DNA from: Pecten maximus
Lineage: Eukaryota
Length of the DNA stretch: 64,000 bases
Direction of reading: 5' to 3'
Assembly: GCF_902652985.1 (NCBI RefSeq)
Contig: NC_047016.1
Span: forward strand, 18,414,001 to 18,478,000
Positions 1 through 64,000 of the stretch are shown piece by piece. Both the position numbers and the translations under genes were made by a program. The notes under the pieces are model-generated. The model was not told the DNA's origin. It saw nothing but the letters and a program-made list of their open reading frames with translations, and did not search any database. The first letter of the stretch is position 1. The number at the start of each line of letters is the position of its first letter.

Positions 1-19
1 TTAACCAAATACACAAAAT

Positions 20-160
20 CTACGTATGAATTCTGTGTGTATACTGTTTGTCCGCCAATCTCATTCTCATTGTAGTGTGATGAGAAACCACAAAGTCCTC
101 TGTCCACTTCGTGAAATAATCATACATTGCAATGATATACATGTGTGTTTCCAGACTCGG
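20..160 (-). mobile_element. Gypsy/Ty3 integrase remnant
   Basis: YIIAMYDYFTKWTEDFVV resembles the rve integrase motif YILVxxDYFTKWxEAFP. Confidence 0.5.
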
Positions 161-680
161 TAGCCAGAGATTCCAACCCCGGACCAGACTTTTGCCTAGC
201 CACAGGCGTCTGCTTATGGTTAGCATTCATGGGGAGGAAATCTTAGCCCCCCACTCCTAATATATCAACCCTGTTAGTATAGGAGTAGGGGCTACTATCT
301 TTTTCTATAAATACTTACTAGATACAGGCGCCTGTGACTAAGCACACTGATCGGATACTCTACAACATCTTCTGGTACCTTCATACATTACACTAATGGT
401 GACTTAATGGGTGGGATTCCAGCCATTGAAATATTAGTATTCCTCATGCACACTTCAACACGTGTTCCCTTTGAAAATATCCTTATTGTTTTGGAACTGC
501 TTAGTCTTTAGATTTTTCAGTTAGTACGACCTATCAAGGATTGCGTTGTTGTGATTTGGATAAGGACACATGCATCCAATATAAACATGTGATTCAAATG
601 CATTTTGTTTGAAAGAATGGTACAACTGTCTTAACATTTAAAGATATCTTCGATTTATGATTAATCACTTATTCAGTGGA

Positions 681-3600
681 ATGGATATGAAAAAGGAACT
701 GCTAGCCGGCCTGATGTCGACGCCTAAATATATACCTGGTTGGTATATTTACGACAAGGAAGGATCGAGGCTGAACGACGTTTGTCTAAAGGAAAATAAA
801 AACTACTACTTCCATAGGTGTGAGCTGAATGTATTAGAAACCCATCTTTCGGTAAGTAATATTTATAAGGCGTCTAAAAAGAAAGGAATCCCTTCGATAT
901 TCATTTCATGCTATCGGTAGAGTGAGGATGTCGAAAATCTATTTATAGTAACAGTGACTTCAATTTCGACCCCTTTAGGTTGAAACCCCAAATTTACCCA
1001 AAACCTGATGGTCGTGAGTAAGTGTATGGAGTTCAAGGACTGTCGGAACATTAATGAAGTCGAGGACATCAAACATCTAGTTAAAGTAACAGTTACCTCA
1101 TTTTGTCCCAGGTTGTGAAAGTATAAGAGATGATGGGTTGTGAGAAAATCAGCAATAAAGTCCGTAGAAAGAAGACGTGGAAAATCTATTTATAACAACA
1201 GTGATATCATTTTTTGGTGACGGCAAAACCCTAAAAGAATTCATGGCTATGAGCAAGTGTATGAAGTTTCGGGACAATTGCAATACTAGTAAAGTCGGTA
1301 GAGACAGGACCTCGAAAACCTATTTTTAGTAACAGTGACCTAATATTTGAGTGTGCGCAGGTGGTTGAAACGCAAGTAAGTGTGTGGAGCTTTAGGATAT
1401 TTGGGTCATTAATGAAGTCGGTAGTGCAAGGACGTCATTTGATATCAGTTTTAATAGTAGTTTGATTATTTCATGGTCAAATTTTCGCTACCACGTTCTG
1501 GCTCACGAAAGAAGTGTCATCCCTGTAAAAACAACCCTCTATCCGGTACGTAGGGACTACCCATCAACCAAGTCATCTCTATAGAATATGAATACCTTCA
1601 CATTAATCGCGCTCCAGGATTATAGATTTTAGGGAGGAGTTACAGATAATGACAAACCACATGGGGTAACGTCAATATTAAAGAGATCGTTAAATATATC
1701 ACAGAGCAGGAATGTCTGCTAAGTCTATTATCATCCAACTAAACATTGAGGGTAGCTCACTTCAAAGTCTATTAACATCCAACTAAACATTGAGGGTAGC
1801 TCACTTCAAAGTATATTATCATCCAACTAAACATTGAGGGTAGCTCACTTCAAAGTCTATTATCATCCAACTAAACATTGAGGGTAGCTCACTTCAAAGT
1901 CTATTATCATCCAACTAAACATTGAGGGTAGCTCACTTCAAAGTATATTATCATCCAACTAAACATTGAGGGTAGCTCACTTCAAAGTCTATTAACATCC
2001 AACTAAACATTGAGGGTAGCTCACTTCAAAGTCTATTATCATCCAACTAAACATTGAGGGTAGCTCACTTCAAAGTCTATTAACATCCAACTAAACATTG
2101 AGGGTAGCTCACTTCAAAGTCTATTAACATCCAACTAAACATTGAGGGTAGCTCACATCAAAGTCTATTAACATCCAACTAAACATTGAGGGTAGCTAAC
2201 TTCAAAGTCTATCAACATCCAACTAAACATTGAGGGTAGCTCACTTCAAAGTCTATTAACATCCAACTAAACATTGAGGGTAGCTCACTTCAAAGTCTAT
2301 TAACATCCAACTAAACATTGAGGGTAGCTCACATCAAAGTCTATTAACATCCAACTAAACATTGAGGGTAGCTAACTTCAAAGTCTATCAACATCCAACT
2401 AAACATTGAGGGTAGCTCACTTCAAAGTCTATTAAGATCCAACTAAATATTGAGGGTAGCTCACTTCAAAGTCTATTATCATCCAACTAAACATTGAGGG
2501 TAGCTCACTTCAAAGTCTATTATCATCCAACTAAACATTGAAGGTAGCTCACTTCAAAGTCTGTCAACATCCAACTAAACATTGAGGGTAGCTCACTTCA
2601 AAGTCTGTTAACATCCAACTAAACATTGAGGGTAGCTCACTTCAAAGTCTATTAACATCCAACTAAACATTGAGGGTAGCTCACTTCAAAGTCTATCAAC
2701 ATCCAACTAAACATTGAAGGTAGCTCACTTCAAAGTCTGATAACATCCAACTAAACATTGAGGGTAGCTCACTTCAAAGTCTATTAACATCCAACTAAAC
2801 ATTGAGGGTAGCTCACTTCAAAGTCTATCAACATCCAACTAAACATTGAGGGTAGCTCACTTCAAAGTCTGTTAACATCCAACTAAACATTGAGGGCAGC
2901 TCACTTCAAAGTCTATTATCATCCAACTAAACATGGAAGGTAGCTCACTTCAAAGTCTATTATCATCCAACTAAACATTGAGGGTAGCTCACTTCAAAGT
3001 ATATTAACATCCAACTAAACATTGAGGGTAGCTCACTTCAAAGTCTGTTAACATCCAACTAAACATTGAGGGTAGCTCACTTCAAAGTCTATTAACATCC
3101 AACTAAACATTGAGGGCAGCTCACTTCAAAGTCTATTAACATCCAACTAAACATGGAAGGTAGCTCACTTCAAAGTCTATTATCATCCAACTAAACATTG
3201 AGGGTAGCTCACTTCAAAGTATATTATCATCCAACTAAACATTGAGGGTAGCTCACTTCAAAGTCTATTAACATCCAACTAAACATTGAGGGTAGCTCAT
3301 TTCAAAGTCTGTTAACATCCAACTAAACATTGAGGGTAGCTCACTTCAAAGTCTATTAACATCCAACTAAACATTGAGGGTAGCTCACTTCAAAGTCTGT
3401 TATCATCCAACTAAACATTGAGGGAAGCTCACTTCAAAGTCTGTTAACATCCAACTAAACATTGAGGGTAGCTCACTTCAAAGTCTATTAACATCCAACT
3501 AAACATTGAGGGTAGCTCACTTCAAAGTCTATTATCATCCAACTAAACATTGAGGGGAGCTCACTTCAAAGTCTATTAACATCCAACTAAACATTGAGGG

Positions 3601-6600
3601 TAGCTCACTTCAAAGTCTGTTAACATCCAACTAAACATTGAGGGTAGCTCACTTCAAAGTCTGTCAACATCCAACTAAACATTGAGTGTAGCTCACTTCA
3701 AAGTCTGTTAACATCCAACTAAACATTGAGGGTAGCTCACTTCAAAGTCTATTAACATCCAACTAAACATTGAGAGTAGCTCAACATAAATGAAATGAGA
3801 AAGCGTTTTGAATAGTTAAATAAAATAGATAAATAACCAAAAATTCTAAGAAAAACAATAATCCCAAAATATTTAAAAAAAAAAAAAAAAAAAAAAGATT
3901 CGCGACGTGTTCCACTTGTCGACCATGTTTCGGTATTTCGGTGTCCTTGGTCCGATTCGGTTTTATTCTTATTCTCGTCCCCCGTTTTTCCTTTATTAAG
4001 GTGTTTTCTGTCAATCCCTAGGGTGTGATTTCTTATTTCTTATTACTTGTTGACATTGAATTTGTTATCAATAAATTTGATCAACTTGACCTTGCGTAAA
4101 TAAAAATTAGTATGATGCAAGATCATCCCCTGCCTAGAAAATATGACGGAGAAATCACCAACTATTTTGATGTTCCTGAATGTCTTCTCGACAGAGCTTC
4201 GAGTTAGACAGTAAAGTTTGTAACATCTTCTCTGTCACACACTCCAGGCAGGGGTAGCTTATATCATACTAATTCTAGGACATGTTTCCTAATTTGCCGA
4301 AATAATATTTATATTTACTGACCCAAATGATGTTCATATTTTGGGCTAATCATGTCCCTGGGTACTAAATATATCGCTCGTTCTTACCTTCATTTATTTT
4401 ATTTTTGCAGTCTATGCTGACATTTGATACCGAGAACACCGTTCTAGTCGACATGGGGAGCGGGAACTGCCAAAAAACACGCTTATTTATTGATAATATA
4501 TTACAAAATCAAGACAAGCTGACTTTTTATCCCATTGATATTTCACATGGTATGTAGTCTGCTATACTCAGATATTGTTAAAAGTTTAAAGGAATATGTT
4601 ACAGGTATCAAGATCTCAGTTGAAGGCTGTGAAATCTGGTTACGGGCGAATCCCAGAGTATGATGTAACATAATATAGTGCAATTGGTTTTCTTTCGTAT
4701 GAATTTTTGCGCCTTTCCAACAAAATAACTCCATTTAAGAACGATGTTCACGAACTTCGGGGCCAATTTCAGACGCTTTCATTCTACCATCTCATTTGAA
4801 AATACATAACTGGACACAGCTTTGCGACACCCTAGCCGGTCAAATTATAATGACTAGTGGCAAACCATGCCTACTGTCTCTGAAATAAGATTTTCAGCAG
4901 AGAGCAGCAATTAACAGTTTCGGGTTACATTATGCATATCGGCCATGGGAGAGATCCCATGACACCCCTGATATGGACGAACGTTCATCTTTTGGCCAAT
5001 AGTGAGATGTAATCCATTATCGTCTTAAATTTTATAACTGTTTTTTAAAGTCTTATAGTAACACTTAGATACTAATGTTTTACAGGAAAATATATCATGG
5101 AAGTGTGGTGAACCACTGTTGTGTGTTATGTTACCTGTCGTTCCGGACTGTCCGTCTTCTACTTTGTTTATTAGTCTCGACGTCAGGTAGACGTTTGTAA
5201 GTAATATACACCTAGGAGGTTTAGAAGCGTTCTAAAGATCCTGATTTTATAATAGGTGGCGCTAGTTTCCCTTTCGCGAGAGTATAAAAGGCGGCGGTCG
5301 AAACTAGATATTGTTCACTTCTTCGTCTGACACGAACGAGATAAGGCCGGACAAAAAGGTATTAGTTAAGATATAGACGTGCCTGAACAAGGCTTCCCTA
5401 TATCAAAGTACTTATTGTGTATGTAATAACTTACGGTAGAGTACGGAGGCAGATGTGCCTGAGTAAGGCTTCCCTTCTCCGTGGGGACTCTAGTTAGTCT
5501 ATGTGATCGGTACATCACATACGTTGTTAGTAAGTGTATTAATATCAATAGCCTTGGGTCTGCTCGTGGTTTATAAGAAAGTGTCTGAGAGCCGCGAGTG
5601 TTGTACTGTACGTACATGCCTAACGTTAAATATATGCTAGGGAGTGCTCAGTAAGAAGTGAGTACTCGGTGAGTGCTCGGTAGAAGTGAGTGCTCGGTAG
5701 CAGTGAGTACTCAGTGAAGTGAGCGCTCGGTAAAAGTGAGCACTCAGTCAAAGTGAGTGCTCACTCGGTCAATGAGTGTTGAAACTCTCTTACCCTCATA
5801 TATAAAGTAATCATAGTTGTATAATGTGATATTGCCCGGAATAAACCCCAGATAGGGAAGATTCATTTTGGTCAGGGAGCACTCATTATTTCATGTAGAA
5901 TATCATTCTGTTCTGTTAATATAAATAACTCTCTGTTTAGGTGTATTTGTATTTCTACTGTAGGATTACTCAGAGGAACTGAGCAATCATTGTGTTATAT
6001 TTCAACTGTATAGCTAGTTGGTACTTGATGTATATTACATAAACACAGCCAGGTCAGCTGTATATTTCTGTATATTTTTGCACTGAGGACTCGAGTAAAA
6101 CTAATTATATGTTAGACAATATGGATCATCAGTAGTGACTGATACGGACCCTGTAAACGTCACAGATACAAGGTAACATTATGCTCACATTTAAAATCTA
6201 CATCCACGCTTCATTATTAATCAATGTTTTAAGGGTGGTTTCATCTAGGCGGTCGGAGATGAATTCCCCGATAGGACGTGAACAATTATTGGGGTCACTT
6301 GCCGGCCACGTAGGTTTTCCCCGGTACTACAATTTCCTCCCTCAGCTAGTAAGACGCCCCCCCCCCCCCCCCCCCTCCCCCCTCTCCCCGCGTGCATTCA
6401 TTCGGGCCAACAAGAGTGGTTATTATATATTTATATAGCTTGTTTCGCAATTACTGTAAAATAAATGCAAGCTATACAAATAGATGATTTTATGCTGCAG
6501 CACATTTTTTTTGGTAATTTTCTTTTCTTTAGGTTATGTTCCTTTTTGGAACCTCCATATCCCGTCGGGGGACAAGAGCCAACAGCTCTTTCTAGTCGCT

Positions 6601-9600
6601 GATTGGCTGGTTACTTTAGCTTTTCCCAGTAATTGGACAGCTGTTGATCAATGAGGATGGTTTATGATAAAGCTTTTGTTATGTTTCAATCATATATAAT
6701 TTGACCCATTGTTTCACTCATACAAAGTTGGACACATTCCGTAACAATGTAAATAATGCACACATTTCATTGCTCATTTGTTTCACTTAAAGTTTTCCCA
6801 TTCCACAATATCTACAAATTACTTCACAACAGCGACCCTACAAACAAAATAGTGGCTGCTTTCTACGCTGCTGAACAGTGATAGTCGGATGCAAGAATTT
6901 GTGCGATCGGCCGCATGTACATAAGAGCTAACAAGATGGCTTAACAGATTATCTGACTCCACTTTTTTAGGGAATATCCACGCATTGTCATATGTCACAG
7001 TATCTGTCATCTTCTATATATCTCAACAAAGTTCTAGTTTTTTACGTATATTGCTTTACAATTTATTTTATATGCATACCAATAAAAGTCATGTTTCCTG
7101 ATACATTGCTTTCACCTGTATGCTTTGGCCTGCTTGAGCCGGCCTCAGCTTTGCAACTAACATTTTAGTTTATAACATTTGATTTAGTATCTTACTTTTT
7201 CATGTATATCAATATAAGTTATGTTCAGTTCACATCTGTTGATAACATTTGGGTTAGTATTTTAGTTTTTTTTATGTATACATTTTCTGTCGTAAAAAAA
7301 TGTTCCGTTTCATAATCGTAATGGCACTTGTCTCCATATCTACTTCGAATTCTTGCCCTCCAAAGATGTGCTGTCGAAATAGATTTATGTGTTATGACCG
7401 TCACATTTCACAAGCTTTTATATGCTGATTCTAAAGAATGAATTCGAATTTTTGCGTCGTAAAGACGTACACAGGCACTTACCTTATACATGTTTAATTG
7501 ACCTACTTGAGCCGTTCAGTTCTTCGTCATCAATTTTATCTCTTTAACAAGGCTTGTTTGCTATGTGGCGTATGTTGAATGCCCACCTAAGGGTGTAAAT
7601 TGTCATATGTATTGTTGTAAAATTATTTTGAGAATTTGTATTTTGTTCTAATACTGATGTTGAGGTAGCCATCTTACGATGAGGTTTTCAAAATATTTTT
7701 GATGATAATGATTATTATGTGTCTATAATAAATTGTCCTCTTGTATAATTCAATCATTGGTTTTAATTTAATGTGGAGCATACATAAATAGGTTTATTAT
7801 TCAATATGTACATGTATGTATCTGGTAATCTACATTATAACTTCCAAACTACTCGGTTTTGGTACTGATGTCATGCGTTTATTTGAAGACAGTTTTTGTT
7901 TCCATTTCACAGAGACTTTGTTGTTATACAAATACAATGAGACTTGATATGGCTTATTGATCTGATTATATTACAAACCGTTCCTAAATACCACCCAGAT
8001 ATAACACAAATCTGCCTATAAAGCCATTTGTTTAAGCTCCCAAGACAACAAACTTCATGAACATTTATTAAATGGTCATATTTCTGCTCTCTTGGTTAAT
8101 GTCATGGCACGGGACAGTTTGATTGCCTGACATATTAATCTGTTATAGAGTTTTTATCGGACACCTGCAGACAACTTTCTGAAGAATATGCTGAGAAACT
8201 CGAAATCAATCCTATCGCTACTGATTATGAAACTGGCATCAGTGAAATCAGGTAGGCACGGTGTGTCTTTTTTTGTTTAATTGTGTGTTAATAAAAATGT
8301 AGGATATTTGTCTTGACTATATTACACAAGGCAGTACTAGTTTTGGTCCTGATACTTACGGGCTATCAGTGTCTAAAACTGTACACTGATTTTTCTCACA
8401 TTGAAGACGGCATTGTACTAAGTCCACGAACTCTTTCTTGTTTTCATTTTAAGCATTAGTCTTTACAAAATATGAAACCAATTCCATTCCCCTGAATGCT
8501 ACCACACATGTTGTTTAATATGAGATTAAAATGAGTTCTAGGGGGATAACTTGGGTCTAATGAATCCCCCAACATGCACGTGATACAGAAATGGTATTCA
8601 AATCTTTAGATATTACGTATATTTTCAGGTATTGTGAAACTAATAATACACATGTATGTGATACTTTATTGATTTTACAACGATTGCTAAACTAGTTGAC
8701 GTGATCAGGCAGATGACCCCATATCCGATCGGTGATTCGAACCCTGGTCGTCTAGGTGAAGGGCAAGTTTGTTGCCGCTGTTGAACCCGGCCGCACAGTT
8801 TATCGTGTTTGATGGTCATTTTGTCAGATACATAATTTCTGAGTTTTACTAACTGGTCCCTTCAAACATTAATTCGTTTAACTTTTTCAGGACTTTTATC
8901 TACCCAAAATTGATTCTATGGTTTGGTAGTATCCAGATACTTGAACCTGACGACCAAATACGAATACTACAGCTGTTGAGGTCAGCGATGACAGGTTCGT
9001 ATTAAGTTCTCAGGTTTTATAAAACTTGGGCTGTATATACTAATATAAACATCGAATTGTTACAAGATGCTAGTATACGGTCGATATGAATACCACTTGG
9101 GTGATAAATACATGTAGAATGTCGCCCTTTTACTTACAGTTTGACTTATTTTGCTGAACCTAAAACAAAAACGGCGCTTAAAATTGCCTCTAACTAAATA
9201 CTGAATACCGGCAAAAATAATGTACAATTGAAGTTCATCTTGTCAACAAAAGCATAAACTAGTTTCAACACCGATTTGATTTTTTTTAGAATCTATTGTA
9301 CAAAAGGAATATTTTGTCGGATCTTTAGTTTCGTTTTCCTATTAATTTTCATTATTTGGAATTAGAGCCGTTATGGCGGATTGATATTTGATTTTGAAAC
9401 GGCAGGGTTCAAGTGGATGCATCGAGAAACTATAAGATTTCCATGGAAATGGGTATGATTTCATTGAATACCCACCAGGGAATTCTAAATGAAAGTCGTT
9501 CATAGAAAGAAGACAACGTTTCTAAGAAATGGAAAATTGACAATCATGATAATAAAAGCATGACGCTTATCATACAGCTTAGTAGTAAGCTGTTCCTGCT

Positions 9601-12600
9601 GGATACATTGTTGGGAATGGTCAAATAAGTTGGCTGATACGTTGTTGGGAATGGTCAAGGAAGATGGCTGATACGTTGTTGGGAATGGTCAAGGAAGATG
9701 GCTGGTACGTTGTTAGGAATGGTCAAGGATGATGGCTGATGCTTGTTAGTAATGGTCAAGGATGATGGCTGATACGTTGTTGGGAATGGTCAAGGAAGAT
9801 GGCTGATACGTTGTTAGGAATGGTCAAGGAAGATGGCTGATGCTTGTTAGTAATGGTCAAGGAAGATGACTGATGCTGAAGAATCTGTAGTGTCCTTCTG
9901 ATCTGTATATTTGATCTTCATTGTCAATGATGTTTAGTATTTAAAGATAAGACATTGTCAGTATATCAAGGAAACATCAGGGAACTGCAATGTGTCTGTT
10001 TCCTGTTCTTATAAGGTCTTCATTGATATCCGTCCCGCATTAAATACATCAACTCGACAAAGAGAGCTAGGGAAAAGTTTGTGAGTATGCCCCAGTCTAT
10101 TGGAAATCGTGTCACTAAACTGAACAAATATGTTGTCGCACAGAATTTCAATCTTTCTCACGATTTCATCATCTGAATATTTCCGTGTGAGTTATATAAA
10201 CACCGGATATGTTATAACATGGTTGTTGTCGGTGTGAAAATACAAAATGTAGTAATGGGAAGTGATTACAAATATAAACAGAAAACACTTAATTTGTAAC
10301 CACAAAATAGTGGTTCAACCTTACTATTGTTTTGTTGTTATGCTGCCTGTATAACTTAAACAACAAATACAATACTCACAAATGTATCATACAGTGTTTA
10401 TACTTTGTGAACCAGTATGTATTTGTGAAAAAAATAAAAATAAAAAAAGTTAATATTCAGTTGTGTGTATATAAAAAGAGGAAATGATTTCATTTTAAAT
10501 AACTTCATTTTAGATTCAACAAGGGATACTTTTTTCAGCTCTTGCTTTGCTTCCAGTAATAGAAAACATATTTAAAATAATGGTTTTAATCATTTGAACT
10601 GCATTTGAATTACAACAATGGATGTGAAAGTCACATGGATATGTATAAATGAGATGAATAAATGACATATGAGCTAAAATAACAGCTTTATAACGTTCAA
10701 ATAATATAAACATCATGAAACGTGCGTCTCTACAATATCTAAATAGTTCTTGTAAACTGTGAATACATTTGTAATTTATAATCCTCGATATTCATCGACA
10801 TTTTATGCATTTTGTTTTCTAATTAATTACATAAATGTACATTTATGACTATTTTACAGAACGCTGCTGTTTGATCTTCAGTGTCGATATAACACAAAAC
10901 AGAGAAGCGGTCATAAAGGCATACAGTGGCGTTCATGGTGAGAATCTGAATGTGTCTACATCGAAAAAACATATTTGTGCTTGATCATTTAATTGCAATG
11001 TAATGAACACAATTTGATGGTTGAAATGTTCGGCCCCCTATGCCGCCAATTGCTCTTGTCTCTAACAGCTCATTTGACAGATTCTCTCTCCATTTGACTA
11101 AAATTCAAGAGAAGTCCCAAGTCCAAAAAATGACAATCTTAAAAATTCTACATCTCTGGCAAAAGAGAAATGATCGCTTGAAAACAAGACTGTTGTATCT
11201 TTCCATACAATACCAAAAGTTATATAAATTAAGCTATTGCCAACCCCTAAATGTTTAGCTTCTCGTTTTATCTTTTAAAGTAAATACATAATTAGTTGGT
11301 CCCGAAAAACTATCATGTTCCATCTCTATAATTGGTATGTAACTTTCAGTCTTACACACGATCACTTCATGGTGGACGCAAGTTATTATTTTCATGTATA
11401 TTTTTCAAAAGAAATTAATAATGAGATATATTTTTATATCATCAGAACCATTTTTATGCATTTCCTAGACAAGTAGTGTATATGCTAACTAAATGTACCA
11501 TTCCACAGTTTATATTTAATAATCATTACTGAGCAGGACATGGGAGATCTAATCACTCTTTTAAATAAAAATAAATCCCCTAGACCGGGTGAAATATTCC
11601 CAAAATTTATCATATATAAATGTGTTATTTACCCTTTCTACCTACCTATTTATAAAGCAATTGAAACAGGTAGTATACCAGATAGATAGAAAATGGCTAA
11701 TGTAAGTAGCCTATATCAGGAATATGGGCAATATGGTGACATGTCTAATAATCGAACAATATCAGTTCCTTCCTGTTTCAGTTAAACAATGGAAACGACA
11801 GTTTTTAAGTGTAAGGAACACGATATCATACCAAAACACCAATCTGGATTCATACCTGATGACTCCAATATCAATTTTCTCTCATCCATTATCATACAAT
11901 AGCTAATAACTTTGACTCTCAGAAAGAAGTAAGAATCATCTTCTGTGATATAAGTATGGCGTTTGATCGGGTTTGCCATTTTGGACTATTGAACAAGTTT
12001 CAATGTTATGGTATTGCTGGATATTTGCTTAACTGGTTTAAATGTTATCTATCTAATAGGAAGCAAAGAGACGTCACAGAAGGATAGCTTTGCTCATTCC
12101 AAAATGTTTATTCCCTCATGGGTCTGTACTAGGTTCTTTTCAATATCCTTATTTATAAATGATTTACCTAATACTCTAAGCACACAACTCTGTATGCAGT
12201 CATAGATGATAACAATGATTCTATAGCGGATACCTTAAACATTGATTTTGAAAACATCAAATCATGGGCTGATAAGTGGGATGTTAAATTGAACTCAAAA
12301 AAACAAAATCTGTTCTTTTCCCAAGGGAAAAACACCAGTTATCCCTCATTTATCTTTGTAGACAACGGTCTTTTAACCCCTCCTTTATTTAGATCAGAAA
12401 ATTATTTTAACAGTTTTTACTCAACAATACTACGTGAATTTAATTCTTTTGACTCTGAAATGGTAAACGCATCATCTTTGAGTATATTTAAAAACAAACT
12501 GATTTCTCCCTCTAAACTAAATCAGGTAATTGTTAAAACTACTTATGTACATATAAAAATAAAGGAAGGAAAGCAAATATCATACTTTGTCAATCTCAAA

Positions 12601-15600
12601 ACAATTCATGCAGTTTAAATTTTGACAGATATAAAGCCAACCTGATTGATTCACCATTATACAAATGTAACAGAAGAAAACTTCATATTACTATTTTGAA
12701 TGTTATTTATATGAACAAAAAGTCAGGAATTAGGGAATAAAATAAATAATTTGCAACACTTTACTCTGAAAGTGCTGACTCATGGAAATTACGAGCTACT
12801 TGATGATTTTAATATTTACATTCTGGAATATTTTCAAGAGTTTATTTAAGATACTAGATGTTTTGATTTAACAATATTTTGTGAAACATTCCTGGACCTT
12901 TTATATTTTAAATGCCATTTTGTTATTTAAAGATATTGTACTAACGACCTTTTTCTTAGATTAGTTAATAGATTAGCTAATTTATGTATTTCTAGATTTA
13001 ATTTATACACTTTTTTTTATTCATTTCTACATGAAAATATCCACTGATAATTTTTCTAATTTGTTAATGTACATTATAATAATTATGAAAGCTTTAAGCA
13101 TAGTGTGGGGGCATCCGTCCTGAATCTAGCACACCTGGGTGGCAGGCTAGAGGAAGAGATAATTGACACTTATGCTAGAAACCTTCATGTTGATGGATTC
13201 AAGACTTGATGTCATTCCAACACCTCAACACCAGCTACATGTAATATCTCTTTGACATCTTAATGATATATATACATAATATCTACTTTTGGATATTTCA
13301 ATGAAGTTATTATCTCCCTTTTACCAGTAACAGTTTATCAGATTGACAAATCTATAGCATATATGTACCTACTTATCTGCTTCGATCTGTTCTAATAAAA
13401 GGGACTATATGGTTAGAAAACACTATGAGAAATGGATATAAAACGTTATATTTTCTATGAGTATGTTACAAAACTAACACTTTCTCTTAATTACAAAAAT
13501 TAAAAGTCACTGCAACCATTTACGATATATATCTAAAAAATAAAAAAGGTAAACATTTCGGTCTCGAACTAATTCATAAATTACCGCTCGTAGCCTGAAA
13601 ATGCGCATGCGCATAAACCGAGAAAAAAGCAAAATGGCGGACGCAAACCAGAAAAAACGACGAGGTCCTAAAAGTTACTTGACGGAAAGTGCAAGAAAAC
13701 GAAGGAAAAAAGAATCAGAACAGAGAAGAGGAGAGGCGAGAATCTACATAAGCAAAGAGATAGATAGATGGCGAAAGGTAAAGGAAGATCTCGCACTGGA
13801 GACTGATTCTAAATTGGCCACTTTCCAATTCAGCGCCACCTGGCGGATCATAATCCAAGATGGCGGCGTATGGTGTGTCCGTGTCACAGCACATGTTTTT
13901 AGTGTTTTATCAGCGCTACGCGTCAAATTAGACTTTTTCCAGAAAATCTTCGTGCTTAAATGCGTATATAGGTAAGTAAGTCTTTATTTTGGAATGATTT
14001 TATAAGGAAATAAGGCGATATAAGACCGATATACACTTGTTCAAATACCCCAGGTGAGAAACCCTGCAGAATGCTATGTAACTCATTTACACAGGTGTAG
14101 CATTAAAAATCGGTCATTGTATGATTCACGATTCATTTATTAGTTCTTGATTTGTATAGATCGAATAGAATCAGTCACTGCTTATGAAATGACGGCATCA
14201 TAACGATGATAGCGAAATAAATAACGATATATTTATAAATACTATTTGCACCAGGTAACATTACAGGTAATTTTGAAAGGTGTTTTGAATGCCGCCATTT
14301 AGCCTATACTATTTTTAGAGCAGGTGAAAAGTCACGTGATCTATCTAGGATAGTGATCTTCCATTGATTCATTGTATTTTCTATTTCATGTCACCTGACA
14401 TTCGTATTTAAATAAATATTATAAAAAGTACTGGTATAGGCCTAGTGGTTTAAAAACATATTATGAAAACAAACTTTGATTTATATTTTTCAGATACAAA
14501 ATGCCTCATCACTGCTGTGTGCCACATTGTACAAATAATTCCAAGACAAAAGATGGTTACTCTTTTCATACATTCCCTAAAGACCCTTCAGTGGCAAAAA
14601 AGTGGGTGATTGCTATACGCAGAGATCAAGGTGCAGATTTTGATATCAACAAAGAGACAAGAGTATGCTCCGTTCACTTTAACGCAGACTCTTACCATCC
14701 TACCACTGCTATTCATGTTCGAAAACGTTTGCGAGGGACTGCTGTACCATCAGTATTTCAATGGACTGTACAGAAACCCGTCAGAAGGAAACTCAGCCTT
14801 CTCATGAAAAGTCCAAATTGTGGAAATGTAGAATCCAACAATACAAGTTTCCCAGAAAAACATGTTTTGGAAAGCTGTAATAATGATTGTGATGAGCCTT
14901 TACTTGTAGACCAGCCTTTTAGTAGTGAGGATAGTTTAACAAATGTGGATTGGGCTGAATCTCCAGACAAGAGTAAATTAAAAGAAACCAACAGTGTTCT
15001 ACTTCACATTAGGAACAAAGAGAAGTTTTCAATTCTACGGTTTTGTAATTCCGATTCTGATATCAGATATTACACAGGATTTTCATCATACCTAGCCTTA
15101 CACTGTTTCTTCACATTCTTACAACCGGCTTGTAGCTTTTTGTACTATGTAGGGACAGACAACACATCTGAAGGGACACCTTACATATTTCTCAACAAAC
15201 GTGGAAAGTCCAGATCCTTGTCGCCTATGGAAGAGTTATTTGTAACTCTTGTTCGTCTTCGGAAAGGTTTACCAGAAAAACATTTAGGTGACCTGTATAA
15301 CCTTTCTGAGGGACATGTGTCAAAAATACTCAACACTTGGATTGCTTTTCTTGACAACAGACTTTCTTCGCTACCAATTTGGCCACAAAGAGATCATGTG
15401 AATAACACCATGCCAGCAATTTTCAAGACATATTTTTCCTCTACTCGAACCATAATTGACTGCACAGAAATATTCATAGAACACCCATCTGCCTCGGAGT
15501 GTCAGCGGGAGACATTTTCCTCGTACAAACATCACAACACTGCAAAGGGTCTCATTGCCATCGCACCAAGTGGCCAAATCACATTTATTTCTCCGCTCTA

Positions 15601-18600
15601 CTCTGGGCGATGTTCAGACAAGAAAATAATTCGCCATTGTGGATTGTTGGACCTGATAGAGGAAGGAGATGGTGTCATGGTTGATCGCGGCTTTGACATT
15701 ACAACAGATCTTGAAAACAGGGGTGCTCATCTTATAATGCCTGCCTTTTTAAGTGGAAAAGACCAATTCACTCCTGATCAGTTATCTCAATCCAGAGAAA
15801 TAGCAACAGTGCGCGTCCATGTTGAGAGGGCTGTGAGGAAGATCAAAGAATTTGAAATTCTGAGACACACAGTTCCCATCACATTGTGTCCTATGCTTGA
15901 AAAGATATGGAATATTTGTGGACATTTGGCTAATTTCTCAGGGAGTGGAACATTGTTTAGACAACCCAAAGATGTCTCCACTTGTAAAGAATAAAGACAC
16001 ATTGATAATGCTCTCATGTTTAATGAAATGTCAGATTCTTTTCATATATGAACACTTTATAATATGATACATATAAAACATGTTTCCATGGTGATCAAAG
16101 TTTCAAAAATATTATGTTGAATTTTGTACAATTTTTGTGACAATAAAATGCATTTTCAAATACTGTCATAGTAGTAATACCATGAAAAAATTCCAAGCAA
16201 AAAAGTTTGTAAATAATACATTTCTACAAATGAAATATCAGAAATTGTCCAACCGATATTCATATCATCATATATATGCATCAAACATTTATCACTAGTC
16301 ATACATTGTAATATTCCAGTTGTTGTCTAGATCTATAAAAATGTATTGAAGAAATTTTATATTATCACAAGTGATGATATAGGACAACTTGGATTTCACT
16401 GCATCCTTTCTTAAGTTAATCTTTTTTCACTGTTGAAAATATAAAAATAATCTGTCTAAATTATAAACTATATTGAACCATGTATATGAAATGTCAGCAT
16501 AGCGCAGGAAATGAATATTGTTCACATATTTTTAAACTTACTCTTTACAAGAAGTAATGACTATAAATAAATAATTTAACTAAGAAACTGTGAAATTGAA
16601 TGTGGACTAAAAATACAAAATTCAATAGTAACAACTTTCATTTTAATTTTTACATGTTACAAGTCATAATTAAAAAATATCACAATTCAATGTCTTAATG
16701 ACTATGAAACTAATAACAGTATTTCAACAAAAATTCTGTACAGTACAATTGTGACAATGGACATAATTTGTATGACTTGTGCTTGTATTCAATTTTATGC
16801 TACCATACATGGTTTAAGATTGTACTAGTGTACACTGAAACCATCAATATATATGTACATTGTGCTTTTAACACGAGACATGCATATGTCCTACACTAAC
16901 TATCATATTGAACATTACATGTATATGTGTCAGTCACGAGTGCAAAAAAGGAATATAATGTATGAAATATCCTATGTAAAAATTAGAATAAATTTTGTTT
17001 TCCCCAAGTCACTTTAGAATCATGTTTTCACTTACAATACAAACTGTTTTTGTACATGTTGTATGTAAAACCCATCTGCACAGATCTAGACATGTGATAA
17101 TTATGATAATCAACACATTGAAAGAATCTAGTCAACATGCGAAAATATATGGCTACACACCATTTTTCAATATACATAAAGTAAAGTTTGTATTTAAAAT
17201 GTCAGTCTGGATGGGTATTGCATGTGCCTCTTGTACTAAACAATACAAGTCGAGACCTTCACTGATCTTTTGTGCGGAGACAATCAACAAAATGTGGGAG
17301 CAAATGGCTGAAATAGATACTGTTGAGTTTAGGCAACATATTAGAACAGAAAAACTCTGAATCACGATGTATCTCTACTATGGCAATGTCTTCCGGAGGA
17401 ACGAATACTACAAAGTCACACTTCTCTATTCCACACAAATTCAGTTGTCCTTGCACTTGATAAAAGTAGTCGTGGGATTTTTTGAGTTGGATTTCACCAG
17501 TTGTCGGGTTTTTTTCCAAATAAAAGTTTTTCTCCTTCATTTGTGATAATATACTTGTCTTCTTCTTGAATACAGAGTATGGACATTTGATTTCCACCAG
17601 TCTAATCTCATTGTTGACTTTTACTAGTCTATCAGGTGTCACTCCAAGATGGGGTAGTTTGGGGTTTACAACAAGACCAACTGGTGAACTAGCACATGGT
17701 TTTTCCTTTTGATACAAAGCCAAGGCTTGAGCTTCATAATTGATACCGTGACGGACACTTTTTGACGTGAAAAACTTCTTCTTTTGTTGAAACGTATTCA
17801 CAGGGTCTGTTGTATTTTTCAGGCGACAAAAAACACCAAAGTTAGATGCAGTAATACGGTATTGTCTCTCATTAAACCAGAATGAAGTCTTGCTCTGTAG
17901 CCTTGTATTTTTCTCTATGAACTTGGCTCTTTGGGTGTCTACACTCACATTAACTAGGTAATGTTGCTGGATGTCTGATTTGAGTGCCTGTGGCAATTCT
18001 ATTTCACTGAAGCTAGTATTGTCAACCATCTCAAACAAATCTGCGTCTAGGTTTACATCACAGCGTTGCCTACATGCCACAGGTTTGAAATTGTTTTCTC
18101 GAATGGTGTCCAACACTGGAAGGTTTAAACCTGATGCATCAAACAGGTTAACAAGTTTGGTTAGATCATTACCTGTAACAGATCTGGCAAACTCGGGCAC
18201 AGGGTTATGAGTAGCTGCAGCTGCACACAAATCCTTCTTCACGGTCTTAAACGGATCATGTTTGACAAAGTTGATGTCTCTGAACAGAAGAGGCTCATCA
18301 GACGTTGGTTTTCTAACATGCCACAATTGCAACTTGTCTGTGCATGTTTTCACATCGGGCATTGTTTTTACATCCTGGCGGTGAAAGTCAATAAGACAGA
18401 ACAATGTGGCTACAAGGTGCTTACATTGCCCATCTATTCCTGCTGGACATGAGCATGTCCCCCACTTTAATTTTGTTCCTCCATGTTTCAGGCACATGTA
18501 TATGTTATAAGTTTTCTGCTTCATTGCAGCTTGGCATTGACCTCTGAAATATATCAAGTTTCCAGTTGTGGTACTGCTCAAACCTGTTATTTTTCCCTCT

Positions 18601-21600
18601 CGGAATAGTGTCCAGCCTTCAACCCTGTGGCGTTTTGTTTTCACAAAGTCAAGAACACTTTCATCGATGTCCTCAATAGGGAAATCTTCACCCCATCCTG
18701 TCGTTGGTGCCACGCGTCCTTGAAAACTAAGGAGTCCTTTTTTTGAAATTAAAGGGTTTATTTTCATTAGTTCACAGCAGCCAGGACAAAACCATTTTGC
18801 AATGTTCTTAGCTTCTTCTTCATCAAGATTAACACAAGATGGATGGAACCAATCATCACAGAGATCACATCTAACCATTATTTTTTCTGGATCTTCTGGG
18901 GTCTTGCAAACACAGTGCAGTGTACGGTCAGTAGATGCAGACTGGTTCATCTCCTCATGATTTCTTTTTCGAGACATGGTTACTTGTTGTTGGTACCTAT
19001 ATAAGTAAACAAAAATAAATAGACACATGAAGATTAATAAGGTTAAAGCTTATCAATAAATAATAGTACAGCTTATGATATCGTAACATATTAAGCTTTT
19101 CCATGGTAATATTAGCTGTTTATATTATAATAAACCATTAAGACTATATGCATGTATTTATTGCATTTTACTGACAGAAATCCTATATTATCACTAGTGA
19201 TGATATAAGATTTTGACTGTACTGCATGGAAGAAATCTGATAAAATCACTAGTCATAATCAAATGTAAGATTTCTTGAATTCAATGCATTAACATAAAAG
19301 ATACATTCAATGTGCTTTCAGATGTCTGCAAATGCATTTTAAGTTTAACTGCAAATGCAATAAACAGAAAATTTAATAATTTCTCGTTTGATATAAAATA
19401 TATATCACTTGTATTTCAGATTTTATAATTAGATAACACTTGTGCTACACACTCGTGAAAATATAATTTATAAATAAATCTGTCATACTCATGAAATATA
19501 TCTTATATTAAATAGGTAACTCTGAATATCCTCATTGATTCCTATGAGCCATATATATATCAAAATATTCAAAAGCAGATTTTACCCTGTTCTTAAATAG
19601 GCCTAATAAACAACATAACTGAAGATATATATATTTGTCATTATAACATAAAACAGGGCCAAAAACAAAACATCAACATGACTGCTAAAAATCTTTTTTT
19701 ATTTTTGGTTAAAAAAATATTTTCATCATCATGTTTTGTCATTATCAACCTCTTGATGTCACGTGACTCTACCTGCTCGAAATATAAAATGGCGGCATTC
19801 AAAACACCTTTCAAACTTACCTGTAATGTTACCTGGTGCAAATAGTATTTATGGATATATCGTTATTTATTTCGCTATCATCGTTATGATGCCGTCATTT
19901 CATAAGCAGTGACTGATTCTATTCGATCTATACAAATCAAGAACTAATAAATGAATCGTGAATCATACAATGACCGATTTTTAATGCTACACCTGTGTAA
20001 ATGAGTTACATAGCATTCTGCAGGGTTTCTCACCTGGGGTATTTGAACAAGTGTATATCGGTCTTATATCGCCTTATTTCCTTATAAAATCATTCCAAAA
20101 TAAAGACTTACTTACCTATATACGCATTTAAGCACGAAGATTTTCTGGAAAAAGTCTAATTTGACGCGTAGCGCTGATAAAACACTAAAAACATGTGCTG
20201 TGACACGGACACACCATACGCCGCCATCTTGGATTATGATCCGCCAGGTGGCGCTGAATTGGAAAGTGGCCAATTAGCGAAGCTGCTTCTTGACAGGTAA
20301 GCTTAACGCTACGGTATCATGTTAGATATATAACTACTGTATATATAATAGATAAACGTATCCAATATTGCCATTGATGGTCCGGTATCCACCGTTTAAG
20401 CATGATTATGTTATTGAACTTCTCTACTGAAAGTGTCATCTGGTAATGGTTAAATAGTAATTGTATATAAATTTACAATAGTGACACAACGTGTTTGTTG
20501 TTGAACGCAAAGTGGGGCCCAATTGGGGGTATTCGTTCTTAGGAAAATTGATGTGGTGAATAAATACAAGGGCTATTCGATATTATATGGCGGTACTGGT
20601 GATATGAAAATAAACGACAGTGATTATAAACATCACATTTATAATAAACAGTGCAACGTATGTTTATAAAAAATATAAAATGCATATGAAATTCATTAGA
20701 CGGCAGATCTAGATTTTCATACATGTATATATGTATTGTAGTACATATACATTAATGATTATCATATATGGCAGCAAAAGTCCTTATTATTACCATTTCA
20801 TATACAACACAGTAGAGTACAATTAAATGTCATTTAAAAAAAAACCATCAGTATTGTTTTATATTCAAATAATGAATGGTATTGAAAATGTCAATTTCAG
20901 TTATGAATTTAAGAAAATATCAGATAAATCCACCACTTCAACCGGCCACATCCATATGCATTCCACACCTGCAAGAAGATATGTACCTCCACGAGAGTAT
21001 TCAGAAAGTGAAGTCACTATAAGGTATGTTTATATGATTAAGTTTGAGGCAGTTGGAAATGTGGTGTAGCATGGTATGTATAATGACCGTTATAATTACC
21101 GATCACACATACAGATACATAACTTCTATTCTAAATTTAGGACTGGCATTATCAATCATTTACTGTCAATGAAGCACATTAAGAATAAAATGTATAGTGT
21201 TGGTGGGCAAACAATTGCAAGATAAACAACATCAACGATTTATACAGTTTGTGTTGATTTGATTTCTTTTGTTTTGTTTTCCAACTGTTGGTAATTCTAT
21301 GACTAAAAAGTTTGTTCTGTATGTTTATGTGTGTTATTTATGTTTTTTTAAATGAATATTTTAGGTGGATGACTATCTGTTTGGTCTTTGAAGCTTTATG
21401 CACACATGTATTTATATAATGATTCCAGCATGTTTCTTTTATATATATGTTGCTAGATAATGGATATGTTATCATGTAATTAAGTGAAGATTTATATACA
21501 TGATGTGTATATAGGTTCTCTTTTTATTTAGTGGTCGAGAAATGTCAGGAGTGTTTGTGCAAGAATGTTGGAAAGACATGTCATTGCCTGGACCATCCGC

Positions 21601-24600
21601 AAGTGATTTTCAGTAAGTACAGTATGTACATGTACCAGTATGTATTTGCATTGCTGGTTTGTAATTCGGAGTACGAGGACATTCTATAATATTGATCTAT
21701 AAGTCAAAATGATCTCAATGTATATGTTCAGCTCAACAAACCTCCATCTTTGCTTTCAAGAAAAATGAGCTGCGTCTTTTCCGAGAATATTTTAGTGTTT
21801 CACAAGAGAATTATCTTTTAGATAGTCAAACCTCTGTCGTCTGTGAATAATGAATCTGCTACATGTATGTATGTGTGTGTATGTTTGAGTAATGAATCTG
21901 CTATGTATGTGTGTGTATGTGTGAATAATGAATCTGCTATGTATGTGTGTGTATGTGTGAGTAATGAATCTGCTATGTATGTGTGTGTATGTGTGAATAA
22001 TGAATCTGCTACATGTATGTATGTGTGTGTATTTGTGAGTAATGAATCTGCTATGTATGTGTGTGTATGTGTGAGTAATGAATCTGCTATGTATGTGTGT
22101 GTATGTGTGAATANNNNNNNNNNNNNNNNNNNNNNNNNNNNNNNNNNNNNNNNNNNNNNNNNNNNNNNNNNNNNNNNNNNNNNNNNNNNNNNNNNNNNNN
22201 NNNNNNNNNNNNNNNNNNNNNNNNNNNNNNNNNNNNNNNNNNNNNNNNNNNNNNNNNNNNNNNNNNNNNNNNNNNNGTACATATGTATTTTCTTCTGTGT
22301 ATGTATTACATAGATAAACAAATTACATTGGAAAAATGTTTTGAAAAATAATCAAACTGAATATAAATATAAATACTACAGTTGTATTTCTTCTTCAGAC
22401 ATTTCAAACATGATTGAAATAAATGATTTTTCTGAACTGCAGTGTCCAGAATCATAGGTAGAAGTAATATTTTTAGAAAGAACGATCAATACTACAATAA
22501 ACAATTAATGTCATTTATTATATCTATTTTGAAGGAATCAACATATTCAGAAGGCCGATATCACTACCAAAGAGGCGAGCAGCTTCATGAATCCTTTTGA
22601 GTAAGTTTCATTGATGTATATTACTGTGGGGTTAAGGGCTGTGGTGGCTGAGTGGTTAAGGTGTCCTGACACTTTATTACTAGCCCTCCATCTCTGGGTT
22701 GCGAGTACGAAACCTACGTGGGGCAGCTGCCAGGTACTGACCGTGGGCTAGTGGTTTTTATCCGAGTACTCCGGCTTTTCTACACCTCAAAACGTGGCAC
22801 GGCCTTAAATGACCCTGGCTGTTCATAGGACATTAAACAAAACAATCCAATCCTGTGGAGTTAGACCATCACATCCCAGAGTTGAACTAAACATTTTTTT
22901 GCTTTCTTGTTTTTCTACATTTTTTTTTCATTTTTTGAATGTATCGTAGGTTTTCAGCTACTTATGAATGAAGACTGAGTATCACAAATTAGTTAAGTCA
23001 AGTATGCAATATTAGTTTTATTTTTCCAATATTCAAAATTATACCAATTTATGTATTTTAATTATTTATAGACAAACATTTTTGAGACAAGCTATGCTGT
23101 TCTACAATAGCTCCTGTTATGATTTGTTATCTGTTTTTTATATTTTTGTTTTCTCCTTTTATCAGCTTAACAATAGATGTCACTGAAAATGTCGACGAGG
23201 ATGACCAAACCACTGATGATGAGGATTATGAACCAAGTTTCGACATCACTCTCAGGTACAGAACAATTCAAAATTCAAAATGGTCTGTATTTGGTCAAAA
23301 TCCAATAAGAACTTTTTGACTAGTAGCGATTTGAAGCAAATGTTGACGGACGGACGGACGCTGCGCCATGGCATAAGCTCACCGGACCTTCAGTCCAGGT
23401 GAGCTAAAAACAGAGTTGAAATGTACTAGTATTTATCATTTGAAAAGACAATGTTTACGTTCATAATAATCTTCGAACAGAAGTTATTTTTTCTTATATT
23501 TGTCTTACAGAAGTACAGCAGAACTTGAAAACTATCACCAGTTGATATTAATGTATGCAGCCAAAAGGTTTGCTTACACTCCGCCTGTTTACAAGGCATG
23601 CACCATTTTGGCAGCTCTTGACTACAACTTCCACATCGATAGAGAAACGAAGACAAATGCAGATGGCTCAGTAAGGTAAGGATTGCGATATTGCCAGTTC
23701 TGGTAGTTCCTGTTATATATTTATTTGTACATGGCATAATGGCTGAAGACACTGATATTTTGAATATCGTACTTGTTATTTTGGTCTGTTACTTCCTTTA
23801 TACTCAATGTTTACATGGTTTATATATTTGTTTCTGTGTGTTCGGATGAACTGATTGCATGACTTTTAGGATTTTCTTTTGTTTAAAGGTACCACAGAAC
23901 TTACAACAAGAAAAGTGGAAGGTGGTCCGCTGTGCCCTACAAAGTGAAAAAGAAATACAGCTACATCAGTGACCTGATTTCTGCTGTAGTTGAAAAGAGG
24001 CTACTTGATAGAGAAGGAATGCATAAAAGCAAGACGTTATCGCCCTCAGATCCCAGACACATTTCCAGCGTTTTAGCCCCCCTGCCTCCACCTCCTACTG
24101 CCACATTAGTAGAAGAAAAAAGGTCAAGACTTAAGTGATTCTAGTGTCACAAATAGGACTCAACAATCTGCTGGCTACTCCTCCTTAACCACTTAGGAGA
24201 TTTCAACAAAACTTGCTACAAGGCTACTGTCATTATTCTATGAATAACCTCATTGGGGAAGTGGGGATGTTGTTAGGTGTTGGCCCACAACAGCTACATT
24301 TGTAGCTATTATTTGTAGTATATGCCATAAAGATTTGGGTTTCACATGTGTTTTATGTTTCAAAATTCATGTGCAAAACTAATCTACTACTTGTCGGATG
24401 GAAAATGTATGTCTATGAAAAGTATTGTGTATGTACCAATTATTGTGTCACAAGTTTGGCTTGTTCACACATTTTGTATGTATGGTGTGATATTCACAGG
24501 TATGATGTATATGTGACAAGTTTGTTAAGTATAATGTATGCGTCACAAATTTGCTAAGTAAAGTGTATGTGTCACAAATTTGCTAAGTAAAGTGTATGTG

Positions 24601-26700
24601 TCACAACTTTGCTAAGTATAATGTATGTGTCACAGGCTGGCTAAATATGATGTATGTGTCACAACTTTGCTAAGAATAATGTATGTGTCACAGGCTGGCT
24701 AAATATGATGTATGTGTCACAACTTTGCTAAGTATGGTGTATGTGTCACAGGCTGGCTAAATATGATGTATGTGTCACAACTTTGCTAAGTATGGTGTAT
24801 GTGTCACAGGCTGGCTAAATATGATGTATGTGTCACAAGTTTGGAATGTGTCTTTAGTATGGTCTGTGTATGTGAACATTACAGTGTTTGGGGATGATCA
24901 TCTGTATTCATAGCCTTTTTTGTAGTGAATTCGTCTACAGATTGTATTTGGTGCTAACAATAAAAATATGACACAAGTTCTTGGATGCTCGTTGTTTTAT
25001 TTGGCACTGACACAAATTTTCAGTAACTATCCACATTATTTAAATTACAAGATTTCTTACAATCTTCCCATGCATTATAATTCAACATTCCTTATCTACA
25101 CATACATATGTAAAGTATTTTAAAATCATCATCATCATAACAGTTTTAAAATCATCATCATCATAACAGATACATTAGTGAATATCACCACTTCAAAACA
25201 TGATTATACAAACTTATCTATGACACATCATCATCATTATACAAACTTATCTATGACACATCATCATCATCATTAAACATCCATGGACATTGGTACATAA
25301 GTGAACATATTTCAACAATTCATCATTTACATCATACTTATCATTGGACAAATACCTTATATAACACATATATGATATCAATTAAGCAATCCTGAATGCC
25401 TTGAAACCAGTGTACTGTCCAAAGTCATCAGGGAACCTGTCTCTAATTTTCCAAACCGCACAGCTTGGGATGACCCGTCTGTCACCAGTACCAAGACGAC
25501 CAACTTGCCACAATATATACTGTCTGTAGGCAGCATGCCTGTTGGCTTTCTTCCAGTCCTCCTCATTTGGCAAAGCAAACATGTCTTGCCTGTAAAGGCG
25601 TGCTAGGGCCAAGACAGCTTCGTCCAAAATAAGAACTTTGAAATCCTGATGGGGAAAAGATGGAAAATGTGTGTAAATTTCTAAAACAAACTTATTAAAA
25701 AACTTTACATTTCTGTAATTAAGCTGCAATAATTCAACAACAATGATAACATAAAAAACAGAAGTGTATTTTTATGAGATAATTCTAGCTACACATGTAT
25801 TGCTTATTATGTTAAACAATTTAAGACAATCTTACCGGAAGCAAAGTTATACAATTTGGTAGATCTTTCTTGCAGCAGAGCTTCTCTGGTTGTGTAGGCA
25901 TTTCTCTGCAGTTACCACAAACACCAATCTGGACTGTACATGTTTCCATCTGGTCTGGGATGGTAACCTCCACTGTTTCCACTACTGTCTTTGACCAAGT
26001 CAAAAATCAAAGAAGGAAACTGCTGTGCTGTCTGATGCAAAATATACTTAGTCTCTTCATGTGACATTTCATCAATTCTTGTCTGGAATAGATACATAAA
26101 TAATCTTTTTAAATGACACTTCTGTAAGAGATTTGGGTTATATAGTTACATTTGGATACTAAATAATTGGATAATGTAATTGGATATTTTTACAGTACAG
26201 TGTACAGGATCCAGAAAATTAAAAAAAAATATATTGAAATTATTACTGAATAATGATATGATCACACAGGACAGATAAAATAAATGAAAAAGTGTTATAT
26301 ATGTATTCAATACCCAGAAATGTAAAATCGCTGTAAAAGCAAAGTTTAGAACAGCTAAATGTTTCTAATAATAATGGTTTGATATGGTTGGTGAATTAAA
26401 CGATTAGTAAACATCAATTACTTTCAATATTTATCTTCTGGCTTGCAAGCTGGTCGCTGCATTTTCTGCCCTGTCACTTTCCTGGCCCTGACGTCTTCCA
26501 CGGGCTCCTCTTCCACCAACTCTTCTCCCTCGTGCTGTGCCAGTTCTAGATCTATCGGTGCTACGACCTATGCCTCGTCCCCTAGCACGTGAACGGCCTC
26601 GCCCTCTTCCCCTAGCTCTGACAGGACTGTCTAAACTTGAACTTGTTCCTTGCGAAGCTGGTGATGGAGTCTATGACACAACAGAATATATAATTAGCCA

Positions 26701-26744
<44 letters not shown>

Positions 26745-29700
26745 TTGATGTCCCAAGCGATTGAAATTTTCTATAACTATCAAAGGAAGAAGGAACATAA
26801 AAGTAGAAACATAGCGGACCTACTCATTACTTCTGGCATTTATTCTGCACAATTAAACTTTTCACAATGACATACATGTAGCCTAACACTGGTGTGTCAT
26901 ATGTCACACGTACATGTGTAGTACTCTTTATTACTTGCATGTATTCATACCAAAATGATTAACGCAGACTTTATTGTAAACATTAAATATGATTGTATAC
27001 AAAGAAAGTATCAATACCTGTGCATTTCTGAAAAGAAAACAGTCACAAACAAGCTAAAATCTGATTGAATTACTGAATACATCTAGTTTCTGTTCCGATT
27101 GTAATTACCCTTTTTTGGGCCCCACTAGTTGAACGGCAGTGATAGATATATATATTTATCGCACGACAAAGCCCAAATAACACAAATTACCCAGCTCAAT
27201 TTTTGAAACTTATATATTATAACACTATAGAATCATTATTTGCGAACATAAATTAGCAGAAAGGCGCAAAGTATGTGTTATACCGAAGACATGTGCGTTT
27301 GTTTACACTTACCTCGTAATCCATTTTTTCTTTGCGACGGATGTAAATAACTGCGTCACGTGACAAGCCATGTGACCTTTTCGGCTTTCTCCGTAAGCAA
27401 CCGAGCGTGATATTGTTTACAATGTAAACAATGTTCCGACCCCGAAAATATGTACAAAAACACCCAACTTGATGGTGTAGCCGCTGGTATCGCTTAATTA
27501 TGGGTATATCTTATTATTCAAAGGCCGAATTCTTCAATTCCTGAGGTTGATATCTAAGGTAATAGTCCCTTTAATCTATTTAAATTTTGAAAAGGTTTAT
27601 ATAGGCTTAGGCTGCATGCAATAAAATCTGTTGAAATTAAGTATGGATGTTATTGGACAAATTTTAAATTAAAAATCAGTCTATTTTGTAATAAATCGAC
27701 AATGATGTTTTGTCTTTTTCGGTCACATATACGGTATGCATGTTATTGGACAACAAGGGATTTTATTAACAGAAAACATGGTAATAAAAAAATCAATATG
27801 AGGATAGGCAACTAGATGTACTAGAAAACAAAAAGTATCAAATAGTCAAGCACGGATTAACAGACAAACAGGCAATCGTCAAATATTGACGATAATAAGT
27901 TTCGGTGGCTTATTTTAAAGGAATATTTTTCACAAGTAGTATTGTTAGTCTCAATTCACAATATAAACAGATATAGGATATTTATTTTTGGAAATAGCCA
28001 GACCGATGTACAAACGTCACTTTTAAAATCGAAAGTAGAATTGCGATTCTAACACACATATTGTGCGAACTGCTATTGATAAGTTTTAATGATTGCAATA
28101 GTCTTAATTAAGTCTTCAGGAACAGTACCTTAAAGGTACAAAATATCTGGGTTTTTTTTCAAGTAATGCATGCAATCTTTGAAAGTAAATAAAGACACGA
28201 GGCTATTATAGACACTTAAATATAGCCTTATTATGACACATTATTATCGTTTTGTTTAATATTTGATTAATTCATTATTTGATATTTTTATAAAACCACG
28301 TACGATCAGTTAGAAGGTTAGTAAAACATGCAATGGTTATGCTTAGATTGATAGAATGGCTTTTTATTATAGGAAAATATATTATTTCGCATCTGCAATA
28401 ATGGCTATCCTTACTTTGGAACACAGAGAGTCAGCTGTTAATGAACTCTATTGGTCGACTGATACGTGAGGAAAAGTGTACAATTAATCCAGAGAATTTT
28501 GACTTAGAAGTAGACTTTATCAAGGAGGATTCGCCTGGCAAAATGAGTTCTGTACAGGTTCTAGTCAGAGCTAAGCAAGCAAACTCATTTGTACTGCGTA
28601 AGTATGTAAAGTATAATTGGTTTGATTCATCTACTAGGTAATAGGACGCTGTTTTCGTTCGTTTGTTAATACTTTTTACATGGTTGCAAGTATAACTTTT
28701 TTTTCATCATCATATATATTTCTATGTTCTAAAATTGTCATCGTGTTTCCATTTACCTATCATTTAAAATATTATTTATATAGAGGTTACAAAACGAGTG
28801 GTTGTTAGCTAGTGTCTTTTGTAACTTTTAAAAAATAACTTACGAGAATGAAATAAATTCCATATCCAAAAATCACAAGTCGTATGACTTGTTTCTACCA
28901 CAATAATATCGGCCTGAATCAAAGGGAATCGTGGCCAAGTCTTATTTCGCGTATGCAAATAAGGTGTACAGGTGACGGCCGGGACCAGGTGTTGTGACGT
29001 CATTCGATTATTGATGGCTGCAATAACAATTGCAGCTCGGGTCAAAGTTCGAATTCTTTACCAATCAAAAGACCGGAAGGTCATATTCGACTACTGGAAT
29101 ATAACATGTATATATTCAACAGTCAGCACATTTATACAATGGCTTGAGAGTGGAATAACACAGGGTATTGTGGTAGAAGTTATCTGACGTTACATCTTAG
29201 CAAACATAAACATATTTTGTTCCACAACCCAAGCATGGATTTTCTGTTAGGCTTTGAATATTTATTTTGTGATATCATAGTTTCCTGATGTCAATAGTTT
29301 ATTAACTAATTATCTTTTTACACGGAGTGGAGCATGATTTATTGAAAGAATCGAGGGATATTTTATGTTCTGTTATAGAGTTCAAACAATGAAATGTGTT
29401 ACTCCTACCAAATGTCAATGAGTGCAATAAATGAAAGGGAAGTTTATGCATATTATATTTCAATAAATTGATATCTAAATATAGAAATAGGATCGATCAG
29501 TAGGAGAAATGCCCAGCAAATAAACGAAATGTAACGTTGTCTCTTTTGTGTCTGAGAACTGAAAAAGAAAATAATCTCGTAAATTGCATGGTTCTTAAAA
29601 ATAGTGGCACCTGTTCAGAACATAAAAAATGTTTTTTTGTTTAAATTAAGTGAAATGTATCAAATTATGGGGTAAATTTATCTCATGTCTTATTGTCTAC

Positions 29701-30163
29701 TTTTTCGACTTTTTTCTAGATTTTCTCATATTTGTTCTCAAGCGCCATTGACGAGTTGTGAGGAACGATTGTATATTGTGTTGAATTGTACAATTATTGT
29801 CTGATATTTTTCTGAGTATATTAAATAATAAATATATCAATGAACGCTTATTATGAAATATCGAAAATGTGCAGAACAAATTTTGAAATAATTTACAAAT
29901 AATATAATACCTGACAGATTGTTAACTTCTTGAAAGACTAAACAGTAAATCAAAGCTTCGGTTCATTATTCACAGCTACCTTGGGTATTACTGCGGACCT
30001 TACAGAAGGAGAACCCTTGTATCTACATGGAGGTCCCGGTATCAGCCACAAGTACAATTTCCAACAGGTACAGACGCTGGTACAGAGGGCGGGGCTTCAT
30101 TTGGTGGACACGTGGGTCGATGACGAAGAACATGTAATGTTCTGTAAATGTAAAGCGATATAG
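681..30163 (+). CDS. EgtD-like SAM-dependent amino-acid N-methyltransferase (Methyltransf_33 family), copy 1, 7 coding exons, about 317 aa
   Basis: Exons 677/681-851, 4411-4549, 8149-8251, 8891-8994, 10860-10937, 28427-28597, 29976-30163; all GT-AG with compatible phases (0,1,2,1,1,1), 954 nt from ATG 681. Motifs colinear with bacterial EgtD: GLMSTPKYIPGWYIYDKEGSRL, NYYFHRCE, SAM-binding LVDMGSGNCQKT, FYPIDIS, LILWFGS, FSVDITQNREAVIKAY, EGEPLYLHGGPGISHKY, AGLHLVDTWVD. A small upstream exon may lie before the window. Confidence 0.85.
1721..3783. repeat. 44-bp minisatellite, about 47 copies, intron 1 of copy 1
   Basis: Unit aagtctattaacatccaactaaacattgagggtagctcacttca, head to tail with no spacers. 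Confidence 0.97.
5104..6164 (+). mobile_element. Probable solo LTR
   Basis: TGTGG...TCACA ends, TATAAAA near 5284, AATAAA near 5840; absent at the homologous site in the copy 2 intron (about 44730). No clean TSD. Confidence 0.5.
5640..5780. repeat. Degenerate 17-bp repeat inside the putative LTR
   Basis: gtgagtgctcggtagaa variants. Confidence 0.7.
6230..6470 (+). mobile_element. Old SINE-like remnant shared with paralogous intron (44830-45040)
   Basis: ggttttccccggtactac...ttcctcc core and gtttcgcaatt..gtaaaataaat tail at the same position in intron 2 of both gene copies. Confidence 0.5.
9601..9876. repeat. About 34-bp minisatellite, about 8 copies
   Basis: Unit gatggctgatacgttgttgggaatggtcaaggaa with shorter variants. 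Confidence 0.9.
11520..13399 (+). mobile_element. Degenerate non-LTR retrotransposon (CR1/L2-like RT remnants); tail apparently resumes at 27575-27640
   Basis: Fragmented RT-like peptides: KSPRPGEIFPK, KMANV, QSGF, GSVLG..LFINDLP, WADKW, NASSLSIFKNKL; many stops and frameshifts. Confidence 0.65.
13816..14300 (+). repeat. Left long TIR of ISL2EU-type element (about 485 bp, degenerate extension to about 14340)
   Basis: Reverse complement of 19787-20271 with only a few mismatches seen by eye (e.g. tt/cc near 14234, t/g near 14271). Confidence 0.92.
13831..13867. promoter_or_regulatory. CTCF-like and YY1-like motifs in the TIR (mirror at 20220-20256)
   Basis: CCGCCAGGTGGCGCTG (20241-20256; reverse complement at 13831-13846) and CAAGATGGCGGC (13856-13867). 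Confidence 0.45.
14501..15994 (+). CDS. THAP-domain + HTH + DDE_Tnp_4 (Harbinger/ISL2EU-type) transposase, 497 aa
   Basis: THAP C2CH motif CCVPHC...FPKD...W...VCSVHF...AVPSVF; HTH LSPMEELFVTLVRLR; catalytic motifs IIDCTE, SSYKHHNTAK, MVDRGF, RVHVERAVRKIK. Confidence 0.93.
   Translation: MPHHCCVPHCTNNSKTKDGYSFHTFPKDPSVAKKWVIAIRRDQGADFDINKETRVCSVHFNADSYHPTTAIHVRKRLRGTAVPSVFQWTVQKPVRRKLSLLMKSPNCGNVESNNTSFPEKHVLESCNNDCDEPLLVDQPFSSEDSLTNVDWAESPDKSKLKETNSVLLHIRNKEKFSILRFCNSDSDIRYYTGFSSYLALHCFFTFLQPACSFLYYVGTDNTSEGTPYIFLNKRGKSRSLSPMEELFVTLVRLRKGLPEKHLGDLYNLSEGHVSKILNTWIAFLDNRLSSLPIWPQRDHVNNTMPAIFKTYFSSTRTIIDCTEIFIEHPSASECQRETFSSYKHHNTAKGLIAIAPSGQITFISPLYSGRCSDKKIIRHCGLLDLIEEGDGVMVDRGFDITTDLENRGAHLIMPAFLSGKDQFTPDQLSQSREIATVRVHVERAVRKIKEFEILRHTVPITLCPMLEKIWNICGHLANFSGSGTLFRQPKDVSTCKE
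17259..18977 (-). CDS. PHD finger + SWIM zinc finger + YqaJ (lambda exonuclease-like) protein, 572 aa, accessory gene of the ISL2EU-type element
   Basis: True start is probably ATG at 18977 after the acceptor at 18997-18998. PHD HCVC...MVRCDLCDDWFHPSCV...WFCPGC; SWIM CSCPAGIDGQCKH; YqaJ motifs QSKTSFWFNERQYRITAS, HGINYE, LGVTPDRL, EIKCP, YQVQGQL. Confidence 0.92.
   Translation of the reverse strand: MSRKRNHEEMNQSASTDRTLHCVCKTPEDPEKIMVRCDLCDDWFHPSCVNLDEEEAKNIAKWFCPGCCELMKINPLISKKGLLSFQGRVAPTTGWGEDFPIEDIDESVLDFVKTKRHRVEGWTLFREGKITGLSSTTTGNLIYFRGQCQAAMKQKTYNIYMCLKHGGTKLKWGTCSCPAGIDGQCKHLVATLFCLIDFHRQDVKTMPDVKTCTDKLQLWHVRKPTSDEPLLFRDINFVKHDPFKTVKKDLCAAAATHNPVPEFARSVTGNDLTKLVNLFDASGLNLPVLDTIRENNFKPVACRQRCDVNLDADLFEMVDNTSFSEIELPQALKSDIQQHYLVNVSVDTQRAKFIEKNTRLQSKTSFWFNERQYRITASNFGVFCRLKNTTDPVNTFQQKKKFFTSKSVRHGINYEAQALALYQKEKPCASSPVGLVVNPKLPHLGVTPDRLVKVNNEIRLVEIKCPYSVFKKKTSILSQMKEKNFYLEKNPTTGEIQLKKSHDYFYQVQGQLNLCGIEKCDFVVFVPPEDIAIVEIHRDSEFFCSNMLPKLNSIYFSHLLPHFVDCLRTKDQ
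19787..20271 (-). repeat. Right long TIR of ISL2EU-type element
   Basis: Mirror of 13816-14300. Confidence 0.92.
21843..22113. repeat. 36/42-bp minisatellite running into an assembly gap (N 22114-22276)
   Basis: Unit gaataatgaatctgctatgtatgtgtgtgtatgtgt. Confidence 0.92.
22636..22852 (+). mobile_element. tRNA-derived SINE (V-SINE-like) inside a Kolobok intron
   Basis: A-box TGGCTGAGTGG, B-box-like GAGTACGAAACC, central ggtttttatccgagtactccggc, tail ttaaacaaaacaa; TSD ctgtgg(g/a)gtta at 22624-22634 and 22853-22863. Confidence 0.75.
23270..23409 (-). mobile_element. Truncated Helentron/HINE-like terminus
   Basis: (gacg)n microsatellite then hairpin agctcaccggac...gtccaggtgagct-aaaaa; same architecture as 49590-49663. 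Confidence 0.5.
24510..24840. repeat. 29-30-bp tandem repeat between the convergent Kolobok genes
   Basis: gtatgtgtcacaactttgctaag / gtatgtgtcacaggctggctaaa variants alternate in the distal half (dimeric higher-order unit). Confidence 0.88.
25382..27324 (-). pseudogene. KolX-like accessory gene (P2X7 C-terminal cysteine-rich/ballast-like domain) with RG-rich N-terminus
   Basis: Exons 27313-27324 (MDYE, tentative), 26422-26670 (RGRGRGR-rich, in-frame TAA near 26432), 25836-26082 (PDWC/VCGNCREMPTQPEKLCC, 2-nt frameshift near 25922), 25382-25645 (RHAAYRQYILWQVG...VIPSCAVWKIRDRFP...QYTGFK). Confidence 0.82.
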
Positions 30164-30967
30164 ACATTGATATAATGAATCTCATCGTGGCAATTATATA
30201 TATATATGTGTGTGTGTATGACAAAGCTTTCCTGATCATGGATCAGTATACCAATGTAGATGTGTTCAATCTAGAATAAAGAGAGGTATGAGATAAATCA
30301 TCGGTGATATCAACACAGCATAACGAATATATAACTATTGATAAAATATCTAAATAATTATCATAAAAAAAGGTGAGTAAATATCTTAACACTGATTAAT
30401 TTTGGGAATCAACTTATTGTACATTCATGTAATTTATCTAGATCACGTTTTTATGCAAAACAGTGTCATTATCCAATAAAGTAAATTTTCTCCGCCTTTT
30501 ATAACTTCATAACTTAGGTGTACACATCGATTATAATGTTGCATATATACTTCCCTGGCTATGTTCGGGGTTGATCACGATGAAGTTGTTTTTATGGTTT
30601 GTTTTATAAAAAACCGAAAGTTTATTAAAAACGAAGTCTCCCTAACCAAAGTCTAATGCATGCCAAATTTGGAAAAAATAACCTTACAGAAAAAAGGAGG
30701 AGGATTTGAATATATCTTTTTTTCAATTGCCCCACTATTTGACCCTTCCCTTTCTCCCAATTCGCCCATACCCACCAAATATATGAGGCCTAGTCCTCTT
30801 CACTCGAGTATGCAACCAACTTAATATGCCTCCATCCCAATAGTAGAAGGTTTGAATTGATAGCTTTATCTCATCAGACTCTTTATACAATGTTGAGTTC
30901 CCTTCACCCAAGGATGCAGTAAACCAACTTTGGCAAAGAAGAAGATATATTTACATTAACCACTGTA

Positions 30968-33900
30968 AAAGTAATGTGTAAATATCGGTTATATAGGGTT
31001 ATGCTTTATAATATATTAATATTGTATTAAATATTAATAATATTATTTATTAAAATACCATGAACGACATCAAATTCAATGGTGGTCACAAAATATTGTC
31101 ACCTTAACGACGTTAGATTAGGGAAAGAAGATTTATTGAAACACAAATGAAATATCAACGTCCAACAGAACCCACAGAACATGCCAATGCCCACCCCATA
31201 CAAGTGGCCGTGTACAATGTAGTGTAATTATTGTGTAATCGTTATGCATGGCCCGGAGCATGTATATTACGTTACTGACACCGGGGACCGGGTGCCGTAC
31301 ATTCTAGCTGCACTGGCCTTTATTACCAAATTTACTACGAATCACCCGTTTATATTTGTCACTTTCTGGTGTTAACTGTGTTTTTAACTCGCCGAGGATA
31401 TTGACTTACCTTTGGTATTTGGCATCTATCCTAAATTACCCTGAAATCAGGTAAGTGTAGTAGTGTTTTTCTGATTATATAAATAGTCTCGGACTAAGGT
31501 ATACATAGCCTACACGATGGGTATTGAGGTATAGACAAGTAAGGGATTATACACATAATCACAGAAGAGTACAGTATGTGCACACAAACTATACATTAGC
31601 TTTACTAATTTCAAGTGAGTGAATCAATGGTACGGGTGTCAACCTTATACACCATGGATTTATTGCAGAGACAAATATCTTGTAAACAATACGGTCTTAA
31701 AGATAAGCAATTATGTTCTACCAAGCCATAGGACTACCAGGTTGTGACCCCATCTCTGTTGTGTGAAATTTTGTATTAAAACCAAGTCTGCGAGACCTTA
31801 TCCAGGTATAAGTTTCATATCTACGAAATTTCTATTGAAATAAAATAATTATATTTTTGTCCTGCTAAAGTTTATAAGTTTATAAAGTTTATGCTATAGA
31901 TTATAAAACAATATCAACCTATCACATCTGCAGCTACACAATCTGGTCCATACCTCGAGCTCTGTTTCCACCAAAACATTAAATTTAAAATACCAAACAA
32001 TATAAATGGCTGTAAAATCTTGGCATACCACTTGATGAAAGGGGCAGCTGTGTTTTATTAACAACAATATTTCATATATTTTTGAATTAAACATGATTTT
32101 TAGCAAAGGTGAGCGAGAAGTACGCCTTTAAATCTACGATAGTGAAAACTAACTCCTCTATTTATGGATCATCAAGCACTTCAGGAAAAACCTTTAAAAA
32201 GGAAACCTGCCCCTGGCAGTGTGCCAAAATGACCAGAAGGGAAGCACCGGGACTCCGCTTACAAGTGTTATACAAATAAATCAAACTTATATCAGACAAC
32301 AAAATATAAATAACTATAAGTCAGAATGAATAAAATTAACAATACTAATATACTAAAGAAGAACACAAAAGAATAGTTTAAAAATGTATACAAATAAATC
32401 AAGTTTATATCAGACAACAAAATATAAATAACTAACAAAATATAAATAACTAAAACAGAATGAATAAAATTAACAATCCTAAAATACTAAAGAAGAGCAC
32501 AAAAGAATAGTTTGAAAATTAAGATCCACAAATAAAAGGGGGAATGCAGGGGTGGTTGGAGGGATGTCCTTTCTAAAATAATTGTAAAACTGAATTCTCC
32601 TCAATCAAAACAACATTGATTTCACCTATTTAGAAACTTTTCAAGATGGCGTCATAAACATACAGGGATTAACTCTATAGTGGGGATAACCTTGGTGTTG
32701 CAGGGGCTGGGATGAGCCCTTGACCAATCAAGAGCTATGAATTTTGCATGGAGGTCACTTAGGCCCCACAGTGGCAATAATGACCCTTGACCAATGGGGA
32801 GACAATAATTAGCATACTGTAATTACATATTCATACTAACCAATTTATGTGTGAAGCTTAAGCTTTATTGTACAAAAATATGTCTATAAATAGACATTTA
32901 TTTTTTTGATGATGTGTTAAAAGATAGTGGTCTTCAACGTCCAATATATTGTCAATAGAAATTTCCTTGAACATTAGTAAGTCTTCAAATAGCATTCCGT
33001 CGTTGAAGTGAGTTTATGCTACAAAATTAAAAGTAAACGAGAATCTTGTATTTTAGCCAAGTAGCAAAAGTGATCAACTTTACCTAAATGCAGCATATAA
33101 GGTTAGAAGTTAGTTCAAAGTGTTTAACAATTACAGCATGCACAGACAACTTCATGCACAAAAAAAAAAAAAAAACGACGGACGTGACTCCCTACTAAAA
33201 TACTACTTCTATTTGTGTTTATCCTCCTTCCTCAAGCGTCTGATATATCATTAATTTTATAAATTAGCACTTAATTCACTCTAATTGGCTTAAAATGTAT
33301 AAACCTATGAAATAGGTAACTTTTTTCATAAAATCATAAAATTTGGGTTACCATGGTAACGTCAATAATGCAAAAAACACCACTTTTGTTACTAAATTTG
33401 AAAAGGTTATATTCTCAAGTTTCTAAATATATATGGGTTGTTTACCAAAAATGTTGAGGCAAAAGTGTGAAAAATCATGATGAACCAAAATATCGGATTT
33501 TTTTCAGTTCCATTAAAAAATCCTGGGAGTTAATGGGGTTAAAAGTAATGTGTAAACATCAGCCAAATAGGGTGACAATTTATAATATGTATGTTAATAT
33601 TGTATTAAATATCAATATGACTCCCTTATTAAAATACTGTGATCGTCATTATACCAAGGAATTCAATGGTGGTCACAAAATGTTGTCACCTTAACGACGT
33701 TAGATTAGGGAAAGAATATTTATTGAAACACAAATGAAAGTGCAACGTCCGACAGAACCCACAAAACTTGACAATGCCTATCCCTAACAAGTGGCCGTGT
33801 ATAATGTATATATTGTGTAATAATTATGCATGGCCCAGAACATGTATATTACGTAATTGATACCGGGTACCTTTTGTACTAGTTACGATGGCCATTATTA

Positions 33901-34500
33901 CCAAAGAGACTAAGGATTATACGTTCATATTTACCACTTTCTGGTGTTTACTGTGTGTTTAACTCGTCGAGGCCTATTGACTCACCTTTGGTATTTGGCA
34001 TCTATCCTAAATTACCCTGAAATCAGGTAAGTGTAATAGTGTTTTCCTGATTATATCAATAGGCTCGTACTAAGGTATACATAACCTACACGGTGGGTAT
34101 TGAGGTATAGACAAGTAAGGGATTATACACATACTGTTTCTATTATAAGATACAGAGAGTACAGTACGTGCACACAAATTAGACATTAGCTTTACTAATT
34201 TCAAGTGAATGAATTAATGGTACGTGGGTGTCGGGCCTTTCCGTTGACCGTCGGTTATGAGAGTGAACTTTATTAAGGGGTCGTCTCAAAACGTTTTTGG
34301 TGATGTTCGAGTAATTTTTACAATATGCTTTAATTTAAGCCATGGATTCAATTGCAACGAAAAAAATCTTGAAAATGATACGGTCTTAAAGATAAGCCAT
34401 TATGTTCTACCAGGCCATAGGACTTGTTAGTACGATTAAAATTAAAATACCTGCGAGACCTTATCCGGGTATAAGTTTCATATCTACGAAATTTCTATAG
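30968..34500. repeat. Local direct duplication: 30968-31840 vs 33541-34500
   Basis: Shared blocks such as aattcaatggtggtcacaaaat..gtcaccttaacgacgttagattagggaaagaa and tttggcatctatcctaaattaccctgaaatcaggtaagtgt. Confidence 0.85.
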
Positions 34501-36628
34501 AAATCTCCTTGAAAATTAGCCACTCTTCAGATAGCATTCCGTCGTTGAAATGAGTTTATGCTGCAAAAATAAAAGAAAACGGGAATCTTATAATTCTATC
34601 GACTAGTAAAAGTGCTAAACTTTATTTTAATACAACATATACAGATCGAAGTTGCATGTTGTTTAAAGTTCTTAAGAATAGCACAGTCAACTTCACGAAC
34701 AAAAAATAAAAATGACATGACTATGTAGCGAAGGTAATGAAAAGTCAAAGATATCGGCGCCATTTCTCACGTAACAGATGAAACATCATCCCTATATGTT
34801 CTGAACCAGTCTCTACAGCTAATTAATATTTAAACAATTCACTCGATTTTAACTTTTCTATGAAACATTCTTTTTCTTTCAACATATTTTAATTGATAAA
34901 TACTCGTATCCTACACTAGCACTCCTCGGATGTTTTCCTATTGTCTACACTACACTAGGGCTGTTGTGCGGTTTTATCACGTTTTGATTGCGTTATGGCA
35001 CGTGCACAAATAATACATTTGTACGAAGACACGGAAAATATTTCGATGGAAACTATGGATATAATGATGTAACAGTTGTAAAGTTGTTCTTGCTGCATAT
35101 CCCACTGGAAAGACTCAGGTAGGAATTTACTCATATTTACTCTGTTTATAATTTCATTAGGTACATGTTTTGTTGGGGCCCAAATAGTTTGTGTTGTCAA
35201 TACTTTCTTTTCTTTCTTTTATTGTAAAATAAAATATACATGTATATATATAAAGTTACCTCTTCAAATTCCATATTCATGTTACGTAATGTGAACAAAA
35301 ACTCATTTGCGTTTGTATTGAGAACGTATACTATGTATAATGGAGAGGTGTGTCGCTATGCGCGTGTATCGATAGACTGATACTTGTCTCAATGAACGCA
35401 CGCGATTTTATAGCGGCTCGTATCTCCGCATTACAAAAAACAAAAATGTCTGCCCGTCCTTAGATACGACACAACCATAATTGGGGGATGTCTCGGAAAC
35501 GATTTTTGGAAATCTGTACATGTATTTTTTTTTTTTTAATCTCAATTGGATGCTTTTTAACTTGCACTGTCAGCTTTAAGTAAATAACTCCTGTATTATA
35601 ATATGCATAAAAAAATGAAAAAAAATAAATGTACACTAGAATTGGTATATTCAGTATGAAGTAGTACATACAGGCTTCACATTTGTTAAAACAAAAATTA
35701 ATAAATTGGCTCAGGATTTTAAACTACCGGATTTTCAAAAAGTGTGTTTACCCAGGAAATTTAGTTTTGCCTACAGCGAAAAATGGAAGCCCACAGAAAA
35801 GGTAAGATAGCAGGAAAACTTAATTCACAACATATGTCAAAACAAGATTGATTCTTTAGGATAGAGATATTTAATTTTAAATAAGTTTCAGGAGAAAAAA
35901 TTGTGTAGAGAATTGTGTCATTTTGGGTCAAATATCATAATATTTTTCATTTTTTTAGCAGTTTTTAAGCCATTATCATGCTATTCACAGCTATAAAAAT
36001 CACAGAAAAAAATAAATTTACTTATCCTTCAGAACTGTATTAAAAGTGCAAATGTTGTAAAGATTACAAATATATATACTTTATTAGAGGTAATATATAG
36101 GGTTAACTAAACATGTGCCATATTTTTTAGAATTGGGCATTCTTACTGTACACTGCTACCTAAGGTGTTCTTTTTATAGATAGGAACAGGCTAGTTGTTT
36201 ACAATTGAAATATATTATATAAACTATTACATGCTCTCATAAGAAATAGCTGACCAACGGATTATAGATACATAGGAAGGTCAACAGGTAATTACATAAG
36301 TACAAACAATCAATACACTTTTGCAAGGTAACACAAGGGTCACACAGTTCCAAAGGGTCGGTTATTGCAAAAGTAAATCAAAACACTTTGGCCAGGTAAA
36401 CACATGTGTCACACCCAAGGGTCAGGCAGATAATATATTTGCGGTCCAGTGCACAAATTCTATCCAGTGGTCATGGTATGCCCATGAATTGAAAGTGTGT
36501 ACAGTGGACTATCAAGTAGTTTAATACCCAAATGTTAACACAGATCGAGGTAGTATTTAAAATTTTCGACCCGGATGTGGTGTATATATTCAGAAATATA
36601 TCATTTGACATACTCTTCCACGCGTCTC

Positions 36629-36639
36629 ATGACGACCAG
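36629..36639 (+). CDS. Possible first micro-exon (MTT-R) of EgtD-like copy 2
   Basis: ATGACGACCAG|GTAAGT strong donor in phase 2, compatible with the acceptor at 39898 (ag|a ATG GAT); TATA-like gtatatatat about 45 bp upstream. The copy 1 acceptor (cag|t gga atg) is also phase 2. Confidence 0.4.
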
Positions 36640-39600
36640 GTAAGTTAATTTCAACAATTTTACCAAAATGTGTTAGTTCGGTTGTCTAAAATATATGTAA
36701 GGATTGTACTGCATGTTGGCTGCATATACGGTAGTATGTCCGCAGTTTGCAACGGACATTTCCTCAGGTTAGCTCGTTAGCACGAAGAAAATAAAACTTC
36801 GGGTTTGTTGCGACGTTGGTAACTACAGCTGCCGTGGTTCCCAAGATAATATAATTCCGGCGAATCTACGTTAAGACACCAGTAGTGTTAACAAAAGTTA
36901 AAAAAAAAAAAAAGCAATTCAACATTTTTCTTTAATAATCCTTTCGTATTTAATTGATATATTCACAATCCATAATTTCTGTCTCAGATTAACTATGGTT
37001 GTCAAGCACAGCGTGTATTGACACATATTTAATAGTGACGTGGTCAAATGTTCTCTTGGAACTGTACGCTTCAGCCATTTGTTGTTATCTTACCTCGTGG
37101 AGAAGTCAAATATGCACCCATTTCCGCAATATTCAGTTCAGTTTTTTGAAAAAATACTTATCTAACGTTAGATTTTTGTGCGGAGATCATCGGGTTACAG
37201 GAGAAAACACTTAAAATGGGTTGATCAGTCCTTGGCTTTTAAAATGGCGGCGTTAAGATGACGTTCCGGTAACGTCACAAATAGACAACGTCATAATTAT
37301 TTTACCGATTTCCGCACTAATTAATCCATTGAACCTTTTTTCACTGCGTTCACAATTGATGGAATAACTTTCAGGTTTTGAAATGTCGAATCTTTTTTAA
37401 AATGCAAATTGAACAAATCTACCAATATATCTCTGAATTTTACTTCTTTCATTGCAATCATTACATGTTCACTCGATTTTATCTTTTCTATGAAGCATTC
37501 TTTTCATTTCAATATATTTTTATTGATAAACAATGGAATTGATCAACAAGAGAGTTTCCGACTGTTATGTCCATTTGGTAGCTACCAGTAGTCTTTTTCT
37601 CATGTGTTGATAGAACACGCATCTTCCTACTGCATACAAATTGGTACAATGTAAGAATTTAAGTTAAAAGTTACAATCATCTAATGCTAGATACGATTAT
37701 CCATTAAGATTGTTCTTAATAAGTAGATAAATCAATTCTTATACATAACTAGCTAGTCACCAAATATCATTCAATTTATACCCTGAAAGGCACGTTAGAG
37801 GTATAATAATACTAATTAATAAAATGATTGTATAATGAATGTTCAAATATTGAGGTATAGAATCAGTTTGTTTTTCTTTGGCTGTGGTTATGTATATTCA
37901 ACATTATAAATACTAGGAAATACAGATTACTCAGCCCAGGTACTTGCATGGTTGCTTTATATATATATATATATATATGTTAATATATTCAATAGGTGTA
38001 TAATGATTGCTATAGAAAATAGTAAATAATATATATATATATACATGTTACCTGGCACTTTCCATTAACATTACTCAACTAGTGAATATTGATTTAATGC
38101 ATACATGTATAGTGACATTGTATATGTATGTTGATAATAAACACAACGGGTGTTTATTTGCAGGGAATCAAAGATATTCGACACTCGTATTCTGGCCTGC
38201 TGAACTTGTTCTGCTCTGGCTTGTCTGGTAACTTTCCTATAATTGGCGCTGTAACATTCGGCCTTGACCCAACACAGTATGCCATGACACTGATATCGCA
38301 GATTGCAGTGGATTTAAAAAACGATATCTAAAGTTTCTGATGCACGTATCTTACAGAAAGCATGATATATCTTCACTATTGATTCATATTATATTAAATG
38401 TCAAAAAAATTGTCATAGGATTAAAGATGGCGTATTACTTCATAAGATGAGTCCGTGGTTGATATGCGCTGAGACTTGAGGAACTGTCTTCATAAAATGC
38501 AGGTATTGGTTAATCTTTGAAACTTTGAAAATGTAACCTAACCGAGACGGATTGCAACATATTTAACAAATGAAATAGACAAAGGGTTACAATATTTACA
38601 TTTATTACAATTTACAAAGTGAATGTACAACTATACAATATAATACACACTTGCACACACGATAGTCCCTCTTTCACTCCAAATGATGATGTCTCACTCC
38701 AATATTATGCTTCACTAATATATTCACAACACTGGTCGCTATACTACACAAATATATTTACATCTAACATCCCTAAAGTTCATGAGCACTGGTGGTGACT
38801 GGCGCAGTAGATCCCACACATAAATGTCAATATAACCCTCCTGGACCTCTTGGTGTATTCATGTTGTTGTCCCCACTGATGTTCCATAGATATCGGTGAA
38901 ATCCAAATAACCTGTCAGCTATCAGGCACCGCATGGAGAGAGTTTCACCAAACAAATAGACACCAACAGCATGTACATATAGTACAGTCAAGTCGAACGT
39001 TCTCATGAAATGGTCGTAAATCAATCAATGAATGACCAGACAATTAATATAGCCACAACACACAGCTGGGCCTCCATAATATTCAGATACATGTGTCAGA
39101 GAATATCAGAACTCCTGCAACGACATAACAGTCATTGTAGTACCACACCGCCAGGCGTTATAAGAAGACGAACATGTGTCCATTTTGGTAAACAATCGTC
39201 TGCATACGGCTGTTCAGGGCCTCCATACATTCACCGTCAGCTCATAGATAATAGGTATGTATATAGCGTTGACAGGACATGGTCATGATATGGCATTGGC
39301 ATGGAGCTACAATATATAAATAACAATCACTATAAGACTATACCCTAACAATATAATTAACATTCATTCAATAGTTATTTTATACAAACATGGCAATACA
39401 CATAACCGCTCTCGGTATCGTACGTACGCGCACCTGTTAGCTCAGTACTGCCAATAAGTTGCCACGCACGAGCTTATACATACGACAAATACCCTGAAAT
39501 AAAAACATCAACTTACCGTGGCTGAATTTCACGCTCCTTAAGGCTTTCCCAATATATTCACATCTCTACCTGTCAATATGGCTGCCCGCTATGCCTACCT

Positions 39601-42600
39601 TCGTGTCCTCGCATGCGCAGTAACATACAAAAGTTACGCGCGAGAAATCGGCGCGTAATTTAAAAGGTTACAAATATTATACTTACAACCCGAACCGGTA
39701 TGTGACAGAAAATATTCTCGTAACTGTTGTTTTTGGAGATTTGTCTACAAGTGCATGTACGGCCTATTGATTTGTTGCAGGCAAACGACACGTCAAATAT
39801 ACACATGGAATTCAAACGAATTGTGTTTGAAAGAACGATACAACTGTCTTTACATGTATAGGACATCTTCGAATTATGATTATTTACTTATTTAATAGAA
39901 TGGATACGAGGAAAGAACTGCTAGACGGCCTGAAGTCGACACCTAAATATATACCTAGTTGGTATCGTTACGACAAGGAAGGGTCGAGGCTGAACGACAT
40001 GTGTCTACAGGAAAATGAAAACTACTACTTCCATAGATGTGAGCTGAATGTATTGAAAGCCCATCTTTCAGTAAGTTATATATTTTAAAATTATAAGAAC
40101 AATGCGTCTCAATAGATAGGAATACCTTGGTATTTTATATTGACTAATTAGACAAAATTGAGAAAAAATAATCAAAACGTTCAAGAGATGATTTTGAAAT
40201 TAATCAGAATTCATTAATGACTTCAGCAGAGCGATGTCGAGTTGTGTTATACCTTTCCGCTAACTGTTATGAGAGTGAGCTGTGAATGTGAGCTATATTA
40301 AGTTATCATCTAAAACAATTGGTGTTGTCCTGTTTTTTTTATGATTTTTTGAATATGCTTAAATTTGAGTCATAGATTCATTGCAGAGACCAATTTCTTG
40401 AAAATAAAGATAAGCCGTTATGTTCTATCAAGTCATAGGACTTGTTGTTACGATTAAAATACCAGGAAGTGATCACATCTCGGTTATGTGAACTTTTGAA
40501 TTATCAATGATGTGTAAAAGGATAGTGGCCAATACATTGTCAATGGAAATCTCCTTGGAAATTAGCCAGTCTTAAAAGAGTATTCCGCTGTTGAAATCAC
40601 TTTATGCTACAAAATAAATGTTAAGGAAATCTGGTATTTTTGGTAAAAGTGATAAACATTACCATAATACAACATATATAATACGTATATAAAGTTTGAA
40701 GACAGTTAAAAGTTCTTAAGTATTAAAGCAAGTACACTTCACTTCACTAACAAAAACGAAAATGACGGACGTGAGTCCCCGAGTTAGCGATTAGCTAATG
40801 GGCAAACAGAAATCAGAATCAGTGAGAAAATTAGGACATGACAATAAAGCGAACGTCATAAAAAGTCATAAAAATCGGCATCCAGATGGAAAGATGGAAG
40901 AAAGCGAAGGAAGCCGGGACAATATATTTCATTTCTATCCAGAAAGCATGGTACCATTTCTCATGTAACGGATAAAATATCATCCTTAAATATGCTGAAT
41001 CAGTCTCTACAGCTAAGTGTTATTATCTAAACATTGCAAATTCTACGAAAGGTCCATCAGGCCGGTAAGTCATCCATGCACTTCGCCTTTAGTTTATATT
41101 CAATAACACGTAAATATACGTTTGATACGCATTAAACAAACCGGTCTACCATAGGTTGAAGTAAGCAATTTTGCTTCATTGCTGACTTAAATGACAAAAT
41201 AAATTAAGGTGACAATGCATCAAATTTGGCATACATTTCTTGGGGTGTCTCGCTGATTTTCTCGAGTCAATACAATCCATGCACATACTTCTGATGAGGA
41301 CGTTTTATCTAGGAAAGATAGACATTTTGATATTGCAAACATATTCTTTACTTCAATCAATTACAAAGTTTGGAATCCCAAATCGATTTATCTAAGTCGC
41401 ATTGCAGGCCACATCCTATACTTTGAACGTCAAATATTGTCAACAGAAAACTCCTTAAAAATATTCATTCTCGAAAATAAGCCATGAAAAATTAAAAAGA
41501 ATATGAATTGCGGCTTTAAGGGGGAATTAATATGATTCTGAGACGATCCCAGTTACCAGCTTAAATTCACAGATCATTCTCACATCCTATAGTGATGAAA
41601 TGTCTTAAAGACACAAGCTGATGATGTCTATTGCATTTCTAAGAATAAATATTACGCACATGCTTCCATTAACATACGATACGCATGGCTGATTCCCATA
41701 TCTTGCCATAGCCAACGGACGTAGTTACTTGTAAAACACACGAAATATTTTGAGATGACCCCTGATAATTCGCCGCAATTATAATAGACAGTGACGCAAA
41801 TCGGTATATGCCATTTTGTGAACAAGGAAACCGCTCCTGAAGAGAAATAAATTTACGTGACGCCATCTGTTTTTTTTAATTAATTCGAATTCATTAATGA
41901 CCTCAGCAGGGCGATGTCGTCGAAAATCTATTTAACAACGATCACACTTTTGAGTGACCACATTTGGTTAAAAGACAAACTCCTTAAAGAGATCATAGTG
42001 GTGGGTAAGTGTTGAAAGTTTTAGAACAATTGCATTATTATAAAGCACGCTTGATGATAGATTTTCGGGAGGATTCATCTATAATAAATACCCTTTGGAA
42101 CCCCAATAAACACAACACATGTAAAGTAACTTCAATATTGAAGAAAACATGGTCTATTATCCACAAATTGCGCACAACGCAGGAATGCCTGCTAGGTCCA
42201 CCAGTATAAAACTTGATATTGAGGGTAGCTCTCTTCAAACCCATACATTTATTGAATAGACAGAACTGGGAAGGCATTTTGAAAAGTTCGATTTCACACA
42301 AAAATGCAATTTGCTTTTCACAAAATGCTGTAATCCCGTTGTCACCCGCTTCGATATAAACTGAATAGCCACCTCTACGATTCGAACTATGTTACGGAGT
42401 TGGTTGTGACCTTGATATGAGCACTACAACTGATTAAAAGGTGATGCTTCAATTATTTTATGTTTACTGATAGTTCTTTATGATTGATTGAACTTCCTTT
42501 TATAAATATTCACTTATTCCTATGAATTCGATATTTCGACCGCGCGACACACAGAGTTTGACACAAATGATTCCCAGGACGGTTTTATAGGAGCAAGGAT

Positions 42601-45205
42601 AGAATCGGACTGCGATGTTTACGAAATTATTTTGATTGGACGTGGGTGAATTTGAAGTACTATGAGCTAATCATGAATATATGCAAATTCAGGCATCATT
42701 CTGGAGCGAATTTAACATTTTTACCCGTATTTTTGTTGTTAAATTCCGTTGATATTTTCAGAATCGCCTCCATGATGCCTAGGTTATGTCGATCTAGCAG
42801 AAACGTTCTATTCACTTCCTCTAAAGCCCTGATAATCTCACATGTATGTTATTTCTGAACTGTTCCTGTAAATTAAACGTATTGGATTTTTCCCACATTG
42901 ACCTGATGTATGTACTGTACAGTATATGTTATGCTCACAGATCGTGCAGAAGCGAGCGAGCGGCTTCTGACTATATATATATATATATATATTTCATACG
43001 CATAGAATGATGTTAATCCGGTCGAATTTATGGACAAATAAAACTGATTTAATTTGGTAATTTCATTGAGTCTAATTTAAGTAGAAATTGAAATATCACT
43101 TATTAAAGTAAGGACTAAGGGAATCTTCCATATTATATTGATTTTCAGTATATCCATGAAAAATATTTACAGATCAATATTTTGACAAACCTGTACGAAA
43201 AAGATCCTCTGGCCATATCAAAGTATCATAAAGAATGTGGTTTGCCTAATACAATTTCAGATTGCCATTGGTGTGTATCAATTTTGAATTACATTTGGTT
43301 AGGCACTATCTGACCATAGATATTGGTGGCCATGTATCAACCTACCGGATAGAATGTGAAAGGGTATCCTCCTCATACTCGGCGAAACTGTTTAGCCCGT
43401 TGATACACGATGTGTTCCACGTGTCTCGGTATCTCGGTGTTCCCTGGTCCGATTCGGGTTACACATACACATTGATAACTAGACATTATGTTTAACACCA
43501 AATTTAGGATATTTAACAAAAATATATTTGAATATTGTTAAGTGTTGCCATTCAATTTATTATTGATGTATTTAAACAATTGGACCTTGCGTATATGAAC
43601 TCAGTATACGGTGAGATCTCCTCTGCCTAGAGGATATGACGTGATTTCTCCAACTTTTGGGATATTTCTGATTATATTCACCTCGGCAGAGCCTCGAGTT
43701 GGACAGTTCAGTACATTATATCTAGGGTTTGAAATTTCTCTGTCATACCCTCAAGGTAGAGGAAACTTATATTTTCATACTAATTCAAAGTCAGGTTCTA
43801 AGGTTTTATAATGTCATTGTGCAATACATTGTAAGAGTATTAAGCTAGTCCTTATTAAAAACTTCTGATTTGTTTTCCAGTCTATGCTGACGTTTGATAC
43901 CGAAAAGACCGATCTTGTCGACATGGGAAGCGGGAACTGCCAAAAAACACGTTTATTTATTGATAATATATTACAAAATCACGACAAGCTGACTTTTTAT
44001 CCCGTTGATATCTCACATGGTATGTAGTCTCTTTCTTTTCTGGTTATTCTCTAATATTTTTATATTACATGAATTCGATTAATCAAAGTGCGCCAGCCCC
44101 TGATAAACGCATGTTTTGTAGTGTCATTCATGAAATGGTATATATATTTGTCAGAAGAAAACTATATATATATATAAATACCGCGAAAGATAAGTTATAA
44201 GACATCCGTGTGTCTATAGTGAGTAACCACGACACAAACTAAAAACAATCACCAGTTTAAAAGAATGTGCTACCTTATCAATATCTTAGTTGGAGGCAGT
44301 TAAAATTTGATTTCGGGCGAATCCCAGAGTAGAGATATAATACAATATCGACCAAAAAGTGCAATTGGTTTGGTTCAGTTTGGTTTTGTGCCTTTTAAAC
44401 TAAATGCGGCCATTTAAGGACGGTGTCAACGAATCCGCTATCAAACGCTTTCATGGTGAAATCATATTGAAAAGACATACATGGACATAGCTGTGAAACA
44501 CCCGAGTCATTCAAATTATTTTTACAACGGGGGAATCAGTCCATAGGACCAGCTATCAAATATGATGTAGAGTATCAATTTCGGTTTTTCTTGGCTAGGG
44601 ATCCCACGACATCCTTTGTAGGTATGAACGCTCATCTTTTGATCAATAGTGAGATATAACTCATATTCATTTTAGATGTTGTTTTAAAGTAACTTATAGA
44701 TACTGACGTTTTCAGGAAAATACATTTTGGACACCAGGTCACATAATTGTCTCATTTTATAATCTATCAGCCTGCTTCAATCATGAACTAATATTTTAAG
44801 GGCTGAAAACGGTAGAACAGAGGTAAAACCCGTGTATTTCATTTAGATGGTCGGGGGTGAAATGCCCCTATATGCCGTGAAAAGGTATTGGGGTCAACTG
44901 GCCGACCGCGTAAGTTTTCTGTGGGTACTCCAGTCTCCTTCCACAGAAAGATTTCTCGTTCGTTTCCATCCGAGCCAACAGGGGAGATTATGTAATGCTA
45001 ATATAACCTCGTTTCGCAATTGTTGTAAAATAAATAGGTCTGTTATTATAGTAATCAATATTTGATTGAGTCAGGTAACATATTTATTTATTTATTTATT
45101 TTTTGTATCTACAATATTTATTTAATGGTCATATTTATCTTCTCTCTCAGGTCAATGGCATAGTACAGGGCAGGAAATATGGCATTACACTTAATACATT
45201 AATCT

Positions 45206-46420
45206 TCTTTTTTTTTAATTTGTTATTTTCTATTGCATCATTCATTTCAACATTTCATTTACATCATGTTACATATAGTTTCAACAGTAAATTCCATGAC
45301 TTATATAGTTGAAATTGTTGGATTTATATGAAGATAGATCGGACACTTTCCCACTTTTGCCGAGCCATATTGGTTGGAAGATTGTAGACCGAATATAGAT
45401 TTGAACTTCTATAATTCTTTATAAAGGTTTTACAATTTTCCCAATTTGGAATGTGTTTGTATTGTCTTTGCAGAGATTTGTATTTCTTAATCAAAAGAAT
45501 TACTAGATTAAGACCCATTGGTTGTCTGTCATCAAGCGGGAAAGAGTCAGGTTTTCTTTCTAGCCTTATACTATAACATTGATTAAGAGAGTTAATAAGA
45601 CTTGTCCATAATGATTGAATAATGAATCCCAAAAGAGATGGCAAATTGTTTCTGGTGCTCCACTACAAAAACTGCACTCTCCGTTTTCAAGAACTTTTAA
45701 TAACATTGCATTAGTAAAGAACACTCTATGAGTAATTCTATATTGGATACTTTGTAGTTTAGAGTCATTTGTTTCCTTAAACGGAATAACATGGATTTTT
45801 TCCCACTCGTTTTTGCATAAAGATATATCTAACAAGGTATGCCATCTCTCATGAGATTTAATAGGCCACCTTTATAATAATATTTTCATAGAAGTATCTT
45901 GATGGTTTTCAATACTTTTAACTTGATTTAAGTTGTTATGTACAATATTTTCAATACTTTGTCTGTGGTAATTGACCAATCTCTTCCAGCCTCTTGGAAT
46001 GGTACTAATGAGACTAATGAAGTTCATGAACTTAATGTGAACTTGATATTTTTGTATAAATTGTTCATATGTCATAAAAATTCCATTTCCATCAACAAGG
46101 TCCTTTACATAGTATATATCAGCATCACATAATTTCTTTAAAAAAAACAACAGGGCGTCTATTTATTCTAATACTTTTCTTAAACCGTAAAGACTGGTAG
46201 AGAATATCCTCAGGGGCTGCGGGGAGGTATTTAATAATGAGAACCCCAAATCTGTAAAAATTATTTAAAAAAGTTTTCCCTTCTTCTTAATTCTGTAAGA
46301 CCAAAACTGGTTAAACTCTATATTTTATCGCCAACATATTTTTCAATATGGTCAATGAATAGTTTTTTCCGGTCTGAATAATTATCATAGTCTAAACATT
46401 TTTTATCCATATTACTTACA
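45206..46420 (-). mobile_element. 5'-truncated L1/Tx1-like LINE remnant (3' end with zf-RVT-type cysteine motif)
   Basis: Minus-strand peptides QSIQYRITHRVFFTN and CSFCSGAPETICHLFW, plus YVKDLVDGNGIFMTYEQF; T-rich tail near 45206. Confidence 0.7.
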
Positions 46421-48030
46421 AGATTTATTTAATGGTCATATTTATCTTCTCTCTCAGGCCAATAGCATACATGTAATACAGGACAGGAATGATTGCATTT
46501 CACTTGATACATTAATCTGTTTTAGAGTTTTTATCGGACACCTGCAGACAACTTTCTGAAGAATATGCTGAAAAACTCGAAATCAAACCTATTCCTGCTG
46601 ATTATGAAACTGGCATCAGTGAAATCAGGTAGACACGGGTTTCTTTTTCGTTTATTTCTTTGTGTGATAGTTTCGGTCCTGGTCCTTAAGAGCTTTCATT
46701 GATTGAAAAATGCAATCGACAGACCATTTTTCGAAGAAGCTTCATAATGTTATGCCTATCATGAAGTGCACCACGACGTCTAAAATACGTCGTTACTCGT
46801 CTGATGAAAGGTAAAAGGCGAAAACATATGATATCGTGCTATTCAACACGGCTAACGATAGAGTATTGCGTGTCAAACGGTGCATTATTCAACGATTTTA
46901 TGTTTATCTAATGTTTTTCGAGTTTAAATGTGCATGATATATTATGTATTTTTGTATTCTGTATATCAATATGTATGTTATATTATATCATCTATATTGT
47001 AATTTTCCTTTTCTATTTATGCTTTATATTTCAGCATTTTTATTTTATATTTCTCATTCAATATTTTGTGTTTACCTTCTAAAACTTTTTTATTTCCATT
47101 AACTTTAAAATCTAATATAAGCAACAACAAAAATATATATATATATATGAAATAATGCAACGTTTCATATGCCATAGCAGGGACAATGAAGGGGAATTGC
47201 GTTTGTTGTCCTAAGAACACAATTTATGAAAACAATCAGTTTGAATCATGTTCCGATGCTTTAGCACTTTTAATTTTAACTGTATAAGCATCAGCAAAAA
47301 CATGTAAAGGAAACCCTTATTCTAGCTCCAAATCGATCAAAATGTGGATTTTCATGGAAAACAAAGAGGAATTAGACAGACGTTATTTCGGAAAAGTATG
47401 TGACTTCATCTTCATCAATGACACCCGACATAGAAATTCAGAGCAAATCCGGGTTACGTGACATCCTCAAATTAGGTGGTGAAAACGGAATCTGGCAAGA
47501 TGCACCAACAAGCACCGAACACGTCGGAAAGCAGAAGGAAATCGACCATTTCTAAATATTGTTATGGTCGGAATCAAATAACATCGACTTGTGCTGTCCT
47601 TTTGTTTTAACTGGAGTCAACAATGTCTTAGTAACCACCTGAATCAATCGACTCCCTGTCATGTGTGATCACGTTCTTCCATCCCGATGTTCCTATTACT
47701 AGTTACCGGAGCCTGGATTCATAGACTACCTGTCATATGTGACATTTTTGCTGCCCCGTTGGAAGGTCACATACAATTGTTGGCTAGTTTGACTAAATAT
47801 GTGCAAGAATGTTCCACACATAGAAAACAGCATTGTAATTATTCCATGAACTATTTCATGTTTCATTAAAAGCCTGCATAATAAGAAACAGTCGTATATT
47901 TTTCTATTAACCAATTCCATTTCCCTAAATGCTACCACACATGTTGAATAATGTTAGATTATAATGACTTCTAGGGAAGTGTGTATGGGGGATATCTTAG
48001 GTCAAATGTAACCCCCCCCCCCCCCCCACC

Positions 48031-48068
<38 letters not shown>

Positions 48069-49099
48069 AGCATATACGTGATACAGAAATGATATTCAAA
48101 CCTTTGGATATTATGTATATCTCCAGGTATTGTAACACTGTTAATGTATGTGGTGTTACGTTATTGATATAATAACAATTGTGCTCATGAAATAGTTACC
48201 TAATAATGCTATAGGTCAAGTTGTCTTTAGACATTAGGTAAACAATCTACACAAGAACCACCTTAAATAATCTAATATTTTACAATGACATGCTGATATC
48301 TTTTAATTGTCTTTATATCTCTGAAAGGGTTTGTGCGACATGTTCTCGGACACATATGAAACTTGTATATGCATACAAGGGGGAGTCTTGGGTTCGGTAC
48401 TCAACCCGGCCGTTGGCCGCAAGGCTGGCCTTCGAATTTTGGGTGTAAACTGTCATATTCTGTACAAAGTGTATATTCATGTAATAGATGGACACTAATA
48501 AACTTGCTTATAATTAGAAGTAGAATCTACTTATGCTATAACCTGACCCCAAGTAAATCGTGCTTCATTTTTTCTTAGAGGTTCATGAAACGAGAGTGCC
48601 ATACACCTATTTTCTACTTTAAGCTCAGTGATACTGTCAAGCTTTTAATTCATGAAACTTTTTTTCAGGGCATGTATTCACCCAAAATTGATTCTATGGT
48701 TTGGTAGTATCCAGAGTCTTGAACCTGACGACCAAATACGAAAACTACAGCTGTTGAGATCTAGCGATGACAGGTTCGTCCGACGTTGACATGTTTTATT
48801 TCATGTTTTATACAACTTTGATCGTATATATATAATTCATGTAAAATGCCGCTCATTCAATAACACTTTGGCTTATTTTACTGAACCTGACACAAAAAGA
48901 GCGCTTAACAGTGTCGCAGACATCAGTAAGTTTAACTCCAAGAACAGCCGATATATCCGGCAAAATGATATAGTTCCTCTTGTCGTCGTAAAACAAAACA
49001 AGTGCAATCAATGATTGCGAAAACTCAACGGCGGCAGCAATTACACTATGCATTCATTTTTTATGTATGTATAAGCATGTCATTTTAAAATTGTATGTC

Positions 49100-49663
49100 A
49101 CATAATATCGCTCCTAGACCTCTAATGGAGGTATAAACCATATAAGAAGGGTGTGGACTTACAACCTTTCCAAAACTAACCCCCAAAATCTTTTAAAGTG
49201 GGTTTTTGTGTCAAAAAAGTAAGTACACTAAATGGTAAAATGCGAAAAAATCACATTTTTTGTCTGCATGATTTTGCCATAACATCACTCATAGACCTCT
49301 AATGAATGTATAAACCAGTTAAGAAGGGCATGAGGTGTATACTTTTGGACTTGCAAACTTTCCAAAAACTGAACCTAAAAACTTTAAAGTGGGTTTTGGT
49401 GCCAAATAAGTTAGATCCACAAATGATAAAATGCGAAAAAATCACAATTTTTTCCGCATGATTTTGCCATAACGTCACTCCTAGACCGCTAATGAATGTA
49501 TAAACCAAATTAGAAGGGCATGAGGTGTATACTTTTGGACTTACAAGCTTTCCAAAAAGTTACTCCAAAAACTTTAAAGTTTTGGGGGTGGGACGCCGAC
49601 GCCGACGCGGACGCCGGGGTGACAGTATTAGCTCTCGGTTACTCGTAACCGGTGAGCTAAAAA
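49100..49663 (-). mobile_element. Helentron/HINE-like non-autonomous element with internal tandem repeats of about 180-190 bp
   Basis: About 2.5 units starting ctcctagacctctaatg (near 49111, 49288, 49478), gacgcc microsatellite, terminal hairpin agctc..ggttac..gtaacc..gagct followed by an A-run. Confidence 0.55.
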
Positions 49664-52600
49664 GAAAGCATAAAGTAGATTCAACACAAATCAGGTTATT
49701 TGAATCTATTGACAAAAGCGTTGTTTTAACTGATCTTATATAGCTTCATTTTTTCCTTTAGTAGTTTTAATTGTTCACAGTCACAGTCGTAATCGCGCAT
49801 TAATTTGATTTAGAAGCAATACGACGAGGTTTAAGATATTGGCATCGAGAAAGTAAATGTTTCTATGGAAATGGTTATGATTACATAGACTATTCAAAAT
49901 TCTAAATGAAAGTCGTTCTTAAGTAGGAGAAACAATTTCTAAAATGGAAATGAACAATTATGAAATAGAAAGTTTGACGCTAATCACATAGCTTAGTTGT
50001 AAGCTGTTACTTCTGGATACGTTAATAGTCAAGGAATATTGCTGACGTTGAAGAGTCCGTAGTATCTATGATTTCAGGTTCTTTATGATATTTCTGATCT
50101 ACATGTTCAATGTTTTAAGTATAAAAATATATTGTACCTTCGATATATCTAAAAGGAAAAACGGGTCTGAAAGTAGTCCTTGTAAGACTGCAAAACCAAA
50201 TATGTAAATGTATCTGTGTCAATATGCGTCGTCACTTTATGTATCTGATTTCTTATTAATTGGATTAATGTTCATTGATGGATGAATTTTATTTTACAGA
50301 ACGCTGCTGTTTGATCTTCAGTATCGACATAACACAGAACAGAGAAGAGGTCATGAAGGCATACAATGACGTTCATGGTGAGAATCTGAATATGTGTACA
50401 TAACAAACATATTTCTGCTCGATTATTTAATTCTGATAAAATAAATGAGATAATAATAATATCTGATTGTTGAAATTGTTAGGTCTTCTATTTTATTGCT
50501 TCAGTCTCTAACAGCTCATTCGACAAATTGAACATCTGAATAAAATTTAACAAAATATCATATTCCCTAGAATGCAAAGCTTAGAGAGCTACATCCGTGA
50601 CAATAGAGTAATTATGATCGATATTCTATACATATACCAATTAAAATAAAAGTTATATAACTTAAGGTTATTCCAACCTTTAAACGATTTAGCTTCTCTA
50701 CAAAAATGTATTTATTTTTCGTAATCAACCCTGTCAAACCGGCCGTCACGTTTTCTCAACAAGCAACAATCTAAACAAACATTTCGAAGACCTTCACAAT
50801 TACTGATTATTCAAGGTAACGACCATGTCGTTGATTGAAATGCCCACATACGTAATTTACCTGTAGTTTTAATTGTCATATCAAGGTAGTAACGACTATT
50901 CACCAATCCGAAAGGATAAACGTCACATATAATTAATACTTTTCAAATATATTCTTTGAAAAGAAAGCACACGCGTGCCTTTCAAGCACCAAGTTGGTAC
51001 AGACCTGAGCATGCCTAGATGTTGATACTGATGATGACCCAGAATATTTAAACAGTTTTTAAGGTTACATGTTCATATTGAGGCAGTGATAGAAGCTGAG
51101 CTGACTTATTTTGGTGACTAAAGAATCGACTGGGTCAGCGACTAATAAGATGGTAAATCCTTGTAGAATTCCGATTCAAATTCCGACATAGCCGAGATGT
51201 GTTCTTGCAGCAGTTGAAATTTGTTATTCTCGTTTTTAGTAAATTACGATATAAGTATTAACGATTTGTTTAGGACTTAATAACGGCGACAGAAAAAAAT
51301 ATCATACCTGAAAAAAATTGCTTCTAAGAAAGCAATGACGGACATTTTTGGACAATAGTTTTTATTTTCATTTTTAATGCACTTGAAATAAAACTTCCAT
51401 ATCATGAAACGGTCGACTTTTCCCCTGTTGAAGTAAGCAATTGAATAGCTAAGGTGTACAGTTTCTTTGTTTTACATCTAAGTCAAAATCCATTTCACAG
51501 ATGTTGATTATTACCAATCTCTATAAACCGGATACCAGCGTAAACCGGCCAAATATTCTGATTTCGGTGACATCCGGTTACGATAGGTTATACAGTATTT
51601 CTATACAGTCAGTACCAATTCTTAGCATTTCGAAGATAAGAAGTGTGTACGCCGTGGGTGATTTTTTATCTTTGACATTTTTCATGGTCACGTGCGAACT
51701 ATTGAACACTAGCTATGACTTTCCGGTATTTAGTCCTACCCTTTCAAGCGCCCAAGTCACTCAGATGTCAATACTGTCAGACGACAGTCATGGTGACTTC
51801 TAGGCCTACATGGAAGTCGAGAATAAGTTGAGATATTGAATGTATTGTTTTCAGGCTTCAAATGCAAATGTAAACACCATACTTGTTTTGAATGTCCTCA
51901 TTATATTGGATACATACATTAACAGTAAATCACCTCAAAAATGTAATGCACCTAGTTGATGTAACAATATGTAAAGAAGAAGATCCGGACTAGATAACAA
52001 TATGTAAACATAATAGAAATACTGATTTAGCAAATATACGGGGTAGTTTTAATATTTGTATTAGTGATAGGACTCTTGTTATTGAAAGATGCATCAACAA
52101 TTGTAAAACATATACCCTCCACATATTTAATCACTTATACTCAACTGATCACCTCCAAAAGAATTCCATAACACATTACTTTAGTGAAAACTTAACATAT
52201 TGAGGGGTTAAGGAGGTATCGCATAACGTGTTTGCTGTCGTTCCAGAAAAAGAAAAAACAGAAAACTTGTATTAAAAAAGCAGTGACTATATATAAAATA
52301 TGAGGAGTATTAAAAAATGCAATGTAAATAGATAGCCTTTCAAAATGAAAGAATGGAAAAGTCGAGATGGCTAAACTGGAATGATTTTGCATATTTTTGG
52401 ATATTTTGAAAATAAAAACTGTTAGTTTAACATGTATATGAAAATGCAATAATGAATGTAATGTAATGAATGAAATGTGTCTTAAGAATTAAAAACAACA
52501 ATTGTAACACATTGTTTACAAAATCGTTGACCGAAAGAAAACACCACCGTGGAACATCTAAGACAAAATTTATTTATTTTTTTAAATGTATGTGTTTGAG

Positions 52601-55600
52601 TTAGCTATGGTCTAAATATAACCTGCACGTGATGTGAGTGTAGTTGAATAAAGACTTGATTTGTTTTATACAATATTAGCTACATTAATTGATATAATTA
52701 AAAATCATTTTTTAAGCATTTGTGATAATAATTTTAAAATGATAACTATGCAACAGTTAATAAATTTTCATCTCCCCAGCAACACAGTGTCAAATTCAAA
52801 TCCTATCCAAATAATCTATGATCTAGTGACCTTTCAGTTCTAGATTGATTGATTGATGGGGCTTAACGTCCTTGTTCCGGTTATAACCGAGCCTAGGACA
52901 CATTTATTTCAGTTCCAGATTCCCCGATGCTTTATTTTTAAATGGTCTAGTTTTGTAATGGCATAGTGTATTCCCACTAATTTCACTTGTTTAAACTGAC
53001 CAAATTAAAAATATCATGGTAATAACAATAGTTTTAGAAGTCATTAAAAGTGTACTTAACAGGAAGGAGGACATGACTCTAGACACTTATGAATCATAAT
53101 ATAAACAAATTCACATATATAATGATTGTTAACTTTATTTTGGAAAATAGCCAGGCAGATGTTTATGAACTCCATTTGGCGACTGATACGTGAGGAGAAT
53201 TGTACAATTAAGCCAGAGTATTTTGACTTAGAGGTTGACTTTATTAAAGAGGATTCTCCCGACAGAAATTAGTTCTGTACAGGTTCTACGTCAGAGCTAA
53301 GCAAGCAAACGCCTTTATATTGCGTAAGTAAGCTTATCTTATAGGTCACAGGGTGATGTTTAATGGTTCTGACACTATTACGATTATCAAATGTTCTTCT
53401 TTGATCATATGTGTTTCTATATTGTATAATGTGTGTGAAGTTCATTGAGTTCTTAACCTTAAACAAGCAAGCACTGTGACATGACATCTAAATAAATTAC
53501 AGAAGTCGAAAAAATAAAGAGGAGAAATGTTAGAGATATAAACAAAAATATACAATATCGCCTTTGGTAGCTGGAAAGGAAAATATACAATCCTTATTGG
53601 ATCTTGTACATTGTATTTCCTGTTGATGTTTATGATGTTATCAAAATCTAATACTTGATCGTTTGTAAGACAGCTCGAGGACTAAACAATCATAAGATTC
53701 TGTTAATTATTCACAGCTACCTTGGGTATCACTATGGACCTTACAGAAGGAGAACCCTTGTATCTACACGGAGGTCCCGGTATCAGCCACAAGTACAATC
53801 TCCAACAGGTACAGACGCTGGTACAGAGGGCGGGGCTTCATTTGGTGGACACGTGGGTCGATGGCGAGGAGCATGTGATGTTCTGTAAATGTGAAGTGAT
53901 ATAATACACAATACCATTCATGATGTCAATCTCATCATGGCGGATATATAATGTATAACAAAGAATCCGTCGGTCTAAACCTAATAATAAAGTGTGACTT
54001 TGGTGGTTTAATTGATTGTGTCGACTGCAAAGCATGGGGGACATTTAGGGATCACTTTGTCCATTGTTAAGTGTTGTCGTCGTCGCCGTCGTCTGTCACA
54101 TTTGAGTTATCCGGACTTTTTACATTATCATTTTTCACATCAATTTGTAACTTGGTATGTGGCTTTATCATTATAAATTAAAATTCAAGTTTGAACCCTG
54201 TGTCAATATTCTATTTTTATCTGGAGTTATAGCCCTTTGTATATTGGACATTCTTGTTATTAAATAAGTAGTCCATGTTTCTATTGTTACATACAATAGA
54301 CATGCGATGTCAATATCATTTAAAAGAAGACGACCTTGTAAACACCACATACTTGATCAGTTTGGCACGATCTTGGGATGATTATTTTTTTTGTACCTTT
54401 ATTTAGTTGTTTATAATTTCAAAATAAGTAAGACTGTGAATAGAAAATACGCGAAAATGGACATATAATGTAAATGCGAGTGAGTTGCAACTACAGTAGA
54501 TAACATGCTTACGAGATTAACGGAATGTATTCAAGATGTTTGAGTGATTTCAGGATCTATATTATTTATGCAACTATCTACCAGATTGGCTTAATTTCTC
54601 CATTAAATACAGAATAAATCTACATAGATTGCATGAAATGTATTATATATGAATCGATTGCGTGTAATGAATAATGTATTTGTGAAAGGTTGTAATGGTG
54701 TGTTGAGAAATTATGGTAATTCTTATCTATCATATGAAATGAGTCACCTCTTTCTATAGTCACCAAAACGTGATTGATATTAAGACACTCTGCGCCTTTC
54801 TAGAACGAATGATAACAGGGATACATGCATTTTTAAGTCTGAAATGTCGGATGAAATTTTATATACATCTAAACAAAATACATCCGGATGGTCATATTCC
54901 CAAGGTCACTACACTTGTAGTTTAAACCTTCATACTTATCTAGGTCAACGGCTTGTGCTAGGTATACCTTAAGTAATAAAGGTGGGTTCAACATTTGGCC
55001 CCCGCTTCGACTTCTTTAATTTTTGCCATACATTTGTATGAAGATACATGAAAATAAACGATAACAATATAAATGAGTTGTCATGTCACCATTGATAGTC
55101 ATACTGGACCTGAGTGACGGTGGTGCCCTAACAAAATGATTCTTTAAAACCACAAGCGGACGTCTGTGATGGTACCTATATTTATTGTACTCGCGTCTCT
55201 TTTGCGTTTTGAGCGAGGCTCGACTTTTTGAATGAATACAGTCGTGCTCCAAAATGATGTTACTAGATTTCTATGCTGGTTTAAATGAATAAATGCTGAA
55301 ATATCTTTGAGGAACAAAACTGCAATCATATTTGATTTGCATGTTGATCACATGGATTCCGCTGTTTTCGCGAAAACATCGTCCGTTTTCATACATGTGC
55401 ATTTGAACAACCTCCCCTGATTTCATATATAAAACAATTTCACAATTTAATTCAAACCGATGTTATTATTAAAACACTATTGCATCTTTATTGAAATTTC
55501 TAACTTTAGAAATACAAAACTTAGAATTCAAGAACGTGAGAATAGTGGAGGCAGATAACGGAGTATATAGCCTACCACATCCTTTCAGTTTGAGTTACGT

Positions 55601-55734
55601 TATCAGATATTACAGGTTAGTTATTTGAAAAGTAAAACTATCGATTTTCCAAATTATCATTCCTCAAAGTTGATTGGCTGAGACACATTTGACAACTATA
55701 CTGTTCTGTATACATACATTAACATAATATATTT

Positions 55735-55944
55735 ATGAAATTTTTCACGTGAATTCACCTGAAAAAAGGGTTTTTTTCATGTGAATTTCATGTGAAACAA
55801 TTTTCACGTGAAATTCACATGAAATTCATATGAAAAATATCATGTGAATTTCACGTGAACAAAATCACGTGAATTTCACATGAAAAAAAATCACGTGTGA
55901 AAAACTTTCACGTGAATTTCACGTGAAAGAATATTGCCTGTGTA
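55735..55944. repeat. TTCACGTGAA/TTCACATGAA palindromic motif cluster (probable MITE terminus)
   Basis: More than a dozen ttcacgtgaa-like units within 200 bp, ending in aatattgcctgtgta. Confidence 0.7.
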
Positions 55945-56564
55945 TGGGCCAAATTTAATCAGAATTCCTTCCATAGTGGAAACAGAGGGAAAACCTACCC
56001 AACTTCGTGTCGGCACTGCAGTGTATGTATTTAACTATTCAATTCCATTATGTGGATAGAAAACTTACATACATCGAAACATCAGTATTTTTTTCGAAAT
56101 ACCTGACCGTATGAGCATACAGGTCAATATACAGAAACAAGTCAATCCACTGAAATCTAATCCAGCTCCCAGTTTCCTAAACAAGATGCACATAATGTCA
56201 AACTTCTTCTTTCCATGGTACATAGTATGCAAGGATAGTTCTCCTGATCATTGAGGCTATACGTTTAATCAACTTATAGCAGTATATTCATCATTGTATG
56301 AGTAAAATGTGTAGTTATTATTCGTTAGAACAACGCTATAACGCGTTCGATTTGCGAAATATTGAATTGTTTTGTTATCGAAATTATGAAAAATATCGGT
56401 ATAGCGAACTATTGCTTTAGATATTGACCGAAGTTCGAGTTTCGCAGAAGTTGTTGAAAGTATATATATATCGAGAAAAAAGTTAGTGTCCATGTAGAGT
56501 GGGATACATAAAACAATCTAGCGCTTTCACAGCTCTTGCTGCTCTTCAGGCACATACATAAAAC

Positions 56565-56603
56565 TTTCCTGAAGAGCAGTTAGAGCTGTGAAAGCGCTAG
56601 AAA
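56565..56603 (+). ncRNA. Minimal type I hammerhead ribozyme motif (Penelope-like element type)
   Basis: tttc-CTGAAGA-gcag ttagag ctgt-GAAA-gcgc-TA-gaaa: stem I tttc/gaaa, core CUGANGA, stem II with one G-U pair, GAAA, palindromic GCGC stem III, UH site. Inverted copy at 56518-56550. Confidence 0.65.
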
Positions 56604-59600
56604 ATGTATCGTTACGTTTTGTTTGCTTTTAAATATAAAGATATTCAAGGCAAACGCTTACAAATTAAGTGCCGATACTAGTTGGAAGTCGATGAACTTG
56701 AGAGCGTCGAGTGACTTTCTAGGTCACACACTGACCGCTTCTCACCCTTCATTTATTCGTAAACAGCCCTGGGATAGTAAATATACGCTTTGAAATTCAC
56801 ACAAGACGCTGAAAAATAAGCCAACCAAAAATTTAATATAGAAATGACCATAAAGCAGATATCAGTACCCCCGAGTAAGTCACGCCTTAGTAACCGCCAC
56901 AGGTGTATGAGTATATAACACCCGTACTTATTTATCAAGGTCTCGATCTCCACGGCGTGTGCTTCACATAAATCTCGAGCTGTGTCACTCAGCTGAATTA
57001 AGCTTCTTCATGCTAGATCACATTACTCGTATCTGGGCAACGACATTTGTATTGAATCTGGATCAGTGATTGGAAGATATTGTGCAAATTAAATTCCAAA
57101 TAACCCGGGAGTAACAGGCTGGTATATGTACTGTTAATTTCGATTATTATATCATTTTTTCCGATAAAGTAAATTAAGAAATGACCGATGGTATTGTTAA
57201 TTGTACACAGAAGATACATGCCCATTCGTGTGTTAGTATCATCAATATTTTACATGTTTCGGGATGCATAAAACTTACTGAAGGGATATATGAATAACAA
57301 TAATAAAACATCAATATGCTTCAGAGTTATTAAGATTTTACTCAAATTATTTCCATCAATTATATTTAAAGAAATATTATCAACTTCCCGCAAAACATTC
57401 AGAAAAAGATCCGGAAGAAATAACATATTACATCGTTTCAGCATAAGCAATACACACACAATTTGTTTATGCATAAATTTTGCTTGATGATTTTGATTTT
57501 GGTTGTCGTGTTTTACCTTATTTATTTGTTGCGGCGTTTTCAAAAAAGACATGACTGGGATTCGCAGAACGTCCAAAAAAAATAGGAAAATGAGTAGTTT
57601 ATGAGGCATTTCCAACGACACCAGGAGTATTTGTCTTCGAGGCATTCTCTTTAATATATAAAGTAGTTGGTTTACAAACGGTATATAAAAGTATAGGCAA
57701 ATGTAACCAGGGAAATAAATATCTTACATGGTTGTGTATTCGCATACATAATGTTCTTCATATATCATCTATAAAACACTTATTGCCTTTTGGCGGGAGT
57801 AACAGCTTTCATTCTACATTTGTAAATGTCTGTTACCAGTTAATGATAATAAGATAATTATGTCAGAATCACGAAGAAAGCATACCGAATCGGAATTTTC
57901 ACAGCCTTATCAAAGGTGTTTTTTTCGATAAACGCAAATCGCGAAAAATAATTATTCCATTAATTAGATATGGACGTCGAAGAAAAACATTGTTATAACA
58001 GGACTTTTTCCAAAAATGGTAAAAAATAAATCATAAAAACATAATTTGACTGAACCACAAAGGTTTAGAAAGGGTTATTATTGATAAAATGTAACGTCGT
58101 AATGTTAGTTTAAACTGTATATGTCAATCTAAACAAAAATATATTGTTTTCAGTTAAGAACCCAAATGAATGAAAACGCTATAACATATTTATTCAATTT
58201 CACTTCTTGGCCTGACCTGGTCCAGACGATTCATCACACTAACTCGTCAATCGACATCCATATAAAGAGAGGTTTGCAGCCGCAATGATAGCCAGTCCAA
58301 ACCCTTGCATGATCAAAGTGACAAATCGTCTATAGGGTTATATTAACATCTTGATCGCAATGTATACATGGATACAACTTTAAGTAATATTACAAGTTAA
58401 ACACAATACAATTACGATAGGAATTTCAGATGTAACTGGATGAAATGTAAACAAAATTAAAAGTTGCACCAACTCCGAAAAAATTAACAAAATTTGAATG
58501 AATGTATTTATTTAAAAATAACAATCAATTAGCATGCATTTTTGTCTTTTTACAGTAACTCTCACTCAGCATACGCACGCAGTGTAAACGAATTAGCTCG
58601 TTATTCTCTGTCAAACTTGGGCTGAACTACTTTTTTCGCGCGAAACCTCTGTGATATAAAAAAAAATATTAAAATAAATTAAAAATACTAGAACAAACCA
58701 TCAATGGTTTAAGTAGAATTTAACCCATGTATTTACGTTGTTTTTTATAACTATATAAATCCTTAAATGTCATTTCGAATCATTTTGAAAATATCGTGAA
58801 ATTACTCTAACTGTTCAAAGGGCGATAATCCCAGCAAGCAAACAGAAAAACCGGAAGCTAGGGGGAGCATCACGAAAATTGCTTATTTATCAGTGTTAAC
58901 ATACAACAAAATTACCTTTAGGAATAGAAAGATGTTCCCAAAACATCATTTTTCCTCAAAATAAGGGGGAACTTCTGAATAGATAGATGAATCGTTACCT
59001 CCGTTTTTATCTTAAAAAAGACCACATACATCATTGATAGACTTTATATATTATGATTACTAGATTGACACAATAGCCTATTTCTAAGGTTATTTGGGAT
59101 TTTTCAATGTTTTAATGAAAAGAAACTAACGCATGGTTACATGTATGAATACAGTACTATATGAATAGTGATAATTATATAAAATATGCTGAAGACTAAC
59201 CTGCCATCGCAGATCTCAGCAGCTGTATTTTTGGTCATCTGGTTTGTGAATCTGGATACAAACAAAACAATAATATGAACTTTTGATCTATCCTTACCCT
59301 AAAAAGGGGGAATTTTAAACTTTAAATGAAACTGATTTTAATTCCGTGGTATTCACATATCAATTGACATGACAAGTCGAACAACAATTAATTTGTGCGA
59401 ACATGTGTTGGTATTGTGATGAACAAAAGACCAAAGGACAATAACAATCAGGTGTCAGCACTATATCATAACCAGTATGGCCGCAATGACGTTAAACATC
59501 AAATGGTTATAACGTTAAAAAAACATTGTTTTACATCTTTCATGCAATTGTATCATTATATCATTGTAGACAATCTTCTGTGTTAACTTTTTTTTTATAG

Positions 59601-59861
59601 CATGTTATTTTAGAAGAACCATTAGCTGGGTATCGGCAGGTTAAGTAAAATATGTGCCATGCATAAAATATCTCATCTCGCTCTATAGTAATGTACTATC
59701 AACTACACTGTACTTATCTTTTTAATTGACAGTATTCTGAACTGCCATTATATATTATAGGTTTCTGTGTAGAGTTTGATGCAATGAGTTTTTCAATGCA
59801 GGGTAAAACATTAAAGAAGCTCGCTGATATTCAAACCATAGAAAAGCAACCTACTGGCGAT

Positions 59862-60612
59862 CAACCATGCATCACCGATATGGTCGACCTCAACCATACA
59901 TCACCGATCTGGTCGACCTCAACCATACATCACCTATATGGTCGAGATCAACCATACATCACCGATATGGTCGACCTCAACCATACATCACCGATCTGGT
60001 CGACCTCAACCATACATCACCGATATGGTCGACCTCAACCATACATCACCGATCTGGTCGACCTCAACCATACATCACCGATATGGTCGAGATCAACCAT
60101 ACATCACCGATCTGGTCGACCTCAACCATACCTAACCGATCTGGTCGACCTCAACCATACATCACCGATCTGGTCGACCTCAACCATACATCACCGATAT
60201 GGTCGAGATCAACCATACATCACCGATATGGTCGACCTCAACCATACCTCACCGATCTGGTCGACCTCAGCCATACATCACCGATATGGTCGACCTCAAC
60301 CATACCTCACCGATCTGGTCGACCTCAGCCATACATCACCGATCTGGTCGACCTCAACCATACATCAACGATCTGGTCGACCTCAACCATACATCAACGA
60401 TCTGGTCGACCTCAACCATACATCACCGATATGGTCGACCTCAACCATACCTCACCGATATGGTCGACCTCAACCATACATCACCGATATGGTCGACTTC
60501 AACCATACATCACCGATCTGGTCGACCTCAACCATACATCACCGATATGGTCGACTTCAACCATACATCAACGATCTGGTCGAGATTAACCATGCATTAC
60601 TGATCTGGTCGA
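59862..60612. repeat. 29-bp CpG-rich minisatellite, about 25 copies, upstream of the innexin
   Basis: Unit caaccatacatcaccgat(c/a)tggtcgacct. Confidence 0.95.
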
Positions 60613-61151
60613 AAATAATTAGATACAGTTAACTTGTGTGGTCGCTATTTAGGGCGAGAATGATTCAATTATATCTAGTTTCAACGCAATTTGCTGTTTG
60701 CTGAACTCAACTAAAATCTGAGTATAATGACTCCATTATACCGTACGGATAAATGTCACATAGGGATGTTAGTGTACATCATTTGGCGTTTTCATCTGGT
60801 GTTAGTAGCAGGAGCAAGTTCTGGATACCGAGGTAACTGTTTTCGTGTACAGATATTACAACTTTTATTACATCTTATATTTCTGATGCCGATGGAAACT
60901 TTCATTTCATTTTTACAAAACTAATCCATTCCGTTTATTTCAACACAGACAGCTGTGGCGTTTTCGTGGTAATTGTTGTTAGCTATTGTAGGTCTGTAAT
61001 ATACAGAAGCAGGGTAAAAGTACATTTCGTGTTAAGGTGTATGTATCTCTAAGCCGTGAGTGGTTTTACCCGTAATTTTCACATCAGACGATGGCTATAA
61101 CAGAATGTGAATTTAATAAGACATACACTTCTCTTACAGATTAACAACGCC

Positions 61152-62777
61152 ATGGATTTGATGTCATTTAGGCGCCATTTGTCGAGGTCCAATATCCGTT
61201 TGAATGACCTCTGCGGAAAGCTCAACAGCACGTGGACTCTGGGTATCCTCGTCCTGTTTTCTCTGCTGACATTTTACCTTCATACGGCTTACGATCCAGT
61301 CACCTGTTGGACTCCCGCTGAGTTTACGTCACAGATGATACGGTACACCAATAAGATATGTTGGGAAAGTTCCACGTACTATCCGATAAATGGCGATCCT
61401 GAACCAATGGAGAGGCCTATGACTTCAGAGATGAAGAAACCGCCATACCGGTGGATACCACTCGTCCTCCTTGTACAAGCACTGCTGTTCAAACTCCCTG
61501 ACCTTATTCTATCGGTAGGACAGGGTGTAGTCGGCTTCAGATTTACAAAGATATCAGGACTAACTGACGGGTACGAATCCCTTAATATGGCCGACCGAGC
61601 CCAAATGGGAAGAGAAGTTGGAAGGTACATGAAGAGCTGGATAGACTCCACTGTATGGAAGGGTTGTTCATGGGGATGGCTAACACTGCTCTTTCTGTTT
61701 ACAAAGCTTCTCTACTTCATCAACGCTGTCACACAGTTATCTGCCATGAACATTGCTTTGAAGTCAGAAAACCAATCTTCATTTGGAACCCAATTGGCTG
61801 GTGATATTTTGAGCTACCATAAATCGTCGTGGCGTAGCAGCAACCTTAAGCTTCCAGAAGTTTTTACTTGCGACTTTTCCATTATGAAATTACAAACCCT
61901 GCACAGGTACTCTACACAGTGTTTGATCAATAACGTCACTTATTACGAGATGATGTTTGGCTTCATATGGCTGTGGCTGGTAATCGTAATCGTCACCACG
62001 ACCATCAGTAGCGTCGTGCAATTTCTTCAGGTATTAGTACCAGTCTTCAGGAGAAGGTAAGAATGGAACTTTATTTCTTTCTCTTTCGTTTTGGCATGTA
62101 TTTGTTGTATTAGAATATATGCCATGTAGTCCTAGTCCTATCTTAAACGGACGTCAAAATGTTCATAAAATAGCCAAACAAAAGGAAAACGCATGCTATC
62201 TTTATAATGCGATTCGCGACTCCACGAAGCATGTTCAGAAAAGGAAGCAGTTGGATAGAATGTACAATATGGAGACATTAGATGAGTAAGTAAATGTACG
62301 GTTTAAATCCCCGAGGTCTTTATAACGTCGTTCGGTAGATTCGTCATGCCTGTACATTCCACCTCGTCCACAAGAGGATTATTTCCTTCGGCTAAATAAT
62401 TGTTGTTGTTTTTTTTCATATACTTTTTAGTTTTGGTTTATTTAATCAGATTCGTCAAGAGATACTTACACATGTCTGATGAGATGGTCCATTCCCCTTC
62501 CGACAACGACATTGCCCGGTTTGCAGGGACAGAAATAACGGAGGACGGGGTATTCATATTGAAAGCGATAGGCGAGATATCATCAGAACACCTGGTCAGA
62601 GATATACTAATATATCTGTGGGGCATCACACACGCTCAGCGATTCGCAGCGCCGAGAAGTCAATATATTGCGGCTCCCTCAACAGCTCACCATGATCGCG
62701 CGCCAGAATCTCACCAATTGGAGCAGATTTCCGATCATGCTACGTGTGTGGGCGCTTATACTCCTATAAAGGAATGA
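61152..62777 (+). CDS. Innexin (invertebrate gap junction/hemichannel protein), divergent, 2 coding exons, about 410 aa
   Basis: Exons 61152-62056 and 62450-62777 (phase 2, RR|FVKRYL). Four hydrophobic segments, NDLCGKLNSTWT, extracellular cysteines CWTPAEF/YTNKICW and TCDF/QCL, YRWIP at TM2, LFKLP, C-terminal DGVFIL. Acceptor at 61139 just before ATG 61152. Confidence 0.88.
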
Positions 62778-62914
62778 GATGTGTTTCGTTACATCAAAAA
62801 TACTTTACATTTTCTTTCTTGTTGATACCTTACACCAATAAGATATCTACCGAAGTATATTTGTACATGTGATCCTAAGTCTCTTTTTATGTTTAATGAC
62901 GTAGTAACCATCAA

Positions 62915-63058
62915 TATATTTAACTCATAATAAATATTTAACTCAAAATAAAATATTTAACTCATAATAAAATATTTAACTCATGATGAAATATTTAACT
63001 CATAATAAAATATTTAACTCACAATAATATTATCTCATAATAAAATATTTAACTCATA
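62915..63058. repeat. 20-bp AT-rich tandem repeat in the innexin 3' region
   Basis: Unit aaatatttaactcataataa, about 7 copies. Confidence 0.85.
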
Positions 63059-64000
63059 GTATTCTTTGGAGTTCAAAAACCGCATTGCCTAAGGACAAAT
63101 TAGATCCAAACAAGAGCATGGGGCTACTTCACGAAATAACAATGCATTTAGTTCAATACGAACGGCATTTGACGTGTTTGTAATAGACGTCCTGGATGAT
63201 TGCGGATACTTCTTTGGTAAAGTGGATAACCTGATGCCTTTGTCATTCGGTTTTTGTTATATTTTATTCCTTTTGCGTTCTTACCTTGATGATCTTATCG
63301 CTACCTTTATAGGTTGTAACACTACCATCTTGTAACAGCGTCAAAGTTATGTCTTAAATTTGCTTTCACGCGTGTTGAAGGTAAACGAAGGTTGGTTGTA
63401 TTTGAAAGTAGGCGTATTGATAGTTAGCTAGACTGCAAGTTTTTCTAAAGATTTGCAAGCTGAGTTCTAGTTCTTGATTAGTTCACTCTAGTTGGAATCA
63501 GACACATCCCATAGACCAAAATTACAAAGCTCAGTTGTATTTTACTATTTTACTATTCTAGAGACAGGGGACAGTCTAATAATAAACCTGCCGATGATAG
63601 CTTAGTTATCATTAATCTTCATGAACGTAGGCTGGATGATAGTAGTTTAATAACTATATGTTAGAATAGCCTTACAGTTTTGGTAAATTATTAAACTGGA
63701 CATGTAGACATGTCTTATTGACGTAACTTTAGGTATACCAACAAGTCATTTTCCTATTCTCAGCTTATTGGCTGCACGTAGATTTCTTCCTTACTCACAG
63801 TAAGCTGTCTGTATCAACCGTACCAATAACAGATTTTACACAACCTGACTCGGTACTGTGTCGGTTACCAGTCATGCCCCAAACACATAAACAGTGTTCC
63901 TCGTCATGCTGATACAGTGATGTTAGCTTTCCTGAAATCCAAAACATTTTGTTTCCGTATGACATTTAAATGGCCGACTTGTTCATTTCGGTACGATTTT

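Follow-up and report, generated by a model that had tools for sequence, protein, structure and literature searches.

Two intron-containing EgtD-like genes of the scallop Pecten maximus: a candidate branch of animal amino-acid N-methyltransferases

Work on enzymes of the EgtD type has dealt with bacteria and fungi, in which they make hercynine, the precursor of ergothioneine, and aromatic amino-acid betaines, and natural synthases of the latter exist in this family. The window analysed here, a stretch of 64,000 nucleotides of Pecten maximus chromosome DNA on a 55-Mb scaffold, carries two genes of this kind, which raises the question of what they encode in an animal and on which substrate their products may act. 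The genes, here called A (681-30163) and B (39900-53904), are neighbouring tandem paralogues on the same strand and have a seven-exon layout in common. The limits 681-53904, proposed by the first-pass annotation for two tandem seven-exon paralogues, proved exact, with the ATG of gene A at 681 and the stop codon of gene B at 53902-53904. An innexin gene and animal transposons adjoin the pair on the scaffold.

Two database proteins are used in the description of gene A. P0089 (XP_033759606) is its NCBI model, which consists of exons 1-5 alone (199 aa) and whose residues 1-57 are identical to exon 1. P0002 is an orthologue from Ylistrum, 70% identical to gene A, which served as a stand-in for fold and residue mapping. 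The features of gene A are:

681..851, + strand: exon 1, ATG at 681, 57 codons in an open frame, GTAAGT donor at 852
4411..4549, + strand: exon 2, SAM-binding glycine-rich motif, CAG acceptor and GTATGT donor
8149..8251, + strand: exon 3, placed by spliced alignment to P0002, identical to P0089
8891..8994, + strand: exon 4, contains the position equivalent to EgtD Asn166, Ile in gene A
10860..10937, + strand: exon 5, last exon left of the assembly gap, an RNA contig joins its final 30 bases to exon 6
10938..28426, + strand: intron 5, 17.5 kb
13812-20275: transposon in intron 5, 6.5 kb, perfect 175-bp terminal inverted repeats
21866-22113: minisatellite in intron 5, tandem array of a 36-bp unit
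22114..22276: assembly gap in intron 5, 163 N, abutting the 36-bp minisatellite
28427..28597, + strand: exon 6, with RNA contigs of runs X10 and X13 that skip from 28597 to 29976 with GT..AG ends
29976..30163, + strand: exon 7 and stop, substrate loop HGGPGISHKY, PF10017 match of 23.6 bits (profile 266-302), RNA joint

All six introns have GT-AG ends, and the joined exons (954 nt) form an open frame of 317 aa. The 317-aa form has no entry in the protein collections searched. A truncated isoform, ending after exon 5 as in the NCBI model, may also exist.

The assembly gap separates exons 1-5 from exons 6 and 7, and splicing across it is seen in RNA. A contig from run X10 covers exon 6, skips from 28597 to 29976 and extends a further 169 letters upstream, of which the 30 nearest to the joint correspond to 10907-10936 in the window, the end of gene A exon 5. 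In this part of exon 5 gene B differs from gene A at four sites. The joint between exons 5 and 6 is based on this one contig from one run. As the contig joins exon 5 to 6 and 6 to 7, both sides of the gap belong to one in-frame transcription unit, and spliced RNA is seen for exons 5-7 of gene A. A retrocopy as the origin of the joined RNA was ruled out, as the only copies of exon 7 above 55% identity in the genome are those of genes A and B.

To which family does the protein belong? Scored singly against Methyltransf_33 (Pfam: PF10017; cut-off 23 bits), exons 1 (37 bits, profile 1-52), 2 (34.7 bits, profile 60-98) and 7 of gene A lie above the cut-off, and exons 3, 4 and 6 gave no match. The joined protein reaches 185 bits on a custom profile of 22 bacterial family members, covering positions 15-316 of 325, which upholds the family assignment of the first-pass annotation. 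P0002 matches PF10017 with 186 bits over positions 1-301 of 304 and Mycobacterium tuberculosis EgtD with an E-value of 2.6e-23. Judged by its sequence, the gene A product is a stand-alone Methyltransf_33 protein. The AlphaFold model of P0002 (pLDDT 93.9) was compared with the PDB: the best 15 matches listed are all EgtD, at full length with TM scores of 0.86-0.90 and a rmsd of about 2 Å, and after the EgtD entries the next match falls to TM 0.42. Gene A is accordingly predicted to have the two-domain EgtD-type fold. Searching exons 6 and 7 singly against solved structures gave chance matches only, for example to proline iminopeptidases with an HGGPG string, and the residue mapping was therefore based on P0002. 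The best match of the exon 1 search, P0001, was rejected as spurious; it is a 3516-aa bacterial Ig-like protein that has no match in the window.

The SAM-binding motifs are retained in gene A. Gly73 and Gly75 of the glycine-rich loop and the acidic Asp100 after strand 2 lie in invariant alignment columns, and the Asp-aromatic pair reads Asp-Tyr in the translation. For the substrate pocket, residue numbers and roles follow the work on EgtD (PMC8593015), mapped by alignments including P0002. In EgtD, Tyr56, Tyr206 and Ser284 bind the carboxylate of the amino acid, Asn166 binds its alpha-amino group, and Thr213 and Glu282 recognise the imidazole (PMC8593015). Both genes have Tyr39, Tyr56, Tyr206 and Ser284, and Lys286 is likewise retained. 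The presence of Tyr39 together with the carboxylate-holding residues makes an amino-acid substrate reasonable.

The remainder of the pocket is altered. The equivalent of Asn166 is Ile in gene A, Ser in gene B and Asn in most other paralogues, and within the orthologous group of gene A it varies between Asn, Ser, Cys and Ile, so that the amine may be bound in another way, or the enzyme may have little or no activity. Amino-acid N-methylation, as suggested by the first-pass annotation, is thus favoured by the carboxylate-binding residues and Tyr39, whereas the missing Asn166 equivalent of gene A speaks against it. Thr213 falls within a two-residue deletion in the alignment with EgtD, Thr163 is deleted, Phe47 is replaced by Asn and Met252 by Val. 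The loop that carries Glu282 in EgtD is four residues longer in genes A and B, reads HGGPGIS and has no acidic residue; its alignment is ambiguous, as three tools set Glu282 on Gly, His or inserted residues, with HMMER choosing Gly. With the histidine-specific residues altered, the substrate is probably other than plain histidine.

Among known systems the closest is EgtD of mycobacterial ergothioneine synthesis, the histidine N-alpha-trimethyltransferase (PDB: 4pim, 4uy6, 7scf). It shares with the scallop protein a stand-alone domain of about 320 aa, the fold, a whole-length sequence match (with P0002), the SAM motifs and the residues Tyr39, Tyr56, Tyr206 and Ser284. The differences are an identity of only about 23-26%, the pocket changes described above (Asn166, Thr163, Thr213, Phe47 and Met252, and the lengthened, non-acidic Glu282 loop of A and B), the lack of neighbouring EgtB, EgtC and EgtE genes, and the fact that this is an animal gene with six introns in a family of at least 34 loci. 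An engineered EgtD with M252V and E282A is, by the title of PDB entry 4pip, bound to tryptophan, and gene A has Val at 252 and Gly where HMMER places Glu282; a pair of changes of the same type is therefore known to accompany the binding of another amino acid. The equivalence is uncertain given the four-residue insertion in the scallop loop, and the scallop protein has additionally lost Asn166. Fungal Methyltransf_33 proteins of the EasF type (4-dimethylallyltryptophan N-methyltransferase) form the second-nearest cluster by language-model features (0.96). They belong to the same Pfam family and are eukaryotic and stand-alone, a likeness drawn from features and family, but they are encoded in fungal biosynthetic gene clusters, of which none was seen at the scallop locus.

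Gene B is broken as assembled. Its NCBI model, P0003, ends at 217 aa, and its features are:

36575..36639, + strand: alternative upstream coding exon of NCBI isoform X2, splices to 39899
39900..40070, + strand: exon 1, PF10017 exon match
43881..44019, + strand: exon 2, 100% match to P0003
46526..46628, + strand: exon 3
48669..48773, + strand: exon 4, one base longer than in gene A (extra T at about 48762)
50300..50377, + strand: exon 5
53151..53323, + strand: exon 6, two bases longer than in gene A (about 53265 and 53289), TAG at 53270-53272 in the incoming frame
53717..53904, + strand: exon 7 and stop (53902-53904), 92% identical to gene A exon 7, PF10017 match of 23.4 bits

No donor/acceptor pair other than that of the exon at 36575..36639 yields the N-terminus of P0003. 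P0003 leaves exon 4 by the donor after 48773 and is then out of frame, meeting a stop in exon 5. Use of another, weak donor after 48784 would put the frame right. Three single-base insertions and the in-frame TAG leave gene B without a full-length protein as assembled, so that of the claim that both paralogues encode a protein of about 317 aa only the part on gene A, which is intact, stands. RNA contigs carrying gene B's letters indicate that it is transcribed and spliced, and in runs X6 and X7 the final 25 bases of exon 6 are joined to exon 7 with the letters of gene B. An RNA search for short protein fragments resembling gene B exon 7, aimed at the insertions, gave no candidates, a blank that is no evidence either way. 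The dN/dS between genes A and B is 0.31. Gene B is a tandem duplicate that diverged under purifying selection and, in its assembled form, has recently been disabled by the three insertions, with transcription persisting.

The two genes are part of a large family. The P. maximus genome holds at least 34 loci and 38 last exons of it, dispersed over the genome, and genes A and B are the most divergent branch. In the tree, gene A clusters with proteins of Ylistrum, Mizuhopecten and Argopecten with support 100/99, and the A/B branch is an orthologous group kept across four scallop genera. In the 30 clusters that were looked up, named homologues come from bivalves (Pecten, Argopecten, Mizuhopecten, Ylistrum, Mytilus, Dreissena and Sinanodonta) and acorn worms (Ptychodera, Saccoglossus and Glandiceps) only. 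All animal members are predicted proteins that NCBI named automatically, by similarity transfer, 'histidine N-alpha-methyltransferase-like'. Genes A and B are members of this set (P0089 for exons 1-5 of A, P0003 for B), with the difference that their database models are truncated. The longer substrate loop is common to the bivalve members compared, and all of these except one Dreissena protein have Gly two positions before the retained Ser. The product name is probably wrong on the substrate.

No study of these animal proteins was found in the literature searched on EgtD-like or Methyltransf_33 proteins in molluscs and invertebrates, and papers found under 'histidine N-alpha-methyltransferase' concern a fungus and Streptomyces, none of them animals. 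The genes already carry a name in the NCBI annotation and are thus uncharacterised, not new to the databases.

Our preferred reading, which we hold to be moderately probable, is that gene A encodes a SAM-dependent N-methyltransferase whose substrate is a free amino acid or something closely derived from one, and not plain histidine. The product would be a cytosolic, stand-alone member of the EgtD (Methyltransf_33) family that takes methyl groups from SAM and places them on the alpha-amino nitrogen of its substrate, giving an N-methyl amino acid or a betaine. The gene structure, RNA splicing that spans the gap, the family and fold assignments, the retained SAM and carboxylate residues and the loss of histidine-specific ones are direct results, and beyond them we infer catalytic activity, the amino nitrogen as acceptor and the identity of the substrate. 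A wider proposal is put forward only tentatively: bivalves and acorn worms may have their own much-expanded EgtD-type branch making N-methylated amino acids or betaines, possibly the N-alpha-methyls of ovothiol B/C or aromatic betaines, in an undescribed animal pathway with paralogues specialised by substrate.

Several other readings were weighed. Gene A could be weakened or non-enzymatic, or use an acceptor other than a free amino acid, with gene B a plain pseudogene and the pair the decaying edge of the family. The unconstrained Asn166 position in the orthologous group, the three frameshifts in gene B, the truncated NCBI predictions for the two genes (A 199 aa, B 217 aa) and the 6.5-kb transposon that invaded intron 5 of gene A would all fit. 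We find this doubtful, as gene A has an open frame of 317 codons and keeps its SAM motifs, its carboxylate-binding residues and every splice site, its orthologues persist in four scallop genera, the A-B dN/dS is 0.31, and spliced RNA of exons 5-6-7 of gene A exists. Contamination by bacteria or an error of assembly as the origin of the genes has next to no probability: the family is chiefly bacterial and fungal, but six GT-AG introns, spliced RNA contigs, intronic and neighbouring animal transposons, a place beside the innexin gene on a 55-Mb chromosome scaffold, 38 dispersed genome copies and orthologues in independently assembled scallop genomes refute it, and the earlier argument for animal genes is confirmed.

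On the substrate, it is unlikely that the genes encode thiohistidine N-alpha methyltransferases converting ovothiol A or 5-thiohistidine to ovothiol B/C. This step lacks an assigned enzyme, as the first-pass annotation had stated: the enzyme responsible for the N-alpha methylation in ovothiol B is termed 'still uncharacterized' (PMC7551349), and the late steps toward ovothiol derivatives in molluscs are not known (PMC7954447). Ovothiol B, which the first-pass annotation also mentions from scallop, was first isolated from such an animal, Chlamys hastata (PMC9103826). Such a role would suit a family whose chemistry is to methylate a histidine-type amino acid at N-alpha, and with smaller residues in place of Met252 and Glu282 the pocket could take in a substituted imidazole. 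Nothing links the genes to ovothiol, however, and the imidazole contacts Thr213 and Glu282 are gone. Exons of the FGE-sulfatase (sulfoxide synthase) type were found at four loci, on contigs C7, C16, C13 (14.7 Mb) and C4, and none near the genes or elsewhere on their own chromosome (C2). A search for OvoA via DinB_2 (Pfam: PF12867), run exon-wise in six frames over the genome, gave no matches and is uninformative. Ovothiol C is reported in sea urchins (PMC8433421), whose genomes lay outside our search. The named homologues in the 30 clusters are from bivalves and acorn worms only, and at least 34 loci are far above the needs of one pathway step. Very improbable, in our view, are true histidine N-alpha-methyltransferases, that is hercynine synthases with which bivalves would make their own hercynine or ergothioneine. 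The NCBI name on all animal members and the nearest solved structures, all EgtD among the matches listed, agree with them, but the name is an automatic similarity transfer, gene A has Ile for Asn166, a deleted Thr213, Val for Met252 and a Glu282 loop without an acidic residue, and no sulfoxide synthase gene is adjacent. Osmolyte betaines, the alternative product in the first-pass annotation, are weakened as a sole role by family members in the freshwater bivalves Dreissena and Sinanodonta. Together with the at least 34 loci, these members mean that a single housekeeping role in ovothiol or osmolyte synthesis is not implied.

If our preferred reading of an amino-acid N-methyltransferase is true, an intron-bearing animal branch of more than 30 copies with a rebuilt pocket would let some marine invertebrates N-methylate amino acids with genes of their own. 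The scallop family provides concrete candidates for the N-alpha methylation of ovothiol A to B/C. In practical terms, both genes of the window have truncated database models, and their product name is probably misleading on the substrate. Besides the transposon and the minisatellite, intron 5 of gene A also houses a minus-strand gene with a P2RX7_C domain.

The window consists of AT-rich animal DNA (GC about 0.33), in which PF10017 (Methyltransf_33, the EgtD family), searched against the genome in all six frames, gave two exon 1/exon 2 pairs. They belong to two tandem paralogues, genes A and B. The Ylistrum balloti orthologue P0002 (317 amino acids), retrieved with exon 1 alone, served as the guide for both gene models. 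Seven homologous exons were found in each gene, which bears out the common seven-exon structure described in the first-pass annotation, and the limits given there, 681 and 53904, are exactly the ATG of gene A and the stop of gene B.

Exons of genes A and B in window coordinates
681-851, forward strand, gene A exon 1, beginning at the ATG
4411-4549, forward strand, gene A exon 2
8149-8251, forward strand, gene A exon 3
8891-8994, forward strand, gene A exon 4
10860-10937, forward strand, gene A exon 5
28427-28597, forward strand, gene A exon 6
29976-30163, forward strand, gene A exon 7
39900-40070, forward strand, gene B exon 1
43881-44019, forward strand, gene B exon 2
46526-46628, forward strand, gene B exon 3
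48669-48773, forward strand, gene B exon 4
50300-50377, forward strand, gene B exon 5
53151-53323, forward strand, gene B exon 6
53717-53904, forward strand, gene B exon 7, ending at the stop

All introns of gene A are GT-AG, and the joined exons (954 nt) form a single open frame of 317 codons. The 17.5 kb intron 5 contains the only N run of the window (22114-22276). Since a minisatellite with 36 bp units (21866-22113, 6.6 copies, 91% matches) borders it directly, the gap is probably the part of this array that the assembly left unresolved. Also in intron 5 is a 6.5 kb transposon (13812-20275) with perfect inverted ends of 175 bp (13812-13986 and 20101-20275). Its forward strand ORF of 497 amino acids has THAP, HTH_Tnp_4 and DDE_Tnp_4 domains and its reverse strand ORF of 589 amino acids has PHD and YqaJ domains. 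The identity of the terminal inverted repeats suggests a recent insertion.

RNA evidence came from four public RNA-like runs, belonging to four studies, whose contigs were aligned to window positions 24401-30400. A 390 nt contig of run X10 covers exon 6 of gene A and skips from 28597 to 29976 with GT..AG ends. It has 169 extra letters upstream of 28426, and the 30 upstream letters shown are those of 10907-10936, the end of exon 5 of gene A, which differs from exon 5 of gene B at four sites. The exon 6-7 joint of gene A was also found in run X13. Gene A is thus spliced in frame across the gap. A retrocopy as the source of the joined form was ruled out, as there is no third exon 7 of high identity in the genome. 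The NCBI model of gene A (P0089, 199 amino acids) agrees fully with exons 1-5 and stops there, so a truncated isoform may occur alongside the full-length form.

Further features were observed in the introns of gene A. A nested antisense gene lies in intron 5, where each of the four runs shows a spliced minus-strand transcript (25241-25644, 25835-26082 and 26422-27574) with CT..AC joints. A P2RX7_C domain (PF20478, 77 bits) makes up the last coding part of this transcript (25385-25642). A second minisatellite in this intron (24500-24843) has 29/58 bp units with 81-92% matches. In intron 6, the stretch 28601-29200 reaches a summed contig depth of up to about 20000 in the RNA-like runs with many loose ends; this is a very abundant repeat, or a transcript derived from one, and does not belong to gene A.

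Gene B was likewise described as full-length, which does not hold for the assembled sequence. Compared with gene A it has one additional base in exon 4, at about 48762, and two more in exon 6, at about 53265 and 53289, none of the three within a homopolymer run, and a TAG follows the first of the two insertions in exon 6. With the homologous splice sites the reading frame terminates in exon 5, as does the NCBI model (P0003, 217 amino acids, isoform X2), which starts from an extra upstream exon (36575-36639). A weak donor 11 nt downstream of exon 4, after 48784, would mend the frame, but the exon 6 stop remains, so that gene B, judged from its reading frame as assembled, cannot yield a full-length protein. 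When the three extra bases are dropped, genes A and B are 91% identical in DNA and 86% in protein, with a dS of 0.21. The dN/dS of 0.31 indicates that their divergence was mostly under constraint and that the damage, if real, would be recent.

In runs X6 and X7, which resemble one data set filed twice, the contigs aligned to exon 7 of gene A carry the letters of gene B at 30028 and 30059 and are joined to the last 25 bases of exon 6 of gene B. This shows transcription and splicing of gene B or of an allele almost identical to it. Downstream of gene B, a GC-richer stretch (0.44) has a 317 amino acid open frame on the forward strand (61107-62057) that contains the complete innexin domain (PF00876, 152 bits); a 282 amino acid ORF just upstream of it (59784-60632) had weak, sub-threshold matches only.

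Membership of the Methyltransf_33 family, as proposed earlier, was confirmed by profile search. Exons 1, 2 and 7 of gene A are each above the PF10017 cut-off alone. Against a profile of 325 positions derived from 22 bacterial members, the joined protein matches positions 15-316 with 185 bits. P0002 reaches 186 bits over Pfam positions 1-301 of 304 and matches EgtD of M. tuberculosis and M. smegmatis over the whole length (E 2.6e-23 to 6e-19). Among the matches listed for its AlphaFold model (pLDDT 93.9), the EgtD PDB entries have a TM score of 0.86-0.90 at about 2 Å and the next fold has 0.42; the fold and PDB residue mapping were made on P0002, which is 70% identical to gene A. The enzyme superfamily of genes A and B is a known one, and NCBI has already annotated both genes under a transferred name.

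In M. tuberculosis EgtD the substrate carboxylate is bound by Tyr56, Tyr206 and Ser284, the alpha-amino group by Asn166 and the imidazole side by Thr213 (via water) and Glu282, while Tyr39 contacts the alpha-carbon (PMC8593015). We mapped these residues, in the numbering of that study, with a HMMER alignment of P0002 and with A, B and 20 relatives aligned by MAFFT. Tyr39, Tyr56, Tyr206, Ser284 and Lys286 are retained in both genes. In contrast, Phe47 is replaced by Asn and Met252 by Val, Thr163 is deleted, Thr213 is lost through a two-residue deletion, and Asn166 is Ile in gene A and Ser in gene B. The strand-loop bearing Glu282 is four residues longer, and Glu282 aligned to Gly, His or inserted residues depending on which of three alignments was used. 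This loop, HGGPGIS in A and B, contains no acidic residue; most other scallop paralogues have H-E-G-x-G-x-S. An engineered EgtD (PDB: 4pip, 'EgtD-M252V,E282A in complex with tryptophan') has Val and a small residue at positions 252 and 282, as in A and B, where the alignment of Glu282 is ambiguous. This tryptophan-bound variant makes such a combination a known route away from histidine.

The gene A product would, in the reading that we consider reasonably probable and the most likely mechanism, N-methylate a non-histidine amino acid in a SAM-dependent manner. Going by the alignments, the kept backbone binders argue for an amino-acid substrate and the lost Asn166 is the main caution; within the orthologous group of gene A this position is Asn, Ser, Cys or Ile. 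A serious rival for the A/B pair, though an unlikely one, is that function has been lost or that the acceptor is a different one.

The methylation of ovothiol to its B and C forms, suggested by the first-pass annotation, is possible but unsupported, and we regard it as quite improbable. The background to this suggestion is correct, as the scallop Chlamys hastata was the first source of isolated ovothiol B (PMC9103826) and the methyltransferase of ovothiol B is 'still uncharacterized' (PMC7551349); in cone snails the late steps to ovothiol derivatives are unknown (PMC7954447). Sea urchins are producers of ovothiol C. OvoA accepts mono- and dimethyl-histidine (PMC8433421), so N-methylation ahead of sulfur insertion would also be conceivable. 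However, nothing in these papers links the present genes to ovothiol, and the exon search detected no sulfoxide-synthase-type exon on their chromosome. In the collection of literature that we searched, no paper deals with an animal EgtD-family enzyme.

Genes A and B belong to an animal branch of the family that is uncharacterised, has a rebuilt substrate site and is strikingly expanded. Animal members among the 30 clusters examined by name come from scallops, Mytilus, Dreissena, Sinanodonta, Ptychodera, Saccoglossus and Glandiceps. None of these 30 is from echinoderms, gastropods or cnidarians, which is weak evidence of absence as the query was exon 1 only. The phylogeny proposed beforehand was realised for its bacterial and animal part, as a maximum-likelihood tree of bivalve, acorn-worm and bacterial sequences. 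Here gene A falls into a group with proteins of Ylistrum, Mizuhopecten and Argopecten (support 100/99). The bivalve proteins together make up one clade (100/99), the acorn-worm proteins another (100/98). Since both clades attach to the bacterial sequences at the same node, this tree neither demonstrates nor rules out a single origin of the animal proteins.

The searched genome (918 Mb, 3983 contigs) has 54 PF10017 exon matches, which fall into 34 loci; two of these loci contain two genes each. The last exon occurs in 38 copies, and 33 of these are free of stops; some identical family copies on small scaffolds are probably haplotigs. Exon 7 is 92% identical between A and B and at most 55% identical to every other copy, which makes these two genes the only close relatives of each other. 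The main clusters are on two other assembly contigs, C13 (35.39-35.89 Mb) and C11 (about 8.0, 13.3-13.6 and 15 Mb). The large tandem arrays among them comprise at least 12 loci on C13 and six loci at 7.97-8.19 Mb on C11.

What the first reader, a model, noticed from the sequence alone, without database searches (positions are those of the whole stretch)
13816..20271. The long TIRs act as mirror-image promoter + first-exon + splice-donor cassettes for both transposon genes
Each TIR has a YY1-like CAAGATGGCGGC and a strong donor TATAG|GTAAGT (13971/13972; mirror 20116/20115). Each gene has an acceptor just before its ATG (cag|ATACAAAATG at 14493; tag|GTACCAACAACAAGTAACCATG at 18997). Inference: transposase and YqaJ mRNAs start in identical promoters with the same 5' exon, coupling their expression and explaining the unusual TIR length. 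The TIR exon is in the same phase relative to both ORFs.
Basis: partly seen in the sequence, partly recalled or inferred. Interest (0 to 1): 0.7.

Follow-up and report, generated by a model that had tools for sequence, protein, structure and literature searches.

The report
Mirror-ended transposon sharing one first exon
This animal jumping gene has identical 485-base ends, and RNA data show that both of its facing genes are spliced onto the same first exon inside those ends, which likely also hold the promoter, so one duplicated control unit would drive both genes, much as in maize Mutator.

Summary
The element (13816-20271) is a young, multi-copy ISL2EU DNA transposon with a THAP-HTH-DDE transposase, a convergent PHD-YqaJ gene, an AATT target and 485-nt TIRs. 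Public RNA contigs show both predicted GT-AG junctions: 13971>14494 (2 of 8 runs laid) and 20116>18996 (2 of 8), from four studies. No fetched genomic locus holds either joined form. Both mRNAs therefore carry the same TIR exon. That transcription starts inside the TIR is likely (about 0.7) but unmapped: contigs cannot show starts, and two cross the tip into flanks. A sister family (about 60% amino-acid identity) repeats the layout; ten other families in the genome have inverted repeats of about 90 nt or less. The cassette fills only a third of the TIR, so it does not explain the length; duplication or homogenisation of one end is likelier. Coupled expression is untested and the shared phase has no shown effect. 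Two runs of one study show dense A-to-I-type changes confined to the TIRs, pointing to TIR double-stranded RNA. TIR promoters for two convergent genes are known from maize MuDR; a shared spliced TIR exon was not found in nine searches.

The parts
13812..13815 (.). AATT target, left side (AT duplication at 13813-13814 under the ISL2EU rule)
   Evidence: empty form joint 13811-20272
13816..14300 (+). Left TIR, 485 nt
   Evidence: 21 TIR matches in the genome
13816..13971 (+). Shared non-coding first exon, left copy (3' end shown, 5' end unmapped); four upstream ATGs (TIR nt 45, 55, 78, 145) whose frames all stop inside the exon
13856..13867 (+). YY1-like motif CAAGATGGCGGC (motif name recalled; binding untested); ATGGC.GC.TA.GGTGT kept in the sister family
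13972..14493 (+). 522-nt GT-AG intron of the transposase mRNA; its first 329 nt lie in the TIR
   Evidence: joint in X2 and X11
14122..14272 (-). Cluster of T>C changes in RNA contigs (A>G on minus-strand RNA), likely A-to-I editing
14291..14338 (.). Inner motif cluster: outward-pointing YY1-like GCCGCCATTT (14291-14300) and E-box CACGTG (14333-14338); decayed mirror at 19760-19796
   Evidence: function untested
14501..15994 (+). Transposase, 497 aa: THAP, HTH_Tnp_4, DDE_Tnp_4
   Evidence: intact in 6 of 8 aligned copies
15995..17258 (.). AT-rich middle; AATAAA four times on + (15990-16987), none on -; covered by contigs of the RNA-like runs
17259..18977 (-). Second gene, 572 aa: N-terminal PHD finger, C-terminal YqaJ exonuclease
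   Evidence: intact in 5 of 8 aligned copies
18997..20115 (-). 1119-nt GT-AG intron of the YqaJ mRNA; a 10-nt repeat spans both of its ends
   Evidence: joint in X10 and X3
19787..20271 (-). Right TIR, 485 nt; carries a second perfect donor CAG|GTAAGT at 19815-19822 not seen in use
19814..19869 (+). Cluster of 12 A>G changes in an RNA contig joined to unique right-side sequence, likely A-to-I editing
20116..20271 (-). Shared first exon, right copy, identical to 13816-13971; YY1-like motif at 20220-20231
20272..20275 (.). AATT target, right side

Best explanation
This is a recently active ISL2EU transposon whose two convergent genes are each spliced from an identical non-coding first exon and donor inside the 485-nt TIRs, and whose transcription likely starts near each TIR tip from a GC-rich, YY1-type promoter lying mostly downstream of the start. 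Shown: element anatomy, both junctions, identity of the exon. Inferred: start site within about the first 40 nt of the TIR; YY1 binding; translation from the ATG 7 or 19 nt after each acceptor, past four short upstream ORFs. The layout likely arose when one end, with its promoter, exon, donor and part of the intron, was copied onto the other end and kept alike by conversion, so the TIR is longer than the cassette needs. A likely side effect is that convergent transcripts run into the far TIR, pair with the near one and are edited by ADAR.
For: Joints 13971>14494 (X2, depth 29, 159 letters on the short side; X11, 28) and 20116>18996 (X10, 33; X3, 20), GT..AG on the expected strands, four studies. 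One X4 contig joins 23 nt of TIR exon to 19003-14492 on the minus strand. No fetched locus holds either joined form. X19, probably DNA, is unspliced and unchanged over 16495-20275. TIR-exon contigs of X10 and X8 stop at TIR nt 24 and 39 with no loose end listed, just before the YY1-like motif. First 110 nt are 52% GC; exon CpG o/e 1.24 against 0.76 for the window. Sister family B (about 60% aa; TIR about 310-340 nt, not alignable by blastn) keeps the tip, the ATGGC motif, a GTAAGT donor at both ends and acceptors 7 and 22 (or 0) nt before the ATGs. Mirror similarity with an E-box continues past nt 485 (score 46, best of 1000 shuffles 39). Editing-type changes: 11 and 22 non-genomic T>C on the main contigs in the left TIR, 12 A>G in the right, none of these bases in 21 genomic TIRs, 5' G under-represented (1 of 30 against 8 of 35, p 0.03). 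Precedent: MuDR TIR promoters (PMC3440606, bioRxiv 10.1101/2020.01.09.900282); YY1 positions the L1 start (PMC7778262).
Against: All runs are assembled contigs, which cannot show a start, strand or level. The X2 junction contig begins with 15 letters of a flank not found in the assembly, and an X1 contig runs 213 letters into the flank of the C10 copy; either could be read-in from a host promoter. Only X2 and X10 pass the tool's 31-letter rule for bridging. X10, X11, X3 are RNA by guess only. The YqaJ intron has a 10-nt repeat at both ends. Several contigs keep the introns. Editing-type changes appear in 2 of 7 RNA-like runs, both from one study, with no DNA of the same individuals; TIR-intron contigs of X2, X4, X8 and X11 are unedited. 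Family B splicing is predicted only, and its copies are decayed.
Confidence: 0.7

Rival explanations
1. Read-in, as described for Tc1: the TIR has no promoter of its own. Host transcripts enter from the flank and use the TIR donor, so the TIR piece is the end of a chimeric exon, and only copies in transcribed sites are expressed.
For: X2 and X1 contigs cross the TIR tip into flanks. The window copy sits in a transcribed exon of another repeat. Tc1 transcription starts in flanks (PMC3878927, passages).
Against: Exon contigs of X10 and X8 end inside the TIR. Both junctions occur across four studies. The tip is GC- and CpG-rich, with a motif kept in family B. Outward read-through also explains tip-crossing contigs.
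Confidence: 0.2
2. The main promoters are the E-box and YY1-like clusters at the inner TIR borders (about 14290-14340 and 19760-19800); the TIR-exon forms are minor isoforms, and outward transcripts from these clusters supply the edited antisense RNA.
For: The clusters exist at both ends and an E-box lies at the inner border in family B. Several contigs retain intron sequence.
Against: In X4, X10, X11 and X8 the main contigs stop at the acceptors and those intron bins have little or no cover. The inner YY1-like motif points outward.
Confidence: 0.07
3. The joints are artefacts: template switching at the 10-nt repeat, or DNA copies with deletions.
For: 10 letters fit on both sides of the YqaJ joint; three of four joint-bearing runs are RNA by guess; no matched DNA run.
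Against: Both joints read GT..AG at a consensus donor and pyrimidine-rich acceptors; the transposase joint has only 2 ambiguous letters and stands in a recorded RNA-Seq run; no genomic locus has either form.
Confidence: 0.03
4. On TIR length only: the TIR is long because the whole 485 nt is a selected regulatory cassette that keeps the two genes at equal output.
For: Long TIR and donor go together in families A and B and are absent from ten short-TIR families.
Against: Two thirds of the TIR is intron; TIR length differs between A and B; similarity decays gradually past the border; all three left-right mismatches lie in the inner part and vary among copies.
Confidence: 0.25

Closest known systems
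ISL2EU group of the PHIS superfamily (PMC4482050 passages and part of supplement Table S2; PMC9179366 passages)
   Same: THAP-HTH-DDE transposase, second ORF with YqaJ, A|AT|T target, animal host, transcription.
   Different: TIR 485 nt against 6-259 reported; a PHD finger on the YqaJ protein; 5' UTR introns with donors in the TIRs (the words intron and promoter do not occur in the main text of PMC4482050; promoter and splic- not in PMC9179366).
Maize MuDR (PMC3440606, bioRxiv 10.1101/2020.01.09.900282, PMC10401008; passages)
   Same: Long TIRs; two convergent genes, both starting in the TIRs (163 and 168 nt from the ends); antisense RNA from failed termination; ends homogenised by conversion.
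   Different: Other superfamily and kingdom. MuDR starts lie where the two TIRs begin to diverge, so the 5' ends differ. Here the exon up to the donor is identical and the promoter would lie mostly downstream of a tip-proximal start. Whether a MuDR donor lies inside a TIR I could not check (primary paper not read).
C. elegans Tc1 read-through and fold-back dsRNA (review PMC3878927, passages)
   Same: TIR-to-TIR pairing of long transcripts gives dsRNA.
   Different: Tc1 has one gene, short repeats without promoter activity and flank-driven transcription. That Tc1 TIR RNA is edited is recalled, not read.
Human L1 5' UTR promoter with YY1 site (review PMC7778262, passages)
   Same: YY1 motif near the element's tip, proposed to place the start.
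   Different: Retrotransposon with one such end; here present twice in a DNA transposon and untested.
Spy elements with TIRs of 9-1,474 bp (PMC4122938, passages)
   Same: PHIS relatives with repeated TIR expansion, called unexplained by the authors.
   Different: Spy has mostly one ORF and no target duplication; no exon or promoter role reported in the passages read.

Membership tests
ISL2EU | Transposase with THAP, HTH and DDE domains | tested here: met
   PF05485 8e-18, PF13613 3e-13, PF13359 6e-41
ISL2EU | Second ORF with YqaJ exonuclease | tested here: met
   PF09588 1e-13
ISL2EU | AT duplication within an A|AT|T target | tested here: met
   20 of 20 intact ends flanked by AATT; paralogous empty form has one AATT; a 4-bp reading fits equally
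ISL2EU | TIRs usually starting GG, 6-259 nt (descriptive range) | tested here: inconclusive
   Starts GG (4-bp reading) or TGG (AT reading); 485 nt exceeds the published range
ISL2EU | Falls in the ISL2EU clade of a DDE tree with reference elements | not tested
   No reference ISL2EU sequences were fetched; no tree built
MuDR / Mutator | MULE-type transposase and mudrB-like helper | tested here: not met
   Pfam gives DDE_Tnp_4 and YqaJ, no MULE family; works like MuDR, is not a member
MuDR-like TIR-promoter layout | Two convergent genes whose RNAs include TIR sequence at the 5' side | tested here: met
   Both joints link the TIR exon to each ORF
MuDR-like TIR-promoter layout | Start sites mapped inside the TIRs; TIR active as promoter | not testable with these tools
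   Only contigs available; ends at TIR nt 6, 24, 39 and beyond the tip
ADAR hyper-edited dsRNA | Clustered A>G on one strand, confined to an inverted repeat, 5' G avoided, absent from DNA | tested here: inconclusive
   First three met; absent from 21 reference TIRs and from X19, but no DNA of the same individuals and one study only

The most novel reading that the evidence does not exclude
A clade of animal ISL2EU transposons uses its mirror ends as both engine and brake: identical tip promoters, an identical upstream-ORF-laden leader and identical donors lock transposase and PHD-exonuclease to one regulation, while convergent read-through folds the same ends into a 485-bp duplex that ADAR edits and small-RNA pathways could cut. 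Because the TIR exon is stop-free in the frame of both ORFs, an insertion into a coding exon in either orientation can splice a host protein start onto the transposase or the exonuclease, as the window copy could.
Probability: 0.25. Interest if true: 0.65.

Novelty: new variant of a known kind. Interest (0 to 1): 0.5.

Why it matters
Why some DNA transposons carry TIRs far longer than a transposase needs is called unclear for this superfamily (PMC4122938), and the role of the ISL2EU second gene is unknown (PMC4482050). Here the TIR is shown to supply the first exon and donor of both genes, which extends the MuDR principle from maize to an unrelated animal superfamily and adds a shared spliced leader. 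The family is young (copies 98.5-99.8% identical, 5 of 8 aligned copies with both ORFs intact) and expressed, so it is a direct candidate for the first ISL2EU transposition assay; PMC9179366 (2022) knew of no proof of activity. The TIR editing signal offers a marker for how the host recognises such elements. The principle itself is not new, and promoter and coupling remain unproven, which caps the score.

Tried and rejected
Shared N-terminal peptide from the TIR exon: no in-frame ATG in family A, and the frame is interrupted in the family B copies; rejected as a conserved feature. Acceptor-to-ATG distances are 7 and 19 (A), 7 and 22 (B), all 1 mod 3, but B has alternative AGs at 0, so this is weak. 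Structured leader RNA: z = 0.43; rejected. Insertion polymorphism at this locus: the empty-site joint in five runs is explained by at least ten near-identical copies of the host repeat; not evidence of polymorphism. Source of the X2 flank letters: no exact match in the assembly or fetched loci. AATT-anchored TIR search over other families: too strict, missed even family B; replaced by copy-pair comparison. Metagenome relatives (72 loci): mostly short contigs; inverted repeats around both genes were at most 78 nt; no second-species example of the layout. Depth contrasts (for example X1 TIR exon 53 against intron 4-15) were not used to rank expression, since contig depth is flat. Uncovered intron bins are a hint only. 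Bisulfite or metabolic-labelling chemistry as source of T>C: wrong base or not confined to TIRs (general knowledge). Initiator- and DPE-like matches near the tip were noted by eye and not scored. Earlier findings: none by sequence or words; four by place, unrelated. No protein homologue search, fold or tree was run.
Full report
Anatomy. The window holds 485-nt inverted repeats at 13816-14300 and 19787-20271 with three mismatches. Between them lie a 497-aa ORF on + (14501-15994; THAP, HTH_Tnp_4, DDE_Tnp_4) and a 572-aa ORF on - (18977-17259; PHD, YqaJ). The genome search gave 21 TIR matches, about ten paired elements and one deleted derivative. Eight near-full-length copies were aligned; 6 keep the transposase, 5 the second ORF, 5 both. 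All 20 intact ends are flanked by AATT. These features match the ISL2EU definition in PMC4482050 (passages: A|AT|T target, THAP-HTH-DDE, YqaJ, TIR 6-259 bp). In the 18 rows of its Table S2 that I saw, of 25 families, 16 have TIRs of 81 bp or less, one 148 and one 259. The TIR here is outside that range.

The observation. The motif, both donors and both acceptors are at the stated places. The 156 nt from tip to donor are identical at both ends. Four ATGs in this exon open frames of 23, 10, 12 and 3 codons that all stop inside it. The third frame has no stop and no ATG and is in frame with both ORFs. Donor and motif are intact in 21 of 21 TIRs, acceptors in 8 of 8 copies. These copies are very young, so this is not evidence of selection.

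RNA test. Of 24 runs listed, 8 were laid, all as contigs. The transposase joint (522 nt, GT..AG) stands in X2, a recorded RNA-Seq run, with 159 letters on the short side, and in X11 with 28. The YqaJ joint (1119 nt, CT..AC on +) stands in X10 with 33 and X3 with 20. These are four studies; only X2 and X10 pass the tool's 31-letter rule. An X4 contig joins 23 nt of TIR exon to 19003-14492 on the minus strand. X8 contigs stop at both acceptors with 28 and 20 unlaid letters, which I could not read. X1 lists no intron joint. No other intron joint was listed, so the further donor-like sites at TIR nt about 240 and 453 are not seen in use. No fetched genomic locus holds either joined form. X19 (kind unknown, even depth, probably DNA) is unspliced over 16495-20275. 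I take the splicing as shown (about 0.95).

Where transcription starts. Not shown. TIR-exon contigs end at TIR nt 24 (X10), 39 (X8) and 6 (X1, X3). The X2 contig begins with 15 letters of a flank absent from the assembly, and an X1 contig continues 213 letters into the flank of the C10 copy. Tip-crossing RNA may be read-in or outward read-through. The tip is GC- and CpG-rich. If starts lie in the first 40 nt, little TIR is upstream of them and the promoter would be mostly downstream, as for the YY1 site of human L1 (PMC7778262, passages). I put a TIR-borne start at 0.7.

Related families. Protein searches of the genome gave 142 transposase and 127 YqaJ matches (lower bounds). Among 40 loci first fetched, one, L034, had an inverted repeat over 200 nt around both genes (317 nt, 83%). 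It belongs to a decayed sister family B (about 60% amino-acid and 65-72% coding DNA identity). Its TIR is not found by blastn with the window TIR, yet it keeps a similar tip, ATGGC.GC.TA.GGTGT, AAC|GTAAGT at about nt 170 at both ends, an inner E-box, and pyrimidine-rich acceptors just before both ATGs. No RNA was laid on B. Copy-pair comparison resolved both ends for ten other families, chosen by eye from 28 pairs; their inverted repeats were 13 to about 90 nt, and only one had a donor-like hexamer at the same place at both ends, 15 nt from the tip. The layout is thus a trait of the A+B lineage, not of ISL2EU in general. Metagenome relatives gave no further case.

TIR length. The cassette ends at nt about 162; the other two thirds are intron. 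Similarity between the ends continues, decayed, for at least 45 nt beyond the TIR and includes an E-box (score 46; best of 1000 shuffles 39). The three mismatches lie in the inner part and the left end shows three haplotypes, one identical to the right. This fits a copied and periodically homogenised end, as proposed for Mu (PMC10401008, passages), better than a cassette selected over its whole length. This is inference.

Unexpected result. X1 and X3 carry 11 and 22 non-genomic T>C changes on contigs that run from the transposase into the left TIR, and X3 carries 12 A>G on a contig running into the right TIR. None lies in unique sequence, none of these bases occurs in 21 genomic TIRs, and a 5' G is avoided (1 of 30 against 8 of 35), the known ADAR preference (recalled). 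In each case the edited strand is antisense to the TIR's own inward transcript. The simplest reading is read-through of each convergent transcript into the far TIR, with fold-back; the minus strand has no AATAAA in the middle region. Outward transcription from the inner motif cluster is an alternative. Against: both runs are from one study, four other runs have unedited TIR-intron contigs, and matched DNA is lacking.

Known systems. MuDR has two convergent genes transcribed from within its 215-220-bp TIRs, with antisense RNA from failed termination (PMC3440606; bioRxiv 10.1101/2020.01.09.900282; passages). The element works like MuDR and is not a Mutator. MuDR starts lie where its TIRs diverge; here the whole exon and donor are identical. 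Fold-back TIR dsRNA is described for Tc1 (PMC3878927, passages). Nine searches showed no report of a shared TIR exon or of ISL2EU transcript structure. The library lacks most subscription papers and Repbase records, which may annotate such introns; bioRxiv supplements were not seen, and the primary MuDR transcript map was not read.

Verdict. Observation confirmed; shared spliced TIR exon shown; TIR promoter likely; coupling untested; length not explained by the cassette. New variant of a known kind, interest 0.5.

Noticed in passing
window 13398-13815 and 20272 to at least 26316: The element is nested in the first coding exon of another multi-copy repeat (at least ten copies 97-100% alike over 412 nt; transcribed and spliced at about 20297). 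Its proteins look Kolobok-like (label recalled, not tested).
   Followed up: partly
window 13601-13971 joined to 14494: The host repeat's ORF runs in frame through the TIR exon, so splicing at this copy would give a host-repeat/transposase fusion protein. No contig showed it.
   Followed up: partly
window 18777-18914 (- strand) and about 18420-18470: The YqaJ protein has an N-terminal PHD finger (PF00628, 5e-10) and a SWIM-like CxC..CxH motif (by eye); PHD is not mentioned in PMC4122938 or in the Table S2 rows seen. It could tether the nuclease to chromatin.
   Followed up: partly
window 18994-19003 and 20113-20122: The YqaJ intron has the same ten letters across donor and acceptor; not so in family B.
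   Followed up: partly
window about 19619 (- strand): A weak mirror of the transposase acceptor (TATATATCTTCAG) lies inside the YqaJ intron; the duplicated end may once have reached the acceptor. AT-rich alignment, not significant by any test run.
   Followed up: no
G000:C6:44546742-44553190 and 44574591-44581029; C17:15114723-15121096 and 15162138-15171510: Pairs of copies with identical flanks in opposite orientation on one contig: a large inverted duplication or duplicated haplotypes in the assembly.
   Followed up: no
L055 ends (G000:C13 about 12338560 and 12343140): A short-TIR family carries GAA|GTGAGT 15 nt from both tips; it could act as a donor for read-in transcripts.
   Followed up: no
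G000:C6:7623619-7624356: A 78-nt tandem repeat contains the 36-nt tip of the family B TIR.
   Followed up: no
L044, L052, L055, L065, L067 ends: Several short-TIR families have YY1-like, E-box or TGACGTCA motifs near one or both ends, so end-proximal promoters may be general in this group.
   Followed up: partly

What the first reader, a model, noticed from the sequence alone, without database searches (positions are those of the whole stretch)
29976..30163. Substrate pocket remodelled: the EgtD His-binding Glu motif is replaced by HGGPGISHKY
Seen in both copies: TEVSCKF-type motif becomes YLHGGPGISHKY (no Glu, Gly/Pro insertion); FLGSTIGN becomes WFGS-IQ(I/S)L; GSDLF becomes GSRLN; the AYDDAAGVT loop is shorter. 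The carboxylate-contacting Tyr (NYY), Tyr (KAY) and Ser (ISHK) positions and the SAM loop appear kept. From memory of the mycobacterial EgtD structure, Glu282 binds the imidazole and changing it switches specificity. Inference: the substrate is amino-acid-like but probably not free histidine. The paralogues also differ at pocket-proximal sites (IQIL/IQSL, AYSG/AYND, HESQLL/HARQMF).
Basis: partly seen in the sequence, partly recalled or inferred. Interest (0 to 1): 0.7.

Follow-up and report, generated by a model that had tools for sequence, protein, structure and literature searches.

The report
Scallop EgtD-like methyltransferase with rebuilt pocket
This is the last exon of a spliced, transcribed scallop gene from a little-studied animal branch of the bacterial ergothioneine enzyme EgtD, greatly multiplied in this genome, whose histidine-gripping pocket has been rebuilt so that it likely methylates a different, probably bulkier amino acid that is not yet identified.

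Summary
Observation confirmed, but most of it is family-wide, not private to the two copies. 29976-30163 is exon 7 of an open 317-codon PF10017 gene (copy A). Its exon 6-7 joint is spliced in 3 of 4 laid runs. A frameshifted tandem copy B lies 24 kb on. The four-residue insertion and the loss of Glu at the EgtD-282 position mark an animal clade found in bivalves, hemichordates and lancelets (31 of 31 animal rows against 0 of 119 canonical rows). In a model of the 70%-identical orthologue the insertion breaks the strand that carries Glu282. The genome has 38 matches to this exon, and all 36 others read His-Glu; only this pair has His-Gly (GAA to GGA). The carboxylate clamp (Y56, Y206, S284) and SAM loop are kept. 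F47, N166, T213, N217 and E282 are replaced, and M252 is Val, as in the engineered tryptophan-binding EgtD M252V/E282A. Best reading: a SAM-dependent N-methyltransferase of an aromatic amino acid bulkier than histidine (tryptophan-type, or ovothiol A giving ovothiol B, known from scallop and mussel). The substrate is inferred, and no residue-level superposition was possible. A decaying duplicate is the main rival.

The parts
681..851 (+). Copy A coding exon 1 (Y39 and Y56 equivalents kept; F47 to Asn32)
   Evidence: identical to database model P0008 residues 1-57
4411..4549 (+). Copy A exon 2 (SAM loop DMGSG, K92 and D113 equivalents)
8149..8251 (+). Copy A exon 3 (D141 equivalent)
8891..8994 (+). 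Copy A exon 4 (N166 to Ile154, codon 8937-8939)
10860..10937 (+). Copy A exon 5 (Y206 kept; conserved D208 to Gly)
28427..28597 (+). Copy A exon 6 (T213 position Glu199, N217 position Leu203, M252 position Val243 at 28558-28560)
   Evidence: covered by RNA-type contigs and joined to exon 7
29976..30163 (+). Copy A exon 7, the finding: four-residue insertion in the Glu282 strand; S284 and K286 kept
30029..30031 (+). GGA (Gly274), where 36 of 36 other genome matches have Glu
   Evidence: same letters in contig X1 record 8
39900..53904 (+). Copy B, same seven exons (39900-40070, 43881-44019, 46526-46628, 48669-48773, 50300-50377, 53151-53323, 53717-53904), with three +1 insertions near 48762, 53265 and 53289
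   Evidence: database models P0015, P0337 and P0338 read the exon-4 frameshift and stop early
13812..20275 (.). DNA transposon in intron 5 of copy A (489-nt inverted arms, THAP/DDE_Tnp_4 and PHD/YqaJ ORFs); a passenger that may explain the truncated database model

Best explanation
Copy A is an open, spliced gene of an animal branch of the EgtD family that likely encodes a SAM-dependent N-methyltransferase acting on the alpha-amino group of an aromatic L-amino acid bulkier than histidine, probably tryptophan-like or the bivalve antioxidant ovothiol A. Shown: gene structure, family, the fold of the orthologue, which residues are kept and which are lost, and the exon 6-7 splice. Inferred: SAM binds at the intact loop; Tyr42, Tyr194 and Ser279 hold the carboxylate as in EgtD; the strand that carried Glu282 bulges into a seven-residue loop and Met252 is Val, which would enlarge the side-chain subsite; loss of Phe47 and Asn166 would favour one methylation over three. 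The Glu-to-Gly change of this pair would be a late tuning or loosening of that loop, not the origin of the new pocket.
For: Gene: open 317-codon frame with GT-AG introns. The GT..AG joint 28597-29976 is in 3 of 4 runs from separate studies, and one contig is identical over 29976-30122. dN/dS between A and B is 0.31, bootstrap 0.20-0.51. Fold: the orthologue model (pLDDT 96.6) matches EgtD at TM 0.87-0.89 and Z 38.2, rmsd 1.8 over 304 residues. Kept: Y39, Y56, Y206, S284, K286, the SAM loop, D113 and D141; the carboxylate roles are. Lost: T213 (112 of 119 canonical rows), N217 (101 of 119), E282 (112 of 119), F47 (115 of 119) and N166 (116 of 119). A canonical model has one strand over 283-290; the animal model has strand 269-271, loop 272-278, strand 279-281. 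M252 aligns with Val, and M252V/E282A was solved with tryptophan (4PIP title). Ovothiol B, the mono-N-alpha-methyl form, is reported from a scallop and from mussels, both of which have this clade.
Against: No activity data. No coordinates were available, so which residue occupies the Glu282 site (His273, residue 274 or Gly277) is untested; profile alignments put the gap on either side. M252 is Ser in 31 of 119 canonical rows, so a small residue there is not diagnostic. N217 becomes Leu, Phe or Tyr, which could fill the pocket rather than open it. N166, called critical for methylation, is Ile in copy A. The tryptophan variant ties with the histidine complexes in the fold search (Z 37.5 against 38.0-38.2). 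No echinoderm was among the named hits although sea urchins make ovothiol C (the searches have limited sensitivity). One paper suggests OvoA's own methyltransferase domain could make ovothiols B and C. The model is of the Asp-bearing orthologue P0004, not of copy A.
Confidence: 0.5

Rival explanations
1. The pair is a duplicate lineage under relaxed selection: the clade has a real function, but the Glu-to-Gly change and copy A's other pocket changes are decay, and copy B is already a pseudogene.
For: Copy A departs from residues conserved in most animal rows at 8 positions, including N166, D208 and E274. 5 of 17 A-derived changes fall in a 33-position pocket set (Fisher p 0.02, set drawn after seeing the data; B 2 of 18). 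Copy B has three frameshifting insertions. The database models of both copies are truncated. A transposon sits in intron 5. 4 of 38 genome matches have stops.
Against: The frame is intact and spliced contigs come from three studies. dN/dS is well below 1, and A and B have equal numbers of derived changes (17 and 18). Contigs with B-type letters in exon 6 list no insertion, so B's breaks may be assembly errors or one allele. SAM and carboxylate residues are untouched. Pocket clustering fits a specificity shift equally well.
Confidence: 0.2
2. The subclade methylates a ring or imino nitrogen next to a carboxylate, the best candidate being picolinate to homarine: the clamp holds the carboxylate, no N-H is present so Asn166 is dispensable, and aromatic residues fill the side-chain subsite.
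For: N166 is free to vary in this subclade (Ile, Ser, Cys, Asn). N217 is Tyr, Phe or Leu, and the T213 loop is shorter. Homarine is present in mussels. A homarine-synthesizing enzyme was reported from turban shell in 1995 (reference entry only). Copy A would weigh 36.4 kDa, near the subunit size I recall for that enzyme (recalled, unverified).
Against: No named gastropod or crustacean member among the clusters looked up. Most family members weigh 36-39 kDa, so mass says little. Val at M252 points to a larger pocket. The 1995 paper was not held.
Confidence: 0.12
3. The expanded scallop set is a diet-facing detoxification battery of broad-specificity N-methyltransferases for algal or microbial amino-acid-like compounds, and copy A has no single endogenous substrate.
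For: 38 matches in tandem clusters (35 with exon 1). The T213 position is hypervariable among paralogues. All named carriers are suspension or deposit feeders: bivalves, hemichordates and lancelets.
Against: No tissue or induction data (runs are coded, and contigs give no expression level). The window's subclade has only one or two copies per species in my searches and strong conservation (63-70% identity across four scallop genera).
Confidence: 0.1
4. It is still a histidine N-methyltransferase (hercynine route), with a rewired pocket in which His273, and Glu199 in copy A, replace Glu282 and Thr213.
For: EgtD is by far the closest fold. Database names say histidine N-alpha-methyltransferase-like. 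Copy A has Glu199 at the T213 position by helix register.
Against: Below the TIGR03438 cut-off (156 against 290.9 for P0004). Five histidine and methyl-pocket determinants are replaced. The names are automatic.
Confidence: 0.08

Closest known systems
EgtD, L-histidine N-alpha-trimethyltransferase of mycobacteria (PF10017, TIGR03438; PDB 4PIM, 4PIO, 4UY6, 7SCF)
   Same: Fold (TM 0.87-0.89, Z about 38), length, SAM loop, carboxylate clamp Y56/Y206/S284, Y39 and K286.
   Different: About 23% identity; four-residue insertion breaking the Glu282 strand; F47N, N166I, T213E, N217L, M252V; two-residue shorter loop after Y206; seven-exon animal gene; below the equivalog cut-off.
Engineered EgtD M252V/E282A solved with tryptophan (PDB 4PIP); natural aromatic amino acid betaine synthases of fungi (recalled: tryptophan- and tyrosine-specific members)
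   Same: Val at 252 and no Glu at 282, with the clamp retained.
   Different: In the animal protein the 282 site is a new loop, not a point change; N166, F47, T213 and N217 are also changed; activity unknown.
EasF-type fungal methyltransferases (TIGR03439); ImqF (one database model of copy B is named imqF-like)
   Same: PF10017 members acting on substrates other than histidine (substrates recalled).
   Different: Score 123.9 against cut-off 205.55 for the orthologue; different pocket motif.
Automatically annotated 'histidine N-alpha-methyltransferase-like' proteins of scallops, mussels, oysters, hemichordates and lancelets
   Same: Same clade; they share the insertion. Scallop orthologues are 63-70% identical.
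   Different: Nearly all bivalve members keep His-Glu or His-Asp and most keep N166; none is characterised in the papers I could search.

Membership tests
Methyltransf_33 (PF10017) | Profile score over the Pfam cut-off | tested here: met
   Exons 1, 2 and 7 score 37, 34.7 and 23.6 against 23; 4 shorter exons gave no hit
Methyltransf_33 (PF10017) | EgtD two-domain class I methyltransferase fold | tested here: met
   Orthologue P0004 model: TM 0.87-0.89, Z 35-38, next family Z 19.8; copy A itself was not folded
Methyltransf_33 (PF10017) | SAM loop (E/D)xGxG with K92, D113 and D141 | tested here: met
EgtD (TIGR03438 equivalog) | Whole-protein score over 290.9 | tested here: not met
   6 of 6 animal proteins score 152-215; canonical control P0098 342.6; run on relatives, not on spliced copy A
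EgtD (TIGR03438 equivalog) | Carboxylate clamp Y56, Y206, S284 | tested here: met
   Tyr42, Tyr194, Ser279; roles
EgtD (TIGR03438 equivalog) | Glu282 in sequence, either register | tested here: not met
   His or Gly in copy A; Glu in 0 of 31 (N-terminal register) or 2 of 31 (C-terminal register) animal rows against 112 of 119 canonical
EgtD (TIGR03438 equivalog) | An acidic side chain at the Glu282 site in space | tested here: inconclusive
   Only secondary structure and whole-chain superposition were returned; no residue pairs
EgtD (TIGR03438 equivalog) | Asn166, Thr213, Phe47 | tested here: not met
   Ile154, Glu199, Asn32
EgtD (TIGR03438 equivalog) | Trimethylation of L-histidine | not testable with these tools
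   needs an enzyme assay
EasF family (TIGR03439) | Score over 205.55 | tested here: not met
   6 of 6 animal proteins score 108-138
Tryptophan-type EgtD variants (M252V/E282A) | Val at 252 | tested here: met
   Val243
Tryptophan-type EgtD variants (M252V/E282A) | Small residue at 282 | tested here: inconclusive
   Gly277 or His273 depending on register
Tryptophan-type EgtD variants (M252V/E282A) | Tryptophan methylation | not testable with these tools
   needs an enzyme assay

The most novel reading that the evidence does not exclude
Filter-feeding animals keep their own ancient branch of EgtD-fold enzymes, multiplied to about 30 genes in scallops with a hypervariable pocket, and this branch supplies the missing animal N-methyltransferases for known marine metabolites: ovothiol B from ovothiol A and, in the Asn166-free subclade of this window, possibly homarine from picolinate.
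Probability: 0.25. Interest if true: 0.8.

Novelty: new variant of a known kind. Interest (0 to 1): 0.52.

Why it matters
Animals are described as taking up, not making, histidine betaines such as ergothioneine (abstract listing). Yet bivalves, acorn worms and lancelets carry an intron-bearing EgtD-like clade that databases label as histidine methyltransferases, and the pocket says the label is probably wrong. The clade gives a short, testable candidate list for enzymes that the passages I read leave unassigned: N-alpha methylation of ovothiol A in scallops and mussels, and homarine synthesis in molluscs. The scallop expansion is also a natural library of pocket variants.

Tried and rejected
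Residue-level superposition: the fold tools return no coordinates or residue pairs, so the Glu282 site stays open. Foldseek's top rank for the tryptophan variant 4PIP was not used as evidence; it ties with the histidine complexes. 'No Glu is a private novelty with a new pocket': rejected, because the insertion is clade-wide. 'A and B are two haplotypes of one gene': rejected, since dS is 0.22 and the introns align only in patches of about 65-82%. A hidden micro-exon restoring the short loop: unlikely, as the orthologues share the two-residue shortening. Mussel proteins sharing GSRLN and WFGS.Q as direct orthologues: not supported by the quick tree. A DinB_2 search for OvoA/EgtB in the own genome gave 0 candidates, which is uninformative for a spliced gene. 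Copy B's insertions could not be checked directly on RNA; only indirect evidence from copy A's exon 6 exists (with 58 difference rows and 190 loose ends not shown). The exon 5-6 joint was not displayed; it is inferred from 79 and 169 extra upstream letters on two contigs. Run X7 barely covers exon 7, which proves nothing. Earlier-finding look-ups by place and by sequence gave nothing. ESM Atlas only confirmed PF10017 and a mollusc-rich cluster. Literature searches for a description of the animal clade: methyltransf_33 + betaine 0; EgtD + E282A 0; EgtD + bivalve 0; histidine N-alpha-methyltransferase + scallop, none of the 30 listed held both terms; EgtD + metazoa + horizontal gene transfer, two ovothiol papers held all three terms (listing); homarine + picolinic + methyltransferase 0; two searches gave the ovothiol and homarine papers cited. 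Subscription journals are mostly missing, and the primary EgtD papers and the 1995 homarine paper were not held. No complex was predicted. The careful tree did not finish; quick trees were used.
Full report
What is there. The window is AT-rich animal DNA. The finding's coordinates are exactly the last coding exon of a seven-exon gene (copy A, 681-30163) with GT-AG introns and an open 317-codon frame. Exons 1, 2 and 7 each pass the PF10017 cut-off. A second copy (B, 39900-53904) has the same exons but three single-base insertions, one in exon 4 and two in exon 6. Database models labelled Pecten maximus match the window's exons: P0008 covers copy A exons 1-5 and ends at 199 residues, and P0015, P0337 and P0338 read copy B's exon-4 frameshift. 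Neither model includes the exon in question.

Is it expressed? Twenty of 24 listed runs hold part of the exon-7 stretch; one of the 20 is on record as RNA and most others are guessed RNA. Four runs of four studies were laid on 28380-30190. The GT..AG joint 28597-29976 appears in 3 of 4, and the intron is almost uncovered apart from a repeat. One contig matches 29976-30122 with no difference, so the Gly codon is in the transcript. Two contigs begin one base before exon 6, with 79 and 169 further upstream letters. That fits exon 5 (78 nt) and exons 4-5, but the letters were not shown. Contigs with B-type letters in exon 6 list no insertion, so copy B's breaks may be assembly errors or one allele; this is indirect. 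Contigs give no expression level or tissue.

The family. Exon 7 has 38 matches in the own genome, 29 on large contigs in clusters and 9 on small contigs that may be haplotype duplicates; 4 have stops. Exon 1 gives 35. All 36 matches outside the window read His-Glu at the motif (35; L024, as the pattern kept a spurious later match). The window pair reads His-Gly, GGA against GAA or GAG, a one-base change. Scallop orthologues at 63-70% identity have Glu (P0001, P0003) or Asp (P0004). Profile searches and look-ups of 30 clusters name members in scallops, mussels, oysters, Dreissena, Sinanodonta, three hemichordates and lancelets. Several members are unnamed, and none was named as echinoderm, gastropod, crustacean or cnidarian. 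In a quick tree of 57 rows, the 32 animal-type rows lie on one side of a branch (SH-aLRT 97), and copy A sits in a six-row scallop subclade (99). The root and the origin of the clade were not tested.

The pocket. EgtD numbers were counted from the PDB rows printed. From passages of PMC8593015: the carboxylate is bound by Y56, Y206 and S284, the alpha-amino group by N166, and the imidazole nitrogen through a water set by T213; E282 is called important. Passages of PMC9103826 call N166 and G161 critical for sequential methylation. Against 119 canonical rows and 31 animal rows including copy A (fragments and short models were left out), Y39, Y56, Y206, S284 and K286 are kept in copy A and in nearly all animal rows. 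The E277-K286 spacing is 9 in 119 of 119 canonical rows and 13-15 in 31 of 31 animal rows. Position 282 is Glu in 0 or 2 of 31 animal rows, depending on register. The next residue is acidic in 27 of the 30 other animal rows. T213 survives in 1 of 31 and N217 in 3 of 31, and the T213 position varies widely among paralogues. F47 is lost in all scallop rows that cover it. N166 is kept in 13 of 14 other scallop paralogues but is Ser, Cys, Asn or Ile in the window's subclade. M252 aligns with Val243. The Y206-N219 loop is two residues short in this subclade.

Structure. Copy A's spliced protein could not be folded, so the orthologue P0004 was (pLDDT 96.6). It matches EgtD over its whole length. A canonical relative folded the same way has one strand through the Glu282 region (283-290). 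In P0004 the three positions T281-E282-V283 are replaced by a seven-residue non-strand loop (272-278) at high confidence. The remodelling is therefore structural, but which side chain faces the substrate is untested.

Selection. Between A and B, with the inserted bases skipped as gaps, dS is 0.22, dN 0.068 and the ratio 0.31 (0.20-0.51). Of 45 amino-acid differences, 17 are A-derived, 18 B-derived and 10 unclear. A's changes are enriched in a pocket set drawn after seeing the data (5 of 17, p 0.02; B 2 of 18). This fits either a specificity shift or local decay.

How it likely works. SAM binds as in EgtD and the clamp holds an alpha-carboxylate next to the nitrogen to be methylated (inferred from conservation). 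The side-chain subsite no longer reads imidazole. Val at 252 with no Glu at 282 mirrors the engineered variant solved with tryptophan (PDB title), so a bulkier aromatic amino acid is the best-supported class (0.5). Within it, ovothiol A is the best-known bivalve candidate (about 0.2 on its own). Ovothiol B is the mono-N-alpha-methyl form, reported from the scallop Chlamys hastata (passages of PMC9890322, and PMC9103826) and from mussel tissues, where ovothiol C was not distinguishable (passages of PMC7175103). The three described biosynthetic steps end at ovothiol A. The link between Phe47 or Asn166 and the number of methyl groups is partly recalled from the primary EgtD papers, which were not held. 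Rivals: decay (0.2), picolinate to homarine (0.12; passages of PMC5618318, and introduction of PMC13236597; the 1995 enzyme paper seen as a reference entry only), broad detoxification (0.1) and histidine (0.08). Passages of PMC11664081, PMC5790434, PMC10903977, PMC10978996 and PMC13674229 added nothing on the pocket. No supplements were read.

Membership and novelty. It is a member of PF10017 and works like EgtD in fold and cofactor, but it is not an EgtD: 6 of 6 animal proteins miss the TIGR03438 cut-off while a canonical control passes. The genes are in databases under an automatic histidine-methyltransferase name. My searches found no study of the animal clade, within a library that lacks most subscription journals.

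Verdict. Observation confirmed; interpretation partly supported. New variant of a known kind, interest 0.52. The value lies in the animal clade and its scallop expansion rather than in the one Glu-to-Gly change.

Noticed in passing
window 13812-20275: DNA transposon with 489-nt, 99% inverted arms and two open, convergent ORFs (THAP+HTH_Tnp_4+DDE_Tnp_4 at 14480-15994 +; PHD+YqaJ at 17259-19049 -), ISL2EU/Harbinger-like by recall and probably recently active, inside intron 5 of copy A.
   Followed up: partly
window 28746-29233: High-copy repeat in intron 6 of copy A, at summed depths of hundreds to tens of thousands in RNA-type contigs, with some opposite-strand joints; MITE-like.
   Followed up: no
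window 61101-62060 (+): Innexin coding stretch (PF00876).
   Followed up: no
window 1721-3783: 44-bp satellite, 47 copies, 95% matches, in intron 1 of copy A; other arrays at 9602-9874, 21866-22110, 24500-24843 and 59861-60612. The last one explains the spurious long ORFs near 59730-60632.
   Followed up: partly
P0028, P0205, P0206, P0209, P0210 (Mytilus): Mussel proteins share GSRLN and WFGS.Q[SN]L with the window's subclade but do not group with it in the quick tree: convergence on one pocket type, a retained ancestral state, or tree error.
   Followed up: partly
L003-L038 (G000 C11, C13 and others): Tandem clusters of 11-12 family matches each on C11 and C13, some with stops: a birth-and-death expansion not described in the papers searched.
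   Followed up: partly
window 28427-28597: Some RNA-type contigs mix A-type and B-type letters in exon 6, and one joint is listed from 28532 to exon 7: gene conversion, a cryptic splice, or contig and alignment artefacts.
   Followed up: no
window 36575-36640 and 39010-39255: Alternative upstream exons used by database models of copy B.
   Followed up: no
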